A stretch of 62,112 bases of DNA, the filler included, from Caldilineae bacterium (lineage in GTDB: Bacteria > Chloroflexota > Anaerolineae > DTLA01): assembly GCA_037446815.1 (NCBI GenBank). It is 3 parts of 3 records of this genome, joined end to end, with 100 filler letters (N's around TTAATTAATTAA, not from the genome) between each part and the next. Parts side by side here need not be neighbours in the genome. Positions count along the whole stretch, not along the records: positions 42,262 to 62,112 come from JBBIHX010000044.1; 2 more parts are not named here. One strand, given 5' to 3'. Below the pieces are notes generated by a model. The model did not search any database, was not told the DNA's origin, and was given only the letters and a program-made list of their open reading frames with translations. This document shows, in pieces, positions 1 through 62,112 of the stretch (positions within the stretch are counted from its first letter, which is position 1; the number at the start of each line of letters is the position of its first letter). The position numbers and the translations under genes were made by a program.

Positions 1-142
1 CGGCAGAGCGGATGCGGTTCCAGGGTCTGTTGGGAACCGCCTTGCAAGGGCACAGGCCGCCCGAGGTGATTCCCGGACAGACGACAGCGCTTCGCTCGCA
101 ATGAGAAATGCTGAAAACGTGCGGCGCATCTCCGAGGCCCCA

Positions 143-169
143 GTAGGGCAGATTGCCAATCTGCCCTAC
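143..169. repeat. GTAG-type REP-like perfect palindrome
   Basis: GTAGGGCAGATTG-C-CAATCTGCCCTAC, perfect 13-bp inverted repeat starting with GTAG. Confidence 0.6.
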
Positions 170-277
170 ACATGACTTGCACGCACGCGTAACCGCGCTA
201 TACTATAGTACGGTACCAGCGAACAGCAGCGGGCAAGGCCCCGCCGTGCGGACACGGCATCTGGTGAGGGAAGTCGG

Positions 278-832
278 ATGAGCATGCTGGCGGACTTGCT
301 GACCCTGAGCCGCGTGCCCATGGGCCTCGCGGTGGTGTACGCCGGCCTGAACAGCGGCGCGGCGGCGTTGCCACAGGTCATCTGGCTGTCGCTGCTCGCG
401 TGGACCGTGGACAGCGTAGACGGGCACCTCAAGCGCGCCTCGCGGCGGCCCCCGGGCTGGATTGGCCGAAACGACCTGACCTTTGACGTCTTCTTCAACG
501 CCTGTGTCGCGTTCTTCTTCGCCCTATCGGGCATCGTCTCCGCATGGCTCTGCTCGGCGTGGATGGGCGCGGCGGGGCTCCTGCGGTTCAAACTCCGATC
601 GCGGTCGGGGGCCATCGCCGCGAACGCCCTCATCGTGCTGACGTTGGTGATCAAGGCCTTTGAGCACGCTCTGGCGCTCGGCGGCGCCATCATCGGATGG
701 GCACTGGTAGCGCTCGCACTGGACAGGAAGCAGTTCGCGCGACGACTTCGCCTGTTCGCCCTAGGCATCCCTGCGCTGGCGCGCCGCTGGCCGTGTCTCC
801 ACGGGGAGGGCGATCCGCCGCCCGACGAGTAG
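278..832 (+). CDS. CDP-alcohol phosphatidyltransferase family membrane protein
   Basis: N-terminal 'ADLLTLSR' and DSVDGHLKR...G...D...D motif; hydrophobic helices. Confidence 0.7.
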   Translation: MSMLADLLTLSRVPMGLAVVYAGLNSGAAALPQVIWLSLLAWTVDSVDGHLKRASRRPPGWIGRNDLTFDVFFNACVAFFFALSGIVSAWLCSAWMGAAGLLRFKLRSRSGAIAANALIVLTLVIKAFEHALALGGAIIGWALVALALDRKQFARRLRLFALGIPALARRWPCLHGEGDPPPDE

Positions 833-941
833 CGGGCCAACGCGCCGCGCCCCCTTAAGCGCCTGTCCCCGTTCCCGCACAAGAAAACTCGGCGCAGCGA
901 GCCTACCCCGCTGCGCCGAGCATTCTGGAGCCCATCCCCGT

Positions 942-3900
942 CTAGTACGGCGGAGGCGTACCCAGCGCCGTGATACGCCCTTCCACAACGGCAGTGATAG
1001 GCGAGTGCGTCTTCACGTACTCCGCCATGTAGTCAATGTCCACGGTGTACGTGTCTTGCTGCGGGGCCAAGGGCAGCGTCCCGTAATGGTCGCCGCCGCT
1101 GGCCATGAAGTTGTTCACCAGCACCACATAGGTGCGGGTCGGATCCAGCGGCTCGCCGGTGCGGGCATCAATGACATCGCCGATGATGCGCGAGTGGGCC
1201 GGCAGGTCGTAGTCAAACGTGAACCGCAAGCCCGACACCTGCACGATGCCATGCTGCCCGGTGATGCCGTCCTCCAGCGTCGCGCGCACCTGCTCGCCGG
1301 TCAGCCACACCTTGACGAACGTGTTGCCAAACGGGAGCACCGAGAACAGTTCGCCATAGGTGATGGGGCCGGCGTCAATGTCCGCGCGCAGTCCGCCGCT
1401 GTTGGTCATCGCGAAGTCAATGGTGTCATCATAGGCCCGCATCGCGTCGGTAACGAAGTTGCCCATGGCCGACTCATAGCGGTAGTTGCGGATCAGTGGC
1501 ACCGTGGCCTCGCCGATGACCGTGTTCTTGAGTTCCTGCACCGCGTCCAGGTATGGCTGGAGCGCCGCCGCCACGGCTTCATCGCGCGCGACAGGCTGGC
1601 CCTCATACGTGGCCGGGCCGCCATCCCACGTGTTGTACACATTCTGCGTGGGCTTCACGGTGAAGCCGGTAACGGTCTTGAACCACGGGTCAACTGTAAA
1701 GTCCACGCGCCCAAAGGCGCTACCCCCGTTGTAACTCTGGATGACGGGGATACCGTTGATCGTCGTGGCGATCTGGGAGTGGGTGTGCCCGGTTACCAGC
1801 AAGTTGACCTTGTCCGGGTCCAGCGCATTGGCCAGCGCCGCCGCGTCGCCGAAGTCCGGCGAAAAGCCGCCCAAGTGCGCGATGACGATGACCATGTTGG
1901 CGCCGCCCGCCCAGACCTCATCCAGGATGGCGTTGACCTCGGTCGCCGGGTCCGTGAAGTCCAGGTGCCCGGTGAACGCCGGGTTCGTGATGCTCCCCGT
2001 CTCCGGATAGGCGACGCCGATGAGGCCGATCTTGACGCCCTTCGCCTCAATGTAGGTGTAGGGCACGGCCCAGTCGGGTCGCTCGCCAGTGGCCTTCAGC
2101 CGGATGTTGGCCGACACCCACGGGAAGCTGGACTGGGCGATGCGGTCAGCCAGTTTGTCCAGGCCCCAGTCAAACTCGTGGTTGCCGAAGGTCGCGCCCA
2201 TCAGGCCCAGTGCGTTGAACCCGGCGATGGTGGATTCGCCGAAGAAGTAGTTGCTCTCCAGCGTGCCCTGCATCATGTCGCCGGCATCCAGCGGGATCAC
2301 GCCGCCCGGGTTCAGCGCGCGCAGCACGTTGTAGTACCCGGCGATCCATGCCAGCCCGCCGACCACATTGCCGCGAGACCATGAGTAGGTGCGGCCCACC
2401 AGCGCCCCGTGGAAGTCGTTCGTCGCCACCACGTTCAGCAGGATGTCCGCGGGCTTGGTAACGTACACCACCTCAAGCACCGGGCGCTTGGTGGGGTCGC
2501 TGTACTCCATGGAAGCAAAGGAGTACTCGCGAGAGACATCGTCGGCGGCCTGCACCACGAAGCCGAAGTTGTCCTCGGCGGCAGTCCTGTCCATGGTCCA
2601 GTCCCGCACCGCCTGCGTTACGTCCAGTTCCACCCAGCCCACGTGGGCGGGCAGCGGAACCGAATCCAGCGGTGGCGCTTGGCGGTCGGTGTCCCCGAGC
2701 GCGCCGGCGATTTCCCATGCTTCGCCAGCCGAAGCCTGCTGCCACGTCGCCTCGCCCGCCGCCCAATTCTTCAACGCCTTGTACACGCGCAGGCCAAGCG
2801 ACCGAATCACCAGGTCGTAACTCCCGCTAGAGCAGTCAAACCACGGGGAGAGCGGGTTGCAGTCATACGGGAACTCCACCACCTTGACGTAGTACACGCC
2901 GTCGGCAGGGGCCGTCCACACGATGCTGGATGCCCATCCTGGACCGCTGTCGTCGTCAAACCCTAGTTGTGTCCCCGCCGCGTCGTAGAGGTAGAGCATA
3001 GTGTCGTAGTACTCGCCGAGGCGCAGGGTCTGGATCATGTAGCGGGTGCCCGCGGTGGCTTCAAACTTGACCCAGTCGCTCTCGGTGCACTCATGGAAGC
3101 CGTGGGTCTGCGGCAGGCCGTCCACGGTAAACCACTTGGCCTGCTCCATAGTGTCGTCGGGCTCGTACATGTCGGGGGCGCAGTACGGCGCATCCGCCGC
3201 GCCAATGGCGTTGGGCACGCCATTCAGGGGTTTGGTCTTGAGTGCCACCATACCCGACACGCCCAGCCCATCCCCGTCTCCAGGCGGCAATCCGTCAGGT
3301 AGCGCGGGCTCGGTCAAGTTGTACAGTTTCAGCGTGGCCTTGGCGATGACGGCACCCTCCGGCAGCGCTTCGGCAACCATGCCGGTGCCCAGGTCAAACT
3401 TCACGAGGCTCTCAAACTCGCCGCCCGTGCGCACCTTGACGCGATCGCGGCCCTCGTAGTTCGCCGTCGGCGCCCACTCGCTGATCCACGTGTCCGCCGA
3501 CGCCTGGAAGTCCATCACGCCCTTGTCCGCAACCGGGTACGTGGTGTAAAGCACGTACAGTTTCGGGCGCATCGTCGGGTCGTAGTAACTGGATGAGGCG
3601 AAGGAGCGGGCCATGGCCTTGGTGGCGCTGCCGCCCAGGAACAGCCCGTTGTTCGCCGTGCCCGAGACCCAGTCGGCAACGACTTCCGTAACGTCCAAAG
3701 TCGCCTCGGTCTCGGTGCCCAGGAGCGTAACCGAGTCGGCGGCAACGGCGCTGCGGTCGGTCGCTGAGTCGTTGGCGCCGGGCATGCCCCACATGTCGCC
3801 CGCAGTGGCGTTCAGCCAGGTCGCCTCCGTCTCGGTCCACGCGCGCAGGACCTCGTAGGCCGACAGCGTGAAGGGATGCGGCACAAGCCACGAGGTGTCT

Positions 3901-4214
3901 ACGGGGTACACCGTGAGCCGCGCCTGCAGAACCGTCGCGCCCGCGGGGATGCCCGAGAGGTCAAACTTCAGCAGCGCCGCGTGGACGTTGCCATTGCGCA
4001 CGTAGAACTCGTTGCGGGTGGCGTAGTTCGCCGTGGGCTGCCAGCCGTTGATCCAGGTGTCTTCCACGGCCGTGAGCGTTACCTCATGAGCCAGGTCTTC
4101 GGGGATCGCGGCAGCAGAGGGGCCGCCTGACGCAGTAGGCGGTGCCGCGGTGGCCGGCAGGGCCGCCAACAGAAGGGAAAGGATTACGAACACACCAAAC
4201 AGTCGGCTCTTCAT
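942..4214 (-). CDS. Secreted 5'-nucleotidase/metallophosphoesterase with N-terminal DNRLRE-like and PPC-like domains
   Basis: Signal peptide MKSRLFGV after GGAGG; motifs TNDFHG, DAGD, GNHEFD, TGHTH, NSGGLRAD; two 'DTWI...P.ANY' repeats. Confidence 0.85.
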   Translation of the reverse strand: MKSRLFGVFVILSLLLAALPATAAPPTASGGPSAAAIPEDLAHEVTLTAVEDTWINGWQPTANYATRNEFYVRNGNVHAALLKFDLSGIPAGATVLQARLTVYPVDTSWLVPHPFTLSAYEVLRAWTETEATWLNATAGDMWGMPGANDSATDRSAVAADSVTLLGTETEATLDVTEVVADWVSGTANNGLFLGGSATKAMARSFASSSYYDPTMRPKLYVLYTTYPVADKGVMDFQASADTWISEWAPTANYEGRDRVKVRTGGEFESLVKFDLGTGMVAEALPEGAVIAKATLKLYNLTEPALPDGLPPGDGDGLGVSGMVALKTKPLNGVPNAIGAADAPYCAPDMYEPDDTMEQAKWFTVDGLPQTHGFHECTESDWVKFEATAGTRYMIQTLRLGEYYDTMLYLYDAAGTQLGFDDDSGPGWASSIVWTAPADGVYYVKVVEFPYDCNPLSPWFDCSSGSYDLVIRSLGLRVYKALKNWAAGEATWQQASAGEAWEIAGALGDTDRQAPPLDSVPLPAHVGWVELDVTQAVRDWTMDRTAAEDNFGFVVQAADDVSREYSFASMEYSDPTKRPVLEVVYVTKPADILLNVVATNDFHGALVGRTYSWSRGNVVGGLAWIAGYYNVLRALNPGGVIPLDAGDMMQGTLESNYFFGESTIAGFNALGLMGATFGNHEFDWGLDKLADRIAQSSFPWVSANIRLKATGERPDWAVPYTYIEAKGVKIGLIGVAYPETGSITNPAFTGHLDFTDPATEVNAILDEVWAGGANMVIVIAHLGGFSPDFGDAAALANALDPDKVNLLVTGHTHSQIATTINGIPVIQSYNGGSAFGRVDFTVDPWFKTVTGFTVKPTQNVYNTWDGGPATYEGQPVARDEAVAAALQPYLDAVQELKNTVIGEATVPLIRNYRYESAMGNFVTDAMRAYDDTIDFAMTNSGGLRADIDAGPITYGELFSVLPFGNTFVKVWLTGEQVRATLEDGITGQHGIVQVSGLRFTFDYDLPAHSRIIGDVIDARTGEPLDPTRTYVVLVNNFMASGGDHYGTLPLAPQQDTYTVDIDYMAEYVKTHSPITAVVEGRITALGTPPPY

Positions 4215-4504
4215 ACGGAACCTCCAATCGTCCGCAACTGAAATAAGGGGGTACACTCGCTCGCCTGGGCGCTCTCCCAGGCAATGGGAACACAGCATCC
4301 TTGAACGTCAAGGCGAGAAGAAGTCGGAATCACCTCCTTTCTGCCCCTGCGCGGCGGCGTACACCGCGCAGGCAAAACACTGCGCTTCAGGCCTGTTCGC
4401 CATGATGTCGCCTGAAGTCTAAACGCGCCGGTTTGCGGAAGAACAAGGGAGCGACAAAGGGTTACGCTACAATCTGCCCGCAACCGTATAGGCGGCTCAT
4501 ACGT

Positions 4505-4533
4505 ATTCTAGCCTACTCTGCAAGCCCCGTCAA
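4505..4533 (-). promoter_or_regulatory. sigma70-type promoter of the 5'-nucleotidase gene
   Basis: TTGACG-17 bp-TAGAAT on minus strand. Confidence 0.6.
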
Positions 4534-4589
4534 GCGCATGGCGCAAAAGGATGTTTAAAATTTCGTGCCGGGCGGCGGAGGCCGCCGGA

Positions 4590-5200
4590 TCACGCCCCAC
4601 GCCTCGGCGAGGAACGCGCACGCAGTCGCCGCCTGGCGAAGACCGCCAGCATTACGGCTATCAGTACCCACGAGCCAATGCGAAGGGCGGGCGATTGGAA
4701 ATTGCCCCCCAGCAGGTTTGCGTGGGCTGTCGCCAGGGCGAATGCCAGGTAGTTCAGCCCGTGGACAACCTGCCACCGCCGGCCGACGCGCTGCCGCAGA
4801 AATGCAGCCGCCACCGCTATGGCGATGAGATACCACGCGGCCCGCCCGCCCAATTGCAGGAACACCAGCAGCGAGTCAAATCGCAGCAAGAACACGCTCG
4901 CGCTGCGGTTTTGAACCGCCACCAGAATCGGATGCAGCGTGATGAGCGCCAGGCCGCTGATGGACGCGGGTGATGCACCCTCACAAACGGCCACCCGAAG
5001 AAGCGCACCAGTTGGGGCACGAAGGCCGACGACAGGATGGCCCAGAACACCAGCTGATAGCCCGTCAGCGCGCACCCCCGAATCGCCAGCACAAGCGCGC
5101 CGGCGCGAGGATTGCTCGCCTCCGCCGCTACCGTAACGGCGATGATGGCCAAGCCGATGGCCCAGAGCACCCACGCATTGCGCATCCTCTTCGCAGCCAT
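4590..5200 (-). pseudogene. Ferric-reductase-like transmembrane (heme b) protein, frameshifted near 4968-4970
   Basis: N-half (MAAKRM...FVRVHH) and C-half (ASISGLALITLHP...VHGLNYLAFALATAH) lie in different frames; joining them restores paired His motifs. Confidence 0.7.
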
Positions 5201-5309
5201 GATACCCTCCGCGTCCCTGTGGTTCTGCATGGCGCTGCAAAAACGCCACCGACTGAATCACAGCCGGTGGCGTTCACATCAACCGCACGACCAGACCTCG
5301 GTCGCCATT

Positions 5310-7007
<1,698 letters not shown>

Positions 7008-7222
7008 GGATTTGCTCCCTCATCTTGCGCGTAGGGTTGCGCCGATGTCATCCGGCGCTGCGCATACTATATCACGGAGTCGCTCTGGAATCAAGCGCCA
7101 TTGCCGAAGAACGCATCCAGTGCGGAAGGGAATCGCGCGGGGGGCTGCCTCGTTGCAGAACCGCGGCCCTAACAAAAATCCGACTCGCAGAATCGCCTTC
7201 TGCCAGCCGGATGCTCATCAGG

Positions 7223-7293
7223 CTGGGGGACGAGGATTCGAACCTCGGTCGACTGATCCAGAGTCAGTTGTCTTACCACTAGACGATCCCCCA
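7223..7293 (-). tRNA. tRNA-Gln(CUG)
   Basis: TGGGGGATCGTCTAGTGGTAAGAC...CT-CTG-GA...GGTTCGAATCC...TCCCCCAG cloverleaf; followed by CCT, so CCA is not encoded. Confidence 0.95.
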
Positions 7294-7304
7294 GTACGCC
7301 GCCT

Positions 7305-7333
7305 ATGATAGCACAACTTGCCTGCAAATGCAA
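7305..7333 (-). promoter_or_regulatory. Promoter of tRNA-Gln
   Basis: TTGCAT-17 bp-TATCAT with extended TG. Confidence 0.65.
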
Positions 7334-7349
7334 AATCGGCCTGGGGCGC

Positions 7350-7380
7350 AATTCGGTTCCACAGTCTGTTGGTATCTACG
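7350..7380. mobile_element. Solo MITE terminal inverted repeat
   Basis: AATTCGGTTCCACAGTCTGTTGGTATCTAC matches the ends of the elements at 38232-38382 and 40511-40685. Confidence 0.7.
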
Positions 7381-7423
7381 CTTTCATCTTGACCTCCTGT
7401 GTTGATATGGATTTGGGGAACGC

Positions 7424-7493
7424 GCCCAACGTTCGACAGCCGCCGCGCCGCTCAGCCGAGCGCCAAGCGGTCGGCTACAGCGAGTTGTTAGCC
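7424..7493 (-). other. Integron attC recombination site
   Basis: Minus strand GGCTAAC-AACTCGCTGTAGCCGACCGC...GCGGCGGCTG...-GTTGGGC; the TAA of the upstream gene lies inside the R'' box; imperfect palindrome. Confidence 0.75.
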
Positions 7494-7736
7494 CGCCGCC
7501 TTTTGTAAATATGCAAACTCTGCTATGGCTACCTGCCGCTTCGTTGCAAAACTCTGGCGATGAAGTTTGATGCGCTCAATCTCGTGCAACGTTTCCGCCG
7601 TAAAATAACTTTCACCGCAGTGGGGACAACTTACCAGCGGAATGTTCTCAATCACCAGCAGATCATCGCCTTTGCCATAACTGCGAGTCACATACCGAAT
7701 GCGCGCACCTTCTTTACCACAAATTTCGCAAACCAT
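7488..7736 (-). CDS. YgiT-type zinc finger protein (MqsA-like antitoxin)
   Basis: CEICG...IENIPLVSCPHCGESYF; low GC. Confidence 0.85.
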   Translation of the reverse strand: MVCEICGKEGARIRYVTRSYGKGDDLLVIENIPLVSCPHCGESYFTAETLHEIERIKLHRQSFATKRQVAIAEFAYLQKAAG

Positions 7737-7747
7737 TCTGTTTTCTC

Positions 7748-8029
7748 CTACAAACGGTACACTGTAATAATCACCAACTTGCCCGTGAGGCTGATTTTGC
7801 CAACCACTATGATGTCATCGTCTGCCACAGTTTTACCCTTGACCAGATACTTCCACTCACCTGTTTGAATGTCTTTCTGCCGCTCTACGATTTCGCCTGT
7901 CAGGATACCACGTTCCACATCAAAAATCGTCAATTCATCATCGCTCATTTCTTCTTCAGCGTGCAAAGTCATCACATATTGACGACCACGAACTTTGTCA
8001 CGCATTTGCTTCAAGATGCGTTGGAACAC
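7748..8029 (-). CDS. DUF4258 family protein (RelE-like putative toxin)
   Basis: 'TLHAEEEM...GEIVE...LVIITVY'; paired with YgiT; GTG start chosen (TTG at 8041 possible). Confidence 0.8.
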   Translation of the reverse strand: MFQRILKQMRDKVRGRQYVMTLHAEEEMSDDELTIFDVERGILTGEIVERQKDIQTGEWKYLVKGKTVADDDIIVVGKISLTGKLVIITVYRL

Positions 8030-8236
8030 TTCCTGCTCCAAATATCAAATGACGCCACAATAATGCCTTGTTTGACACGGTAAAGAAGGCGGGCCAGCTA
8101 TCTCCTATCCCGCACTCTGCTATCCGGACAGAATTCCGTACAATACGGCCCACACCCCGCGCTACACACCAGAGTCGCCGCGTATGCGAGCGCGAAACCT
8201 CTCGCGCGATACGCGCAGGGCAGCCCTTTTGTTCAT

Positions 8237-8264
8237 ATTATACGACACTCTGATGGAGAGTCAA
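8237..8264 (-). promoter_or_regulatory. Strong promoter facing the cassette (Pc-like)
   Basis: TTGACT-16 bp-TATAAT on minus strand. Confidence 0.6.
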
Positions 8265-8421
8265 GGGGTTTCAGGAATCACCGTTGCTCCGGCGCGGCGG
8301 CTGGCCGTGGCGCGGTTACCGCCGTGCGGGAGGCGAGCAGCAGCACAAGCAAGACAAAGAGAAGAGTCAGGTAGCGCGTGCTGGTTCTTCCTATTGATAT
8401 CGTAGCCGTGGCGATACGTAT

Positions 8422-9009
8422 CTACATTCCTTGAACCTTTGCTTCCTGTAGCGCGCGCTCCAGCAGGTCGCCAACCTGTAATTCAGTAGCCCAGTGGCGC
8501 AGATACTCCATGTCCAACATTTCGGCATGCACCTTCAAAATCCCCAAAACATCCCCCCACTGCCGCTCGGAAACTTCGCCGCCCAACCGATACCACTCCA
8601 GTTTGGAAAGAATCGTGTCTTCAGGGCTGGCAAATCTCGCGCCAACCTCGGTATCCAGGACGAACGTCTGCCTCTGGGCACGAGCCAGTTGGGAGCGCAA
8701 GAAGGGCCGCGGGTGGGGAATGAAGATATCCACCTTGAAAAAAGTCTCGCGGTGGATCATGTTGAAACTGGAACGGCGCTGAACCGCCTCGGCGATCAGA
8801 TCCACGTCCACATAGAATGCATCCTGCAATGCAGCGATGAAAGGCGGGATGTGCTCCGCGCGCATGTCGGCGACAATGTCGGCATCCTGGGTCAGGCGCA
8901 CCATACCGTAAAGCGTAGAGGCCAAAGAACCGCTGACAAAATACGGCACGCCGAGTTCCTCAAGAACGGTGGTAACCTTGAGGGTTACCTCAAGCGGTTC
9001 GTTGCGCAT
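8422..9009 (-). CDS. Nucleotidyltransferase-like toxin (MenT/AbiEii-like)
   Basis: 'YFVSGSLAS..YG.VRLTQDADIV', 'KVDIF', 'SPEDTILSKL'. Confidence 0.7.
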   Translation of the reverse strand: MRNEPLEVTLKVTTVLEELGVPYFVSGSLASTLYGMVRLTQDADIVADMRAEHIPPFIAALQDAFYVDVDLIAEAVQRRSSFNMIHRETFFKVDIFIPHPRPFLRSQLARAQRQTFVLDTEVGARFASPEDTILSKLEWYRLGGEVSERQWGDVLGILKVHAEMLDMEYLRHWATELQVGDLLERALQEAKVQGM

Positions 9010-9259
9010 CGGTGGTCTCCTCGCATACCTTGCGGGCCAGTTCCTCACCGAGTAGCAAGATTGCCCACTTGCGTCGCAGTTCGGCTTCGGTAGCGTGGGG
9101 ATACCGCGCCCGCAGGCCGGCCAGCGCCAGCAAGCGGGCGGCGACGTACAACTGCGCCAACATCTCCATCTTGCGGGTGGGGCTAACTCGCCGCAGCAGT
9201 CGGATTTGCAGCGCTTCGGCGGCAGGGTGACTATCCGAATGGATAATAGGGGTGCGCAT
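8990..9259 (-). CDS. Small helical cognate antitoxin (MenA1-like)
   Basis: 89 aa, overlaps the NTase start; 'RKMEMLAQLY...GLRARYPHATEAELRRKW'. Confidence 0.6.
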   Translation of the reverse strand: MRTPIIHSDSHPAAEALQIRLLRRVSPTRKMEMLAQLYVAARLLALAGLRARYPHATEAELRRKWAILLLGEELARKVCEETTDAQRTA

Positions 9260-9343
9260 GGCAGTTGCTCCTTCCTTCGGTTTGCTTCAGACCTCGCAAT
9301 CCATCCCTATCAGGAACGTTGCCCAGGCAAGTTCACCTGCTCT

Positions 9344-9793
9344 TCAGCCTAACTTGAGCATCCTCTCCCGAAACCAAGCCAGGAAATCGCCGGGCGGCCC
9401 AATCCGAAAGGGCAATTCGCCCGGTGAAGGGTTCAAGAAGTGCTGACGGTCATTCGTCAGAAACCAATCCGGGCGCGCCGCCATCGCTTCGGCCAGTACG
9501 AAAGCATCGGGCGGGTACCTGACCAACCGCCTGGCGCGCTCCAGATCGTCGGGGCTTGCATCGGGGCCGATCTGAATGCCGCTCGCGTCCAGTAGCAAAG
9601 CAAGATCGGGCAGGCTGTGGGCCGCCTTCCGGCGCGCGACCGCGTCGCACTCCCGCAGAACCCGTCTCCCGACCCATAGGTGCACGAGGCCGCTTTCTCC
9701 CAAACGGAGCACCATGCGCGCGCCTCCCTCCGGCGAAAGGATGGCGGCAAAAATAACGCTGGTGTCCAAGAACACTTTAGGGGGTGTACTCAC
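9344..9793 (-). CDS. PIN domain toxin (VapC-like)
   Basis: VFLDTSVIFAA...E...PDAFVLAEA...LTNDRQHF. Confidence 0.85.
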   Translation of the reverse strand: MSTPPKVFLDTSVIFAAILSPEGGARMVLRLGESGLVHLWVGRRVLRECDAVARRKAAHSLPDLALLLDASGIQIGPDASPDDLERARRLVRYPPDAFVLAEAMAARPDWFLTNDRQHFLNPSPGELPFRIGPPGDFLAWFRERMLKLG

Positions 9794-10031
9794 CGCGCAC
9801 CTCGCGCAGCGTTGTCAACATCGTTTCAAGGTCTAGCCCCTGCTCCTGCCACGCCTTTGCCAAACGATTGGCCAGGCGGTCGGTCTGAAGTTCTTTGGGG
9901 ATAAGAATGAGCACCCCATCCAGATCAACCAGCGTCATGATCTGGCCTTCTTGAATCTGGTTTTCCCTGCGCACTTCTGCGGGCAAGGTAATCACGCCTC
10001 GTTTTGCCACCTGGATCGGATAGATGGTCAT
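9777..10031 (-). CDS. AbrB/MazE/SpoVT family antitoxin
   Basis: 'IQVAKRGVITLPAEVRRENQIQEGQ'; GGAGG RBS; overlaps PIN gene. Confidence 0.85.
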   Translation of the reverse strand: MTIYPIQVAKRGVITLPAEVRRENQIQEGQIMTLVDLDGVLILIPKELQTDRLANRLAKAWQEQGLDLETMLTTLREVRGEYTP

Positions 10032-10054
10032 TGCGCACCTCCGATTATCTGCAA

Positions 10055-10094
10055 TTCTGAATATCAGGATAACACACATTCAGAACCCTGTCAA
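10055..10094 (-). promoter_or_regulatory. TA promoter with inverted-repeat operator
   Basis: TTGACA-17 bp-TATCCT straddled by TTCTGAAT...ATTCAGAA. Confidence 0.65.
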
Positions 10095-10190
10095 GTACCT
10101 TGCCCAGGTTGAACAAGGCGGGTTTGGGGGTCGCGCAGCCAGGCATCAGGCGACGGGGCGGCGGGGGTGCCGCGACGCGCCCCGCCGCCC

Positions 10191-12773
10191 TCACTCGCCC
10201 GCCCACACCACCGGCAGGCGAATCCAGTGCGACACCGGCACGCGCGTCGGCACAGGCGACGGCGTGGGCGTCGGGGCCAGCACCCGCGAATCCGCCCGCG
10301 CCGTGATCGCCAAGCACTCGGCGCAAGCCAGCACCACCGTGTTCGTGAACACCGACCCGCCCGCCAGCGACGAGCGCGTATGCGCCACGAGGCGAATCGT
10401 CCGCTCCTCGCCAGGCCCCAGCGTGCCCAGGTTCCAGGTAACGATGGGATTCCCCCACTGCCCCACTCCGCCGGAATCCGCGCTCACAAAATCCAGGCCC
10501 GGAGGCAGCGTATCCGTCAGCACAACCTGCGTAATCGCCACGCGGCGCAGATTCGTAACGGTGATGAAGTACCGCTGATTGTCGCCCGCGCGGATGGGAT
10601 CGTACAGGTCGCCCTTGAACAGGCGAGGGGCCGGAGCCGCGGTTCCTCCAAGGCCCCACACGGCATCGACGTAGGCATCGGCGGCAAACACATCCGCATC
10701 GCCGTCGTGATCCACATCGGCGGCGCCCACGTCCAGGGGCCACAGCCCGGCCTCGTAGTCCACGCGCCCGCCGAAGTTGCCCGCGCCGTCCCCCAGGAGC
10801 ACGCTCACGTCGCCCGACCCGCGATTCGCCGTAGCCACATCCAGCGCGCCGTCCCCGTCCACATCAGCCAGGACGATAGCCGTTGGGTCCTCGCCCACGG
10901 CGAACTTGCGCGCCGCGCCAAAGGACCCCGTTCCGCTTCCCAGCAGGATGCCCGCTTGCCCGGCATCTCGCAGCGCGATGGCCATGTCGGGAATGCCGTC
11001 GCCGTTGACATCGCCGACATCCAGCCCGCCAACCCGTCCGCCGGCGGGCACCGTGGAACTCACGAACGCGCCGCCCGACGTTCCCAGCAGCACCACGACC
11101 TGTTGCCCCGTCTCGCACCCGACCGCGGCATCCAGCGCCCCGTCGCGATTGAAGTCGGCGGCGGCGATGTGCCGAGGGTCCGGGCCGGTTGGGTACTGCT
11201 GCGCCCCCTCGTGCAACTCGCCGCTGCTCGCGCCAAACAGCACCCGCACGGCATCGGCAAACGTGTCGCCGACGAGGATATCGGCGTTGCCGTCGCCGTT
11301 GAAATCCCCCGCCGCCAGCCCCTCGGGCCACCCCGACACGAAATGCGCATGCGGCCCATCCCAGGCCCCGTCCGCCGCACCGAAGAAGACCCACACATCC
11401 CCGCTGCCCATGTTGGCAACGGCCACATCGGTCCGCCCGTCGTGATTGAAATCCGCCGTTGCGAGGGCAGAGGGATACGCGCCCGTGCCCAGGGTCGTCC
11501 AGGGATCAAGCCCGCCCACGCCCTTGCCCCGAAACAGCGTCAGCGTGCGGCTCTGGTTGCTCAGGGCCAGCGCATCCGCCCACGTGTCCCCGTCCACATC
11601 CGCGAGGCGCAGGGCAACAGGCCCGTCGCCGACCGCATATTTGCGCGCGGACGCCAGGCCGCCTTCCCCGTCGCCGAGGAAAAGCACAACCCGATCCCGC
11701 GCCGTGTCGGCCACGGCCACGTCCACCCACCCGTCGCCATTCCAATCTCCCACAGCCGCCGCCGATGGGCTTTGGCCCGCGGGCAAATGGTACGCGGAAC
11801 CCAACCCGCCGACTGCCGACGGGATAACCGACACCGTCTGCCCGGCCGCGTTGGCCGTTACGAAGTCCGGCAAGCCGTCGCCGTTCACATCGCCCACGGC
11901 CACGCCCGTCGGCCCCCGACCTGTCAGTGGGCACAAAGGCTCGGCAAAGCCGCCGTCTCCCAGACCCCGCCACCAGAAAAGGCGATCCGTGAGCGAATCC
12001 ACGGCGACAAGGTCCACGTGCCCATCCGCGTTCGCGTCTATCGCCATGAGGCCACGCATCCCGGGAGGCGCAAGCAGATCCCCTAACCGCGCAAACGCCC
12101 CGTGCCCCGTTCCGAGGAGCACGGTGATGTTGCTCGCGCTCGGATTGGCAACGGCCATGTCAGCGAGGCCGTCGCCGTCAAAGTCCGCGATGGCAAGTTC
12201 GCCCGCGCCCGCAGAAACGGGGATTACCCTTCCCGTCGCGAACGTGCCGTCGCCGTATCCGGTGAAGACAATCACCTCGCCTCTGTCGGGGACGGACACC
12301 ACCACATCCAAGCGCCCGTCCCCGCTCACGTCGGAGACCGCAAGGCCGGCGGGCAAACCGCTCAGCGGCAGGGACAGGCGCGGCGCAAAGGTGCCCGTCC
12401 CGCTGCCCTGGAGCACGCGCACCGCCTCCTCGGACTGGCCGATACACGCCGCATCGGGTCGGCCGTCGCCGTTGAAATCGCCCAAGGCCAGGGCGGACAG
12501 CGCGGGGCATGCGGGGGATGCCACAGGAGAGCCGAATGTCCCGTTGCCCAGGCCGCGCAGGAACACCACGCTATCGTCATCCCGCGCGCCCGCGACGATG
12601 TCCGCCTGCCCGTCGGTGTTGGCATCGCACCCCAGCAGGACGACCGGCGCGCGCCCAGCGGGAAAGTGCAGGGCCGCGGCCAGCACCGGCCGAGGGTTGG
12701 CCGCGCTGCTCTGCGAAACCGTCGCGCACACCACCGCCAGCAGGCACCCTAGCGCCACAATTCGGGACTTCAC
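10191..12773 (-). CDS. Secreted FG-GAP/VCBS repeat protein with C-terminal DUF11 domain
   Basis: Many 'GDFNGDG..D' repeats; GTG start after GGAGG; signal peptide; 'ITVTN...VVLTDTLPPGLDFV'; Pro/Thr linker. Confidence 0.9.
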   Translation of the reverse strand: MKSRIVALGCLLAVVCATVSQSSAANPRPVLAAALHFPAGRAPVVLLGCDANTDGQADIVAGARDDDSVVFLRGLGNGTFGSPVASPACPALSALALGDFNGDGRPDAACIGQSEEAVRVLQGSGTGTFAPRLSLPLSGLPAGLAVSDVSGDGRLDVVVSVPDRGEVIVFTGYGDGTFATGRVIPVSAGAGELAIADFDGDGLADMAVANPSASNITVLLGTGHGAFARLGDLLAPPGMRGLMAIDANADGHVDLVAVDSLTDRLFWWRGLGDGGFAEPLCPLTGRGPTGVAVGDVNGDGLPDFVTANAAGQTVSVIPSAVGGLGSAYHLPAGQSPSAAAVGDWNGDGWVDVAVADTARDRVVLFLGDGEGGLASARKYAVGDGPVALRLADVDGDTWADALALSNQSRTLTLFRGKGVGGLDPWTTLGTGAYPSALATADFNHDGRTDVAVANMGSGDVWVFFGAADGAWDGPHAHFVSGWPEGLAAGDFNGDGNADILVGDTFADAVRVLFGASSGELHEGAQQYPTGPDPRHIAAADFNRDGALDAAVGCETGQQVVVLLGTSGGAFVSSTVPAGGRVGGLDVGDVNGDGIPDMAIALRDAGQAGILLGSGTGSFGAARKFAVGEDPTAIVLADVDGDGALDVATANRGSGDVSVLLGDGAGNFGGRVDYEAGLWPLDVGAADVDHDGDADVFAADAYVDAVWGLGGTAAPAPRLFKGDLYDPIRAGDNQRYFITVTNLRRVAITQVVLTDTLPPGLDFVSADSGGVGQWGNPIVTWNLGTLGPGEERTIRLVAHTRSSLAGGSVFTNTVVLACAECLAITARADSRVLAPTPTPSPVPTRVPVSHWIRLPVVWAGE

Positions 12774-12910
12774 GCGCACCTCCAACGGACATGTCCCACT
12801 TGGGGAAACGCGCCCAGATGGCACGGGATATTCCCCGCGCCGAAGTATGCCGCAACCCGCGCCGCCGCGCAACTGCGACCGCGAAGGGCGGCATCCCGCC
12901 ACTCCTCTAG

Positions 12911-13016
12911 GACTCGGTTGCCATTCTGAGCGGCGGAGAGCGAAGAATCTCGCTCCTCACCCCAGCCCTCTCCCGAAGGGCGAGGGCGTTTCGCCTTAAA
13001 GAGATGGAACCGAGTC
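12911..13016. mobile_element. MITE-like element (106 bp)
   Basis: Ends GACTCGGTT...AACCGAGTC; internal palindromic repeat modules; no target duplication seen. Confidence 0.65.
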
Positions 13017-13031
13017 GCTGGAACAGCAGAA

Positions 13032-13061
13032 TTGACACGCCCCTATCGTCGCGTGTACAAT
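13032..13061 (+). promoter_or_regulatory. sigma70-type promoter
   Basis: TTGACA-18 bp-TACAAT upstream of the DUF1385 gene. Confidence 0.7.
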
Positions 13062-13096
13062 CCCCGCAGGTCAAGCACAAGGAGATTCGCGACAAC

Positions 13097-13993
13097 ATGT
13101 CTAAATACCACTACGGCGGCCAGGCGGTCATTGAGGGCGTCATGATGCGGGGGCGGCAACACATGGCCGTCGCGGTGCGCAAACCCGATGGCGACATCGT
13201 CCTCCACTCGGAGCCCCTCACCAGCAAGTTCCACACCAGCCGCGCCATGCGCCTGCCGTTCCTGCGGGGCATCGGCGTGCTGGTGGACACGGTGCTCCTC
13301 GGCATCCGCAGTCTCATGTTCTCCGCCGACGTCGCTCTGGGCGAAGAAGACGTGCAGTTCTCGGGGCCACTCGCGTGGGGCACGGTAGCCGTATCCTTCG
13401 CCCTTGCCATCGGCCTCTTCTTCGTCCTTCCGCTGGCGCTCGTCAACCTGGTGGACCGGTACATCGCCTCGGCCCTGGTCAGCAACATCGTTGAGGGCAT
13501 CGTCCGTCTCGGCATCTTCCTGGCATACGTCTGGGCCATCGGATTCATCCCCGACATCCAGCGCGTCTTTGCCTACCACGGCGCAGAGCACAAGACCGTG
13601 AACGCATACGAAAGCGGCGTGCCGCTCACGCCCGAGACGGTGCAAACGCACACGAAGGCGCACACGCGCTGCGGCACGGCGTTTCTGCTGGTCGTGGCCG
13701 TCATCTCCATCTTCGTCTTCGCGTTCTTGGGGCGCCCCTCGTGGCCGGTGCGGTACGCCTCCCGAATCCTGCTCATCCCCGTTATCGCTGGCCTGTCCTA
13801 CGAGTGGCTGCGGTTCTCGGCGAATCACCAGGATCAAGCGTGGGTCAGGTGGATTTCCGCGCCCGGCCTTGCGCTGCAACGCCTCACCACCCGCGAGCCC
13901 GACTCCAAGATGGTGGAAGTAGCCATCACGGCCCTGACGCGGGTATTGGATGAAGATGCCAAATCGGAGAGCGCGCCTCCAACTACCGGGTAA
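13097..13993 (+). CDS. DUF1385 domain membrane protein
   Basis: YGGQAVIEGVMMRG, YHGAEHK, HTRCGTAF, LQRLTTREP; AAGGAG RBS. Confidence 0.9.
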   Translation: MSKYHYGGQAVIEGVMMRGRQHMAVAVRKPDGDIVLHSEPLTSKFHTSRAMRLPFLRGIGVLVDTVLLGIRSLMFSADVALGEEDVQFSGPLAWGTVAVSFALAIGLFFVLPLALVNLVDRYIASALVSNIVEGIVRLGIFLAYVWAIGFIPDIQRVFAYHGAEHKTVNAYESGVPLTPETVQTHTKAHTRCGTAFLLVVAVISIFVFAFLGRPSWPVRYASRILLIPVIAGLSYEWLRFSANHQDQAWVRWISAPGLALQRLTTREPDSKMVEVAITALTRVLDEDAKSESAPPTTG

Positions 13994-14051
13994 GTCTTGC
14001 GGCAATTCCCATGCGGTGATATAATAGCGCCAGCGAACGCGGAGGACGAGA

Positions 14052-14720
14052 GTGGCCAAGGGCTTCCAGACACGACAGCAGCACAAAGCCCAATCCTTGA
14101 ACGAACAGGGGCTTGTCCACTACAACAACTGGGAACTGGATGAGGCCATCGCCTGTTTCCGCAAGAGCGTTCACCTGGCGCCCGACGAGCCGGACTACCA
14201 CCTCAACCTCGCCCGCGCCCTGGTGCGCGCAGGCGACTACGACCTGGCCCTGCACTCCATCGCCGAGTTCCTCCGCTGCGAACCGTCCGGTGCGCTGGCT
14301 GCCCGCTTCCAGCAGTTCTTCGCCAACTCGTTTGACCCGGTGGAGGCCATCCTGACCGACAAGATGAAAGCCAGGGGCATGTCGCTGGAAGACACCGGCG
14401 CCGCGCTTCAGATGTGGCTGGAATTCCGAATCGCAAAGGGACGCGAAACCATCACCCGAGTGGCGCCCGAAGCATGGGCCGCGGCCCTGGATTACACCGT
14501 ACAGAAGGTGAACTTCCGGGATACGGACTTGGCGGAGATTGCGCGCTTGTACAACACCACCGTTGCGCGAGTGCGAGCCCGCCATCGACAGTTGCTGGAA
14601 ACACTGGACATCATGCCGTGCGACTACCGATATTTCACAGACAAACACAATCCTTTGGACAAACTCATTGAAGCAGCGACGATGCTGGAGGAACTGGAGC
14701 GCCGATTCAACCAGGCGTAG
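14052..14720 (+). CDS. TPR protein with C-terminal helical/HTH-like domain
   Basis: TPR pattern 'EAIACFRKSVHLAPDEPDYHLNLARAL'; GGAGG RBS. Confidence 0.7.
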   Translation: MAKGFQTRQQHKAQSLNEQGLVHYNNWELDEAIACFRKSVHLAPDEPDYHLNLARALVRAGDYDLALHSIAEFLRCEPSGALAARFQQFFANSFDPVEAILTDKMKARGMSLEDTGAALQMWLEFRIAKGRETITRVAPEAWAAALDYTVQKVNFRDTDLAEIARLYNTTVARVRARHRQLLETLDIMPCDYRYFTDKHNPLDKLIEAATMLEELERRFNQA

Positions 14721-14880
14721 AATCGGCATCCTACGGACTCTCTGGCCGCGCAAAGGAGCGGGGCGAAAACAGGTACGCAGGTGATCCAAACGGAACAGGT
14801 TGCCGAAAGGCACGTCTCCTGTTCCGCGTTTTTTGACCACCATCGCACTCTCATTGTACACACAAAGAAGGAGGACAAAC

Positions 14881-15984
14881 ATGGCTCAAGAAACCGAATT
14901 CCGAATCCGGCCATCGGATCTCAGGGACTTCTGCACAGGCGTGTTCCGCGCGCTGGGCGTGCCCGAGGAAGATGCCCACATCACCGCCGATGTGCTGGTC
15001 TCCGCCGACCTGCGTGGTGTGGACTCCCACGGGGTCGCCCGCCTCAAGCGCTACGTGGACGGCATCCGCACCGGAATGATGCGCCTGGACGCCAAGCCCC
15101 GCGTCGTGCACGAGACGCCCACCACCGCCACCATAGACGCGGACGGCGGCCTCGGCCAACCGCCCTCGTACCGCGCCATGGAGATGGCCATCGCCAAGGC
15201 CGAGAAACTCGGCGCCGGGTTTGTCGCCGTGCGCAACTCCAACCACTACGGCATTGCGGGCTACTACGCCATGATGGCGTTGGAGAAGGACATGATCGGC
15301 ATCTCCACCACAAACGCCGACGTGCTCGTGGTGCCCACCTTCGGCCGCAACGCCATGTTCGGCACCAACCCCATCGCGGTGGCCGCCCCCGCCGGAAAAG
15401 AGCGCCCCTTCGTCCTGGACATGGCCACCTCCGTCGTCCCTCGCGGCAAACTGGAGGTGTACGACCGACTGGGCAAGCCCATGCCGGATGGCTGGGCCAC
15501 CGACGAGTTCGGCGTTGGCACCAACGACGCCACGCGCGTGCTCCGCAACTTCGCAACCCGCGCGGGCGGCGGCCTGCTGCCCCTGGGCGGCGAGGGCGAA
15601 CTCCACAGCGGCCACAAGGGCTACGGCTTGGCGCTCCTGGTGGACATCCTGTCCGCCGTTCTCCCTGGGGCAGCCTATGCCGACCTCGTGTATCCCAAGA
15701 CGCCGGATGGCAAGCCCCTGCCTGCCAACATCGGTCACTTCTTCGGCGCGCTTCGCATTGACGGCTTCCGCCCCGTCGCGGAGTTCAAGGCCGACATGGA
15801 CGAACTCATCACCCGCATCAAGAACTCGCCCAAGGCGCAAGGCGCGGATCGCATCTACATCCACGGCGAGAAGGAGTTTGAGAAGCAGGCAGAGCGCGAA
15901 GCCAACGGCATCCCCCTGCACGAAAAGGTGGTTGCCACGCTGCGCCAAATCGGCGCCGAACTCAAGGTCCCGTTCCCAGGCTAG
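14881..15984 (+). CDS. Ldh2 family (type 2 malate/L-lactate) oxidoreductase
   Basis: ADLRGVDSHG, NSNHYG, GTNPIA, LDMATS, GHKGYGL. Confidence 0.92.
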   Translation: MAQETEFRIRPSDLRDFCTGVFRALGVPEEDAHITADVLVSADLRGVDSHGVARLKRYVDGIRTGMMRLDAKPRVVHETPTTATIDADGGLGQPPSYRAMEMAIAKAEKLGAGFVAVRNSNHYGIAGYYAMMALEKDMIGISTTNADVLVVPTFGRNAMFGTNPIAVAAPAGKERPFVLDMATSVVPRGKLEVYDRLGKPMPDGWATDEFGVGTNDATRVLRNFATRAGGGLLPLGGEGELHSGHKGYGLALLVDILSAVLPGAAYADLVYPKTPDGKPLPANIGHFFGALRIDGFRPVAEFKADMDELITRIKNSPKAQGADRIYIHGEKEFEKQAEREANGIPLHEKVVATLRQIGAELKVPFPG

Positions 15985-15993
15985 CACAAGGAG

Positions 15994-17286
15994 ATGGACA
16001 TGTTCAGCGTTCCGTTCGGCAAAGGCCGACTTGAATTTGACCTGCCCCGTGGCTTCCGCGGCCACGTGGTGGAATCCAAAACGTTGCCGCCCATTGCGGA
16101 CGTCCCGGGAGAGGTGCGCAAATACCTGCGCCAGCCCGTAGCGTCCCCGCCCCTCCGGGAACTTGCTGGGCCAGGCGACAAGGTCTGCATCGTCTTCACC
16201 GACATCACGCGCGCCAGCCCGGACTACCTGCTGGTGCCGCCCGTTCTGGAAGAACTGGAGGCCGCGGGCGTCCGCCGCGAGGACATCACCCTCCTCTGCG
16301 GCGTCGGCATGCACCGACCCAGCACCCACGAGGAGAAGATCGCCAAACTCGGCGCCGACGTGGTGCGCAACTATCGCGTCATTGACCACGAGCCGCAAAA
16401 CCCCGCCGCGCTGGTGGACCTGGGCAAGACGCCATCGGGCATCCCGCTCACAGTCAACAAAATCGCCTACGAGGCCGACCTGCTCATCGCGACCGGCATC
16501 GTGGAGCCGCACCAGTACGCCGGATACAGCGGCGGGCGCAAGACGCTGGCCGTTGGAGCCGCCGGCGAGGAGATGATCGCCTACAGCCACGGGCCGGCCA
16601 TTGTGGATCATCCGGGCACGCGCCTCGGCAAGATTGAGGGCAATCCGTTCCACGAAGCCGTTACCGAAGCCGCGCGCCGCGCCGGGTTGCGGTTCATCGT
16701 CAACGTGGTCATTGACGACAACAAGCAAGTCGTGGCCGTGCGGGCGGGCGCGACCGAAGAGGCCTTCATGGAACTCGTCGCCATCGCGCGGTCCATCTTT
16801 GAAGTGCCCATCCCCCAGCAGTACGACGTCGCCGTGGCCGGAATCGGCTTCCCCAAGGACGCCAACCTGTACCAGGCGTCGCGCGCCGCCAGTTACCTGT
16901 TCTTCGCGCCAACCCAGGTGGTCCGCGATGGCGGCTACATCATCCTGCCGGCCGAATGCGAGGAGGGCCCCGGCGAGGGCGTGGGCGAGCAGCGTTTCTT
17001 TGAGACCATGCGCAACGCCGCCTCGCCCCAGCAGATTCTGGACGACGCACGCAAGTACGGCTACAAGCCCGGCGAGCAGCGCGCCTTTGTCATGGCGAAG
17101 GTGCTGGAGAAGAACAAGGTCATCGTCGTGGGCAGCAAGGACCCGGACATGGTCCGTCAGGCGAAGATGATCCCCGCCGCGACCATGGACGAGGCCTTCG
17201 CGCTCATCCAGCAGGACCTGGGGCCGCAGTGCGACGTGCTGGTGGTTCCCCATGCCCTTCTGACCCTGCCCATCGTGCAATCGTAA
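15994..17286 (+). CDS. larA: Nickel-pincer-dependent racemase/epimerase, LarA family
   Basis: DITR, GMHR, IDH, EPHQYAGYSGGRK, NLYQ, ECEEG. Confidence 0.85.
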   Translation: MDMFSVPFGKGRLEFDLPRGFRGHVVESKTLPPIADVPGEVRKYLRQPVASPPLRELAGPGDKVCIVFTDITRASPDYLLVPPVLEELEAAGVRREDITLLCGVGMHRPSTHEEKIAKLGADVVRNYRVIDHEPQNPAALVDLGKTPSGIPLTVNKIAYEADLLIATGIVEPHQYAGYSGGRKTLAVGAAGEEMIAYSHGPAIVDHPGTRLGKIEGNPFHEAVTEAARRAGLRFIVNVVIDDNKQVVAVRAGATEEAFMELVAIARSIFEVPIPQQYDVAVAGIGFPKDANLYQASRAASYLFFAPTQVVRDGGYIILPAECEEGPGEGVGEQRFFETMRNAASPQQILDDARKYGYKPGEQRAFVMAKVLEKNKVIVVGSKDPDMVRQAKMIPAATMDEAFALIQQDLGPQCDVLVVPHALLTLPIVQS

Positions 17287-17305
17287 TCGCGACAAGGAAG
17301 ACATC

Positions 17306-18628
17306 ATGGCTCAACAACGACGAGAGACCATCCCACACCTGCCCACCGAGGAGCAGTACCTGAACTGCATTCGATGCGGCCTGTGCCTGTCGGCCTGTCC
17401 CATCTACCGCGAGTCGCTTCGCGAAACCGACGGCCCGCGCGCCCACGTGGTGCTCACGCGCAAGTACGCCGAAGGCGAGATTGACATCAGCCCCCAGTTC
17501 GTGGACATCATGTACAAGTGCCTGGACTGCGAGGCGTGCAATGCCATCTGCCCGGTCGGGATACGCCCGGCCGACCTGGCCATGGAGATGCGTCAGGTCA
17601 TCCACAAGGCCAAGCCCCAGCCCTGGCTCAAGAAGCCCATTTTCCACGGCTACTTCCCGCATCCGTTGATTCAGGAATTGTCGGTGCTGCCGCTCCTCTT
17701 GTACCAGCGGCTGGGCCTTCAAACCCTCGCCCGCAAACTGGGCATCCTGAAACTCCTGCCGCGGCAACTGCAGGACATGGAGCACATGGTGCCCAAACTG
17801 CCGGCGCGGCCCCTGCGCCAGGTGCTGCCCGAGGAAATGCCGCCGGTGGGCGAGGAAAAGCACCGCGTGGCCTTCTTCCTGGGCTGCTTCCAGAGCACCA
17901 TCTTCGCCGAGGAGAGCGAGGCCACGGTGCGGGTCATGGCCCGCAACGGCTGCCGCGTCATCACCCCCAAGGCGGTCAAGTGCTGCGGCATGCCCGCCGC
18001 CGGCTACGGCGACATTGACCTGGTCAAGAGCCTGGCGCGGTTCAACATTGACCTGTTCCTGCCGCTGAACCCCGACGTCATTGTTACCGACTGCGCCACC
18101 TGCGGCTCCACGCTGAAACACTACGCCGAGATTCTGAAAGACGACCCGAACTACGCCCAGAAGGCCGCGGTCTTCTCCAGCAAGGTGCGCGACATCTCCG
18201 AGTTCCTCATGTCCATTGACATCCGCCCGCCGAAGGGAGAGGTCCGCGCGCGGGTTACGTACCACGACCCGTGCCACCTGGTCCGCGCCCAGAAGGTGCG
18301 CAAGCAGCCCAGAGACCTGCTGAGAATGATCCCCGGCGTGGAGTTCGTGGAGATGAAGGAATCCGACTGGTGCTGCGGGTCGGCAGGCACGCAGATTCTC
18401 ACGCACTACCACAACTCCCTGGCCGTCAACCGCCGCAAGATGGAGAACGTGCGCGCCACGGAAGCCGACATCGTCGCCACCGGCTGCCCAGGCTGCCAGA
18501 TGCAACTGCACATGGGCGCCAACCACTACAAGGTGAACGTCCGCGTCGTGCATCCGATTCAGTTGCTGGAAGAAGCCTATCGGCGCGAAGAAGCCGATCT
18601 CGGGAAAGACTCGCCCACAGGAGAATAG
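17306..18628 (+). CDS. glcF: GlcF-like Fe-S subunit (two 4Fe-4S motifs plus CCG domains)
   Basis: CIRCGLCLSACP, CLDCEACNAICP, CCG, YHDPCHL. Confidence 0.85.
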   Translation: MAQQRRETIPHLPTEEQYLNCIRCGLCLSACPIYRESLRETDGPRAHVVLTRKYAEGEIDISPQFVDIMYKCLDCEACNAICPVGIRPADLAMEMRQVIHKAKPQPWLKKPIFHGYFPHPLIQELSVLPLLLYQRLGLQTLARKLGILKLLPRQLQDMEHMVPKLPARPLRQVLPEEMPPVGEEKHRVAFFLGCFQSTIFAEESEATVRVMARNGCRVITPKAVKCCGMPAAGYGDIDLVKSLARFNIDLFLPLNPDVIVTDCATCGSTLKHYAEILKDDPNYAQKAAVFSSKVRDISEFLMSIDIRPPKGEVRARVTYHDPCHLVRAQKVRKQPRDLLRMIPGVEFVEMKESDWCCGSAGTQILTHYHNSLAVNRRKMENVRATEADIVATGCPGCQMQLHMGANHYKVNVRVVHPIQLLEEAYRREEADLGKDSPTGE

Positions 18629-18632
18629 GGAG

Positions 18633-20018
18633 ATGATAGAGCCTCGTGTCATCAAGGAATTGGAGGCGGTGGTCGGGAAGCAGCACGTCCTCTCCTCCCC
18701 GGAAGACCTTATCGCCTACTCCTACGACAGCACGTTTGAGGAACACAAACCGGACATCATCGTCAATCCGGCCAACACCGAAGAGGTATCGCAGGTGATG
18801 CGGATCGCCTATCGCGAGAACGTCCCCGTGGTGCCGAGAGGGATGGGCAGCGGGCTGGCTGCGGCGTCCATCCCGTACTCCGGCGGCATGGTGCTGAGCC
18901 TCACGCGCATGAACCGCATCCTGGAGATTGACGAGGAGAACATGATCGCCACGGTGGAGGCCGGCGTGGTTACGGCAGACTTCCAGGCCAAAGTGGAAGA
19001 AATGGGCCTGTTCTACCCGCCGGACCCCTCATCCATCAAGCACTCCACCATCGGCGGCAACATCGCATGCAACGCCGGCGGGCCCCGCTGCCTGAAATAC
19101 GGCGTTACGTCGGACTACGTCCTGGGCCTCACCGCCGTCCTGCCCAACGGCGACATCATCAAGACCGGCGGCAAGGCCATCAAGAACGTAACCGGCCTGA
19201 ACCTGACCCAACTGCTCATCGGGTCGGAGGGGACGCTCGCCATCATCACCGAAGCCATGTTGCGGCTCATGCCCAAACCCAAGCACGCCCGCACGGCGAT
19301 GGCCGTCTATGCCCGCCTGGACGACGCTGCCAAGACCGTGAATGCCATCCTGCTGGAGGGCGTGGTGCCCGCCACCATTGAACTCATGGACGACACCACC
19401 ATCAACACGATTGAGGAATACCTGCACCTGGGCCTGCCCACGGACGCAGCGGCCATCCTCATCATTGAGACCGACGGGAGCGACGAGCAGACCGTCCTGC
19501 GCGAGATGGAGACCGTGGCCCGCGTCGCCCGCGAGTGCGGCGCAACGGATGTGCGGGTGGCCCAGACCGAGGCCGAGCGCAACGAACTGTGGCGCGGCCG
19601 AAGGTCTGTGTCACCGTCGCTGGCCCGCCGCAGGCCCAACAAACTGGGCGAGGACATCTCCGTGCCCCGCTCCGCCATCCCGGAGGCCATCCGCCGCATC
19701 AAGGCGATCTCCGAGAAGTATCGCCTGCCCATCGTCGTCTTCGGCCACGCGGGCGACGGCAACCTGCACCCCAACATCCTGTTTGACAAGCGCGACCCCG
19801 ACGAGTGGCACCGCGTGGAGCAGGTGTCCGCCGAAATCTTCGGCATGGCCGTGGAACTCGGCGGCACGCTGACAGGCGAGCATGGGGTCGGCGTTCTCAA
19901 GCAGCCCTACCTGGAACTGGCGCTGGGGAAGACCGCCATCGCCCTCCAACAGGGCATCAAGAAGGTCTTTGACCCAAAGGGCCTGCTGAATCCGGGGAAG
20001 AAGTTCCCCGCGGCGTAA
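18633..20018 (+). CDS. glcD: GlcD-like FAD-linked 2-hydroxyacid oxidase
   Basis: YPPDPSS, STIGGNIACNAGG, GSEGTL, GHAGDGNLH, GEHGVG, LNPGK. Confidence 0.9.
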   Translation: MIEPRVIKELEAVVGKQHVLSSPEDLIAYSYDSTFEEHKPDIIVNPANTEEVSQVMRIAYRENVPVVPRGMGSGLAAASIPYSGGMVLSLTRMNRILEIDEENMIATVEAGVVTADFQAKVEEMGLFYPPDPSSIKHSTIGGNIACNAGGPRCLKYGVTSDYVLGLTAVLPNGDIIKTGGKAIKNVTGLNLTQLLIGSEGTLAIITEAMLRLMPKPKHARTAMAVYARLDDAAKTVNAILLEGVVPATIELMDDTTINTIEEYLHLGLPTDAAAILIIETDGSDEQTVLREMETVARVARECGATDVRVAQTEAERNELWRGRRSVSPSLARRRPNKLGEDISVPRSAIPEAIRRIKAISEKYRLPIVVFGHAGDGNLHPNILFDKRDPDEWHRVEQVSAEIFGMAVELGGTLTGEHGVGVLKQPYLELALGKTAIALQQGIKKVFDPKGLLNPGKKFPAA

Positions 20019-20151
20019 CCGCGAACCGCAGCGCTCGGCGCGATGGGCCATCTCATCGCGCCGAGTTTTCGCGCGCGCCCCGCCCCCGGATACACCGCCG
20101 CGTGCTCTTTCCCCGTAGGCGACGGGAAGCCGGCTCAAACCGCCGCGCTTT

Positions 20152-20180
20152 TTGACAATGGTGCCCAGGCGGGGTACAAT
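20152..20180 (+). promoter_or_regulatory. Promoter of tRNA-Arg
   Basis: TTGACA-17 bp-TACAAT. Confidence 0.8.
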
Positions 20181-20191
20181 TTATGTAATGC

Positions 20192-20265
20192 GCGCCCGTA
20201 GCTCAATAGGACAGAGCGTCTGACTTCGAATCAGCAGGCTGTGGGTTCAAGTCCCGCCGGGCGCG
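20192..20265 (+). tRNA. tRNA-Arg(UCG)
   Basis: GCGCCCGTAGCTCAATAGGACAGAGC...CT-TCG-AA...GGGTTCAAGTCCCGCCGGGCGCG; followed by CCT, so CCA is not encoded. Confidence 0.92.
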
Positions 20266-20397
20266 CCTGGTATATCGTGCGAGCCCTTCTGCGAGCGTGC
20301 GCGGCAGGCCCAGAAGGGCGTTGGCTTATTCACGACACGTGTCGGTGGCCCCTCGGCGGCCCGTCGCCCGCAGCGGGGTCGGTTGCGAGCAAATCCC

Positions 20398-21037
20398 ATG
20401 AGACGAGAACGGCGCTGCTTACTACCACGGTGGCTAACCCTGCGACGGTGCGCCATGCTCATCCCCGTGCTGGCGCTATCCATCTGGGTCGGTGCCAACG
20501 CCTATCTGGGCAGGCTCTCGTCCGTCCCAACCCCCTTTGTCCAGGCGTTGCCCGACACGGACACTATCCAGCGGCTACTCGTCGTCGCTCCACACTGCGA
20601 CGACGAGGTGTTAGCGGCTGGCGGCCTGATACAAGCGGTGCTCCAGCGCGGCGGCAAGGTGCGCGTTGTCATCGTTACTAACGGAGACGGGTCATTCTCG
20701 GGCACCATCGTGGAATATCGGAAACTGTATGTGAGCGCCGCCGACTACATCCGCGCGGGCTCCGCCCGACAGGAAGAGTCGCTCAACGCCCTCGCCGCGC
20801 TGGGAGTGCCGAAAGACGATGTCCTTTTCCTCAGTTACCCGGACCGTGGCACCTTGCGGCTTTGGGAGCAGTACTGGGACAATGCACGTCCCTTCCGCTC
20901 TCCCTACACGCGGGTTACCCAAAGCCCTTACCAACGCACGTACAACTCCCACGCGGTCTATTCCGGACATTCTCTTGTCTCCGACCTAGAGTCCATCCTG
21001 CAATCGTTTGACCCCGACGCCGTAGTGGCGCCCCACC
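20398..21037 (+). CDS. PIG-L family deacetylase, membrane anchored (3' end lost in gap)
   Basis: VVAPHCDDE, VTNGD, RQEE...AL..LG, LSYPD; start uncertain. Confidence 0.85.
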
Positions 21038-21137
21038 NNNNNNNNNNNNNNNNNNNNNNNNNNNNNNNNNNNNNNNNNNNNTTAATTAATTAANNNNNNN
21101 NNNNNNNNNNNNNNNNNNNNNNNNNNNNNNNNNNNNN
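21038..21137. other. Assembly gap with artificial linker
   Basis: N runs flanking TTAATTAATTAA (stops in all six frames). Confidence 0.95.
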
Positions 21138-21318
21138 GATTCTTCGCGGCTTCGCCGCTCAGAATGACAGTTGCGGGCGAGGGAGCGTGGCCTTCGGCTC
21201 AGCATGGAGAGAAACGGTATCCGCCGCCCGCGTCGTGCGTTACCAGCAGTGATACTGCGGGCCGCATGGACATGGCATGGCCGCCCGCGGCAGTCCGCGA
21301 TGATGCGAGAGCGCCGTC

Positions 21319-21469
21319 GATTCGGTTTCAAACTGTGTTGGTGAACCGTAGGCGTGCTCTCCTCGTGTGTCATTGCGAGCGAAGCGAAGCAATCGCACGC
21401 CCCGGACATTGCTTCGGGCGCTCCGCGCCCTCGCAATGACAAAACACCAACAGAATTTGGAACCGAGTC
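21319..21469. mobile_element. MITE (151 bp) with 8-bp target duplication GCGCCGTC
   Basis: GATTCGGTTTCAAACTGTGTTGGT...ACCAACAGAATTTGGAACCGAGTC; duplication at 21311-21318 and 21470-21477. Confidence 0.85.
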
Positions 21470-21484
21470 GCGCCGTCGGCGGGG

Positions 21485-21513
21485 TTGACAGATACGGGGC
21501 GGTATGCTAGAAT
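21485..21513 (+). promoter_or_regulatory. sigma70-type promoter
   Basis: TTGACA-17 bp-TAGAAT with extended TG. Confidence 0.8.
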
Positions 21514-21519
21514 TGCACC

Positions 21520-21706
21520 AGGGTTCCCAAGTAGGCATGGCTTTCGACGCGGCCTGTCCGTCTCCCGCGGCTAGGCAGATTCGTCGGCACACCATCGCAG
21601 CAGTGCGGCCCTGGTACCCCCAACGGGGGCCGTGCCAACGTGCCTTACGCGCGGAGACCAACCCTGCGGGATAGCGCGAACCAGCGGGGTTGGTTCGTTT
21701 GTATTT
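21520..21706 (+). ncRNA. Candidate structured RNA or attenuating leader
   Basis: Begins just after a consensus promoter, can fold into an irregular rod, ends in ACCAACCCTGC/GCGGGGTTGGT hairpin plus T-rich tract. Confidence 0.4.
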
Positions 21707-21774
21707 GGGGCCTTTGCCCAGACCCGGCTCCAGGGGCCAGTGAAGTGAGAGACGTCTGTTCCAAACCGAAGAAC

Positions 21775-24700
21775 ATGCACACCCCCAATGCGCGGAAAGG
21801 GCTGACCCTGGTCGCCACGATCATCGGCATGGCGGCGCTTCTGGCTGCCTGGGCGTTTCCGCTCGCCATCATGAGCAGAGCCGCCCCTTCGCAGGTCTGG
21901 GTGGACGACGATTATTCCCCTGCAACGCCGGGCTGGGGCGTTACCCACTTCGCGGCCATTCCCCCCGCGCTGGCCGCAGTCGCCGAAGGCGGCGAGATCA
22001 CTGTGGCGCCGGGCCGCTACGCCGCGCCCATCACCATCAGCAAGCGCGTAACCCTCCGCGGCGCGGGTCGCAGCGCCACCACCTTGTACGCCACGTCCGG
22101 CACCGCGCTGACGCTGGCCGCCCCCGGCATCACCGTGGACGGGGTCGGCCTCGTCAACGAGAGCGCGGCCGCAACGGGCGTTCGCATCACGGGCGACCAG
22201 TGCACCTTGCAGAACTCGCGCATCGCGGGCTTCCTCGCCGAAGGCGTCTTCGGCACCGCGTCCCAGCAGACCGTCATCCTGGCCAACGACATCGCCGACA
22301 TCCGCGGCGAGGGCGTGTACATCCAGGGCACGCGCTTCGCCACCGTGTCGTACAACCAGTTCCTCCGAGTTCAAGGCACGGCCCTGTCCTTGGAGCAGGG
22401 CACCTACTCCCTGTTGTCGTATAACGACATCAGCAGCGCCGACGCGCCCGATCAGTGGGGCATCGCCATCCTCGGCGGGTCGGAGAGCAACACGATTACC
22501 CAGAACCGCATTCACGACAACAGCCTGGCCGGGGCCATCCTCGTGGCGGGCCGCAACAACACCCTGCGCGAGAATACCATCGCGGCCAACACCGGCGACG
22601 GCATCCGCCTGGTGGGCGGGGCCAACGGCTGCACCGCGGACGGCCAGACCATCACCGGCAACGGACGCCGGGGGATCGCCCTGGTTGGCTCCCCGCTCTC
22701 GTCGGTCCAGATTGTCAACAACAAGATCATCGGCAACGGGTTCGCGCTCGGCGAGCCCGCTCTCCTCATAGAGAGCGCGACCGCCTGCACCCTGCACGGC
22801 AACCAATTCTCGGGCAACGCCAAACCCGCGCGGGACGACGGGGCCGGGAACGTCTGGTACAGCGCCGCGAGCCGCCTGGGCAACTTCTGGGACAACTACG
22901 CCGGCGCCGATGCCAACCTGGACGGCATCGGCGACACGCCCTACGCCGTGGACGGCACCGCCCGCGCTGTGGATGCCTACCCCGTGCTCCTGATGTCGCT
23001 GCGCGCCGAGCCTTCCAGCATCGGCGCCGATGCCAACGCCTACAGCCTCCTCACGGTTTCCCTCCGCGATATCCAACTCCATCCCATCAGCGGCGGGCAG
23101 GTCGTCTTCGGGACCAACGTGGGGCATTTCGTCAACGGGACGAGCATGTACACCGCCACGGTGCAGGACGGCGCGGCGTCGGCCAGACTCTACCCCGACG
23201 GCACGCCCGGCACGGCCACCGTGGTGGTCAGCGACACCTTGCGCGGGTTGAGCGTGTCGGGGCAGGTCTTCTTCGCGCCGTGCGGATACCAGACCTGGCA
23301 GGAGCCGACGGACAACCCGCTGTTCACCATCGCCAACGGCGACGCCGCCGCGCCATGGGTGCTCTTCAACCCGGCGTGGAGCACACCTTACCGCATGTGG
23401 TACTCTACCGCCTCCGGCATCGCTTACGCCGAGTCCTACGACGGGCTGGCTTGGGTCCAGAAGGGCTTGGTAACCGGCCTGAGGAACGCGCGGCAGGGGC
23501 GCGTGCTGTACGACCCCGAAGGATTCGGCGGCGGCGCGCATTTCCGCATCTGGTATCGCGACGCCAACCTCGCCTTCCTGCCGTCTGCCATCCGCTACGC
23601 CGAATCCGAGAACGGCCTCGCCTGGACCAACGACCAGGCCATCACCCAGGACCCCATCAACCCGCTGGTAACCGGCACGCCGGGGTGGAACCGCGGAACG
23701 CTAGGCCCCTCGGCGGTGCTGTACAATCCGTCGGCGGGGAACTCTGGCTCCGACCCGCGCGACTACCGATTCGTGATGCTGTACGACGCCACCGATGGCA
23801 ACACGCGCACCCTCGGCCTGGCCTATTCCGACGACGGCCTGAGGTGGACCGGCTTGAGCGCGCCGGTGCTCGTCCCAGGTCCCCCTGGCGGCTGGGACAG
23901 CGGCCATGTGGGTTTGGCCAGCGTCATCCTGGGCGGCGACGGCGTGTACCGCATGTGGTACTCCGGCGGCCAGGACTCGGTCGCGGAAGGCATCGGCTCG
24001 GCCGTGTCCACGGACCTGGTGCACTGGACGCGGCTCGGTGGCACCGCCCCTCTTTGGGCTGTGGGGCGAAAGGGAGCACCGGGCAGTTGGAATGCGGATG
24101 GGAACTTCGCTCCGGCCGTCGTGTTCAGCGCCGGCCAGTTTGAGGGCAAAGGGCCTGCCGCCTTCTACAAGATGTGGCGGCTGGGCCTGCGCGGCCAGAA
24201 TGCTTACGCCGTGGGCTACGCTCAGTTGAACCCTGCGGGCAGCCTGACCCTGGTCTCCGGCGATGGGCAGGCGGCGCAGGTCGGCGCCACCCTACCCAAT
24301 CCCCTCGTCGTCCGGGTGCGCGATGCATGCGGCAATCCCATCTCGGGCGTGCCGGTGCGGTTTGCCGTGGAGACGGCGCCCGCGGGCGCGCAGGACTACC
24401 AATTCTCCGCCCCCAGCGCCTTCACCGATTCCGACGGGTTTGCCCGAACCGCGTTCACCTTCGGCCTGCAGGTCGGGCTATACCAAATCACTGCTTCCGT
24501 CCCCGGGGCCAGCGGCTCGCCCGTGCGGTTCAATGCGACGGCCACCGGCGGCTCCCCGGCATCGGTGCGGCTGGGCGCGGACCCCACCGCTGTGGAGGTG
24601 GGCGGGCAGCGCGCCAGGCTCATCGCCATCGTAACGGACAGCAGCGCCAATCCCGCCCCCGACGGGACGGTCGTAACCTTTGAGACCGACCACGGCTCCT

Positions 24701-26043
24701 TTGACACCGGAACCCGCTACATCACGGGAACCGTCGGCGGTCAGGCGGTCGCGTATCTCCTGTCCAGCACGCAAGTGGCCACGGCGACCGTGCGCGCGCA
24801 GGTAGTGGGGGATTCCGACGCCATTCGCATCCAGTTCGTGCCAGGCCCGCCCGCGGCCATCAGCGGCGACGCCGACCCGCCGGTCGTGCCCGTGGGCGGC
24901 GAGGCCACCCAGGTGCGCGCCCGCATCACCGACCGCTTCGGCAACCTCGTCGCTGACGGCACGACGGTTACGTTCACCACAGACCTGGGGCATTTCGGCG
25001 GCTCCGCCACCATCACGGCGACCACCACTGGCGGCCAGGCATCCGCCACCCTGTACTCCGCGAACGCGGCAGGCACGGCCACCGTCGGCGTGCGATCCGG
25101 CCCGTCGGCCTATCGCGCCGTCTACGTTACCTTCGTGCCCGACGCGCCCGCAGACTTAGCCCTGTCCGCCGACCGCACTCGCATCGCCGTTGGCGGCCAG
25201 AGCGCCGAACTGGCGGCGCGGGTTACCGACCGATTCGGCAATGCGGTGTCCGATGGCACCCTGGTAACGTTCTCCACAGACCTGGGCCTGGTGAACGGCG
25301 GCACCGTTGCCGTCGCCACGACAACAGGCGGCACGGCGCGCATCCATCTCACGTCGGGCATGACCACCGGCACGGCGCACGTCCGCGCCGAATCCGGAGC
25401 AGGCGCCGACGAGATCACGGTGGAGTTTTACAACGCGCTCTCGGTGCAGAACGACCCCTGGCAACCCACTATCTGCGCGGGAAAGCCCTTGCGGTTCACC
25501 ATCACCGTGGAGAACACCGGAGACACCCTCCTGACCAACGTCCTTGTGCGCGATGTGCTCCCCAGCGGGGCCTTCTTCTCGGCCTATGGGTCCAGCCCGG
25601 GCTATCAAATCTTCTCCGACCGCGAGGTGGGATGGCGGCTGGAGTCGCTGGGCGCCCATTCCCGAGGCACGCTGTACCTGGAGGTAGTTACCGCATCGTA
25701 CCTGACGGAGGGGAGCACCATCACCAACACCGTGCGGGTGAGCGCCGCGGAAGCGCCCGAAGCGGTCGCCTATTCCACGGTGCGGGTGCAATGCGTCCAG
25801 GAGACGCCATCGCCCACACCCACGCGCACGCCGACGGCGACAGCGTCGCAGACCCCCACGCCCACGCGCACGCCAACGGCCACGCTGACGCCGTCGCCCA
25901 CCCCTACGCGCACGCCAACGGCGACAGCGTCGCTGACCCCCACGCCCACGCGCACGCCCACCGCCAATCCTGGGCCCACGGCGACGCGCGTCCCGGCCCG
26001 TTACCGGCTGGCCCTGCCCTTCATCCGCGTCGCGCGGCCCTGA
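21775..26043 (+). CDS. Large secreted protein: beta-helix (NosD-like), beta-propeller, Ig-like (Big_1) repeats, DUF11, Pro/Thr linker
   Basis: [22 protein letters not shown]; repeated YRMWY/AYSDDG..W; repeated 'TD.FGN.V.DGT.VTF.TDLG'. Confidence 0.85.
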
Positions 26044-26044
26044 C

Positions 26045-28993
26045 CTACACGAAATCCACCGGATCCACGTCCACGCGCCATCGCGGGTCGTAGGCCAGAT
26101 TCGCCAGCAACGGATAGGGGTCGTCGGTGCGGATGATGATGTGCCAGCGGAACTCCCCGCGCAATCGCGGCAGGAAGCACGGCGCGGGGCCGACGATGTC
26201 CACCCACGGCAACCCCAGCCGCCGCACGCGGTCGTCCAGGTACTCTCGCATGCGCGCGCCCTCCTCGCGGCATCGGCGCAGGCTGGTGTCCACGTAAATC
26301 AGCCGCGCCATGCGGGAGAAGGGCGGGTAGCCATGTTCACGGCGGAAGGCCATCTCGTGCTCGTAGAAGGCGGCGTAGTCGTGGCGGCTGGCCGCCTGGA
26401 TGCAGGGCTGCTGCGGGGTGTAGGTCTGGATAATCACGCGCCCGCCCAGGACGCTGCGACCGGCGCGCCCGGCGACCTGCGCCAGGAGTTGGAACGTCCG
26501 CTCGGCGGCGCGGAAGTCGGGCAGGTACAGCGCCGTGTCGGCGCTAATCACACCCACCAGCGTAACACGGGGCAAATCCAGCCCTTTGGCGATCATCTGC
26601 GTGCCGATGAGGATATCGGCGCGGCCACGGATGAAGTGCTCCAACAGTTCGTCGTAGGCTCGTGGCTGGCGGACGGCGTCGCTGTCCCACCGCATGATGC
26701 GGGCGGCGGGGAACATCTCCTTGACCACCTCTTCCACCTTCTGCGTGCCGACGCCCAGGTAGCGAATGCGGGCGCTGCCGCATGCCGGGCACGTCGTCGG
26801 GGCAGGCTCGCGGTGATTGCAGTGATGGCATATCAAGGCCCTGGCCGCGCTGTGGTACGTCAGCGGCAATTCGCACCGCCGGCACTGGACGACGTACCCG
26901 CACTCGCGGCAAATCACGAAGGAAGCCGCGCCGCGACGATTCAGGAACAGGATCGCCTGCTGCCCCGCGCCCAGCGTCTCGCGCAGCGCGGCCTGGAGGG
27001 CGCGGCTGAAGATGCTCCGATTCCCCTCCAGCAACTCGCGGCGCAGGTCCACCACCTCCACCCGCGGCAGGTCGCTGAAGGCGACAGCCTCCGCTCCCCC
27101 GGCCATCGGGCGCGGGGCAGGCAATCCTGCTCGCGCCTGCTCCATGCGCCGGCGGCTCCACAGGATGCGGCGGGGGAGTTCCAGCAGGCGATAGCGGCCC
27201 TGTTTCGCCAGGGTGTACGTAACCACATCCGGAGTCGCGCTGCCCAGAATCACCGTCGCGCCGGTCAGTTGCCCCAGGCGCACCGCCACATCGCGGGCGT
27301 GGTAGCGCGGCGTATGGTCGCTCTTGTACGAGGGCTCGTGCTCCTCGTCCAGGACAATCAGCCCCAGGCGCCGCACCGGCGCAAACAGCGCCGACCGCGC
27401 GCCCACAACCACCGGGTACTTGCCCGCCCGCACGCCCTGCCACTGGTCAAACCGCTCGCCCTCCGAAAGCCCGCTGTGCAGCACCGTAACCTTGCCTGGA
27501 AAGCGCGAGGCGAACCGCTGCACCGTCTGGGGCGTGAGCGAGATTTCGGGCACGAGGACGATGGCCTGCTTGCCGGCGCGCAGCGTCTCCTCCAGCGCCC
27601 GCAGGTAGATTTCGGTCTTGCCGCTCCCCGTAACGCCGTGGAGGAGCACGACTTCGCCTTGCGGGGATTGCATCGCTTCGCGGATGCTTTGCCAGGCGCG
27701 CTCCTGCTCCGGCGTCAGCGTGGGGGGCGGCTCCGGCGGGAACAGGCGGTCTGCCAGGGGCGAGCGCTCCATCTCCTTGTAGCCTATCTGCACAAGGCCC
27801 TGTTCCTCCAGGGCGCGGATGTCGTTCAAATCGCAGCCGGTCTCCGCGTAAATCCACGACAGCCACAGCGGCTCCGACGCCTGTTGGATCACGGACAGGA
27901 TGGCGCGGTACTTGGCCACGCCCTGAATCTCCTGCACGCGCTCCAGCGCCTTGTCGCGCGGCACGGCCAGGTAGATGCGCGCCTCTTCCGTTACGCGGCG
28001 CACCCATCCCTTGTCGGCCAGCGTGCGAACGACGGCGGCGGAGGCTCCGGTTTCCCGCATCACGGTCTCCTGCTCGGCCACGCCCCCTTTGCCCCGCAAG
28101 AATGCGAGGATGTCGGCGTGGGCCGCGCGGGTAACCTGGGCCGCGTCCGCCGAGCGATCCAGCACCAGCAGCGTTCGCCGAGGCTGCAACACAACCCACC
28201 CCTCCGCTGCCAATCGCTGCGCGACCGCGGGCGACGCATCCGCCTGCGCGCAGGCCGCATCCAGCGACCAGACCGGCTCCTGGCTCTGGGCCAGCACGGC
28301 CAGGAGGCGCGACGCAGGGGTGGACTTGCCCAGGCGCGGCAATGCCGACGCGATCTGCGCCTCGCTCGCCGTCAGGCGCACGTACCGTTCCGTGCGGGGC
28401 TGCGCCTTTGGCGGGGCCAGTTGCCGCCCCCGCGCCACCAGCCCCCGACGCTCCAGCGCCTTGACATCACGGCGCAAATCCGTTCCCGCGAAGCGGCGGC
28501 GGAGCAGTTGCCATCGGCGGGGACTGCGCCGCGCCAGGTAATCCAGCAGCGCTTTCTGGCTAGCCGACAGGTCGTCGGGCCACGGGGGGCTTGCCTTCAG
28601 GTGGACGATGGTCTCCAGCCGCTGGCTCATCCCAGGGGGCAGCATGAGCCGCAGGGCGTCGGCGAGGGGAGACACGTAGAAATCGCTAATCCAGCGGGCC
28701 AGTGCGATGTGGGCAGGCGAGAGCGCGGGCTCCGACTCCACAATGCCGTCCAGTTCGCGCACGTTCTGCACCGGCGCCGAGTCGGAGAACCCCAGGATCA
28801 CCCCCTGCACCCGGTGCGGCCCGAAGGGAACCCACACCATCTGCCCCGCCTTGACCACGGGGGCCAGGTGGGGCGGGATGCGGTAATGGAACACGCCCTG
28901 CGCCGAGGGGGCAAACACCTCGGGCACGGCGGCGTCGGCTGCGCGCGTCCGACGCAACGCCTGGTTGACCGCAACTTCTGCGAATTCCGGCAT
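26045..28993 (-). CDS. priA: Primosomal protein N'
   Basis: HGVTGSGKTEIY, DEEHE, GSATP, Cys-rich zinc motifs, QVAGRAGR, VDVDP. Confidence 0.95.
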   Translation of the reverse strand: MPEFAEVAVNQALRRTRAADAAVPEVFAPSAQGVFHYRIPPHLAPVVKAGQMVWVPFGPHRVQGVILGFSDSAPVQNVRELDGIVESEPALSPAHIALARWISDFYVSPLADALRLMLPPGMSQRLETIVHLKASPPWPDDLSASQKALLDYLARRSPRRWQLLRRRFAGTDLRRDVKALERRGLVARGRQLAPPKAQPRTERYVRLTASEAQIASALPRLGKSTPASRLLAVLAQSQEPVWSLDAACAQADASPAVAQRLAAEGWVVLQPRRTLLVLDRSADAAQVTRAAHADILAFLRGKGGVAEQETVMRETGASAAVVRTLADKGWVRRVTEEARIYLAVPRDKALERVQEIQGVAKYRAILSVIQQASEPLWLSWIYAETGCDLNDIRALEEQGLVQIGYKEMERSPLADRLFPPEPPPTLTPEQERAWQSIREAMQSPQGEVVLLHGVTGSGKTEIYLRALEETLRAGKQAIVLVPEISLTPQTVQRFASRFPGKVTVLHSGLSEGERFDQWQGVRAGKYPVVVGARSALFAPVRRLGLIVLDEEHEPSYKSDHTPRYHARDVAVRLGQLTGATVILGSATPDVVTYTLAKQGRYRLLELPRRILWSRRRMEQARAGLPAPRPMAGGAEAVAFSDLPRVEVVDLRRELLEGNRSIFSRALQAALRETLGAGQQAILFLNRRGAASFVICRECGYVVQCRRCELPLTYHSAARALICHHCNHREPAPTTCPACGSARIRYLGVGTQKVEEVVKEMFPAARIMRWDSDAVRQPRAYDELLEHFIRGRADILIGTQMIAKGLDLPRVTLVGVISADTALYLPDFRAAERTFQLLAQVAGRAGRSVLGGRVIIQTYTPQQPCIQAASRHDYAAFYEHEMAFRREHGYPPFSRMARLIYVDTSLRRCREEGARMREYLDDRVRRLGLPWVDIVGPAPCFLPRLRGEFRWHIIIRTDDPYPLLANLAYDPRWRVDVDPVDFV

Positions 28994-29031
28994 TCCTGCT
29001 CCGTGCGAGGCCGAACTATCCACACCCTGCG

Positions 29032-29856
29032 CTATGCTGCGAAGATCGCGGCTGCCATGTATCCCACCACGCCGCTGTAGTCGCCGGTTACATCGCCCGA
29101 TGTGGCGTACTTCAGCACGCGGGCTTGCGTCGCGCCCAGGGCTTTCGCCGCGAGGAGCGTCGCCACCACTGGCCCGCCGCCGCACGCCTCCGTCGCCCCC
29201 GATGCCAGGTCGCGCGCGAGACCCTCGGGGTCAAAGGCGCTCACCTTGTCCACGACGATGCGGTCCAGCCGCTGGGCCTGGGGTTGGCTGTGGAAATGCG
29301 ACAGGTCGGTGCTGGCCACCAGCAGCGCGTTGCGGCCGTCCAGCGCCTTGGCCAAACCGCTCGCCAGGACCTTGCACGTGTCCCAATCCTGCGATCCCAT
29401 CATGACGGGCAGCAAGCCGAATTCGCCCGCCAGCAGGTGTTGCAAGAACGGCAACTGGATTTCCAGCGAGTGCTCGTTGTCCTGGCCCAGGTACTGGAGC
29501 CGAATCTCCTTGTCCAGGGCTTGCTGCGCCCCGCGATCCACACGCACGCGGCCCAGCGGCGTTTCGTAGAAGTCGGCGCTTGTGGTCGCCACCTCGCCCA
29601 CCCACATGCGGTGCACCGGCGACACGATGGCGACGAGGTCGTAGGTGCGCCCGCGCACAAGGGCGTAGGCATGGGCGGCCACGCCGCCCGAATAGATGTA
29701 CCCGGCATGGGGCGCGATGAGGGCAACAAGGCGACCGGGGATCTCCACGGGCGGCACCTTCTCCACGAACCCGTCTATCATGCGCCTCAATTGCGGCGCC
29801 GAGCCGGGGTACCACGTGCCCGCGATGACCGAATGACGCACGGTTTCGCCTGCCAT
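29032..29856 (-). CDS. AmmeMemoRadiSam system protein B (MEMO1 family)
   Basis: AGTWYP, APHAGYIYSG, EHSLEIQLPFLQ, STDLSH, EACG, TSGDVTG. Confidence 0.92.
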   Translation of the reverse strand: MAGETVRHSVIAGTWYPGSAPQLRRMIDGFVEKVPPVEIPGRLVALIAPHAGYIYSGGVAAHAYALVRGRTYDLVAIVSPVHRMWVGEVATTSADFYETPLGRVRVDRGAQQALDKEIRLQYLGQDNEHSLEIQLPFLQHLLAGEFGLLPVMMGSQDWDTCKVLASGLAKALDGRNALLVASTDLSHFHSQPQAQRLDRIVVDKVSAFDPEGLARDLASGATEACGGGPVVATLLAAKALGATQARVLKYATSGDVTGDYSGVVGYMAAAIFAA

Positions 29857-29898
29857 ATCTCCCTCCTTACAAATCCCACAATCCGCGCTACAGTCCAC

Positions 29899-31032
29899 CT
29901 AACGGCGCTGGCTCAACTCATCCAGAAGGCGTTGCGCCTCCTTGCGTTCCGCACTGGGGCCGACGAGGGACAGGTACACTTGCAGATGGCGCGCCGCGTC
30001 CTGATACTGTCCCAGGCGCACGTAGGCCAGGGCCAGGTTCCATTGCGCCTTGTCCCAATCCTGGCGAAGGGCCACGGCCTTCTCAAATGAGCGCGCGGCG
30101 GCCTCGTATTCGCCCTGCGAGAACTGGACATACCCCAGCATGAAGTGGGCCTCCGCCGAAGACGGTCGCGCCTGCGCCGCCTGCGCAAAATTGGCCCGTG
30201 CCCCGTCCAGATCGCCCGCATCCAGGCGCTGGACGCCCCACTCCATGCGCACGGCAAAGGAATCCCTGCGCACGCGCACCGCAACCCCCGCGCCCACAAC
30301 AAGCGCCACGATGATGGGCAAGGTCAGCAGCACCCGGCGGCGACGGGCGCGGGCATCCACAATTCCTACCGGAACCCCGTCCCAATCGCGGCGGATGGCG
30401 TAGTCGGGGCAGAGCGCCCACCCTAGCGCCACGCCCGCGACCAGGCCCCCGATGTGCCCGTGATTGTCCACGCCCTGGTACAGGAACCCAAAGGCCAGGT
30501 TGTAGGCCGCCACCAGAACGATATTGACCAACTGCCGCCGCCCGACCCGCCCCAGCAGGTTGCGGTAGCGGGCGAAGAAGTATCCCAGCGCGCCTACCAG
30601 CCCGAAGATGGCCCCCGAAGCCCCCGCCGACAGGTGATCGTTGAACGCGAAACTGGCCAAGACGCCGGTCGCTCCGGCCAGCAGATAGATGGCCGTAAAC
30701 GGCGCACGGCCAAACAGTCGCTCCACCTCCGTGCCCAGAGCGTACAGCGCATACGAATTGAACGCCAGATGCAACAGCCCGATGTGCACGAAGATGGGCG
30801 TGATGAACCGCCAATACTCGCCCGCGGCGATGCGCCCGTTCACCTTCGCGCCGAACCGCACCAGAACGTCGGTGCTCTCGGAGCCGCCGGCCAGCGTCAT
30901 CGCCACGAATACCAGCAGATTGGCCGCGAGAATGAGCCACACGACGACGGGCCTGGTCGTGGGCAGCGGCAGGGAAACTTTGCGCGGAGGGCTTGGCGCG
31001 GGCGCTGCCGAGTCGTCGGTCGGGGGCAACAT
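29899..31032 (-). CDS. Rhomboid intramembrane protease with C-terminal TPRs
   Basis: WRFITPIFVH..LLHLAFN, GASG, HIGG; TPR tail. Confidence 0.9.
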   Translation of the reverse strand: MLPPTDDSAAPAPSPPRKVSLPLPTTRPVVVWLILAANLLVFVAMTLAGGSESTDVLVRFGAKVNGRIAAGEYWRFITPIFVHIGLLHLAFNSYALYALGTEVERLFGRAPFTAIYLLAGATGVLASFAFNDHLSAGASGAIFGLVGALGYFFARYRNLLGRVGRRQLVNIVLVAAYNLAFGFLYQGVDNHGHIGGLVAGVALGWALCPDYAIRRDWDGVPVGIVDARARRRRVLLTLPIIVALVVGAGVAVRVRRDSFAVRMEWGVQRLDAGDLDGARANFAQAAQARPSSAEAHFMLGYVQFSQGEYEAAARSFEKAVALRQDWDKAQWNLALAYVRLGQYQDAARHLQVYLSLVGPSAERKEAQRLLDELSQRR

Positions 31033-31040
31033 GGCAATCC

Positions 31041-31673
31041 TCACAGGTGCGCGCGTCGCGGACGCGTCCGGCATTTCTCCGCCGTGATGATGGCGGCGAT
31101 GGTGCGCACGGCGTCGTCCAGGTGGCAGTCCGAATTGATCACCACGTAGTCAAACTCGGGCAGCCGCTTCATCTCCTCGCGCGCGGTCTCCATGCGCTTG
31201 CGCAGTTGCTCCGCGTCCTCCGTCTTGCGCGTCCGCAGGCGCTGGAACAACTCTTCTTCCGACGCCGCCGTGAGGAAAATGGTAACGGCGTCGGGAATCA
31301 GTCGGCGGACGGTGGCCGCGCCCTGCACGTCCAGGCGCAGGATGACGTCCTTGCCGCTCGCCAGCGCCTCGCGCACATGGGCCTTGGGAATTCCCTTGTA
31401 CTGCCCGTATACCACGGCGTGCTCCAGCAACTCGTCGTTGCGAATCATCTCCTCAAAGTCGGCGGCGGTTACAAAGTGGTAGTCGCGGCCGTCCACCTCG
31501 TTCTCGCGTCGTGGGCGGCTGGTGGCCGTAACCACGAAATGAAACGGGTAGCCCAGTTCCTCCATGCGGCGCACGACCGTGTCCTTGCCCACGCCCGAGG
31601 GGCCGGAGATGACCACCACCAGCGGCGGCGCGGACGGCGCAAGCGCCCTGTTGGGGGCAGGATGGATGCTCAC
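31041..31673 (-). CDS. gmk: Guanylate kinase
   Basis: SGPSGVGKD, TSRPRRENEVDGRDYHF, LDVQGA. Confidence 0.95.
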   Translation of the reverse strand: MSIHPAPNRALAPSAPPLVVVISGPSGVGKDTVVRRMEELGYPFHFVVTATSRPRRENEVDGRDYHFVTAADFEEMIRNDELLEHAVVYGQYKGIPKAHVREALASGKDVILRLDVQGAATVRRLIPDAVTIFLTAASEEELFQRLRTRKTEDAEQLRKRMETAREEMKRLPEFDYVVINSDCHLDDAVRTIAAIITAEKCRTRPRRAHL

Positions 31674-31930
31674 TCCGCCTCCTTCTCGCGCTGCTGCCGC
31701 AGGCGCCCTACAATGGTATCGGGCTGCAACGCCGCCAGCGCCAGGTGTCCCGTGTCCAGGATGATGACCGACTTGGTGCGGCGGCCGTAGGTCATGTCAA
31801 TGATGCGGCCGGCGTCGTTGGCGTCGCGAATCATCCGCTTGATGGGGGCCGAGTCGGGGCTGACGATGGCCAGGATGCGGTTGGCCGCCACCACCCCCCC
31901 GAAGCCGATGTGCAGCATTTCTGCTCGCAT
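31670..31930 (-). CDS. DUF370/RemA family regulator
   Basis: LHIGFGG.V...RI.AIVSPDSAPIKR...DMTYGRRTKSVI; upstream of gmk. Confidence 0.9.
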   Translation of the reverse strand: MRAEMLHIGFGGVVAANRILAIVSPDSAPIKRMIRDANDAGRIIDMTYGRRTKSVIILDTGHLALAALQPDTIVGRLRQQREKEAE

Positions 31931-32032
31931 AAGTCCTCCTTTTCGGTCATCTACGTGTGCTCGCTGCGCCCTGCGCTCCCGCCCTCAGCGGGAGTGTGCC
32001 CGCCGCAAGGTCGCTCAGTGTGTGCGCGCATT

Positions 32033-32310
32033 GCATCTCGCCCGACCTCTCCCCTCGGCCTCCCCGGGGGTGAGGTGCGCACCACTCGCGCGAGATTCTT
32101 CGCGGCTTCGCCGCTCAGAATGACAGCAGGTCTTGTGTCATGCTGAGCCGAAGGCGAAGCATCTCGCCCGACCTCTCCCCTCGGCCTCCCCGGGGGTGAG
32201 GTGCGCACCACTCGCGCGAGATTCTTCGCGGCTTCGCCGCTCAGAATGACAGCAGGTCTTGTGTCATGCTGAGCCGAAGGCGAAGCATCTCGCCCGACCT
32301 CTCCCCCTCG
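32033..32310 (+). repeat. 126-bp tandem direct repeat (about 2.2 copies) of palindromic modules
   Basis: Identical units start at 32033, 32159 and 32285. Confidence 0.9.
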
Positions 32311-32417
32311 TTCCCCTTCTCCGCCCGCGGAGAGGGGGAGGCCGAAGGCCGGGGTGAGGTGCGCATGACCACCTCGGGAGATTGCTTCGGGCACTGCGTG
32401 CCCTCGCAATGACGGCT

Positions 32418-32441
32418 ACCAACAGACTTTGGAACCGAATT
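32418..32441. mobile_element. Solo MITE terminal inverted repeat
   Basis: ACCAACAGACTTTGGAACCGAATT. Confidence 0.7.
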
Positions 32442-32457
32442 CCGGGCCCACGTCCGC

Positions 32458-32486
32458 TTGCAGCCACGCGCCTCTCTTCATATAAT
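32458..32486 (+). promoter_or_regulatory. sigma70-type promoter
   Basis: TTGCAG-17 bp-TATAAT. Confidence 0.7.
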
Positions 32487-32519
32487 TGCAGTCAGAACAA
32501 TTCCTCTGCGGAGATGAGC

Positions 32520-32918
32520 ATGCCAATCTACGAATACCGATGCCATGACTGCAGGCGGCGTGTATCCATCCTGTGGCGCTCGCTCTCGGAAGCGGAATCG
32601 GGCGAGGCCCGCTGCCCGCGCTGCGGCGGAACGCGCCTGACCCGATTGGTCTCGCGGGTGGCCGTGCTCCGCTCCGAAGAGGCGCGCCTGGACGCCCTCA
32701 TGGACACCGACGGCCTGGGAGACCTGGACGAGAACGACCCGAAGAGCATCGCCCGCTGGATGCGCAAGATGAGCAAAGAAATCGGCGAGGACGCAGGCGA
32801 AGAGTTTGAGGAGGTCGTTGGCCGCCTGGAGGCCGGCCAGACCCCCGAACAGATTGAGCAGGAGATGCCCGACCTGGGGCTGGGCGGTGCCGACGACGCT
32901 TCCATAGACACCGACTAG
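32520..32918 (+). CDS. FmdB family zinc ribbon protein
   Basis: MPIYEYRCHDC...CPRCG...RLVSR. Confidence 0.9.
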   Translation: MPIYEYRCHDCRRRVSILWRSLSEAESGEARCPRCGGTRLTRLVSRVAVLRSEEARLDALMDTDGLGDLDENDPKSIARWMRKMSKEIGEDAGEEFEEVVGRLEAGQTPEQIEQEMPDLGLGGADDASIDTD

Positions 32919-33244
32919 AACCTCGCGATCTGCTCCACGTTCACGACGAACACCGTAGCCCCGCCCACTTGCACCTCCACCGGCGTGGGCATGTATAGTT
33001 CGCCCGGCTCCATGATGGGCGGGAGCGGGTTTACAAACTGGGTGCGCGTGTGGCAGTTCTGGCGGACGGTCTCCAGCACCTCCGGCACCTTCGCGTCCTC
33101 GGTTACGACCAGAATCGTGGCGTTCCCCTCGCGTAGGAACCCGCCCGTGGTGCTGATGACGGTGGCGCGGTGGCCCTTGCGCAGAAGTTGATCCACGAGA
33201 GGCCGCGAGTCATCTGAGTTCACGATGCTGATGATGAGTTTCAT
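32915..33244 (-). CDS. darA: Cyclic-di-AMP receptor, PII-like (DarA/PstA)
   Basis: MKLIISIV, STTGGFLREGNAT, VQVGGATVFV; follows tmk. Confidence 0.9.
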   Translation of the reverse strand: MKLIISIVNSDDSRPLVDQLLRKGHRATVISTTGGFLREGNATILVVTEDAKVPEVLETVRQNCHTRTQFVNPLPPIMEPGELYMPTPVEVQVGGATVFVVNVEQIARF

Positions 33245-33327
33245 CCCTTCCTCCTCTCATGTGCGAGTGCGCGGCGTAGCACTGGACGAACGCGGCATAG
33301 GAAAACGGCCGCCGCCTCCAACGGGAA

Positions 33328-33968
33328 TCACTTCTGACCCTGCCCGCGCTCGGCCATGAGCCTATCCACCTCCGCGCGGATGGCAGACTGAACGGCGTCA
33401 AAGGGCAGCGTCGCGTCCACGATGCGCCAGCGTGTCGGCTCGGCCAGCGCCATCTCGCGGTAGCCCGCACGAACCCGCTCGTGATACTCGCGCTGGCGGC
33501 GTTCCATGCGGTTCCACTCGTTGGCGTCCTGGCCCCTCTTGCGGGCCAGGCCCACCTCCACGGGCACGTCCAGCAGGAACGTCAGGTCGGGCTGTAGCCC
33601 GCCGGTGGCAAAGGCGGTGATGGCCCGCAGCGCCTGCAAATCCAGGCCAAGCCCGTACCCCTGGTACGCCAGCGTGGAATCCGCGTAGCGGTCGCAGAGC
33701 ACCATCTGCCCCCGAGCCAGCCGCGGGCGGATTTCCTGCCCCACCAACTGCGCCCGCGCCGCCGAGAACAGGAGAATCTCCGCGGCGGGTTGCATCTCCG
33801 TGAATTCCGGGTTCAGCACGATGTTGCGCACCAGGTCGCCGATGCGCGTGCCTCCCGGCTCCCGGGGCGCGTACACGCTGAACCCCCGGGTCTCCAGATG
33901 CCCCCGAAGCGCCTGCAACTGGGTCGTCTTGCCGGAACCCTCTGGCCCCTCAAAGGTGATGAACAGGC

Positions 33969-33972
<4 letters not shown>
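33328..33972 (-). CDS. tmk: Thymidylate kinase
   Basis: [37 protein letters not shown] start overlapping upstream stop. Confidence 0.93.
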
Positions 33973-35563
<1,591 letters not shown>

Positions 35564-35567
<4 letters not shown>

Positions 35568-36553
35568 GTCAACACATCGTGCCGCGCCGCCGTGGGCGTC
35601 CGCGCTTCCGCCCGCTTGTCAAAGGCCACAGCAGGCGCGGGCTGCGCTTCCCGCACCGGCACGGCATTCTGCCGCACCAGCACCGACTGGCTCGTTACGA
35701 ATCGGAAACCGGCGTCCTGGAGCGGGCCGCGCAGGTTCACCTGGTACGCCCGCGCGCTGCAGAATACGGTCCGCGTTCGGCGGGGCACCAGGGCCAGCGC
35801 GTCGCGAATCACCTCTGCGGTCCGGTCGGCATGCTCCGGATGGATGACCACGCGCAGCCAGCACACGCCGTTCCCGTACGCCATCCCCACATAGGCCAGA
35901 ATATCGTCGCCCGCCCTCCACACGTAGCGCGCGTCGCCCGCCAGGCCGGGGGTGGGGCCGGCGTTGGCCATGCCCTCGGCTACCCGCACGGCTTTCGGCG
36001 TCGCCGCCGCGTACAGCCGCCCGATCCCCCAGCGGTCGCTCTCGCTGTCCACAGGCTCCAACAGTCCGACCCCCTCCGTCGCGGGCAGTTCCCGCAGTTG
36101 GAACACGTCCTCCCGCGTGTACAGGACAAACCCCGCGTCCAGGAACAGGTGCGCGGCCTCCAGTTCATCGGACAGGCGCACGAAGACCCGCTGCACGCCG
36201 AGCCGCGCCAGGTACATCCCCATACCCGCAAGCAGGCTCCGCCAGATGCGCTCTGCCTCGGGCGCATCCAGGCTCGGAGCCAGGCGCACCAGGTCGGCTT
36301 CTTCGCCCCCGACGCGCAGCCGAACCTGCCCGAACCCCTCCAGCACGGGGCTGGCGTCGGTGTCCTGGAACACCGCCGTGCAGAACGGCCCTTCGGCCAG
36401 GGAGCCGTGGCCCAGCAACGCCGCCCACAGCGGGTTTCGCGCCCGCATCAGCGCGTGCTCCAGGTCCAGCACCGTGCTGGCGTGTTGCAGCCGATATAGG
36501 ATTGGGATGTGCTGTACCCCAAAGGGCTTGACGCTCTCCATCGTACCCGCCAC
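35564..36553 (-). CDS. Hypothetical protein, degenerate tandem GNAT-like fold
   Basis: In operon with overlapping stop/start; 'LFLDAGF' and 'LQDAGF' GNAT-like ends. Confidence 0.6.
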
Positions 36554-36620
36554 TCCTCTGCTCGGAGGCGGGGCATGCGCGCGGCAGGATGGGATGGTGC
36601 GGTCGCGGCACGAGCGAATG

Positions 36621-37208
36621 CTACGCTTCCGTCCTCTCTCCGGTCATCCTCACAAAGTACTGGTGGAACCGCAGGTCATCCGTCAGTTCCGGGTGGAAGG
36701 CTGTTGCCAGCAGGTTGCCCTGGCGCGCCGCGACGATGGCCCCGTCCGACAGCCGCGCCAATACCTGCACCCCCAGCCCCACCCGCTCAATCAAGGGCGC
36801 ACGGATGAAGATGGCCCTGAACGGCATATCGCCACCCAGTTCCGGCACGTCCAGCAACGTCTCAAAACTATCCACCTGACGGCCAAATGCATTGCGCCGT
36901 ATGGTTACATCCATCAGCCCGATGAGCGGCTGCGCCAATCCGCCGATGTCCCGGGCCAGCAGGATCATCCCCGCGCAGGTGCCCCAGACCGGCCACCCAG
37001 AGGCGGCCCGTGCGCGTATCGGCTCAATCAGCCCGTAGGTTACCGCCAGTTTGCCGATGGTGGTACTCTCACCGCCCGGGATGATGAGGCCCGACAGCCC
37101 CTCCAACTGCTCCGGAAGGCGGACTTCGCGGGTGTCCACGCCCAGCCGTTCCAGGGCCTTGCGATGCTCAATGAATGCCCCCTGCAATGCCAGCACGCCG
37201 ATTGTCAT
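36621..37208 (-). CDS. pdxT: PLP synthase glutaminase subunit
   Basis: GVLALQG, PGGESTT, GTCAG, RNAFGRQ, FHPE. Confidence 0.97.
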
Positions 37209-37250
37209 AGGCGACCCTCTGCCCCGTGTTGTCTGCGATGGTGTGTTGGG

Positions 37251-38141
37251 TTACCAGCCGCGCCCCGCCAGGAGTTGTTCCTGCGGGATGGCGCCGATTT
37301 CCAGGCCGGGCATCGCCTCGCCCAGGCCCTTGGACACCTCGGCGATGATCTTCGGGTCGTTGTAGTGCGTTGTAGCCTCTACGATGGCCTTGGCCCGCCG
37401 GGCCGGATCGCTGGACTTGAAGATGCCGGAACCCACGAAGACGCCGTCCATCCCCAGTTGCATCATCAGCGCGGCGTCGGCCGGGGTCGCGATGCCGCCC
37501 GCGGCGAAGTTGACCACGGGAAGCCTGCCCAATTGCGCCACTTCCTTCACGAGTTCGTAGGGCGCGCCCATCTCCTTGGCGGCCTTCATCAGTTCCTCCG
37601 GCGCCATGGACGTGAGACGACGGATCTCGCCCATGACGGCGCGCGCGTGTCGCACGGCCTCCACCACGTTGCCGGTGCCCGCCTCGCCCTTGGTGCGGAT
37701 CATGGCCGCGCCCTCGGCGATTCGGCGCAGCGCCTCGCCCAGGTTGCGGCACCCGCAGACGAAGGGCACCTTGAACTGGTGCTTGTCAATGTGGTGCTCC
37801 TCATCGGCGGGCGTGAGCACCTCCGACTCGTCAATGTAGTCCACGCCCAGCGCCTCCAGCACCTGGGCCTCCACGAAATGCCCGATGCGGCACTTGGCCA
37901 TGACCGGGATACTTACGGCGTCCATGATCTTGAGAATCAACTCCGGGTCGCTCATGCGGGCGACGCCGCCGTGCGCCCGAATGTCGGCAGGGACGCGCTC
38001 CAGTGCCATCACCGCCACCGCGCCGGCGTCCTCGGCGATTCGGGCATGCTCGGGCGTTACCACGTCCATAATCACGCCGCCTTTGAGCATCTGAGCCAGG
38101 CCGCGCTTTACCGCCACTGTGCCCGTATCTCTCGGCTCCAT
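37251..38141 (-). CDS. pdxS: PLP synthase lyase subunit
   Basis: [39 protein letters not shown]. Confidence 0.97.
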
Positions 38142-38187
38142 GTCTTCATACCTCCATACCGCTGATTCTTGCTCCCGTTTCTAGCCT

Positions 38188-38216
38188 ATTCTATACGCAT
38201 TGAACACCGTTGACAA
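38188..38216 (-). promoter_or_regulatory. pdxS promoter
   Basis: TTGTCA-17 bp-TAGAAT on minus strand. Confidence 0.7.
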
Positions 38217-38231
38217 GTCTCCGCCACAAGG

Positions 38232-38382
38232 GACTCGGTTCCATCTTGTGTTGGTCTGCCCCGCGCGCCGCCTCTCCACTTTGTCATGCTGAGCCGAAGG
38301 CGAAGCATCTCGGTCAGCGAGATTCTTCGCGGCTTCGCCGCTCAGAATGACGGTAGATGCCAGCGGACTTTGGAACCGAGTC
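38232..38382. mobile_element. MITE (151 bp) with 8-bp target duplication CCACAAGG
   Basis: GACTCGGTTCCA...TGGAACCGAGTC; duplication at 38224-38231 and 38383-38390. Confidence 0.88.
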
Positions 38383-38584
38383 CCACAAGGACACACCGCG
38401 GGGGCGCAGAAGGCGCAGAGGGCACAGACCGCGGGCCATTCTCAGCGTCGCGGGGCTAAAGCCGCCGCGCTAAGGGTAGCACGGGGCGGCGCGTCCGGCC
38501 TGCCCGCTCGCGGAGGGGGCGGGCACGAAGGCGAGGTCGGGCGGGTGGCTTCCCTTCGCCCGCAATGACGGATGGGTGCAACGT

Positions 38585-38609
38585 GCGACGCGCCTCGGAG
38601 GTGCGTCGC
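38585..38609. repeat. GACGCRCCTCGGAGGTGCGTC hairpin repeat
   Basis: Second copy at 44106-44140. Confidence 0.6.
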
Positions 38610-38762
38610 GCGTTCCCCTTCGCGCGGATTCGCGGTTACAAGAACTGTCATTCTGGGCGGCGAAGCGCGGACGAATCTCGCGTCCCCATTCGTGTTATCT
38701 GTGGATACACACGGCCCGCTTTGCCCCATCAGGACAGCAGAACGCGCAGACCGCGCAGGAGC

Positions 38763-40430
38763 CTAGGGCGTGGGCGTCGGCGTGGGCGTGCGCGTGCCCG
38801 CGAGCCACACGAAACTGCGCGGGGCGCTCTCCGCGCCGGCGGCAGGCCATAGGTCCGCGTTGCCCGGAATCCCCTCGCTGACCCGCACCCGCACGCTCAC
38901 GCTCCAGTACAGCCGTCCCGACGGCGGTCGCAACAGCCAGACGTAGGCGGGCACCTGCCACTGGGTGTCGCGGGTAACGCCTACCTCCTCGCCCCGCTCG
39001 TGGGGAATGCGCACCACGTACCACTCGTCATCGGCCAGCGGCCCCACATCCGTCCAGCGCAGGACGATGGCCTCCTGAGGCTCAAAATGCATCTCGTTGG
39101 GCGGCGCCAAGAGCGTGGGTGCGGGATGCAGCGCGCGCGTCGGCGTGGGGGTGGGCGGCTGGGGCGTGGCCGTGGGCGCGGGGGTCCACGTGGACGTTGG
39201 CGGGGGCGGCGTCGGCGTGTCGGTCGGCGCGGTCGTCGCCGTCGGCGTGTCCGCTGGCTGCGGCGTATCCGTCGGCGCGACCACCACGGGCGCCGTGGCC
39301 GTGGGCGCGGGCGTGGGGGGCTGGGTGGGACGAACGGTGGGCGTAGCCGTCGCGGGCGGCGAGGCGACGGGCCTGGGCCGTGTCAACGCCCAGATGCCCC
39401 CGCCGATGAGTGCGACAGATGCGGCCAGCGCCAGGATGGCGGCGCCGTACCGACGCCTGGCTGTCCTGCGCGGCCGCGCCGATGGCATGGCGGCTTCGGG
39501 CGACTCCCCGCCCAGCACGCGGGTAGCCCTGCGGAGCCATTGGCGCGCCTCGGCGTCCTTGGGGTTCAGGCGCAGGGCGTGGCCAGCCAGTTCGGCGACC
39601 CGGTCCCACTGACCGAGACGGGCCGCCGCGCGGGCCTGTTGCGCCAGCGCCTGCGCCCGCCGTCGCTGCTCCTGGCGACGGCGACGGCGACTTTCGCGCG
39701 GGGGTGGCCCCGCCGTCTGCGCGGCCTGCACGAAAGCATCGCTGAACTCGCGGAAATCCGCGAAAGCCTTGCCCTCGTACCCCACCCCGCGCATGAGGAC
39801 GCGCCACATCTCCGGCCCCAGGCGGTCCTCGGCCCGCCGCCAGGGGATGCCCGGGCGGCGCATGGTGGCGTCGGTGCGGGAGAAGGGCGCGCCCACCACC
39901 ATCTCGTGCGCCAGGTTCGCCAGCGCCTCCGTATCCTTCTCCGGCGTGTGGGTCCCCAGCGCCATGCCGAAATCCAGCACGGTTACCTGATCGTCGTCGC
40001 TGAGCCAGATGCTGCGGTCCTGCAGGTTGCCGTGGGAGAGCCAGCGCTCGTTGAGGTACTGGAGCGCGTCCGCGATTTGGCTGACGATGAAGGCGGCCCG
40101 CAGGGGGAAGATGGGGCTTTCGGCGCGCAGGCGGTCGGCCAGGGTAACGCCTTCCGCCGGACGGAAGGACAGAAACGGCAGCCCTTCGGCCTCGCCGACT
40201 TCGTAGACCTGGGGCAGGTTGGGGTGGCTGAGGCTTGAGGCCAGGCGCGCGGCGCGCTGGAACTGCTCCGCGGTCGCGGGGTCTGACGCCAGGTCGCCAT
40301 CCAGCACCCGCACCCACACGTCGCGGTCGTAGTGGGTGTCGTGGGCGCGGTAGATGGTGCCAAATCCGTCGCGCAGCACCACACCGCGCAGTTCATACCG
40401 TCCAAATTGGCGCGGAAACGTCTCGGCCAT
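38763..40430 (-). CDS. Membrane Ser/Thr kinase-like protein (probable pseudokinase) with Pro/Thr linker and extracellular domain
   Basis: Hanks-type N-lobe and DFG present, catalytic motifs degenerate; one TM helix. Confidence 0.75.
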   Translation of the reverse strand: MAETFPRQFGRYELRGVVLRDGFGTIYRAHDTHYDRDVWVRVLDGDLASDPATAEQFQRAARLASSLSHPNLPQVYEVGEAEGLPFLSFRPAEGVTLADRLRAESPIFPLRAAFIVSQIADALQYLNERWLSHGNLQDRSIWLSDDDQVTVLDFGMALGTHTPEKDTEALANLAHEMVVGAPFSRTDATMRRPGIPWRRAEDRLGPEMWRVLMRGVGYEGKAFADFREFSDAFVQAAQTAGPPPRESRRRRRQEQRRRAQALAQQARAAARLGQWDRVAELAGHALRLNPKDAEARQWLRRATRVLGGESPEAAMPSARPRRTARRRYGAAILALAASVALIGGGIWALTRPRPVASPPATATPTVRPTQPPTPAPTATAPVVVAPTDTPQPADTPTATTAPTDTPTPPPPTSTWTPAPTATPQPPTPTPTRALHPAPTLLAPPNEMHFEPQEAIVLRWTDVGPLADDEWYVVRIPHERGEEVGVTRDTQWQVPAYVWLLRPPSGRLYWSVSVRVRVSEGIPGNADLWPAAGAESAPRSFVWLAGTRTPTPTPTP

Positions 40431-40463
40431 GTCGCCCCCATCGCACTGCGGCAACGCGGGCGC

Positions 40464-40493
40464 ATTCTAGCACAGAACGCGGGAGACGCGCAA
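40464..40493 (-). promoter_or_regulatory. Promoter of kinase-like gene
   Basis: TTGCGC-18 bp-TAGAAT with extended TG. Confidence 0.55.
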
Positions 40494-40510
40494 GCGCGGA
40501 CGCGGAGCGG

Positions 40511-40685
40511 GATTCGGTTGCAAACTGTGTTGGTCTGTCCCGCGCGCCGCCTCCCCACTCTGTTATGCTGAGCCGAAGGCGCCGCTCCCTCGCCCTTCGG
40601 GAGAGGGCCGGGGTGAGGGGCGAGATTCTTCGCGGCTTCGCCGCTCAGAATGACAGTGGATGCCAACAGACTTTGGAACCGAGTC
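40511..40685. mobile_element. MITE (175 bp) with 9-bp target duplication GCGGAGCGG
   Basis: GATTCGGTTGCAAACTGTGTTGGT...CCAACAGACTTTGGAACCGAGTC; duplication at 40502-40510 and 40686-40694; degenerate older end follows at 40694. Confidence 0.88.
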
Positions 40686-40842
40686 GCGGAGCGGGCTCCG
40701 TTCCATCGGGTGTTGGTGTGGGGTAAGAACACACGGCAGAGGCGCAGAGGTTGGACGATTCTCCGCCCGTCTCTCCGGTGCAAGGCCCCTTCCCTTGCCC
40801 GAAACGCCCTTCCGTGGTAGGATGGCCCCAACGGAGGGCGTC

Positions 40843-42102
40843 ATGCGGCGCGCGCTTGCGGTACTGGTGGCAACAATCCTGCTGGGGCTGACGGCCCTGG
40901 CCATCTTCCTCGGCCTGTCGGTGTGGTGGCCGCGGGTAGGCCGCGCGCCGACGCCGCCACCCGCGCCCACCGCCCCGCCGAGCGCGACCCCATCGCCCGA
41001 AACCCATCGGCTCACGCTGCCCAACGTCTCGGTGCCGGGCGCGACGATGACGCCCACCATCGCCCTGGCGCAGATTACCCTGCCGACGCCCGCGCCACAG
41101 CCCACGGCCACGCCCATCGCCCTGCCGACCCACGCCCCGACAGCGGGAGCGTTCGCGGCCGCATCGGATCGGTGCGCGGGCATCGTTACGCGAACGGGCG
41201 CGCAACTGACGCTGGACGGCAAGCCCTTCCGCTTCATCGGCACCAACTCTGCCTACTTCATGGAGCCCTACTTCCCCGAAGCGGAGATCGCGCCCATTCT
41301 GGCGTTCATCGGCGAGACGTTCCCCAACGCCGTGTTGCGGCTGTGGGTTCTTCCGGGCTGGGACCTGGATCGGCTGGGGCGCGTGCTGGATGCGGGAGCC
41401 AGGCACGGCGTGCGCTTCCTCATCACGCTGGACGACTACCATCGCGGCAAGAGCGAGCACTGGTTCCAGAGCACATTCCGCATGGATTACCTTCCCCACG
41501 TTAGGGCCGTGGTGGAGCGGTTCCGCGAACATTCGGCGGTGATGGGGTGGGAACTGATGAATGAGCCCACCTGCGGGCCGGAGGGGTTCTCGCAAGCGTG
41601 TCTGGACGCCGAATTCGGCTGGGTCAAGGAGACATCGGAGGCTATCAAGGCGCTGGACCCGTGCCGGCCGGTGTCGGTGGGAACCATCGGCTACCTGTGG
41701 GGATCGGAGCCAGACCGCGCGAACTTCCGCCGCATGCACGCGCTGCCGTCGGTGGACCTGGTCAGCATCCACAAGCAGGTGGGGTCCGAGGAGAAGGAGA
41801 TCGTGGACTTGGCGCGGGGCCTGGGCAAGCCGTGGTTCTTCGGCGAGGTGTACTACCGCGTGTACGACGACGCGTGCCGCCCCATCCGCTCGGAGATGCC
41901 GGCCGAGCGGGCCGACGCGGTGGCCGCGGACATCCGCAGCAGTCTGGACGCGGGCGCCAGCGGCTACCTGCTGTGGCAGTATGCCGCTGGGCCGGTGGAC
42001 ATGGGCGGGCGCGTCCAGTGGTTCTGCGGGTGGTATGAGTATTTCCGCGACGACCCCACCCACGCGCGCATCCGGGACACGGACTGGGGCCTGAGCCGGT
42101 GA
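40843..42102 (+). CDS. Membrane-anchored glycoside hydrolase, GH5-like (mannanase-like)
   Basis: LDGKPFRFIGTN, GWELMNEP, SIH, KPWFFGE, GYLLWQY; Pro/Thr linker. Confidence 0.8.
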   Translation: MRRALAVLVATILLGLTALAIFLGLSVWWPRVGRAPTPPPAPTAPPSATPSPETHRLTLPNVSVPGATMTPTIALAQITLPTPAPQPTATPIALPTHAPTAGAFAAASDRCAGIVTRTGAQLTLDGKPFRFIGTNSAYFMEPYFPEAEIAPILAFIGETFPNAVLRLWVLPGWDLDRLGRVLDAGARHGVRFLITLDDYHRGKSEHWFQSTFRMDYLPHVRAVVERFREHSAVMGWELMNEPTCGPEGFSQACLDAEFGWVKETSEAIKALDPCRPVSVGTIGYLWGSEPDRANFRRMHALPSVDLVSIHKQVGSEEKEIVDLARGLGKPWFFGEVYYRVYDDACRPIRSEMPAERADAVAADIRSSLDAGASGYLLWQYAAGPVDMGGRVQWFCGWYEYFRDDPTHARIRDTDWGLSR

Positions 42103-42161
42103 GGGCGTCGCCCCCTCGCCCGCTGGGAGAGGGCTGGGGTGAGGGCCACGCTCCCTCGCCC

Positions 42162-42261
42162 NNNNNNNNNNNNNNNNNNNNNNNNNNNNNNNNNNNNNNN
42201 NNNNNTTAATTAATTAANNNNNNNNNNNNNNNNNNNNNNNNNNNNNNNNNNNNNNNNNNNN
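42162..42261. other. Assembly gap with artificial linker
   Basis: N runs flanking TTAATTAATTAA. Confidence 0.95.
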
Positions 42262-42497
42262 CGCCCGCGCGCACACGCCCCCGCGCCCCCTCCGCCACAC
42301 TCACCGCGCTAGGCGCATGTGCGACCGCATCCATGCCCTTCCAAACATCTGGTGTCTTTCCACGCTGCATTGATGTAGACGACGCTGAACACCAATACTC
42401 CCGTTATGGGGACATTCACGTGAACTTCCTGGAACTCCAGTTTCACATCGGAAGGCGCGGTGATCTCGGTTATCGGAGCATCTTGTCCTGCTCAGAG

Positions 42498-42758
42498 TCA
42501 GTAGTCGCAGTCTTCACTCTCATCCCAGTAGTCGTAGTCTTCACTTTCATCGTAGATCAGCCAGAAGTCGGGCGGGAACCCGTAGTCGTAGTCGGGTTCG
42601 TAGAAGTGGGGTTGGGGGGTGGGCTGGGGGTTCGGGCGTGGGGGCAATCCGCGCAACTTCCGGATAACAGTGTCAACGGCTGAGGCCACGATGTAGACGA
42701 TTGCCAGCAGCATGAAGAGCACCGCGAAGCCGCCGAACACTATGAAGTCAATCCACAT
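42498..42758 (-). CDS. Small single-TM protein with Pro-rich linker and Asp/Tyr-rich tail
   Basis: GGAGG RBS; MWIDFIVFGGFAVLFMLLAIVYIV...YDESEDYDYWDESEDCDY. Confidence 0.6.
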   Translation of the reverse strand: MWIDFIVFGGFAVLFMLLAIVYIVASAVDTVIRKLRGLPPRPNPQPTPQPHFYEPDYDYGFPPDFWLIYDESEDYDYWDESEDCDY

Positions 42759-42891
42759 TTGTCCCTCCATTGTGGACAGTATCCGAGCATGGTTTTGGAC
42801 GTCAGGGCCAGTTGCACGTCCCGCAACGAGCCGATAATGACGTATCCATGCCCTTCCAGGCATTAGGCGTCTTTCGACGCACCCAGCACGG

Positions 42892-42993
42892 TCAATAGCC
42901 GAGCCGGTACAGGACCTTGCCTACGATCACGACTCGCTTGGGATCTTGCGTGCTGTTTTCCAACTGGTCCGTCATGAGGTACTTGAGGTTCAT
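42892..42993 (-). CDS. 33-aa small ORF coupled to RNase H gene
   Basis: ATGA overlap with RNase H stop, AAGGAG RBS; MNLKYLMTDQLENSTQDPKRVVIVGKVLYRLGY. Confidence 0.4.
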   Translation of the reverse strand: MNLKYLMTDQLENSTQDPKRVVIVGKVLYRLGY

Positions 42994-43430
42994 TTTGCCA
43001 TCTCCTTTACAGCATTTCGGGCAAGCTCGTCGGCGCGCTTCCCTTGTTCAGACGAGCATCGGGCGACCCAGTAAACTCGTATCTTGGGATTCCGGGCAAG
43101 GGCCTTCGCGAGGCGTTCCCAGAGATCCACGTCGGGAACGTTCCGCCCGGTCCACCACCGCCACTCCGGGTCTGCCCATTTGGGTAGTGTGCCGTCGGCG
43201 ATGGCCCTGGGGATGATGCGGTAATCCGTGAAGATCCTGACCGGGCAGTTCGTGTTGGCGAAGCGTTCCGCCACGGCGAGAACGGCCTGGAGTTCCATGC
43301 GGTGGATGGTGGTGGACTCCGCCTTGCCCTGGAGGATCTCCTCGGAGTCGGCGTTTCGGATCACGGCCACCCACGCCCCCGGCCCGGGATTCCCAAGACA
43401 CGATCCGTCGGTGTAAGCATTGTAGGTCAT
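42990..43430 (-). CDS. rnhA: Ribonuclease HI family protein
   Basis: YTDGSCLGNPGPG, TTIHRMELQA, FTD, DLWERL, WV...RADELA. Confidence 0.88.
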   Translation of the reverse strand: MTYNAYTDGSCLGNPGPGAWVAVIRNADSEEILQGKAESTTIHRMELQAVLAVAERFANTNCPVRIFTDYRIIPRAIADGTLPKWADPEWRWWTGRNVPDVDLWERLAKALARNPKIRVYWVARCSSEQGKRADELARNAVKEMAK

Positions 43431-43551
43431 GGTTCACTCCGGGTTGCCAAAGTCCGTATCCATGCCCTTCCGGGCATTAGTTGTCTTCCCTCGCGTTCCC
43501 AGGGTGGGAGGACCGCCCCATTGCAGGGCGGCCTCCACCTTGGCTTCCAGA

Positions 43552-43676
43552 TTACTCTGTTTCTTCGGACTCGTCGCCATAGCCCATTCGCTGGTCGAAC
43601 CAGGCTTGCACGTGAGCGCCCGACATGAACCCGACCCAGAAGAACTGGTCCATGAACATCATGCCCATGTTGCGCA
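43552..43676 (-). CDS. 3' fragment of a small ORF (5' part in gap)
   Basis: Open frame ...RNMGMMFMDQFFWVGFMSGAHVQAWFDQRMGYGDESEETE*, followed by a hairpin at about 43502-43540. Confidence 0.35.
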
Positions 43677-44105
43677 NNNNNNNNNNNNNNNNNNNNNNNN
43701 NNNNNNNNNNNNNNNNNNNNNNNNNNNNNNNNNNNNNNNNNNNNNNNNNNNNNNNNNNNNNNNNNNNNNNNNNNNNAGCGGCATTCCCAAGTGGGTTCAG
43801 GTTGTGGCGGCGTGCCGCTTCGCAGCGTCATTCACAAGGTGGTGGCATCTCGCTCCGTTCTCCTCCTAGGACCGGTCAAGTCATGGGCCGCAGGGGGTTC
43901 TGAACCCCCCACGACGGTATCAACGCCCTCCCAGGACCCCTGGCCTGACGTTGCCCTCCTCCGTCAGCCTTCTTTTTGCCCACATCATAACCGACGTCGC
44001 GACAACTAGTGTCGCGTTGGGGACAAATTGGGCATTCTCGTGAGCGAAGCAATGCAATCTCGCGTGTGTGGGGATTGTTGTGCGCGCAATGACAGGTAGG
44101 ACAAC

Positions 44106-44140
44106 AACATACGACGCACCTCGGAGGTGCGTCGTATGTT
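44106..44140. terminator. Perfect hairpin downstream of the molybdoenzyme gene (repeat-derived, possible terminator)
   Basis: AACATACGACGCACCTC-G-GAGGTGCGTCGTATGTT. Confidence 0.45.
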
Positions 44141-44188
44141 CGCTACTCGTGCAGATTCGCGTTATTCGCGGAGGCCATCCAACCGGAA

Positions 44189-47100
44189 TCAGGCCCGCTC
44201 CACCCGTATCCGCGTGTCGTAGAAGACCGCGCTCCCGCCGACCAAGTCGCGCAAGCATGTGTTCGGATTGTGGGTGTCCGTACGCATGGCGGCGTTGGCG
44301 TGCACCCCGGTGATGCGGCGCCGATCCCCCTTGACGGTAACGCCGTCCACGATGATGTCCGTGCCGCCGTAGGCCCAATGCCCGTGACCCAACGAGAAGG
44401 CCACGACGCCAGGCCGAATCCCCTCAATCACCTTCAACTGCCCGACCATCGGCCATTCCGTCCCGTTGCCCAAATTCCACACGCCGGTGGGGTTCGTCTT
44501 GGACGAGATGCGAACGGTGTCGCCATCGCGGAGACCCAGCCGCGCCGCATCCTGCCGGTTCATCAGAACGAAGTTCTGAGGCAACACCCCCTGCAGCCAG
44601 TAGTTGCCGCTCGTTCGGCTCTTCGTCTGGACAATCTCGCGGTACGTGATGAGGTGCAGGTCGTAGCCCTCCTTCTCGTCCTCCAACAGATTGCCCAAAG
44701 CGTCGGTGGGCGCCGGGAAGTATCGCGGCACTCCCGACCAATGCTGGCCCGTCATGGAGTCCTTGACGTCATAGGTTTTCTCGCAGTACAAATTGATGTA
44801 CTTCCCATACTTGTTGGCCACCAGCGCGCCCTTGGTGGCCTTGCTCCAATCCTGGAACCTTCCGCCGCGGTTCAGGACGTACACCACCTTGCGCCACCAC
44901 TCATCGCCCACGGCAGCCTTCCATACCTCCGGGTCAAAGACCGTCTTGGGAAGGTGCCGCCTCGCCTCTAGGAAGATGCGCATCTCCTCGTCGTCAGCGT
45001 CGGGCACGACCTCGCCCGGCTCGCCCTTCTCGGGGTCCGGCTTCTTATCGCCGAAGGCCAGATTCGCCACCTCCTTCAGGTACAAATCCTCGCCCCGGAC
45101 GAACGGCTTCCCGTCGCCGAACCCGTTCGGGCCAAACCCCGGAAGCCCAAGCCGCTCGGCCAGGCCCAGGAGCATAGCCTCCAGGCTCAAGGGCTGCTCC
45201 ACGCCGAACACCTTGACGGTCTCCGTCAGCGGCGCAATCACCGGCTGCCGCACCGGGGCATTCTTCACCAGAACCGACGGGTGCGACTTGTGGAACTCCC
45301 ACCGCTCCAGGTACGAGAGGTCTGGGAAGATGTAGTCCGCGTACATGCTGGTCTCGCCCACCGTGATATCGGAGCAAATGAACAGCGGGAGTTTCTTGGG
45401 ATCCTTGAGCACCTGTATGTTGGTGTGCCCGGCGGGCAGCGCGTACACCGGCGACCCCATGTACAGGATCACCGCTTTGATGGGATACGGATACGCATCG
45501 CCGATAGACGGCACCAGTTCCTCGTAGATGTCGGATGACAGCGGGAACCAGGGCCGCTTGGCCGGGTAGCCGTCGCGATCGTAGAGGGTGCTCTCCTGAT
45601 ATTTGCTGCTCCGGATGATGGTGATGCCGAACGGGCTTATCTTCCCCGGGTGCATCGCGCTGATGGGGAAAGGCTGCCCCGGCTTTCCACCCGCCTGCTC
45701 GTAGGCGCTGGTCTTGATCATGCCCCCGGCGTAATCATAGTTGCCCACCAAGAGGTTGAGCGCAAACCATGCCTGGACGTTGTAGTACCCGTTGGTGTGC
45801 TGGCTCGCGCCGCGGTGCACATCGGCAGCGGATTTGCGCCCGTGCTTCACGAATTCGGCGGCGATGGCCCGCACGTCTGAAGCCGAAACGCCGCAGATGT
45901 CGGCCCACTCCTCCAGCGAGTGCTCGGCGGCCGCGTCGTACAGCACCTGCAAGGCGCTCTTCACGCGGCTGTCGCCGTCCTTGCCCTTGAGCGTCGTGTC
46001 CACCAGCAAGTCCCCTTCCACGGCAACCTTTGCATCGTTCGGGTCAAAGGGGACAGGCTGGCCGTCTTTGAGCACGACAAACGGGTCAAAATCCCACTGG
46101 CCGGAACCGCTCGCCTTGTCCCGCTTCTCCGGAGCGAGGCCGAGGTCCGAGCCGCGCAGCAACTTGCCCGGGCGCCCCTGCGCGTCCACTTTCACCAGCC
46201 ACGAGGCATTGCAGTAGGTCGGCTCCTTATCGGCGTCGGCGGCGGCCTTGTTCGCGTTCGCCAGATAGCCCTTGTTGTAGGCGTCCGCCTCTATGACAAG
46301 GCGGATGAGAGCCAGAGCAAGCGCGCCTTCGGTGCCCGGCTTTGCCGGAAGCCATTTCCACGCCTTGGCGGCCGTCTTGGAGAGGCGGGGGTCCACCACC
46401 ACATAGCGGAGCCGCCCAGATGCCAGCCCCTCGGTGATCCTGCGAGCGCGGAGCGGTGGGCCGTAGTTCCCCTCAAATGGCGACGCCCCGACGAAGATTA
46501 CGAACTCCGCATTCTCCAGGTCGCACTGCCAGTAGAACTTGTCGCCCCCGGTGAACTTCCCCTCCGAGAACTGTTCGCTCATGGCCTTGCCGGTGAAGTA
46601 CAGGCTGCCCTGGCACACCGTCGTGTGTCCGTGGGCATTGATGGAGCCGAATGCGTTCAGCGTGAAACGCTTGATGAGGTCGGCCCGCCCATCTTTCAGC
46701 CTGCCCCAGATGAAGCAGAACTGGTTGTTCTTGGGGCCCAAGTCGGGATGGTCGGGGTCAATCAAGGTGTCCAGGTGAGCCGCATACTTGGACTTGAACT
46801 CTTCTACCAGAGCCTTGCGCTTCGCCTTATCTTTCTCGGCCGCGATTTTGGCCACGTCCGCGGCCATATCCTTCGCAACCTGGGGGTCGCGCAGCGCGTA
46901 CAGGTCCTTGAGCCCATCCACATGGCCTTCGCCGAAGAGATTGCCGCCGTTCACGATTTCATCCAGCGCCTGGTCAAAGGGTATGGAGACCCACTTGCCG
47001 CTGCCGCGCGGGCCCGCTCGCTTCAGGACCTGCCGAATCCGATAAGGGTCGTACACCGTCTGCACCCCTGCTTGGCCCTTGGGGCATATCCACCCCTCCA

Positions 47101-47413
47101 GGCGCGCCGATTCCTTCGGCGATGTTACGTATGGGATGTGCGGCCACATGGACATCGGGCTGTACGGGCTCCCGTCAATCTTGACCGCGACGCCCTCTTG
47201 TATCTTGACCTTGATGCCACAACCCGTGTTGCACTGCAGACAGGTGGTGTGTATCTGAGTCTCTGGCCGTGCGAAGGGATAGTCGTTGCGCTCAAGCCCT
47301 GCTGCCGCTGCCGGCTTTCCCTGTCGCGCCAGCACCGAGAGTGCAGACTCCAAAACGGCCGTTCCCCCGAGGAAAGCCGTCGTTTTCAGAAAATCTCGCC
47401 GGGTGAAATCCAT
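44189..47413 (-). CDS. Tat-exported molybdopterin oxidoreductase catalytic subunit, TtrA/SrdA-like
   Basis: TRRDFLK Tat motif; CLQCNTGC...CPKG; YDPYR; ADYIFPD..YLER; C-terminal FYDTRIRV. Confidence 0.85.
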
Positions 47414-47452
47414 CGCTAACCTCCAACTGTGAGATGCTTATCCTGCGCGGCC

Positions 47453-48694
47453 CTAGCCGGCCGCGCCTTCGGCCTCGCGCTCCAGGGGCAACAGCCCCAC
47501 CCCCAAAGCGAAGAGGATAAACGCGATACCTATGGCGAACACGGACACGAGCCACTCCATTGCCGTCGGCACATACCGCGCGATGTAGTTGAGATGCGGC
47601 TCTATGAATGCCGTCTCTATGCCGGGCAACTCGGCCGTCGCGAAGCCGGGCAGAACGATGTTCCACCGAATGCCCACGAACCCCACCACCGAGATGAGCG
47701 CCGCCAGGCCCGTCGCGAGGCCGCTGCGACGACCCACTGTAACCAGGAGCACCGACGGAATGCCCACGGCGAATCCGAGGCCCAGCACCCAGAAGATCCA
47801 CCAATTGGGGCCGAACAATTGCTCATGGATCGGCACAAAGTGCGACGGCGCGGTCCCATACAGGCTCACCAGAAACTCGGCCACCTCCATGAGCACCTCA
47901 ATAAAGATCAACCCCAACAGCAAGCGCCCCAGCGCCAGCACGGTCTCCTTGTTCTTCTGGTAGCCGTTGGGGATGACAAAGGCCGCAACGGCCGTCAGGA
48001 GCGCGCCGCCGGAAGCCAGCGCCGACACCAGGAACAGCAGCGGGAACAGGCCGCTGTACCAGTACGCGCGGGCGATTGTAACGGCAAAGACCGTACCGGT
48101 GCCGCCATGAAACGCAATGGCCAGCGGCACGCCGATGGCGCCCAGGACACGCACAACCCGCAGGTCGCGTTCCTCCGCTTCGTGTGAGCCATCCTTTGTG
48201 CCCAGGGCGAGCACCCGGTACAGCCTGCTCTTGAATCCCTGCCCGGAAGCCCCACGGGCGAAACTGCGCCGCATGAGGAACCACGCCTCGGCCAACAAGA
48301 GCACCAGGTAAGCCGTGTACAGCCAGACAATCCACGCCAGAGGAGATTCAAAGTCCGGGCGGAAGAACACCTCGGCGAAACGCTCCATGTGCCCCAGGTC
48401 CACCCAGATGAAGAGCAGCGCCGTCAGTAGGGCGATGAGGGCCGTAAACACGGCGATGCGCCCCACCGGCTCAAAACGCTTCATGCCGAATACATACACC
48501 AGAGAGGAAATCAGGAATGCGCCGGCCGACAGGCCGATGAAGTAGATGTAGAAGACCACCCACAGCGCCCAGGGGACAGGAGACCCGTACCCGACGTGAA
48601 GCAACCCATAGCGGATGCGGTCCACCATGCCCACCGACCCTGCCAGCACGGCCAGGATGCCGATGCCGAGAAGCAGCCACAAGCGTTTTCGCAT
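47453..48694 (-). CDS. NrfD/PsrC family membrane anchor
   Basis: VPWALWVVFYIYFIGLSAG, DLGHMER, SPLAW, RWNIV. Confidence 0.9.
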   Translation of the reverse strand: MRKRLWLLLGIGILAVLAGSVGMVDRIRYGLLHVGYGSPVPWALWVVFYIYFIGLSAGAFLISSLVYVFGMKRFEPVGRIAVFTALIALLTALLFIWVDLGHMERFAEVFFRPDFESPLAWIVWLYTAYLVLLLAEAWFLMRRSFARGASGQGFKSRLYRVLALGTKDGSHEAEERDLRVVRVLGAIGVPLAIAFHGGTGTVFAVTIARAYWYSGLFPLLFLVSALASGGALLTAVAAFVIPNGYQKNKETVLALGRLLLGLIFIEVLMEVAEFLVSLYGTAPSHFVPIHEQLFGPNWWIFWVLGLGFAVGIPSVLLVTVGRRSGLATGLAALISVVGFVGIRWNIVLPGFATAELPGIETAFIEPHLNYIARYVPTAMEWLVSVFAIGIAFILFALGVGLLPLEREAEGAAG

Positions 48695-48706
48695 CTTCCC
48701 CCCTCC

Positions 48707-49438
48707 CTACAGCAAGTAGTAGACGCTGGGCTCCGTGCCCAACTCTTCCTTGAGGCGCATTACGCGGGGTGAACTGGCCGCCTGGGCCACAAGGCTCTCG
48801 GGGTCGTTCAAATCCCCGAAAATGCGCGCGCCGCCGATGCACGTGCTGATGCAAGCCGGCAGCATCCCAGCTTCCAGCCTGTGCAGACAGAACGTGCACT
48901 TGCGGGCATTCCCGATGGGCGACTCGTTCCGCCTGTCCGGCGTGCGACTATGCTTGCGCCCGTACTCGTAGGCGGGCGCAGTATCGTAAGCCGCAACGGT
49001 CGGCGTCTGACCTGCGGTGTAGAAATCGCCAAAGTCAAAACTGCGCGCCCCGTACGGGCAGGCCGCCAAGCAATAGCGGCAGCCGATGCACACATCGTAG
49101 TTGACGATGACAATGCCATCGGGCCTGCGGTAGGTCGCATTGACGGGGCACACTTTGGTGCACGGGGGATGTTCGCACTGCTGGCATGGGCGAGGCAGGA
49201 ACCGGCGCGTAACGTTGGGGTAGCGGCCAATCTCCTCTTCAATCACCACGTGGTAGGAAACGCCCGGTGGGGTCTTGTTCTCGGACTTGCACGCGATGGT
49301 GCAGGCGTTGCAGCCCACGCACTTGAGCAGGTCTATCGCCATCCCCCAGTGCCTCTCGTGCATGGGCTTCTTGAGCGCCCGATCCAGGTCCTCGTGCATT
49401 CGCAGAATCATGTTTTCCACTTGCAGCAATACAGGCAT
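48707..49438 (-). CDS. 4Fe-4S dicluster subunit (TtrB/NrfC-like)
   Basis: [43 protein letters not shown]. Confidence 0.92.
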
Positions 49439-49439
49439 A

Positions 49440-50111
49440 TCACTCCCTCCTTTCTATCTGACACTCTACAGCAACTGCCACCTTGTGCTTCGGCGTAGGG
49501 CTTGCCAGCGCCGCGTGAGGGCCAGCGGGCACAGCCAACTGGGCCTGGGCCAGGTCCTCAGGCGTGTTCAGATTGCGGAACGATCGGAAGTCGGGATCCA
49601 GACGGGCGATCGCTTCCGACTCCAGGTAGCGCGTTCGCACCAGCGGGTACAAGTCCAGGGGGCACAGTTGCCCCGACTTCAGCATCCCCTCAATGGGCTC
49701 CAGGCACGCGCGCGAATACACCGCCAGCAGGGGCTCCAAGTGATCATCCACGCGCGGCACCAGGACATCCCAGCCTTCCGCCATCCGCACCATGTGGCGC
49801 AAGAGGCTGGGGCTCAAGAAGGGCATGTCGCATGCCGCGATGACACAATACGGGAAACCCGCAACACGCAGCGCAGTGTGAATGCCCCCCAGCGGGCCGG
49901 CATCCGGAATTAGGTCATGTGTCCCGCGCAGGCCAAGCCACGGATACTGCTCCGCGCCCCTACCCACCAAGAACACGTCATCACTCACCGAGCGAAGCGC
50001 ACGGGCCACGCGCTGGACAATGGGAACTCCCCCCACGGTCAACAGGGCCTTGTCCATTCCCATGCGGCGGCTCTTGCCGCCAACCAGCACCGCGCCACTC
50101 ACTCTGTGCAT
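49440..50111 (-). CDS. mobA: Molybdenum cofactor guanylyltransferase
   Basis: [34 protein letters not shown]. Confidence 0.92.
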
Positions 50112-50114
50112 GCG

Positions 50115-51344
50115 CTATCTCCCATCGCCTGCCCGAACGCGACGGGCCAGAAGGCCCCGCCGAACCTGATCCAGCAGGATGCCAATGCCGAACCCCAGGG
50201 CCAGGTTCTGCGTCGCAAACCCCACGCCGGCAATGGTCAAGGCAATGGCCAACTCATCCCACGTGCGCAGGTCACGGACCAACATCCCATGCTGAAACCC
50301 CACAAACCCCAGGAGCACCCCGAGCACGGGGTATGGGATGAGCATCAAGATAGGAACGACGTTCCCATCCACGAAGAGCGCAAGCGCCAAGCAGAGGACA
50401 CCCATCAACGCCGGAGCCAGACCCGACCGCGCGCCGAACTTGTAGTGCGCGGTCAGCCCGCCAGAGCCATGACACACAGGAGCGCCGCCGAAGAGGGCCG
50501 CTACCAGTTGGAATATCCCCATCGTCTTCAGCAAGTTCTGGGGCGTAACCCGCGCAGCACGATAGCCGAAGTACTGCTGGGCAGTGTCCACCGTGGCGAA
50601 TACCGCGTTGCCCAACGTCAGCGGAATCTGCGGCAGCACCAAGAAGACGAAGGCGCTCGCCAAGTCGCTTGCACTGGGCAACCCCGGCTTCGGCAGGCTC
50701 ACCCCCACCCGCACTTCGCCCAGAACGGAGCGGAGTCCGCCGCTGACTGCGACGGTCAGCACCCCGCACAGGACTAGAATCAGGGCGGAGGGCCAACCCT
50801 TGCGTCGGCGCATCAGCCACGCAAGCAGGAGAATCATGCCGCCGGTCAGCAGCCAACTGACGGGGATGGATCGGCCGGCCAGGTGCAGCGCGGCTTCGGG
50901 CGCTCCCCCAACCATCTGGGAGCGGGTAGCCAGCGAGATGCCGCTCCGCAGCAGCAGCGCGCCGACACCCAACTGTATGCCGCGAACCACCGGCCGGCTG
51001 AACAGTTGGCCGATGCGGGTTCCAAGGCCCGTGAAGGCGAAGACAAGCAGAAGAATGCCCATCCACCAACCCGCCGCCACGACCGTGCTGGCGCGAAGTT
51101 GCTGCGCAACGGCAATCGCCGCGACGGCCTTGAGGGGCTGTACCGGGAGCGGAAGGCCATAGAACAGGCCGGTGGCCAAATACGCGACGCCGAAACCGAA
51201 GAAGACGCCCGTGGCCGATAGGCCGTTCACCGTAATCAGGGCAGCAGCGATGGGCAGCAGGACGCCGATATCCCCAAACGCCCCGCTGATTTCGCCCCAT
51301 GCGAGGCGAAACCCTGTCTGCGCTCCTCGTTGGCGCTTGGCCAT
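50115..51344 (-). CDS. Putative molybdate/sulfate transporter (MOT1-like)
   Basis: EISGAFGDIG, PLPVQPLKA, PQIPLTLGNAV, CHGSGGL.AHY.FGAR. Confidence 0.85.
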   Translation of the reverse strand: MAKRQRGAQTGFRLAWGEISGAFGDIGVLLPIAAALITVNGLSATGVFFGFGVAYLATGLFYGLPLPVQPLKAVAAIAVAQQLRASTVVAAGWWMGILLLVFAFTGLGTRIGQLFSRPVVRGIQLGVGALLLRSGISLATRSQMVGGAPEAALHLAGRSIPVSWLLTGGMILLLAWLMRRRKGWPSALILVLCGVLTVAVSGGLRSVLGEVRVGVSLPKPGLPSASDLASAFVFLVLPQIPLTLGNAVFATVDTAQQYFGYRAARVTPQNLLKTMGIFQLVAALFGGAPVCHGSGGLTAHYKFGARSGLAPALMGVLCLALALFVDGNVVPILMLIPYPVLGVLLGFVGFQHGMLVRDLRTWDELAIALTIAGVGFATQNLALGFGIGILLDQVRRGLLARRVRAGDGR

Positions 51345-51460
51345 AGATGAGTGTCCTCTAGCGTGTCAGGACGCCTTCGGGCCTTCCTCACCGCATTGGC
51401 GCAAGGAATGCCCATCGTCCCATCAGGGTCAGTATAGGGCGAACGAGAAGCGCTGTATAG

Positions 51461-51518
51461 AAGGGAAACTATGGCAACGTGTAGGGGAAACTCCTGGAAA
51501 CGGGTAGGGGAAAACCCT
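51461..51518. promoter_or_regulatory. Repeated response-regulator-like binding sites
   Basis: GTAGGGGAAACTCCT (51481) and GTAGGGGAAAACCCT (51504), weaker copy at 51461; -10 TATACT at 51431-51436 on minus strand. Confidence 0.55.
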
Positions 51519-51535
51519 TGTGAGCCCAATCGCTT

Positions 51536-52225
51536 TCAGGGCTCCAACAGCCCTCGCTCCATTGCGTACCGGACGATATCGGCCCGCGTCTGGAATCCGA
51601 GTTTTACCATCAGGCGCGCGCGGTACGTCTCCACCGTCTTCACGCTGAGGCATAACGTGTCGGCGGCCTGCTGATTCGTATAGCCCAACGCGATGAGGCG
51701 GAGCACCTCCTGCTCTCTCGGGCTGAGTTGGGGCTCCGCGGCTTCCGGCTGACGGGACTTCCCGCGCTCCGCCATGCTATCCAGGAGGAGTCTCGCGTGG
51801 GACGGATGCAAATACGTGCCGCCGCTGTGCACGGCGCGGATGGCGGACAGGAGCTCCGTATCGGCGGCCTGCTTCAGCACGTAGCCGGAAGCGCCTGCGG
51901 CGAGAGCCTCGCGCACGTGGGCCTCGTCGTCGTGCATGGTGAGGATGAGAACACGGGGCGGTCTGGGGAGCTCGCCGATATGCCGCAGCGCGTCCAACCC
52001 ACCCACGCGCGGCATGGTGATGTCCAGCAGCACGATGTCCGGCGCGACCTCGCGAATCCGTGGCAGCACCTCGCTGCCGTCTGCGGCCTCGCCCACAACC
52101 TCAATGTCCGGCTCCGCATCTAGCAACATGCGCAGCCCGGCGCGCAACACGGCGTGATCGTCCGCGATTAGGACTCGGATAGGGGCGGCTGTGCCAAGTC
52201 GTTTGTCCCTTGTGGCTGCACCCAT
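51536..52225 (-). CDS. NarL/LuxR family response regulator
   Basis: IADDH, LLDITMP, GYVLK, LSPREQEVL...SVKTVETY. Confidence 0.93.
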   Translation of the reverse strand: MGAATRDKRLGTAAPIRVLIADDHAVLRAGLRMLLDAEPDIEVVGEAADGSEVLPRIREVAPDIVLLDITMPRVGGLDALRHIGELPRPPRVLILTMHDDEAHVREALAAGASGYVLKQAADTELLSAIRAVHSGGTYLHPSHARLLLDSMAERGKSRQPEAAEPQLSPREQEVLRLIALGYTNQQAADTLCLSVKTVETYRARLMVKLGFQTRADIVRYAMERGLLEP

Positions 52226-54180
52226 AATGCCTCCAGAGGTATCTCCACGGAGATCGTTGTCCCCGCGCCTGGGCTGGATTCAATCATGAATCGCCCGCCC
52301 ACAAGAGAGGCTCGTTCCTCCATGCCGTACAGGCCCAGGCTCTCGCGCGTCGCCGATTGGCCCATCGCCCGCGCGGGGTCAAATCCCACGCCGTCGTCCT
52401 CTATCAGCAGGACAATGGCATCGGGGCGGCGTTCCAGCAGCACGCTGGCGCGGGTGGCTTTCGCATGCCGGGCGATGTTTGTCAGCGCCTCTTGCACGAT
52501 GCGATACAAAGTGCTCTCAATCTCCCGCGGCAACCGCATGTCTTCAAACCCCGCTGCGACGAAATCCGCTCGGAATCCGAACCGTGCCGCTTGCGCGCTG
52601 ACGTAGCGCCTCAACGCCGGCACCAGGCCCAGGTCGTCCAGGGCCGCGGGCCGCAGTTCAAACGCCAAATCCCGCACCGATTCCAGGGTTTCGGATACCA
52701 AGCCGCGTAACTCCGCCGCGAGCGCGCGCGCCTGTTCCAGCGTGCGTGCGCCCTCCATGACCTTGAGGGCAACCAGGAGCGAAGTCATGGCCTGGCCGGT
52801 CTCATCGTGCAACTCTCGCGCGATGCGACGCCGCTCGTCTTCCTGCGCGGCGATGGTCTTGCGCAAGAGGTGTCCGCGCATCGCCTCCTTGCGGCGCAGT
52901 TCCTCCCACAGTCGGGCATTCTCAAAGGCCAGGCCCAGTTGGCGCCCCACCGCGGACAGCAGGGCCATGTCCGGCGCGTCAAAGCAACTTCCGTGCGCGC
53001 AGACTAGATTGAGGAGCCCCACAACGCGCTCGTTCACAAGCAGCGGAACAGCCACATGCCCGGACGCGCTGCGGGCATCTCCCGCAGTCGCGCCAGCCGG
53101 GCATCCTTCAGGGAGTGGTCGGATGATGACAACTTCGCCGGTCTCTATCGCGCGGCGACAGGCCTTGCACTCCCCGCAACATGCGCGGTCCGCCCGATAG
53201 CGTGGTGCTCCGGCGCCGTGAGTGCAAATGCGGCAGGACATGTCATTGTCCAGGATGCATATCCAGCCGCCAGGCGCCCCCATGAGGGCCGTTACGCGGT
53301 CAAGCGCGCGCTCCAGCGCCTCTTCCTGGCCCAGCGGGCCCGATAGCGCATGGGAAACCTCGTAGAGGACCGACAGTTCTCGGTTCCGCTGCCACAACTG
53401 CTCATTGGCGGCCTCCATCTCCCTGCGCGACCGATCCAGCGTTTCCACCATCACGTTGAACGTCGCCTGCAGTTGGCCGATCTCGTCCGAAGCCCAGGGC
53501 GTAAGGCGGTGCGCCAAGTCGCCGCCCGCGACACGGTTCGCCGCGTCCCCAAGTTCCATGATGGGGCGGAGGAGGAGCCACGTCAACCCCAGGCTAATCG
53601 CAATGCCCAGAAGGGACACGGCGACGGTGGTCAAGAGAATGCGGCGGGTGATGCTCTGCGTCGTAGCCGTCATGCGGTTCAGCGACATGCCTATCCGCGC
53701 AATGCCCGCGCGTCCCTCAAAGACCGGAACCGCGATGTCTTGGATCAACCCTTCTTCGGTTTGGAGGATTTCCACGTGGTGCGACTCGCCCGGCGGCAGG
53801 ACATTGGCGGCCAGAAGGTCGGTCGGAAAACCGCTGTCAAACGAGTCGGCCAGCACCCGCCCGCGGGGGTCCAGGACAAACGCGTAGCGCACATCCTGGT
53901 TAGCCGGCACAACGCCGTGCATGAGTTCGTGGAGCACATACAGATTGTTGGTCAGGATGGGATCGGTGGCACGATTCGCCAGGTCGTGGGCGATGGACAG
54001 CCCCCGCTGTTCCAGTTCCCACCGAAGCGTTTGGGTTACCAACTCGTGCACCAGAGCGCTTGTGCTCAAGCCCAGGAGGATAATCATTGCCAGGGCGATG
54101 CCCACTACCTTGGTGCGCAGGCTAACCCCGCCAACCAGTCGCCAGATCGCGCGCGCCCACCTGTGCGATTGCCCGCTCAC
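52168..54180 (-). CDS. HAMP-GAF sensor histidine kinase (HisKA_3)
   Basis: Two TM helices, HAMP, ERRRIARELHD, QEALTNIARH, DDGVGF, GLYGMEER. Confidence 0.92.
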   Translation of the reverse strand: MSGQSHRWARAIWRLVGGVSLRTKVVGIALAMIILLGLSTSALVHELVTQTLRWELEQRGLSIAHDLANRATDPILTNNLYVLHELMHGVVPANQDVRYAFVLDPRGRVLADSFDSGFPTDLLAANVLPPGESHHVEILQTEEGLIQDIAVPVFEGRAGIARIGMSLNRMTATTQSITRRILLTTVAVSLLGIAISLGLTWLLLRPIMELGDAANRVAGGDLAHRLTPWASDEIGQLQATFNVMVETLDRSRREMEAANEQLWQRNRELSVLYEVSHALSGPLGQEEALERALDRVTALMGAPGGWICILDNDMSCRICTHGAGAPRYRADRACCGECKACRRAIETGEVVIIRPLPEGCPAGATAGDARSASGHVAVPLLVNERVVGLLNLVCAHGSCFDAPDMALLSAVGRQLGLAFENARLWEELRRKEAMRGHLLRKTIAAQEDERRRIARELHDETGQAMTSLLVALKVMEGARTLEQARALAAELRGLVSETLESVRDLAFELRPAALDDLGLVPALRRYVSAQAARFGFRADFVAAGFEDMRLPREIESTLYRIVQEALTNIARHAKATRASVLLERRPDAIVLLIEDDGVGFDPARAMGQSATRESLGLYGMEERASLVGGRFMIESSPGAGTTISVEIPLEALWVQPQGTNDLAQPPLSES

Positions 54181-55112
54181 TGCAGTCCTCCGATGGCCGT
54201 GAATACGGCGCGCGCCGAATCGTAGAGCGCATCGTCGGCGGGCACGAAGCGGTCAACGCCCAGCGGCGCGAGCACCTGCCGGCCTTCCTCCGTTTGATGC
54301 ATCTCCAGGAGCAACTGGCGCAAGCGGGATTTGGTGGCGGCATCCAAAGAAGGGTGTACCACCACCGGCGGCGCTCCGTAGGGCGGCGACTGCCAGAGCA
54401 CACGAATCCGCTCGCCATAGTCCGGCCTCTCCAAGAGCATGGCACGGTACACCAGGCTATCCACCGCCGCTCCATCCACCCACCCCTCGGCCACGGCCTT
54501 GATGGAGTTCTCGTGGCTGTACGTGAACAGGGTGCGGCTGAAGAAGGTGTCCGGGGTTGCCTCCATCTCGGTCAAGAGCACGTGCAGGGGCACCAGGTAC
54601 CCAGAAAGCGATAGGGGGTCGGTGAACGCAAAAACGCGTCCCCGAAGATCGCCGATGGTCTGCGCCGGGCTGCTCGCGGGAACGATGAGATACGAGTGAT
54701 AGGTCGCCTCGCCACCGATTTCCGGCACGGCCAGAAGTTCCATGCCGAACTCTCGGCGCCCCCGGATGTAGGCTCCGGTGCAGACAAACGCCAGGTCAAC
54801 TTGGCGGGTGCGGACAAGTTCGTTGGTTTCGGCATACGTGGCGCGCTGTACCAGGCGCGCAGGGCGGCCCAGGGCAGCCGACAGGTAGGCGATGAGGCGG
54901 TCGTAGTCGGCTGTCGTGGTCCTTGGCGAGAGCATAGCAGCAACCGCGACGCGGAGCGCTTCGTCCTCCGGCGCCGCCGAGGTTGCCGGGGTAACGCGGG
55001 TGTCAGGCTTCAGGCTGACCTGCCTGTACCGGGTCTGGTCGCTACAGGCAGCGGCCAGCACCAGCAGGACTACCAGCGTCAGCACAGAAATACAGGCGAG
55101 TCTCCGACCCAA
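54177..55112 (-). CDS. PhnD-like oxyanion substrate-binding lipoprotein
   Basis: Lipobox AAAC; 'FAFTDPLSLSG', 'SHENSIKAV..G.VDGAAVD'; no ABC permease adjacent. Confidence 0.85.
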   Translation of the reverse strand: MGRRLACISVLTLVVLLVLAAACSDQTRYRQVSLKPDTRVTPATSAAPEDEALRVAVAAMLSPRTTTADYDRLIAYLSAALGRPARLVQRATYAETNELVRTRQVDLAFVCTGAYIRGRREFGMELLAVPEIGGEATYHSYLIVPASSPAQTIGDLRGRVFAFTDPLSLSGYLVPLHVLLTEMEATPDTFFSRTLFTYSHENSIKAVAEGWVDGAAVDSLVYRAMLLERPDYGERIRVLWQSPPYGAPPVVVHPSLDAATKSRLRQLLLEMHQTEEGRQVLAPLGVDRFVPADDALYDSARAVFTAIGGLQ

Positions 55113-55325
55113 GTGTTCCTCCTCGGGAGTGCTCTCAAGAGCATTATACGCCCCTGGGAAGTGGCGTCAAAGGAGGGTAGCGCACAAATCCCGGTGGCAC
55201 CCAGGGATTTGGAGGAGGAGAGGCCGTATCGCCTTCGGCTCAGCAGGACGGAACAAGGGGAAGATCGCGCGCGGGCGGGCCAGAGCGAGACCCAACCAAG
55301 CCCAGGGTGCAGGCGAATCGCCCAC

Positions 55326-56333
55326 CTACTCCCCCGCGAGGTAAGAGGACGCCCACGGCTGGGGCTTCAAGAACGTGGCTTCGTACCAGGCTGCGGCGTC
55401 GGCCAGCGTCTCGCCGAGGGTGCGATGATGGTACCCTAACTCGCGCTCGGCCTTGGCGCTGGACGCCCAGAAGGCATAATGGTAGAACGTGGCGACGCTC
55501 TTCTCCACCAGGGGTTGGGAGATAAGCGCCGAGATTTCCGACAACATCTCCAGCACTTCCCACGAAAGCGGCCAGATGGTTCGGTTGAAGTCGGTTACCT
55601 CACGCAAGAAGCGGAACACGGCAACCGTGTCGGTATTCTCGCCGCCTAGGATGTAACGCTCCCCCAACCGCCCGTTGCGGTAGGCCAGAATAATCCCCTC
55701 GGCCACATCCCGCACGTCCACCAGATTCAGTCGCCACGCCACGACGAACGGATTGATGCGATGGAAGAACAACTTGAGCAGCGCCGACGAAGGCGAGTGG
55801 AAATTATCCTCCGGACCGATCATCCCGCCAGGGTTCACAATCACAGCGGGCAATCCCTGCCGCATCTGTTCTAGCACGAGCCGTTCGGCGCGCACCTTGG
55901 AGTCCAGATACGGCGTCCCAACGTCCTCCGAGCGCAGCGGGCAGGTTTCATCCACGATGCTGTCGTCGGAAGGGCCTTCCAGCGTGCCGACCATGCTTAC
56001 GTGCACCACGCGCTGCACGCCGGCATCCATCGCCGCCTGCATCACATTTCGGGTGCCCCCCACATTCACGGCGAAAATCTCGTCGGCGTCCTTTGCGCTC
56101 AAGGTAACCTTGGCCGCCAGGTGGAAGACCCCGTCGCACCCCTCCACCGCCCTGCGCACATCCTCCGGCGAGGTGATGTCGCCCTGAACGATATCCAGCG
56201 GCAGATTGGTCTGACCGCGCAGCCCCTCTGGGTTTCGCGCCAGGACGCGGACGCTGTAGTGCCGCTGGACGAGGGCGCGCACCAAGTGCAGGCCCAGGAA
56301 CCCCGTGCCACCGGTAACCAGGACTGTTTCCAT
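55326..56333 (-). CDS. NAD-dependent epimerase/dehydratase (HpnA/DFR-like)
   Basis: TGGTGFLG, FHLAA, YLDSK, VDVRDVA, GERYILGG. Confidence 0.9.
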   Translation of the reverse strand: METVLVTGGTGFLGLHLVRALVQRHYSVRVLARNPEGLRGQTNLPLDIVQGDITSPEDVRRAVEGCDGVFHLAAKVTLSAKDADEIFAVNVGGTRNVMQAAMDAGVQRVVHVSMVGTLEGPSDDSIVDETCPLRSEDVGTPYLDSKVRAERLVLEQMRQGLPAVIVNPGGMIGPEDNFHSPSSALLKLFFHRINPFVVAWRLNLVDVRDVAEGIILAYRNGRLGERYILGGENTDTVAVFRFLREVTDFNRTIWPLSWEVLEMLSEISALISQPLVEKSVATFYHYAFWASSAKAERELGYHHRTLGETLADAAAWYEATFLKPQPWASSYLAGE

Positions 56334-56393
56334 CTGCGTGTTCTCCCTGCAACGTCAAGTCGGTATTCTAGGCAAGTCGCGCCCCGACGCCAA

Positions 56394-57461
56394 TTACGTC
56401 AGCACGAATCGCTGGAAGCGCCCGTGCCACGTCCGCCCATGCCGCACCCAAGCCGTGCGCTTGGCCGGCGACAGGATCACCGTGGAAATCGTGCCCACGT
56501 TCCGCTCCGCATCCAGCCAGCAAGGCGCGCCGATGCCGTCCACCGAGGACATCATCGCCCGCGCCCACGAGGCCGACACCTGCCCTTTCGCCTCGGCCAG
56601 CGCTGCCTCCATGCGCGCCTTCCGCGCCAGGGTGTCGCCCTTGCGGTTCAGATCCTCCACGCGCCATTTGTCCTTGAGCGCGTCTGTAACGAAGTGGTTC
56701 GTCGCCACCAGGTACCCCGCCCCATCGGCAGGCTTCCGAATCCCGAAGTCGGCATGGCCTTCCTCAAAGACGGCGATATCCCCTTTCGCGTCCGCCAGCA
56801 CGACGTTGCCGTTCCCCAGGCGCGGGACGGACGCGAAGTAGTCCAGCGCCTCGCCGACCGTCTGGCAACGCTCCAGCATGGACATCATGAGCCACCAGCG
56901 CGGAAGGCCAGGCCCCAAGTCCGTGCTCGGGACGTGAGTGTCGGCGATGGCGAGGCCGGCCGCGTTCATGCCTGACGACGCCAGGCCGGGCCACCCAAGC
57001 GTTGTAACGCCGAAGTAGCGGAATCCGCTCGCGGGCCTGGCGTAGACGACCCACTGCAACCCCAGTTGGTCCAGGCTCTGATCGCGATTCTTGGACAGCA
57101 GCGGAAGCCCGTTCTCCGTCCAGTCATGCGCGGCGGCCCATGCCGTGCACCCCTCCACCGCGACGCCGACGGCAACTTTTGCGCGATCCTCCAGGTAACT
57201 GGCCAGGGAGAAGCGCAACAACAGGTCGCGGTCTATGCCCAGCGCCATGGCCTGTCCTTCGGCATAGTGCAGGAACTCCGGCGCGGCGCGCTCCAGTAGG
57301 GCGATGACCTCCTGGTACCAGTCATCCGCCAACGGGTGCGGCGGCAGTTTCTGAAGCCGACGGCGAATCCGCCGCAGGAGGAGCGGCCGCCAGGGGGCCG
57401 CCAACTCGCCATGCCGACGCCCCATCTCGTAGTGAGTGCCCTCCAGAATGAGAACGCGCAT
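56394..57461 (-). CDS. C45 family autoproteolytic acyltransferase/hydrolase
   Basis: GTHYEMG..HG, EG-CT, KNRD, GMNAAGL, TNHF. Confidence 0.85.
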   Translation of the reverse strand: MRVLILEGTHYEMGRRHGELAAPWRPLLLRRIRRRLQKLPPHPLADDWYQEVIALLERAAPEFLHYAEGQAMALGIDRDLLLRFSLASYLEDRAKVAVGVAVEGCTAWAAAHDWTENGLPLLSKNRDQSLDQLGLQWVVYARPASGFRYFGVTTLGWPGLASSGMNAAGLAIADTHVPSTDLGPGLPRWWLMMSMLERCQTVGEALDYFASVPRLGNGNVVLADAKGDIAVFEEGHADFGIRKPADGAGYLVATNHFVTDALKDKWRVEDLNRKGDTLARKARMEAALAEAKGQVSASWARAMMSSVDGIGAPCWLDAERNVGTISTVILSPAKRTAWVRHGRTWHGRFQRFVLT

Positions 57462-57470
57462 AGGTCCCCT

Positions 57471-58529
57471 CTACGAATAGCGATGACACGCCACGCTGTA
57501 GTTCGGGCCGATTTGCCTCAGCGGCGGCTCCTCGTCCTTGCAGATATCGCCGAGGCGGGCGAAGCAACGCGGATGGAACCGACATCCCGAAGGCGGGTCT
57601 ATGGGGCTCGGCACGTTCCCCTCCAGGATAATCCGCTGCCGCCGAGATGCCCTCTCCACGCGCGGCACAGCGGCCAGCAGCGCCTGGGTGTAGGGGTGAA
57701 GCGGCTCCGCAAAAAGCAAATCCGTCGGCCCTGTCTCCACGATCTTCCCCAGGTACATGATGGTAACCCGATCGCTGATGTGGTAGATGAGGCTGAGGTC
57801 GTGGGCCACGAAGAGATAGGTCAAGTGAAACTCGGCCTGGAGTTCCTTCAGCAGGTTGATGACCTGGGCCTGGATGGACACGTCCAGCGAGGAGACCGGC
57901 TCATCGGCGACAATGAACTTGGGGCGCATGGCCAGCGCGCGGGCGATGCCGATGCGCTGGCGCTGGCCGCCGCTGAACTGGTGCGGGTAGCGGTCAATGT
58001 GGCGGCGGCTGAGCCCCACCCGACTCAACAGGTACAGAATTTCGCCTTCCAGTTCCTGGATGCCGGTTACGCCTCGCGCGCGCAGCGGCACCGACAGGAT
58101 TTCGCGCACCGTCTTGCGCGGATTCAGCGACGAATACGGGTTCTGGAAGATGATTTGGGCGGAGCGGCGGAACTCCCGGTCGGTCATGCGTTGGACAGGG
58201 CCGTTGTCATCGTCTCCGAACACCACCTTGCCGCCGAAGAGCATGCGCCCCGCCGTCGGCTCATGCAAGCGCGTGAGCACCCGTCCCAGCGTCGTCTTGC
58301 CGCAACCTGATTCGCCTGCCAGGCCCACCGTCTCGCCTGGGTACACCGTGAGGTCCACCCCATCCACGGCCTTGAGGATCTGCACGCGGCGGCGCGCCAG
58401 GACCCGCGCCAGCAGGCTCGGCCGGATGTAGAAATACTTGCGGATGCCGGTCGCCGCAATCAGCGGGGCGGGCATCTGTGGCCCTTGCTCGCTCTCCACG
58501 ACATGGTTCTCGTCCAACAACGCTTGCAT
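57471..58529 (-). CDS. Peptide ABC transporter ATP-binding protein (DppF/OppF-like)
   Basis: [36 protein letters not shown]. Confidence 0.93.
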
Positions 58530-58541
58530 GGCACCTTCTCT

Positions 58542-59552
<1,011 letters not shown>

Positions 59553-59560
59553 CGCGCCTC

Positions 59561-60481
59561 TCACTCTATCTTCAATCGCGGGTCCAGGATGTCGCGCAGC
59601 CCTTCGCCGAAAACGTTGATCGCCAGCACCAAGATGAGAATGGCCAGGCCGGGTATCGTGGACACCCACCAGGACGTGGTCAGGTAATCGCGCCCCTCCG
59701 ATACCATTGACCCCCACGCCGGCGTGGGCGGCTGGATGCCCAGCCCCAGGAAACTGAGGCTCGCCTCCATGACGATCATGACGCCGAGCCGCAGCGTGGC
59801 CAGCACCAGGACGGAGTGGAAGATGTTGGGCAGCACCTCGGACACAATGATGCGCAGGTGCCCCATGCCCACGGCGGTCGCCGCCGCCACGTACTCCTTC
59901 GTCTTCTCGGAGAGCATCTCGCCACGCGCGAGACGGTAGAACTCCACCCACCCCTTGAACGTCAGGGCCAGCAGCAGGTTCGTCATGCCCGGCCCCATGA
60001 AGGCCATGACCGCGATGGCGAAAATCAGGTACGGGAACGCCAGCAAGAGATCCGAGAAGCGCGACAAGACCTCATCCAGCCCGCCGCGGAAATACCCTGC
60101 CAGGCACCCCAGAAGCACGCCGACGACCGCCGAGATGGCCACGGACACAAACCCCACCCAGAGCGAAATGCGGCTTCCGAAGACGATGCGAGACCACAGG
60201 TCGCGCCCCTGGGCATCCGTGCCGAGCCAGTAGTCCATGGTTCCCCCGGCCCACACCGGCGGCTCCAGCCTGCGTATGAGTTCACCCTTCGTGGGATCAT
60301 GGGGCGCAATCTGCGGCGCGAAGACCGCCGCCGCGACGTAGAGAATCACCACCAGCCCGCCCACCAGGGCGATGGGATGCCCTGCCAGGTCGCGGAAGAA
60401 CCCTGCGATGTTGGCAGCCCATATCCGCAGTCGGATGGTCAGCGGATACCACCAGGGCATTGTGGTTTGTGTGGTCTGCAT
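59561..60481 (-). CDS. Peptide ABC transporter permease (DppC/OppC-like)
   Basis: LGTDAQGRD, EYVAAA..VG, LSFLGLGIQPP. Confidence 0.93.
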   Translation of the reverse strand: MQTTQTTMPWWYPLTIRLRIWAANIAGFFRDLAGHPIALVGGLVVILYVAAAVFAPQIAPHDPTKGELIRRLEPPVWAGGTMDYWLGTDAQGRDLWSRIVFGSRISLWVGFVSVAISAVVGVLLGCLAGYFRGGLDEVLSRFSDLLLAFPYLIFAIAVMAFMGPGMTNLLLALTFKGWVEFYRLARGEMLSEKTKEYVAAATAVGMGHLRIIVSEVLPNIFHSVLVLATLRLGVMIVMEASLSFLGLGIQPPTPAWGSMVSEGRDYLTTSWWVSTIPGLAILILVLAINVFGEGLRDILDPRLKIE

Positions 60482-60494
60482 GGCCCTCCCCCTG

Positions 60495-61505
60495 CTACAG
60501 GGTGATCTTCGGGTTGATGTAGGTGTACAGGATGTCCACGATGAGATTTGCCAGCACGAAGGTCAGCGCGTACACCATGACCACGCCCTGGACGAGCGGG
60601 AAATCGCGGGAGAAGATGGCGCGCACGGCCAACCTGCCCAGCCCGGGCCAACTGAACACCTGCTCCACGATCATGTTCCCGCCAAGAAGCACACCCACCT
60701 GAATGCCCACGACCGTTACGGTGGGGATGAGGGCATTGCGCAGCGCGTGCTTCAGCACCACCCAGGTCTCGCGCACGCCTTTGGCCCGCGCCAGGGTTAC
60801 GTAGTCCTGCCTGAGCGCCTCCACCATGCTGGAGCGAAGCACGCGCGCCACCATCGCCGCCGTGCCCGCGCCCAGGGCGATGGATGGCAGGAGCAGGTGC
60901 TTCAGCGAGGACACCAGCGCCGTCGTGTTGCGGGTAAGAATGCTATCCAATACGTAGAACCCCGTTACCACCTCCAGCCCGGCGTTGTAGTCAATGCGCC
61001 CGGTAACCGGCAGCCATCGCAGTTTCACCGAAAAAATCAAGATAAGAAGGATGCCAAGCCAGAACGCCGGCATAGAGACCCCCAGGAAGGCGCCGGCCAT
61101 ACTCAAACGGTCCACGACGGAGTACTGCTTGACCGCCGACCAGATGCCTATCGGCACGGCGATAATCAACCCGAACAGAAGCGCGCCAAACGCCAGTTCT
61201 ATGGTGGCCGGCAGTTGCTCCGCGATGAGCGCCATAACCGGTTTCTTGTACGCGTAGGAATACCCCAAGTCCCCCCGCAGCACATCGGAGAGGAAAAGAT
61301 ACAACTGAACGTGCAGCGGTTCGTCCAGATGGAACTCCTTGCGAAGTTGCTCCATCTCGCCTGGGGCAATGGTGCCCGCCTCACCCATCATGATATCCAC
61401 CGGATCGCCCGGCGTCATGCGCATAAACAAGAACACCAACACCGCCACGCCGAACATGATGGGTATCGTGTAGAGCAGCCGCTCAAGGATTTTGACCGCA
61501 CGCAT
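60495..61505 (-). CDS. Peptide ABC transporter permease (DppB/OppB-like)
   Basis: PGDPV, GDLGYS, DYVTLARAKG, HALRNA, WPGLG. Confidence 0.93.
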   Translation of the reverse strand: MRAVKILERLLYTIPIMFGVAVLVFLFMRMTPGDPVDIMMGEAGTIAPGEMEQLRKEFHLDEPLHVQLYLFLSDVLRGDLGYSYAYKKPVMALIAEQLPATIELAFGALLFGLIIAVPIGIWSAVKQYSVVDRLSMAGAFLGVSMPAFWLGILLILIFSVKLRWLPVTGRIDYNAGLEVVTGFYVLDSILTRNTTALVSSLKHLLLPSIALGAGTAAMVARVLRSSMVEALRQDYVTLARAKGVRETWVVLKHALRNALIPTVTVVGIQVGVLLGGNMIVEQVFSWPGLGRLAVRAIFSRDFPLVQGVVMVYALTFVLANLIVDILYTYINPKITL

Positions 61506-61526
61506 GATAACCTCTCACAAGGGTGG

Positions 61527-61560
61527 GGATCAGGGGAGCGGTTCGCCGCCCCCCTGATCC
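61527..61560. other. Intercistronic hairpin after the binding-protein gene
   Basis: GGATCAGGGG...CCCCTGATCC; may stabilise the upstream mRNA. Confidence 0.45.
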
Positions 61561-61575
61561 GTCCAGATTGCCGGG

Positions 61576-62112
61576 CTACTGGGACAGCCAGACATCATGG
61601 AGGTTGATGCGACCGTCGGGCGAAGGCCCCCAGTTCTGCACGTTGGCGGCGGCTGCCTCAATCTCCTGCGGGACGAACAGGAAGACCATAGGCGCTTCTT
61701 CCCAGACGATGCGCTGAATCTCGTTGTAGATTTCGTGGCGCTTCGCAACGTCGGTCTCAATCTCGCCCGCCTTGATGAGTTCGTCCACGCGCGGGTTGCT
61801 GTATTGGCTGTAGTTGCCGCGTCCGTAAGTGGAGCCTTCAACGTAGGTGTGCACCTTCGCCTCCAGGTAGCCCACCGGATCAAAGGCCGAGTCGCCCCAA
61901 CTGCCGACGGTCGCCTGGCGTTCGCCGGCCAGCAACTTCGGCCGCAGCACGGCCCAGTCCCAGACCCGCACGGTAACATCCAGCCCCAGGTTGGTGCGCA
62001 GTTCTCCGGCGATGGCCTCGGCCAGTTCCTTGGCGTCGGCGCTCACGTCAATCACGAAGGAGAACCCGTTTTCGTAGCCCGCCTCTTTGAGCAGGGCTTT
62101 GGCCTTCTCCAC
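61576..62112 (-). CDS. Peptide ABC transporter substrate-binding protein (3' part; extends beyond window)
   Basis: EKAKALLKEAGY, NYSQYSNPRVDELI, IQRIVWEEAP. Confidence 0.9.
   Translation of the reverse strand: MEKAKALLKEAGYENGFSFVIDVSADAKELAEAIAGELRTNLGLDVTVRVWDWAVLRPKLLAGERQATVGSWGDSAFDPVGYLEAKVHTYVEGSTYGRGNYSQYSNPRVDELIKAGEIETDVAKRHEIYNEIQRIVWEEAPMVFLFVPQEIEAAAANVQNWGPSPDGRINLHDVWLSQ

What the first reader, a model, noticed from the sequence alone, without database searches (positions are those of the whole stretch)
7350..40718. MITE family that sits 15-17 bp upstream of sigma70 -35 boxes
Seen: elements with ends GA(C/T)TCGGTTCCA...TGTTGG. Three have clean target duplications: GCGCCGTC (21319-21469), CCACAAGG (38232-38382) and GCGGAGCGG (40511-40685). 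At six loci an element end lies a near-fixed distance from an outward-facing promoter: 16 bp (7350, tRNA-Gln), 15 bp (13016, DUF1385), 15 bp (21469), 16 bp (32441, fmdB-like), 15 bp (38232, pdxS) and 17 bp (40511, kinase-like). A degenerate older end at 40694 suggests repeated hits on one target. Known: 8-9 bp duplications and insertion just upstream of sigmaA promoters characterise some prokaryotic Mutator-like transposases (ISLre2/TnGBS type). Inference: a non-autonomous, promoter-targeting element that also marks active promoters and could alter upstream regulation.
Basis: partly seen in the sequence, partly recalled or inferred. Interest (0 to 1): 0.8.

Follow-up and report, generated by a model that had tools for sequence, protein, structure and literature searches.

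The report
Promoter-seeking miniature transposons of Chloroflexota
Small non-coding jumping elements in this genome sit a fixed 15-17 bases upstream of gene promoters; their full-size relatives in other genomes encode a previously unplaced kind of Mutator-type transposase, which extends a rare targeting habit known from a few other bacterial transposons.

Summary
The window holds four two-ended elements of 106-175 bp with about 24-bp inverted ends (GAYTCGGTTNCAnnnTnTGTTGGT). Three have clean 8- or 9-bp target duplications. There are also four solo ends. Six ends lie 15-17 bp from an outward-facing TTGACA/TATAAT-like promoter that faces a gene.

A scan of public genomes found the same ends in 53 loci, 52 of them labelled Chloroflexota. 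These include about 1.5-kb insertion sequences with the same ends, 8-bp duplications and a 427-437 aa DDE transposase.

That transposase belongs to the Mutator superfamily: it passes Pfam PF00872 and its nearest solved fold is the IS256-family ISCth4 transposase. It does not match the curated ISLre2 or ISKra4 models, and it scores far below the IS256 and ISH6 cut-offs.

Of 85 non-redundant ends, 33 have a promoter-like site within 30 bp, against 1% of random positions. The spacing is specific to each genome: about 15, about 7-8, or about 4-5 bp.

Promoter-upstream targeting is already known for TnGBS/ISLre2 and the ISKra4 group. New here are the transposase lineage, the miniature derivatives and the short spacing classes. 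No transcription-start data or empty sites could be examined.

The parts
11..34 (+). Element end (2 mismatches to the 24-nt model). Its outer flank is cut by the window start, so no promoter test is possible.
7350..7373 (+). Solo inverted-repeat end. No partner end was found to its right.
7305..7334 (-). Promoter-like site (TTTGCA-18-TATCAT, or TTGCAT-17) 15-16 bp from end 7350. It faces tRNA-Gln (7293-7221).
12911..13016 (.). 106-bp short element that keeps only the outer 12 nt of each end. It has no target duplication. Its interior is a nested hairpin module.
13032..13061 (+). Promoter-like site TTGACA-18-TACAAT, 15 bp from end 13016. It faces the DUF1385 gene (ATG at 13098).
21319..21469 (.). 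151-bp miniature element with 24-bp inverted ends. The 8-bp duplication GCGCCGTC lies at 21311-21318 and 21470-21477.
21485..21513 (+). Promoter-like site TTGACA-17-TAGAAT, 15 bp from end 21469. It faces the 1467-aa Big_1/beta-helix protein gene (21640-26043).
32033..32441 (.). Block of tandem 126-bp hairpin modules (two identical copies and a partial third) that ends in a single element end at 32418-32441. There is no left end.
32458..32486 (+). Promoter-like site TTGCAG-17-TATAAT, 16 bp from end 32441. It faces the Zn_ribbon_8 (FmdB-like) gene (ATG at 32520).
38232..38382 (.). 151-bp miniature element. The 8-bp duplication CCACAAGG lies at 38224-38231 and 38383-38390.
38188..38216 (-). Promoter-like site TTGTCA-17-TAGAAT, 15 bp from end 38232. 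It faces pdxS (38141-37251).
40511..40685 (.). 175-bp miniature element. It resembles the 38232 copy but has an extra nested module. The 9-bp repeat GCGGAGCGG lies at 40502-40510 and 40686-40694.
40464..40493 (-). Weaker promoter-like site TTGCGC-18-TAGAAT (8 of 12), 17 bp from end 40511. It faces the kinase-like gene (40454-38763).
40694..40717 (+). Degenerate older end (3 mismatches of 24) that abuts the duplication of the newer copy. This is a second hit on the same promoter-defined site.

Best explanation
WHAT IT IS. These are miniature, non-coding derivatives (MITEs) of an insertion-sequence family of about 1.5 kb. In the sample I could see, that family lives almost only in Chloroflexota.

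THE ENZYME. The family's transposase is a divergent DDE enzyme of the Mutator superfamily. It has an N-terminal four-cysteine zinc ribbon. It presumably binds the roughly 24-bp inverted ends and mobilises the miniature copies in trans.

THE TARGET. Integration makes an 8-bp (sometimes 9-bp) duplication. It is aimed at a fixed position upstream of sigma-70-type promoters. In this genome the duplicated target spans roughly -50 to -43, which leaves the element end 15-17 bp from the -35 box. The promoter stays intact and faces away from the element. Either end of the element can face the promoter.

SHOWN HERE. The ends, the duplications, the full-size partners with the same ends (in other genomes), superfamily membership of the transposase, and the positional association with promoters.

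INFERRED. Trans-mobilisation in this particular genome, whose own full-size copy was not seen. The copy-out/paste-in route, taken from IS256-type relatives. How the promoter is recognised: my favoured reading is docking on promoter-bound RNA polymerase holoenzyme rather than reading of a DNA motif. The reason is that in the roughly 15-bp class the -10 box keeps its offset even where the -35 box is poor.
For: IN THE WINDOW.
- Ends and duplications.
- Six ends lie 15-17 bp from promoters that each face a gene.
- Four of the 12 promoter-like sites that the tool scan finds in 40 kb are 15 bp from an end.
- No transposase in the window.
- The elements fold as long hairpins, z = -6.2, -4.5 and -3.75.

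IN OTHER GENOMES.
I kept 53 as family.
- 12 of 31 end pairs have a perfect 8-bp duplication in register. Two more have a 9-bp or a shifted 7-bp repeat.
- Full-size copies are L024 (1522 bp), L058 (1528), L003 (1520) and L014 (1548), each with one 427-437 aa ORF.

THE TRANSPOSASE.
- Pfam PF00872 scores 25-36 bits against a cut-off of 21.
- The alignment keeps C28, C31, C62, C65, D170, D233, H257 and E353 invariant, and C254 nearly so.
- The nearest solved fold is the ISCth4 transposase, E 3.7e-7.

PROMOTER ASSOCIATION.
- 33 of 85 non-redundant ends have a site of at least 9/12 matches within 30 bp, against 200 of 20,000 random positions.
- 17 of the 85 lie at 13-16 bp; tested as a 13-17 bp bin, the binomial p is 1.4e-30. 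16 of the 85 lie at 2-9 bp, p = 1.6e-24.
- -10-like hexamers pile up at offsets 37-39 (19) and 27-28 (10), with none at 0-22, in 86 ends.
- 23 of 31 end pairs have such a -10 at one end (21 pairs) or at both ends (2 pairs). The rate at random positions is 1.07%.
- In a hand-picked list of 26 ends of the roughly 15-bp class, 22 have a -10 at offset 36-41. In 10 of those 22 the -35 matches 3 of 6 or fewer.
Against: - There are no transcription-start data, so the 'promoters' are consensus matches. Two of the six in the window (32441 and 40511) fail the stricter tool scan.
- 17 of 31 end pairs lack a perfect in-register duplication.
- Four pairs (L012, L024, L026, L050) have no convincing promoter at either end, although two of them have perfect duplications.
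- No full-size copy was seen in the source genome.
- No empty site was examined.
- The random control includes coding DNA, so the enrichment over intergenic DNA alone would be smaller. The positional peak among the hits does not depend on this (17 of 33 hits fall in 5 of 31 offsets, p = 2.8e-6).
- The structural model is mediocre (pLDDT 64.8).
- The spacing classes rest on 1-12 loci per genome, and only the first 72 loci of the scan were returned.
Confidence: 0.85

Rival explanations
1. Insertion is random. Only copies that landed harmlessly between genes, just upstream of promoters, survived selection. There is no targeting.
For: Intergenic survival bias is general for insertion sequences. 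Four end pairs have no promoter at either end.
Against: Selection cannot set the distance to +/-1 bp. -10 boxes sit at offsets 37-39 or 27-28 and never at 0-22. The spacing differs between genomes but is constant within each genome. One promoter in the window was hit twice at the same position.
Confidence: 0.04
2. The promoter is part of the mobile unit. The element would be a mobile promoter cassette or would create the -35 box, so the association is built in.
For: In the 4-5 bp class the duplicated target overlaps the first 3-4 bases of the -35 box (L049 and L070).
Against: The target duplications abut the inverted ends, so the promoter lies outside the element. The 15 bases between the end and the -35 box, and the promoter spacers, show no conservation between copies. 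Only one end of each element has a promoter.
Confidence: 0.03
3. The transposase is simply a member of one of the families already known to target promoters (ISLre2/TnGBS or the ISKra4 group), so nothing here is new.
For: The behaviour is the same as described in PMC3942029 (Results and Discussion read). A profile comparison with the ISKra4-family transposase ISKpn19 gives 68.7% probability, E 4.5e-5, over the zinc-finger-to-second-aspartate region. The paper reports that the wider p-MULT 4 family, which contains the ISKra4 group, occurs in Chloroflexi among other phyla.
Against: The four transposases give no match at E<=1 to NCBIfam NF033572 (ISKra4) or NF033529 (ISLre2). ISKpn19 scores 381.5 and 53.9 bits on those models. 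Their only curated hits are IS256 and ISH6, together with PF00872, which ISKpn19 does not hit. The nearest solved structure is of the IS256 type.
Confidence: 0.1
4. Beyond being mobile, the copies have been co-opted as regulatory DNA. For example, they could act as a hairpin insulator against read-through into the promoter, or as a binding site about 50 bp upstream for a factor derived from the transposase.
For: The ends sit at a constant position relative to the promoter. All the elements fold into long hairpins. Several lie between convergent or tandem genes, for example 38232-38382 between the end of the kinase-like gene and the pdxS promoter.
Against: The interiors are unrelated between genomes; only the ends are conserved. 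Both orientations occur. No candidate factor lies in the window. Nothing requires this explanation.
Confidence: 0.1

Closest known systems
[quoted passage not shown] 2014, PMC3942029; Results and Discussion read)
   Same: Insertion at a fixed distance upstream of sigma-A promoters (the paper's fig. 2 criterion is 13-17 bp from the IR-genome junction). Near-perfect inverted repeats, and therefore promoters found at either end. 8-9 bp duplications. The wider p-MULT 4 family is reported in Chloroflexi among other phyla. An N-terminal CxxC region aligns weakly with ours.
   Different: Our transposases do not match the curated ISKra4 model (control). They do hit Pfam PF00872, which the ISKra4-family control does not. 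The paper's main text has no occurrence of 'MITE' or 'miniature', and its only 'nonautonomous' refers to eukaryotic Pack-MULEs. Spacing classes of 4-5 and 7-8 bp are not described there.
[quoted passage not shown]
   Same: Insertion 15-17 bp upstream of the -35 box. DDE transposase of the Mutator superfamily. 8-9 bp duplications.
   Different: Those elements insert in one orientation, with IRr next to the promoter, and are almost confined to Firmicutes (PMC3942029; PMC9208149, passages seen). Here both orientations occur and the hosts are Chloroflexota. There is no match to the ISLre2 model.
IS256 family (p-MULT 1), including ISCth4, whose transposase structure is solved (6xg8, 6xgw, 6xgx)
   Same: Pfam PF00872 above its cut-off. 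Best NCBIfam hit. Best structural match. Element size of about 1.3-1.5 kb. 8-9 bp duplications. A C(2)H motif after the second aspartate.
   Different: Scores are 32-42 bits against an IS256 cut-off of 150. phmmer finds no PDB relative, and the family profile reaches only E 0.08. There is an extra N-terminal zinc ribbon. IS256 insertion was found to be random with respect to promoters (PMC3942029).
Eukaryotic Mutator elements and Pack-MULEs, and yeast Ty3 (analogies drawn in the Discussion of PMC3942029)
   Same: A preference for the 5' ends of genes or transcription start regions. Non-autonomous derivatives exist (Pack-MULEs).
   Different: Eukaryotic hosts and chromatin or Pol III factors. 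There is no fixed base-pair ruler from a sigma-70 promoter.

Membership tests
MITE (miniature inverted-repeat transposable element) | Terminal inverted repeats | tested here: met
   About 24-bp ends, GAYTCGGTTNCAnnnTnTGTTGGT, on both sides of 21319-21469, 38232-38382 and 40511-40685.
MITE (miniature inverted-repeat transposable element) | Target-site duplication | tested here: met
   3 of 4 two-ended copies in the window. 12 of 31 end pairs overall have a perfect 8-bp duplication.
MITE (miniature inverted-repeat transposable element) | Small, non-coding, no transposase of its own | tested here: met
   106-175 bp. tblastn of four family transposases against the window gives a best E of 0.67.
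MITE (miniature inverted-repeat transposable element) | A full-size autonomous element with the same ends, in the same genome | not testable with these tools
   Full-size partners with the same ends exist in other genomes (L003, L014, L024, L058). Only 62 kb of the source genome was available.
Mutator superfamily / prokaryotic Mutator-like transposases (Pfam PF00872) | Match to the family model above its curated cut-off | tested here: met
   PF00872 at 25.1-36.0 bits against a cut-off of 21, for 4 of 4 transposases.
Mutator superfamily / prokaryotic Mutator-like transposases (Pfam PF00872) | DDE triad with a long helical insert (99-138 aa) between the second D and the E, and a C/D(2)H motif after the second D | tested here: met
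   D170, D233 and E353 are invariant, with 120 aa between D233 and E353, mostly helical in the model. C254-x2-H257 lies 21 aa after D233; the paper gives 11-19 aa. The assignment of catalytic residues is by alignment position, not by experiment.
Mutator superfamily / prokaryotic Mutator-like transposases (Pfam PF00872) | 8- or 9-bp duplications and 18-39-bp inverted repeats with a terminal C | tested here: met
   8-bp (one 9-bp) duplications. About 24-bp ends reading 5'-G...C-3'.
ISLre2 / TnGBS (p-MULT 3) | Match to the curated model NF033529 | tested here: not met
   No match at E<=1 for 4 of 4 transposases. The model is present in the library, since ISKpn19 scores 53.9 bits on it.
ISLre2 / TnGBS (p-MULT 3) | Oriented insertion, always with the same end next to the promoter | tested here: not met
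   In the window the promoter is next to the 'AAAGTCTG...GTCATT' end at 21469 and 32441, and next to the other end at 38232 and 40511.
ISKra4 group (p-MULT 4) | Match to the curated model NF033572 | tested here: not met
   No match at E<=1. The control ISKpn19 scores 381.5 bits. Only a remote profile similarity is seen: 68.7% probability, E 4.5e-5.
ISKra4 group (p-MULT 4) | The sequence signature between domains N1 and N2 that the paper links to promoter targeting | not tested
   The motif appears only in a figure of PMC3942029, and figures are not held. No reference alignment was available.
IS256 family (p-MULT 1) | Match to the curated model NF033543 above its cut-off | tested here: not met
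   31.7-42.5 bits against a cut-off of 150.
Promoter-upstream targeting (a behaviour, not a family) | Excess of sigma-70-type promoters at a fixed distance from the element ends | tested here: met
   The counts are given under Best explanation.
Promoter-upstream targeting (a behaviour, not a family) | The targeted sites are active promoters (mapped transcription starts) | not testable with these tools
   No transcriptome data. Indirect support only: 6 of 6 window promoters face a gene or tRNA within about 10-130 bp.

The most novel reading that the evidence does not exclude
A third branch of the bacterial Mutator superfamily has the promoter-upstream targeting habit, separately from ISLre2/TnGBS and ISKra4. 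It measures its insertion point from sigma-A promoters with rulers that differ between lineages: about 15-16, 7-8 or 4-5 bp from the -35 box, the last of these overlapping the box.

In the 15-bp class the -10 box keeps its offset even where the -35 box is poor. The enzyme would therefore dock on promoter-bound RNA polymerase holoenzyme rather than read a DNA motif.

The abundant miniature copies would then provide a base-resolution atlas of working promoters across uncultured Chloroflexota. The natural ruler variants would offer a way to dissect how a DDE transposase senses a promoter.
Probability: 0.4. Interest if true: 0.7.

Novelty: new variant of a known kind. Interest (0 to 1): 0.6.

Why it matters
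Promoter-upstream targeting is one of the few sequence-independent 'safe-haven' strategies known for bacterial transposons. Its mechanism is still unsolved: the proposed contact with RNA polymerase has not been demonstrated.

This case adds three things:
- A new and compact transposase lineage. The exhaustive search finds 414 representative clusters at 50% identity.
- Miniature derivatives that multiply the number of informative insertion sites.
- Natural variation in the spacing.

Together these make the question more tractable. In practice the elements flag likely promoters in a phylum for which I know of few mapped promoters (from my own knowledge, not checked here). They also explain contig breaks in such assemblies.

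Tried and rejected
- Rfam scan of the whole window at gathering thresholds: only the two tRNAs, and no RNA family on the elements.
- tblastn of the transposase against 72,556 plasmids: no match.
- phmmer of the transposase against PDB sequences: no meaningful match. The family profile reached only E 0.08 to ISCth4.
- 7350 and 13016 as the two ends of one 5.7-kb composite transposon: rejected, because the flanking 8-mers differ (TGGGGCGC against GCTGGAAC).
- 38232 to 40685 as one 2454-bp element: rejected, because the flanks differ and each small element has its own duplication.
- 19 of the 72 scan loci were set aside as non-family by their record titles and flanks. They are Flavobacteriaceae and relatives, Methanoculleus and so on, and include L034, which is labelled Chloroflexia but is AT-rich. 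Four of them (L004, L039, L052, L062) share nearly the same flanking sequence, which I take to be a conserved gene. Only 2 of their 19 ends have a promoter-like site.
- Supplementary Tables S1 and S2 of PMC3942029 list the catalogued elements and junctions, but they are old .xls files and could not be read. They could show whether this family had already been catalogued.
- Literature searches found no paper in the held library on promoter-targeting MITEs or on this Chloroflexota family.
- I considered a complex prediction of the transposase with sigma or the alpha subunit. I did not run it, because no cognate polymerase subunit from a host genome was in hand.

Full report
THE WINDOW

The window has about 65% G+C. 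It is a draft assembly: three contigs are joined by N...TTAATTAATTAA...N linkers at 21038-21138 and 42161-42261, and a further run of N lies at 43678-43776.

The 12-mer GAYTCGGTTCCA with up to two mismatches occurs 20 times, against 8.63 +/- 3.12 in shuffles. A 24-nt model of the end, GAYTCGGTTNCAnnnTnTGTTGGT, with up to three mismatches finds ten ends.

Four elements have two ends:
- 12911-13016, 106 bp. Only the outer 12 nt of each end survive.
- 21319-21469, 151 bp.
- 38232-38382, 151 bp.
- 40511-40685, 175 bp.

Three of these are flanked by exact direct repeats that abut the ends: GCGCCGTC, CCACAAGG and GCGGAGCGG.

The remaining ends are solo:
- 11, whose flank is cut off by the window start.
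- 7350.
- 32441, which is attached to a 409-bp block of tandem hairpin modules.
- 40694, which is degenerate.

The window holds no transposase. tblastn with four family transposases gives a best E of 0.67. As single strands the elements fold into long hairpins, with z-scores of -6.2, -4.5 and -3.75.

PROMOTERS IN THE WINDOW

Six ends are followed, reading outward, by a TTGACA-like box after 15-17 bases and a TATAAT-like box 17-18 bases further on. Each of these promoters faces a gene:
- tRNA-Gln.
- A DUF1385 gene.
- A 1467-aa surface-type protein gene.
- A zinc-ribbon gene.
- pdxS.
- A kinase-like gene (for these five).

The four opposite ends tested (12911, 21319, 38382, 40685) have nothing of the kind.

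The tool's own stricter scan finds 12 promoter-like sites in 7000-46999. Four of them begin exactly 15 bp from an element end. The promoters at 32441 and 40511 fail that scan because their -35 boxes match only 3 of 6.

At 40511 the newer copy has duplicated the bases that abut the older, degenerate end at 40694. One promoter-defined site was therefore used twice, and the two ends lie 17 and 16 bp from the same -35 box.

THE SAME ENDS IN OTHER GENOMES

I kept 53 loci as family members. 52 are from records labelled Chloroflexota, Anaerolineae, Caldilineales or Chloroflexia, and one is from a bin labelled Planctomycetota. I set aside 19 loci as chance matches.

Pairing the ends gives 31 elements, counting the four in the window. 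12 of the 31 have a perfect 8-bp duplication in register, and two more have a 9-bp or a shifted 7-bp repeat.

Most of the paired elements are 116-257 bp. Several are about 1.5 kb: L024 (1522 bp), L058 (1528 bp), L003 (1520 bp) and L014 (1548 bp). Each carries one ORF of 427-437 aa. Partial or damaged copies lie in L020, L033, L036, L042/L043 and L060. The miniature copies from different genomes share only their ends.

THE TRANSPOSASE

All four full-length proteins pass Pfam's Mutator-family model PF00872, at 25-36 bits against a cut-off of 21.

In NCBIfam their best hits are IS256 (32-42 bits, cut-off 150) and ISH6. They also hit small N-terminal zinc-binding domain models. They give no hit at E<=1 to the ISLre2 or ISKra4 models.

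As a positive control I took the ISKpn19 transposase from plasmid CP031373. It scores 381.5 bits on the ISKra4 model and 53.9 bits on the ISLre2 model, and it has no Pfam hit.

The exhaustive HMMER search finds a compact family. There are 414 representative clusters at E<=0.001, 292 at E<=1e-10 and 103 at E<=1e-30. Many of those listed are fragments, and the full-length members go down to about 30% identity. The word-indexed search lists 1615 hits among 8000 scored candidates. Many of those listed sit on contigs of about 1.5 kb, and where they are named at all it is mostly as 'transposase-like protein'.

An alignment of 11 full-length members keeps these residues invariant: C28, C31, C62 and C65 (a zinc ribbon), then D170, D233, H257 and E353. 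C254 is nearly invariant. The 120 residues between D233 and E353 are mostly helical in the model. This is the Mutator-type layout described in PMC3942029.

The AlphaFold model is mediocre (pLDDT 64.8). Its best PDB match is nevertheless the IS256-family ISCth4 transposase, at E 3.7e-7. A profile comparison with ISKpn19 shows only remote similarity: 68.7% probability, E 4.5e-5.

So the enzyme is a Mutator-superfamily transposase that none of the curated families claims.

PROMOTER ASSOCIATION ACROSS GENOMES

I removed duplicate flanks and ends with fewer than 50 nt of flank. That left 85 family ends, nine of them from the window. 33 of the 85 have a promoter-like site of at least 9/12 matches within 30 bp.

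The distances are bimodal:

| Distance to -35 (bp) | 2 | 3 | 4 | 5 | 7 | 8 | 9 | 13 | 14 | 15 | 16 |
|---|---|---|---|---|---|---|---|---|---|---|---|
| Ends | 1 | 2 | 3 | 6 | 2 | 1 | 1 | 1 | 3 | 11 | 2 |

No end falls at 10-12 bp or at 17-30 bp.

Controls:
- Random positions in the same DNA give 200 hits in 20,000, spread evenly over the offsets.
- The binomial p is 1.4e-30 for the 13-17 bp bin and 1.6e-24 for the 2-9 bp bin.
- Among the 33 hits alone, 17 fall in five of the 31 possible offsets, p = 2.8e-6.
- The 19 set-aside ends have 2 hits.

Scoring the -10 box alone gives an even cleaner picture in 86 ends. There are 19 hexamers at offsets 37-39, ten at 27-28, four at 30-31, and none at 0-22.

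Per element, 23 of 31 have such a -10 box: 21 at exactly one end and 2 at both. The rate at random positions is 1.07%.

The spacing is a property of the genome:
- About 14-17 bp: the window, KM4338-54, the Tomsk Anaerolinea bin, HOT.MB2.62, A05DMB-I-30, bin12 and NC_groundwater_1470.
- About 7-8 bp: MFD05942.bin.2.46 and one end in SMAG_U14156.
- About 4-5 bp: CSMAG_2311, MAG048, the BQF170218 Caldilineales bin and SRP192927_co7_575.

In the short classes the 8-bp target abuts or overlaps the -35 box, and the duplication regenerates the box (L049, L070, L058, L064). Full-size copies follow the same rule: L014 at 15 bp, L058 at 7 bp, L020 at 5 bp and L042 at 4 bp.

HOW IT MOST LIKELY WORKS

Shown here:
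- These are mobile DNA elements with defined ends and duplications.
- Elements of the same family in other genomes encode a Mutator-type DDE transposase.
- Their insertion points are tied to promoters with a precision of +/-1 bp.

Inferred:
- The miniature copies are moved in trans by a full-size copy elsewhere in this genome.
- Transposition follows the copy-out/paste-in route via a circle that PMC3942029 describes for IS256-type relatives.
- The promoter is sensed through a protein bound to it, not through a DNA motif. I assembled by hand a list of 26 ends of the 15-bp class. 22 of them have a -10 box at offset 36-41, and in 10 of those 22 the -35 box matches 3 of 6 or fewer, often with an extended -10 TG. 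The 15 bases between the end and the -35 box show no consensus. This fits the polymerase-docking idea proposed for TnGBS. It does not prove it, and the 4-5-bp class, whose -35 boxes are near consensus, could equally read the box directly.

RIVAL EXPLANATIONS

- Survival bias alone cannot produce a ruler that is accurate to the base pair and specific to each genome.
- A promoter carried by the element is excluded, because the duplications lie between the end and the promoter and the flanks are unrelated.
- Membership of ISLre2 or ISKra4 fails the curated models, although only a proper phylogeny can settle it.
- Co-option as regulatory DNA is possible, but nothing requires it.

COMPARISON WITH WHAT IS KNOWN

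Guerillot et al. 2014 (PMC3942029; Results and Discussion read) showed promoter-upstream insertion for TnGBS/ISLre2. Those elements insert 15-17 bp upstream in a fixed orientation. The paper showed the same for 13 insertion sequences of the ISKra4 group, which insert in both orientations because their inverted repeats are nearly perfect. It found no such signal for IS256.

A 2022 survey (PMC9208149; passages seen) also notes the unusual IS-to-gene distances of ISLre2 and ISKra4.

The present family behaves like the ISKra4 group but is not a member by the tests I could run. Three things appear to be new:
- The transposase lineage.
- The miniature derivatives. The 2014 paper's main text has no occurrence of 'MITE' or 'miniature', and its one use of 'nonautonomous' refers to eukaryotic Pack-MULEs. 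Five literature searches found no other report.
- The short spacing classes.

I rate it a new variant of a known kind.

LIMITS

- Only the first 72 loci of one scan were seen.
- The rest of the source genome, empty sites and transcription starts could not be examined.
- The 2014 paper's supplementary tables could not be read.
- The promoter model is the E. coli-type consensus.

Noticed in passing
window 21038-21138, 42161-42261, 43678-43776: Runs of N. The first two enclose TTAATTAATTAA, so they are artificial contig joins. The window is therefore three contigs, and the order of genes across these joins is not evidence of linkage. Contig 2 begins (21139) and ends (42160) inside copies of the hairpin module, so these repeats break the assembly.
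   Followed up: partly
window 21139-21206, 32033-32410, 38644-38682, 42104-42160, 55217-55252; also inside the miniature elements: A separate family of hairpin modules (GTCATkSyGAGC...GCTCAGAATGAC, often enclosing a second GGGGTGAGG/CCCTCTCCC hairpin). It occurs with and without the transposon ends. At 32033-32284 it forms two identical 126-bp tandem copies. A similar module fills the miniature element in L028 from another genome. What spreads it is unexplained.
   Followed up: partly
window 42262-44188: An island of lower G+C (0.55, against about 0.65 elsewhere) at the start of contig 3. It holds an RNase H ORF (42990-43430, minus strand) and three copies of a 40-nt segment spaced 515 and 614 bp apart (42326, 42841, 43455). 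This suggests tandem paralogues or foreign DNA.
   Followed up: no
window 7374-9800: Directly inside the solo end at 7350 lies a stretch of lower G+C (0.57-0.59). Its ORFs have no Pfam family (7560-7868; 8422-9048 or 8494-9093), and a PIN-domain gene lies at 9344-9793. It may be the remnant of a larger insertion.
   Followed up: no
window 25803-25990 and 38768-39319: Short-period coding repeats (12/18/42-nt periods rich in CAC/GCC/GAC) lie in the C-terminal part of the 1467-aa surface-type protein. A complementary-looking GC-rich repeat lies in the kinase-like gene.
   Followed up: no
window 20152-20180, 8237-8264, 10066-10094: Strong consensus promoters with no element beside them, for example TTGACA-17-TACAAT in front of tRNA-Arg. 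Not every good promoter is occupied. These sites would be natural 'empty' controls.
   Followed up: no
L054 2023/2037; L057 2001-2140: In other genomes there are also adjacent or nested ends: L054 has a degenerate end 13 bp from an intact one. L057 has promoters at both ends and no duplication. This hints at repeated hits and at recombination between copies.
   Followed up: no
L015 (JACQVT010000365.1): A typical family member (131 bp, duplication CAGCAACG, promoter-like site 14 bp away) sits on a 3.3-kb contig of a bin labelled Planctomycetota. Either the host range is wider than Chloroflexota or the contig was mis-binned.
   Followed up: no

Follow-up and report, generated by a model that had tools for sequence, protein, structure and literature searches.

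A short intergenic repeat between small, unrelated genes at a scaffold end of an Anaerolineae (Chloroflexota) genome

The window, that is, the whole 62,112-nt stretch of DNA that was analysed, consists of three joined scaffolds from an Anaerolineae bacterium (Chloroflexota), and the repeat array lies on a piece of 1,415 bp at the end of one scaffold. This piece is attached to the rest of its metagenome-type scaffold only across a 100-N gap. The stretch 42162-42261, regarded as a gap in the original prediction, is an N44-TTAATTAATTAA-N44 linker between unrelated scaffolds and not an assembly gap, which places the last repeat, R3, at 65 nt from the scaffold end and means that the sequence below 42162 does not adjoin it. 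The array starts just downstream of a molybdopterin-oxidoreductase operon (44189-50111), with the molybdopterin oxidoreductase (44189-47413) as its 5' neighbour, and continues off the scaffold end. The GC content was 59.4% in the piece, 63.8% in the rest of the scaffold and 68.0% in the preceding scaffold; the region is less GC-rich than its flanks, as had been noticed, but the drop is only modest.

Profile searches of the 56 ORFs of the window revealed no cas, integrase, recombinase, transposase or phage families, the absence of cas and integrase genes having been correctly predicted, and no phage structural or polymerase gene was present among them. PADLOC gave no match in the five cassette ORFs, and neither PADLOC nor NCBIfam gave one in 11 further ORF calls, of which at least 4 (13046-18655, minus strand) were on the wrong strand; the genes on the correct strand there are ordinary metabolic genes. 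A search of the whole window with Rfam yielded two tRNAs only. A separate palindromic element occurs at 44105-44141 and 38579-38615 and is more REP-like in its behavior.

The intervals between the repeats carry ORFs that are co-oriented with them, as predicted, with gene-like GC3 values of 0.76 to 0.80 (Table 1). The repeats are always located between ORFs and on the ORF sense strand, with R1, R2 and R3 lying 59, 13 and 134 nt, respectively, from the upstream stop codon; the RNase HI-like gene starts 25 nt after R1 and the gene for the 86-aa protein 83 nt after R2. In the first unit, the stop codon of the short upstream ORF overlaps the ATG (43831) of a putative ORF that enters the 100-N gap. 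The ORF end leaving the gap had no family match in Pfam, PHROG, NCBIfam or PADLOC, and the 33-aa ORF had none in Pfam.

Table 1. Features of the repeat array and of the genes between the repeats
Feature	Position	Strand	Remarks
3' half copy of the repeat	43917-43935	-	16/19 match
6-codon uORF (MPPPCE)	43848-43828	-	start of first unit (43777-43848)
ORF C-terminal end (...MGMMFMDQFFWVGFMSGAHVQAWFDQRMGYGDESEETE, then stop)	43552-43676	-	leaves the gap; GC3 0.80
GC-rich hairpin	43499-43542	-	-29 kcal/mol; between ORF stop and R1; no U tract after it
Repeat R1, 40-nt block	43455-43494	-	repeat-family search; covariance model 63.9 bits
RNase HI-like gene, 146 aa	42990-43430	-
33-aa ORF	42892-42993	-	ATG overlaps RNase H stop (ATGA); GC3 0.79
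Repeat R2, 40-nt block	42841-42880	-	repeat-family search; covariance model 62.5 bits
Orphan 86-aa protein	42498-42758	-
Repeat R3, 40-nt block	42326-42365	-	repeat-family search; covariance model 61.0 bits

The RNase HI-like protein matched Pfam PF00075 (9.1e-19, 68.5 bits against a cutoff of 25.8), PHROG 531 (7.3e-26) and PDB entry 1RIL (1.6e-23, residues 5-146 aligned). Residues D8, E46 and D69 face identical residues in 1RIL and D133 faces a chain Asp; these four we take to be the catalytic positions. With 97 bits, the match to NCBIfam RNase HI remained under the equivalog cutoff of 160, which indicates that the protein is not of the housekeeping type, and its best non-self relative was 43% identical. 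Phage and cellular families were matched with similar strength; tblastn against phages returned 697 records, all below 60% identity, with 36-39% among the 15 listed, and these matches say nothing on the origin of the gene. The 86-aa protein has an N-terminal hydrophobic stretch that looks like a single transmembrane helix, followed by a Pro-rich linker and an acidic and aromatic, DY-rich tail. It retrieved itself alone in a search of 5.8 billion clusters, itself and two low-complexity partial matches only among 1.84 billion representatives, and a best score of 0.81, which is noise level, in the atlas. The host has many close relatives in public data, and its GlnRS retrieved 16 clusters at 94-97% identity, showing that these relatives are well sampled; the cargo proteins nevertheless have no close relatives, and the segment is therefore strain-specific. 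The description of the repeats as punctuating whole genes thus stood, in the sense of unrelated, co-oriented, strain-specific small genes, whereas the proposed link to CRISPR and Cas6 did not.

Three minus-strand repeats were recovered where they had been predicted, together with the 3' half copy, and the intervals measured 577, 478 and, with the 100 N counted, about 424 bp, in agreement with the earlier figures; the conserved block, however, is about 40 nt long, from GCG to CG, rather than 37 bp. Start-to-start spacing was 515 and 614. Relative to the reference copy, R3, R2 and R1 were 83%, 100% and 85% identical, and pairwise identity among the full copies was 34/40, 31/40 and 33/40 (78-85%). 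A 22-nt core was present three times in the window at up to 3 mismatches, compared to 0.00 expected from 100 shuffles, and the 19-nt 3' half four times, compared to 0.01 expected, with none of the 100 shuffles reaching four; the fourth match is the half copy, with 3 mismatches. A covariance model run over the 62 kb with filters off returned three matches at 61-64 bits and a next best one of 10.5 bits, and the half copy was not recovered by this full-length model. The repeats are real, and within the window they occur in one 1.6-kb stretch of the 62 kb and nowhere else.

It is extremely improbable that the pattern is an artefact arising from chance similarity or from misassembly of a short contig. 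The 1,415-bp piece is bounded by the 100-N gap and the scaffold end, as such an artefact might be, but zero copies were expected by chance where three were seen, the copies differ at 6-9 positions and have unrelated flanks, a pattern not given by assembly collapse or duplication, and the partial copy beyond the gap supports the scaffold join.

The consensus of the module is GCG-NN-G-N-AAGAC-NN-C-NN-AUGYYY-GGAA-GGGCAU-GGAURCG, and its 3' half contains a 6-bp stem (AUGCCC/GGGCAU) closed by a GGAA tetraloop and followed by a conserved tail of 6-7 nt. The exactly 8 nt after the hairpin described in the original prediction arise only when the stem is cut to 4 bp. In R1, the hairpin AUGCCC-GGAA-GGGCAU with the tail GGAUACG has -10.5 kcal/mol on the sense strand; R2 carries a single C-to-U change in the 5' arm, giving a G-U pair, and R3 carries three, all giving G-U pairs and leaving a weak hairpin (-2.7 kcal/mol). 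Stem cells were paired in 18 of 18 cases, including the four substituted ones, all of them 5'-arm C-to-U changes, and G-U pairing at these cells is kept only on the gene-sense strand, with sense and antisense energies of -10.5 and -9.1 for R1, -7.9 and -5.6 for R2, and -2.7 and 0 kcal/mol for R3. There was no compensatory double change among the three full copies, and the shuffle control of stem pairing was uninformative, with 500 of 500 shuffles reaching the observed value. Since C-to-T changes are the most frequent mutations and 6 of 12 possible stem transitions would keep pairing, the strand argument is weak (p roughly 0.01-0.1).

Conservation is unevenly distributed, with 1 of 17 columns variable in the 3' half compared to 10 of 23 in the 5' half (Fisher p = 0.012), and the strongly conserved contiguous block of 17 nt is GGAAGGGCATGGATRCG. 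Similarity begins and ends sharply at about 40 nt, the flanks and cargo being unrelated. Beyond the hairpin the pairing differs from copy to copy, so that of the folded structure only the 16-nt hairpin is shared. An upstream GCGUC-GAAA-GACGC hairpin was rejected as a part of the module since it occurs in R2 only. A coding basis of the conservation, through an ATG opening the reading MPGRAWIR... in each repeat, was also rejected, with R3 showing Pro-to-Phe and Ile-to-Met changes; two of the three copies are without a usable Shine-Dalgarno sequence for this reading. The half copy is the first and most degenerate one, located 254 nt downstream of the oxidoreductase stop codon, and its 3' part is diverged at 3/19 positions compared to 0-1/19 in every full copy. 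It forms the 3' arm of a larger stable hairpin (z -3.23), with 0 of 200 shuffles folding as well.

The repeats might be CRISPR-derived, either as Cas6-type sites at which a long transcript would be cut into gene-sized units or as repeat mimics (Racr-like decoys) carried by a mobile element, a very improbable origin given the sum of the observations. Their length of 37-40 nt, the hairpin near the 3' end and the short conserved tail ending in AUAC do recall class 1 CRISPR repeats. The intervals of 478 and 577 bp, however, contain genes and are ten times as long as CRISPR spacers, the copies are 31-34/40 identical and not nearly identical to each other, the tail has 6-7 nt rather than 8 once the full stem is counted, and none of the 56 ORFs of the window is a cas gene. 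CRISPR arrays decay at the far end, whereas here it is the upstream end, corresponding to the leader end of an array, that has the degenerate copy.

Database searches pointed in the same direction, although solitary repeat units do exist widely in mobile elements, with 2,103 reported on viral sequences and 90 on plasmids in the accessible text of PMC10651486. Contrary to what a CRISPR link would predict, a similar repeat was not found in bona fide arrays: no Rfam family, CRISPR-DR included, matched the repeats at E ≤ 10, the weak matches in the region (STnc320, bxd_2 and sR17) being all far below gathering scores, and the 22-nt core, searched in one genome per species of 185,579 species, gave 11 single matches and no array. 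These 11 matches, found in unrelated taxa, none with the upstream half and in about the number expected by chance, were rejected as chance. The core was absent from seven supplementary files of the Racr paper (PMC10651486), and as text it was matched only in the excerpt of one unrelated Vibrio gene-expression paper. A literature search on Cas6 processing of polycistronic mRNAs found nothing relevant. With gene-sized intervals, 78-85% identity and no matching known repeat in the collections searched, the CRISPR and Cas6 interpretation was not supported.

Alternatively, the module could act as double-stranded DNA, as a promoter or operator for an alternative sigma factor, a mobile-element RNA polymerase or a regulator, in which case each unit would be its own transcription unit. 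The contiguous conserved 17-nt block 25-83 nt before start codons would fit variable 5' untranslated regions, the orientation relative to the genes is always the same, and a phage or prophage origin is possible with an RNase H equally near to phage and cellular families. A search of 42262-44400, which covers the repeats and their surroundings, gave 0 sigma-70-like promoters (-35/-10 pairs), with a shuffle mean of 0.6, and this speaks against an ordinary housekeeping promoter. Inspection by eye against consensus sequences revealed no convincing sigma-54, sigma-28 or ECF-type spacing either, the palindrome changes are one-sided, and the window lacks a phage structural or polymerase gene, which together make this an altogether unlikely function. 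Neither the 1,415-bp piece nor a 51-nt repeat segment had a blastn match in 50,697 phage records. Among other candidates, three weak plasmid matches (E 0.3-3), two of them inside ABC-transporter genes, were rejected as chance, and CsrA-type GGA sites, lambda-type boxA/boxB, dif/Xer sites and N4-type hairpin promoters gave no convincing fit by eye against their consensus sequences. The only terminator-like call on a repeat was on the antisense strand of R1.

The architecture of the array is also what DNA recombination sites of a gene-capture system other than an integron, integron-like or rAID-like, might produce, with a recombinase encoded beyond the scaffold end that would insert and excise circular units by a crossover inside the 40-nt site. 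Each of the 515- and 614-bp units carries one or two small genes that are co-oriented and unrelated, and this cargo is strain-specific. The array adjoins a conserved operon and an assembly break, the repeats vary in their 5' half and hardly at all in their 3' half, and the first copy is a 3' half only, as would be expected where a chromosomal target and a cassette site had formed a hybrid. A 6+4+6-nt palindrome is short for core sites of tyrosine or serine recombinases, however; the three C-to-T changes break the DNA palindrome of R3, the divergence of the half copy (3/19 against 0-1/19) does not suit a freshly formed hybrid site, the 56 ORFs of the window contain no recombinase, integrase or transposase family, and a second locus with other cargo between the same sites was not recovered. 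There is precedent for repeated intergenic sequences associated with a XerD-like recombinase (bioRxiv 10.1101/471110, accessible text), and Chloroflexi are among the integron-carrying phyla listed in the available part of PMC4889954. On balance, recombination sites of this kind are somewhat unlikely. In a more specific form, which is unlikely, the 40-nt module would be the attachment site of an undescribed Chloroflexota gene-capture system, integron-like but not based on attC, in which small promoterless genes would be stacked downstream of a fixed chromosomal point by a recombinase or an RNA-guided or Cas6-like factor encoded beyond the scaffold end.

That the repeats are attC sites of a canonical integron cassette array without an integrase (CALIN) is scarcely conceivable. 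The array architecture, a compact series of co-oriented cassettes, would fit, as would unit size and orphan cargo. The attC boxes read RYYYAAC (R'') and GTTRRRY (R'), and neither was found at or near any repeat on either strand of 42262-44190, the sole match, at 44177-44183, lying beside the oxidoreductase stop codon. In attC sites, conservation is highest at the AAC/GTT triplet and the variable terminal structure spans 20-100 nt (PMC4889954, available part), whereas the conserved block here is 40 nt long and contains a hairpin of 16 nt, extended pairing common to the copies is lacking, and intI is absent from the window. With the AAC/GTT core boxes absent, canonical attC sites were ruled out. 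The repeats are real but constitute neither a CRISPR array nor attC sites of an integron.

The reading that is preferred, tentatively, takes the repeats as a cis-acting intergenic module common to accessory genes, serving both as a transcribed control element and as a homology patch. Every gene unit is headed by one copy of the roughly 40-nt module, which would be transcribed with the genes as a common cis-acting control element. Its 3' half, with the 6-bp hairpin, the GGAA tetraloop and the single-stranded tail of 6-7 nt, may form the binding site of one sequence-specific factor, putatively encoded outside the window, through which all units would be controlled jointly in their processing, stability or translation; no candidate for such a factor was found in the 62-kb window. 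The module is the only sequence common to the unrelated units and is therefore the likeliest site at which units would be gained, lost or shuffled by recombination. We infer that the module is read as RNA, that it is bound by a dedicated factor and that it mediates recombination.

This control module is favored by its discrete limits at about 40 nt and its intergenic placement on the sense strand, by the constrained 3' half and the retention of G-U pairs on that strand, and by the strain-specific cargo together with its occurrence only here in 62 kb; the precedents described in the accessible texts of PMC2839356 and bioRxiv 10.1101/471110 favor it by analogy. It is disfavored by the number of full copies, just three, and by the marginal hairpin of R3 (-2.7 kcal/mol). 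A simple translational operator is not easily reconciled with the variable distance to the next start codon, and the half copy at the edge, which keeps only the 3' half, is explained at least as easily by a crossover in a DNA site. The evidence, a 1.4-kb fragment with three and a half copies, amounts to a lead and not yet to a discovery. If the module is a control element or a recombination handle, unrelated small genes would be stacked and swapped behind a common short sequence, which would provide an example outside phages, Bacteroidales and integrons and would bear on the recruitment of accessory genes in Chloroflexota, a phylum with little experimental genetics. A true capture site would amount to a second, independent solution to the problem solved by integrons.

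Compared with known systems, the module shares the short intergenic palindromic character of REP and BIME elements, which occur within operons and may act on mRNA stability; REPs are dispersed genome-wide, whereas here there are three clustered copies in the 62 kb searched. With integron and CALIN arrays, in the accessible descriptions, it has in common the unit size, the one or two promoterless-looking ORFs per unit, their co-orientation, the orphan cargo and a chimeric-looking first site, and it differs in having neither R'/R'' boxes nor a long imperfect palindrome nor intI. The sites of attC type fold on the bottom strand, whereas the strand tolerant of G-U or G-T pairs is here the coding strand.

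Class 1 CRISPR repeats and Racrs likewise have 37-40 nt, a hairpin toward the 3' end and a short conserved 3' tail, and Racrs can lie between genes of mobile elements, according to the accessible text (PMC10651486). A Racr would have at least 90% identity to a known CRISPR repeat, the repeat database comprising 17,823 sequences, and would be solitary, located on a mobile element and matched by the host subtype, whereas the repeats here occur in 3-4 copies at gene-sized spacing with 78-85% identity to each other and neither stand alone nor form a regular array.

Repeated intergenic modules flanking shuffled small genes have been described as PeSL and rAID-1 (PMC2839356 and bioRxiv 10.1101/471110, accessible texts). 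The rAID-1 elements of Bacteroidales resemble the array in their co-directional small genes, lower GC content and repetitive intergenic sequences; they are defined by a 5' XerD-like recombinase and immunity-gene cargo (bioRxiv 10.1101/471110), whereas here the phylum is different, the 5' neighbor is a molybdopterin oxidoreductase, the window contains no recombinase and the cargo comprises an RNase HI-like protein along with orphans. PeSLs are about 100 bp long, with a sigma-70 promoter of consensus type and a functional terminator (PMC2839356), whereas the module here has 40 nt, lies in a bacterial chromosome with no phage genes in view, and contains neither a sigma-70-like promoter nor a terminator stem-loop, its sense-strand hairpin having no U tract. 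The PeSLs of T4-type phages are, like the module, repeated intergenic stem-loops that flank small orphan genes in a hypervariable region and provide the homology common to otherwise unrelated units, and in those phages recombination between the modules excises and inserts genes as mini-circles (PMC2839356).

The window (62,112 bases) consists of three scaffolds and is not one continuous sequence; the N44-TTAATTAATTAA-N44 linkers joining them are artificial blocks with stops in six frames, and features on either side of a linker are not genomic neighbours. Because the second linker joins separate scaffolds, the sequence below 42162 does not neighbour the repeats. The third scaffold (19,851 bp) is interrupted by an internal 100-N gap; the 1,415 bp from the scaffold end to this gap carry the repeat array. 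The locus is known as a fragment with three and a half repeat copies.

The repeats of the original prediction were recovered at their minus-strand positions as one family of 40-nt direct repeats, R1 to R3, with start-to-start spacings of 515 and 614 nt. A 22-nt core, allowing up to 3 mismatches, occurred three times in the window against a mean of 0.00 and a largest count of 0 in 100 dinucleotide-preserving shuffles, and an artefactual origin of the family is judged most improbable. Aligned with their flanks, the copies begin to resemble each other at GCG and cease at CG, about 40 nt later, with unrelated sequence on both sides; pairwise identities within the block were 34/40, 31/40 and 33/40. 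When the entire window was searched, unfiltered, with a covariance model built from the three copies, only R1 to R3 came up (61-64 bits; next-best match 10.5 bits, E = 1); this full-length model missed the half copy. The predicted half copy was confirmed by a match of the 19-nt 3' half with 3 mismatches. As only 0.01 such matches are expected per window, and this one lies on the strand of R1 about 420 nt upstream of it, across the gap, we take the half copy as real; its location beyond the gap also supports the scaffold join.

Elements of the window: the array in its order along the minus strand, then other features
Feature	Position	Strand	Context
Molybdopterin-oxidoreductase gene	stop 44189	minus	upstream of the array
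Perfect 17-bp hairpin after the oxidoreductase stop	44106-44140	minus	upstream of the half copy
Half copy	43917-43935	minus	lies inside a further very stable hairpin (z -3.23), in its 3' arm
Six-codon uORF MPPPCE	43828-43848	minus	stop overlaps ATG at 43831 of an ORF entering the gap
Internal gap	43677-43776		100 N
End of ORF after the gap	stop 43552	minus	then a -29 kcal/mol hairpin, then R1
R1	43455-43494	minus
R1 hairpin-ATG frame	43427-43477	minus	16 codons; TGA overlaps the RNase H ATG
RNase HI-like gene, 146 aa	start 25 nt after R1	minus	stop overlaps the 33-aa ORF ATG
33-aa ORF	stop 13 nt before R2	minus
R2	42841-42880	minus
R2 hairpin-ATG frame	42498-42863	minus	continues in frame into the 86-aa protein (121-aa ORF in all)
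86-aa protein gene	start 83 nt after R2	minus	stop 134 nt before R3
Tail of the 86-aa protein	42498-42593	minus	27-nt tandem-like repeats
R3	42326-42365	minus	then 65 nt of G-rich sequence to the physical scaffold end
R3 hairpin-ATG frame	42301-42348	minus	stop after 15 codons
Linkers	21038-21137; 42162-42261		scaffold joins
Third scaffold	42262-62112
37-nt near-perfect palindrome	44105-44141		17-bp stem; directly after the oxidoreductase operon
Palindrome copy	38579-38615		on another scaffold
Copies of ~150-175-bp element	38230-38382; 40509-40685		direct
Partial inverted copy	38644-38681		between the direct copies
Ser/Thr-kinase-like gene	38763-40454		flanked by the direct copies
tRNA-Gln (CTG) and glutaminyl-tRNA synthetase gene	5310-7293		same strand, ~210 nt from the synthetase gene start

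The four array ORFs have a GC3 of 0.76-0.80, which is gene-like for this genome (genes at 0.76-0.89), and two ORFs that would overlap repeats (0.56-0.63) are probably not genes. Taking the longest ORF is an unreliable way to call genes in this GC-rich genome: at 13004-18628, the long minus-strand ORFs (up to 818 aa, GC3 0.62-0.68) shadow real plus-strand genes (DUF1385, TPR, Ldh_2, LarA-like, CCG/Fe-S; GC3 0.78-0.87). The uORF is preceded by a strong AGGAGG, and its Pro-Pro-Pro run could stall ribosomes. The N-terminal hydrophobic stretch of the 86-aa protein resembles one transmembrane helix; its tail is acidic and Tyr-rich, the tandem-like repeats encoding such units (DYDY, ESEDYDYW).

For the glutaminyl-tRNA synthetase of the first scaffold, 16 clusters share 94-97% identity, those with names being 'Chloroflexi bacterium' and 'Anaerolineales bacterium', and the next tier lies at ~81% ('Anaerolineae bacterium'); the host thus belongs to an Anaerolineae lineage well sampled in public data. 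The RNase H matched its family profiles (Pfam, 9.1e-19; PDB 1RIL, 1.6e-23) and scored 97 bits against the NCBIfam housekeeping RNase HI, under the cutoff of 160, and about the same against a phage family. None of its 471 matches exceeded 43% identity. The 86-aa protein had no relative in a word-indexed search and two low-complexity partial matches only in an exhaustive search of 1.84 billion representatives. Since both lack close relatives in a well-sampled lineage, the cargo is strain-specific accessory material. The remainder of the window is ordinary chromosome; in 56 ORFs of the window, Pfam detected no cas gene, integrase, transposase or phage family.

Other repeated elements were also observed. 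The palindrome (-28 kcal/mol), whose copy is 84% identical, is distinct from R1 to R3, drew only a weak Rfam match to STnc320 (26 bits, gathering score 50), and resembles a terminator or REP-like element dispersed in the genome. The ~150-175-bp copies, 88-94% identical, may be a MITE-like or duplicated intergenic element.

The core of the repeated module comprises a 6-bp stem, AUGCCC/GGGCAU, a GGAA loop and then GGAURCG. All 18 stem cells are paired: the four changes, one in R2 and three in R3, are C-to-U in the 5' arm, each producing a G-U pair on the gene-sense strand, and no double compensatory change occurs among the three copies. The sense-strand hairpin is the more stable in all copies, the antisense one being lost in R3. 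As 6 of 36 possible single substitutions (6 of 12 transitions) retain pairing, and a shuffle control does not discriminate with three sequences, this evidence for a sense-strand hairpin is no more than suggestive. The asymmetry in conservation is firmer, with variable columns at 10/23 in the 5' part versus 1/17 in the 3' part (p = 0.012); the constrained core, GGAAGGGCAUGGAURCG, is the sole part found in the half copy. The ATG formed by the first three hairpin bases opens a short frame (MPGRAWIR.../MFGRAWMR...) in each repeat. Translational coupling from these ATGs is possible; a good Shine-Dalgarno is absent for two of the three.

By its defining features the array is not CRISPR, because its intervals of 478 and 577 bp hold genes, the copies are only 78-85% alike, no Rfam family matched at E<=10, and no array was found among the species genomes scanned. 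An exact-core scan with ATGNNNGGAAGGGCATGGATRC, which would miss repeats with one or two mismatches in the core, returned 11 loci in one genome per species of 185,579 species, with roughly nine matches expected by chance; each locus held a single match, so no representative scanned carries an array of the exact core, and none of the 11 had the upstream half. Solitary repeat units, 2,193 in number, have been described (PMC10651486), and the core was absent from seven supplementary files of that paper. The tail of 'exactly 8 nt' did not hold either: it requires shortening the stem to 4 bp, and the full stem leaves a conserved tail of 6-7 nt. The degenerate copy, moreover, is the one at the upstream end of the array. 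Derivation of the element from CRISPR is judged very unlikely.

We tentatively favour a shared cis-acting module that would be transcribed together with the genes of each unit, that is, the gene or genes headed by one copy. One factor binding hairpin and tail would place all units under common post-transcriptional control, and the module, as the sole homology between units, could also act as a recombination handle through which units are gained and lost. The half copy at the edge of the array speaks for another reading, in which the module is a DNA recombination site dedicated to a new capture system; no recombinase was found within the window, and we regard this reading as unlikely. A dedicated promoter or operator appears quite unlikely, no sigma-70-like promoter having been found in the module; several promoter and binding-site comparisons were made by eye against consensus sequences.

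The architecture fits that of an integron array, and Chloroflexi are among the phyla listed with integrons (PMC4889954). The attC sites described there are defined by conserved AAC...GTT triplets within R and L boxes and by a variable terminal structure of 20-100 nt, whereas the present repeats have only a 16-nt hairpin in common. Neither RYYYAAC nor GTTRRRY boxes were found on either strand in or around the repeats, and intI was absent from the window; canonical attC was therefore excluded, its probability being negligible. The module likewise fits the definition of neither PeSL (PMC2839356) nor rAID-1 (bioRxiv 10.1101/471110), lacking a sigma-70-like promoter and a recombinase in view. These two published systems, although unrelated, follow the same logic: in T4-type phages, PeSL cassettes consist of a promoter and a stem-loop on the sides of orphan genes, and their recombination excises these genes as mini-circles (PMC2839356).
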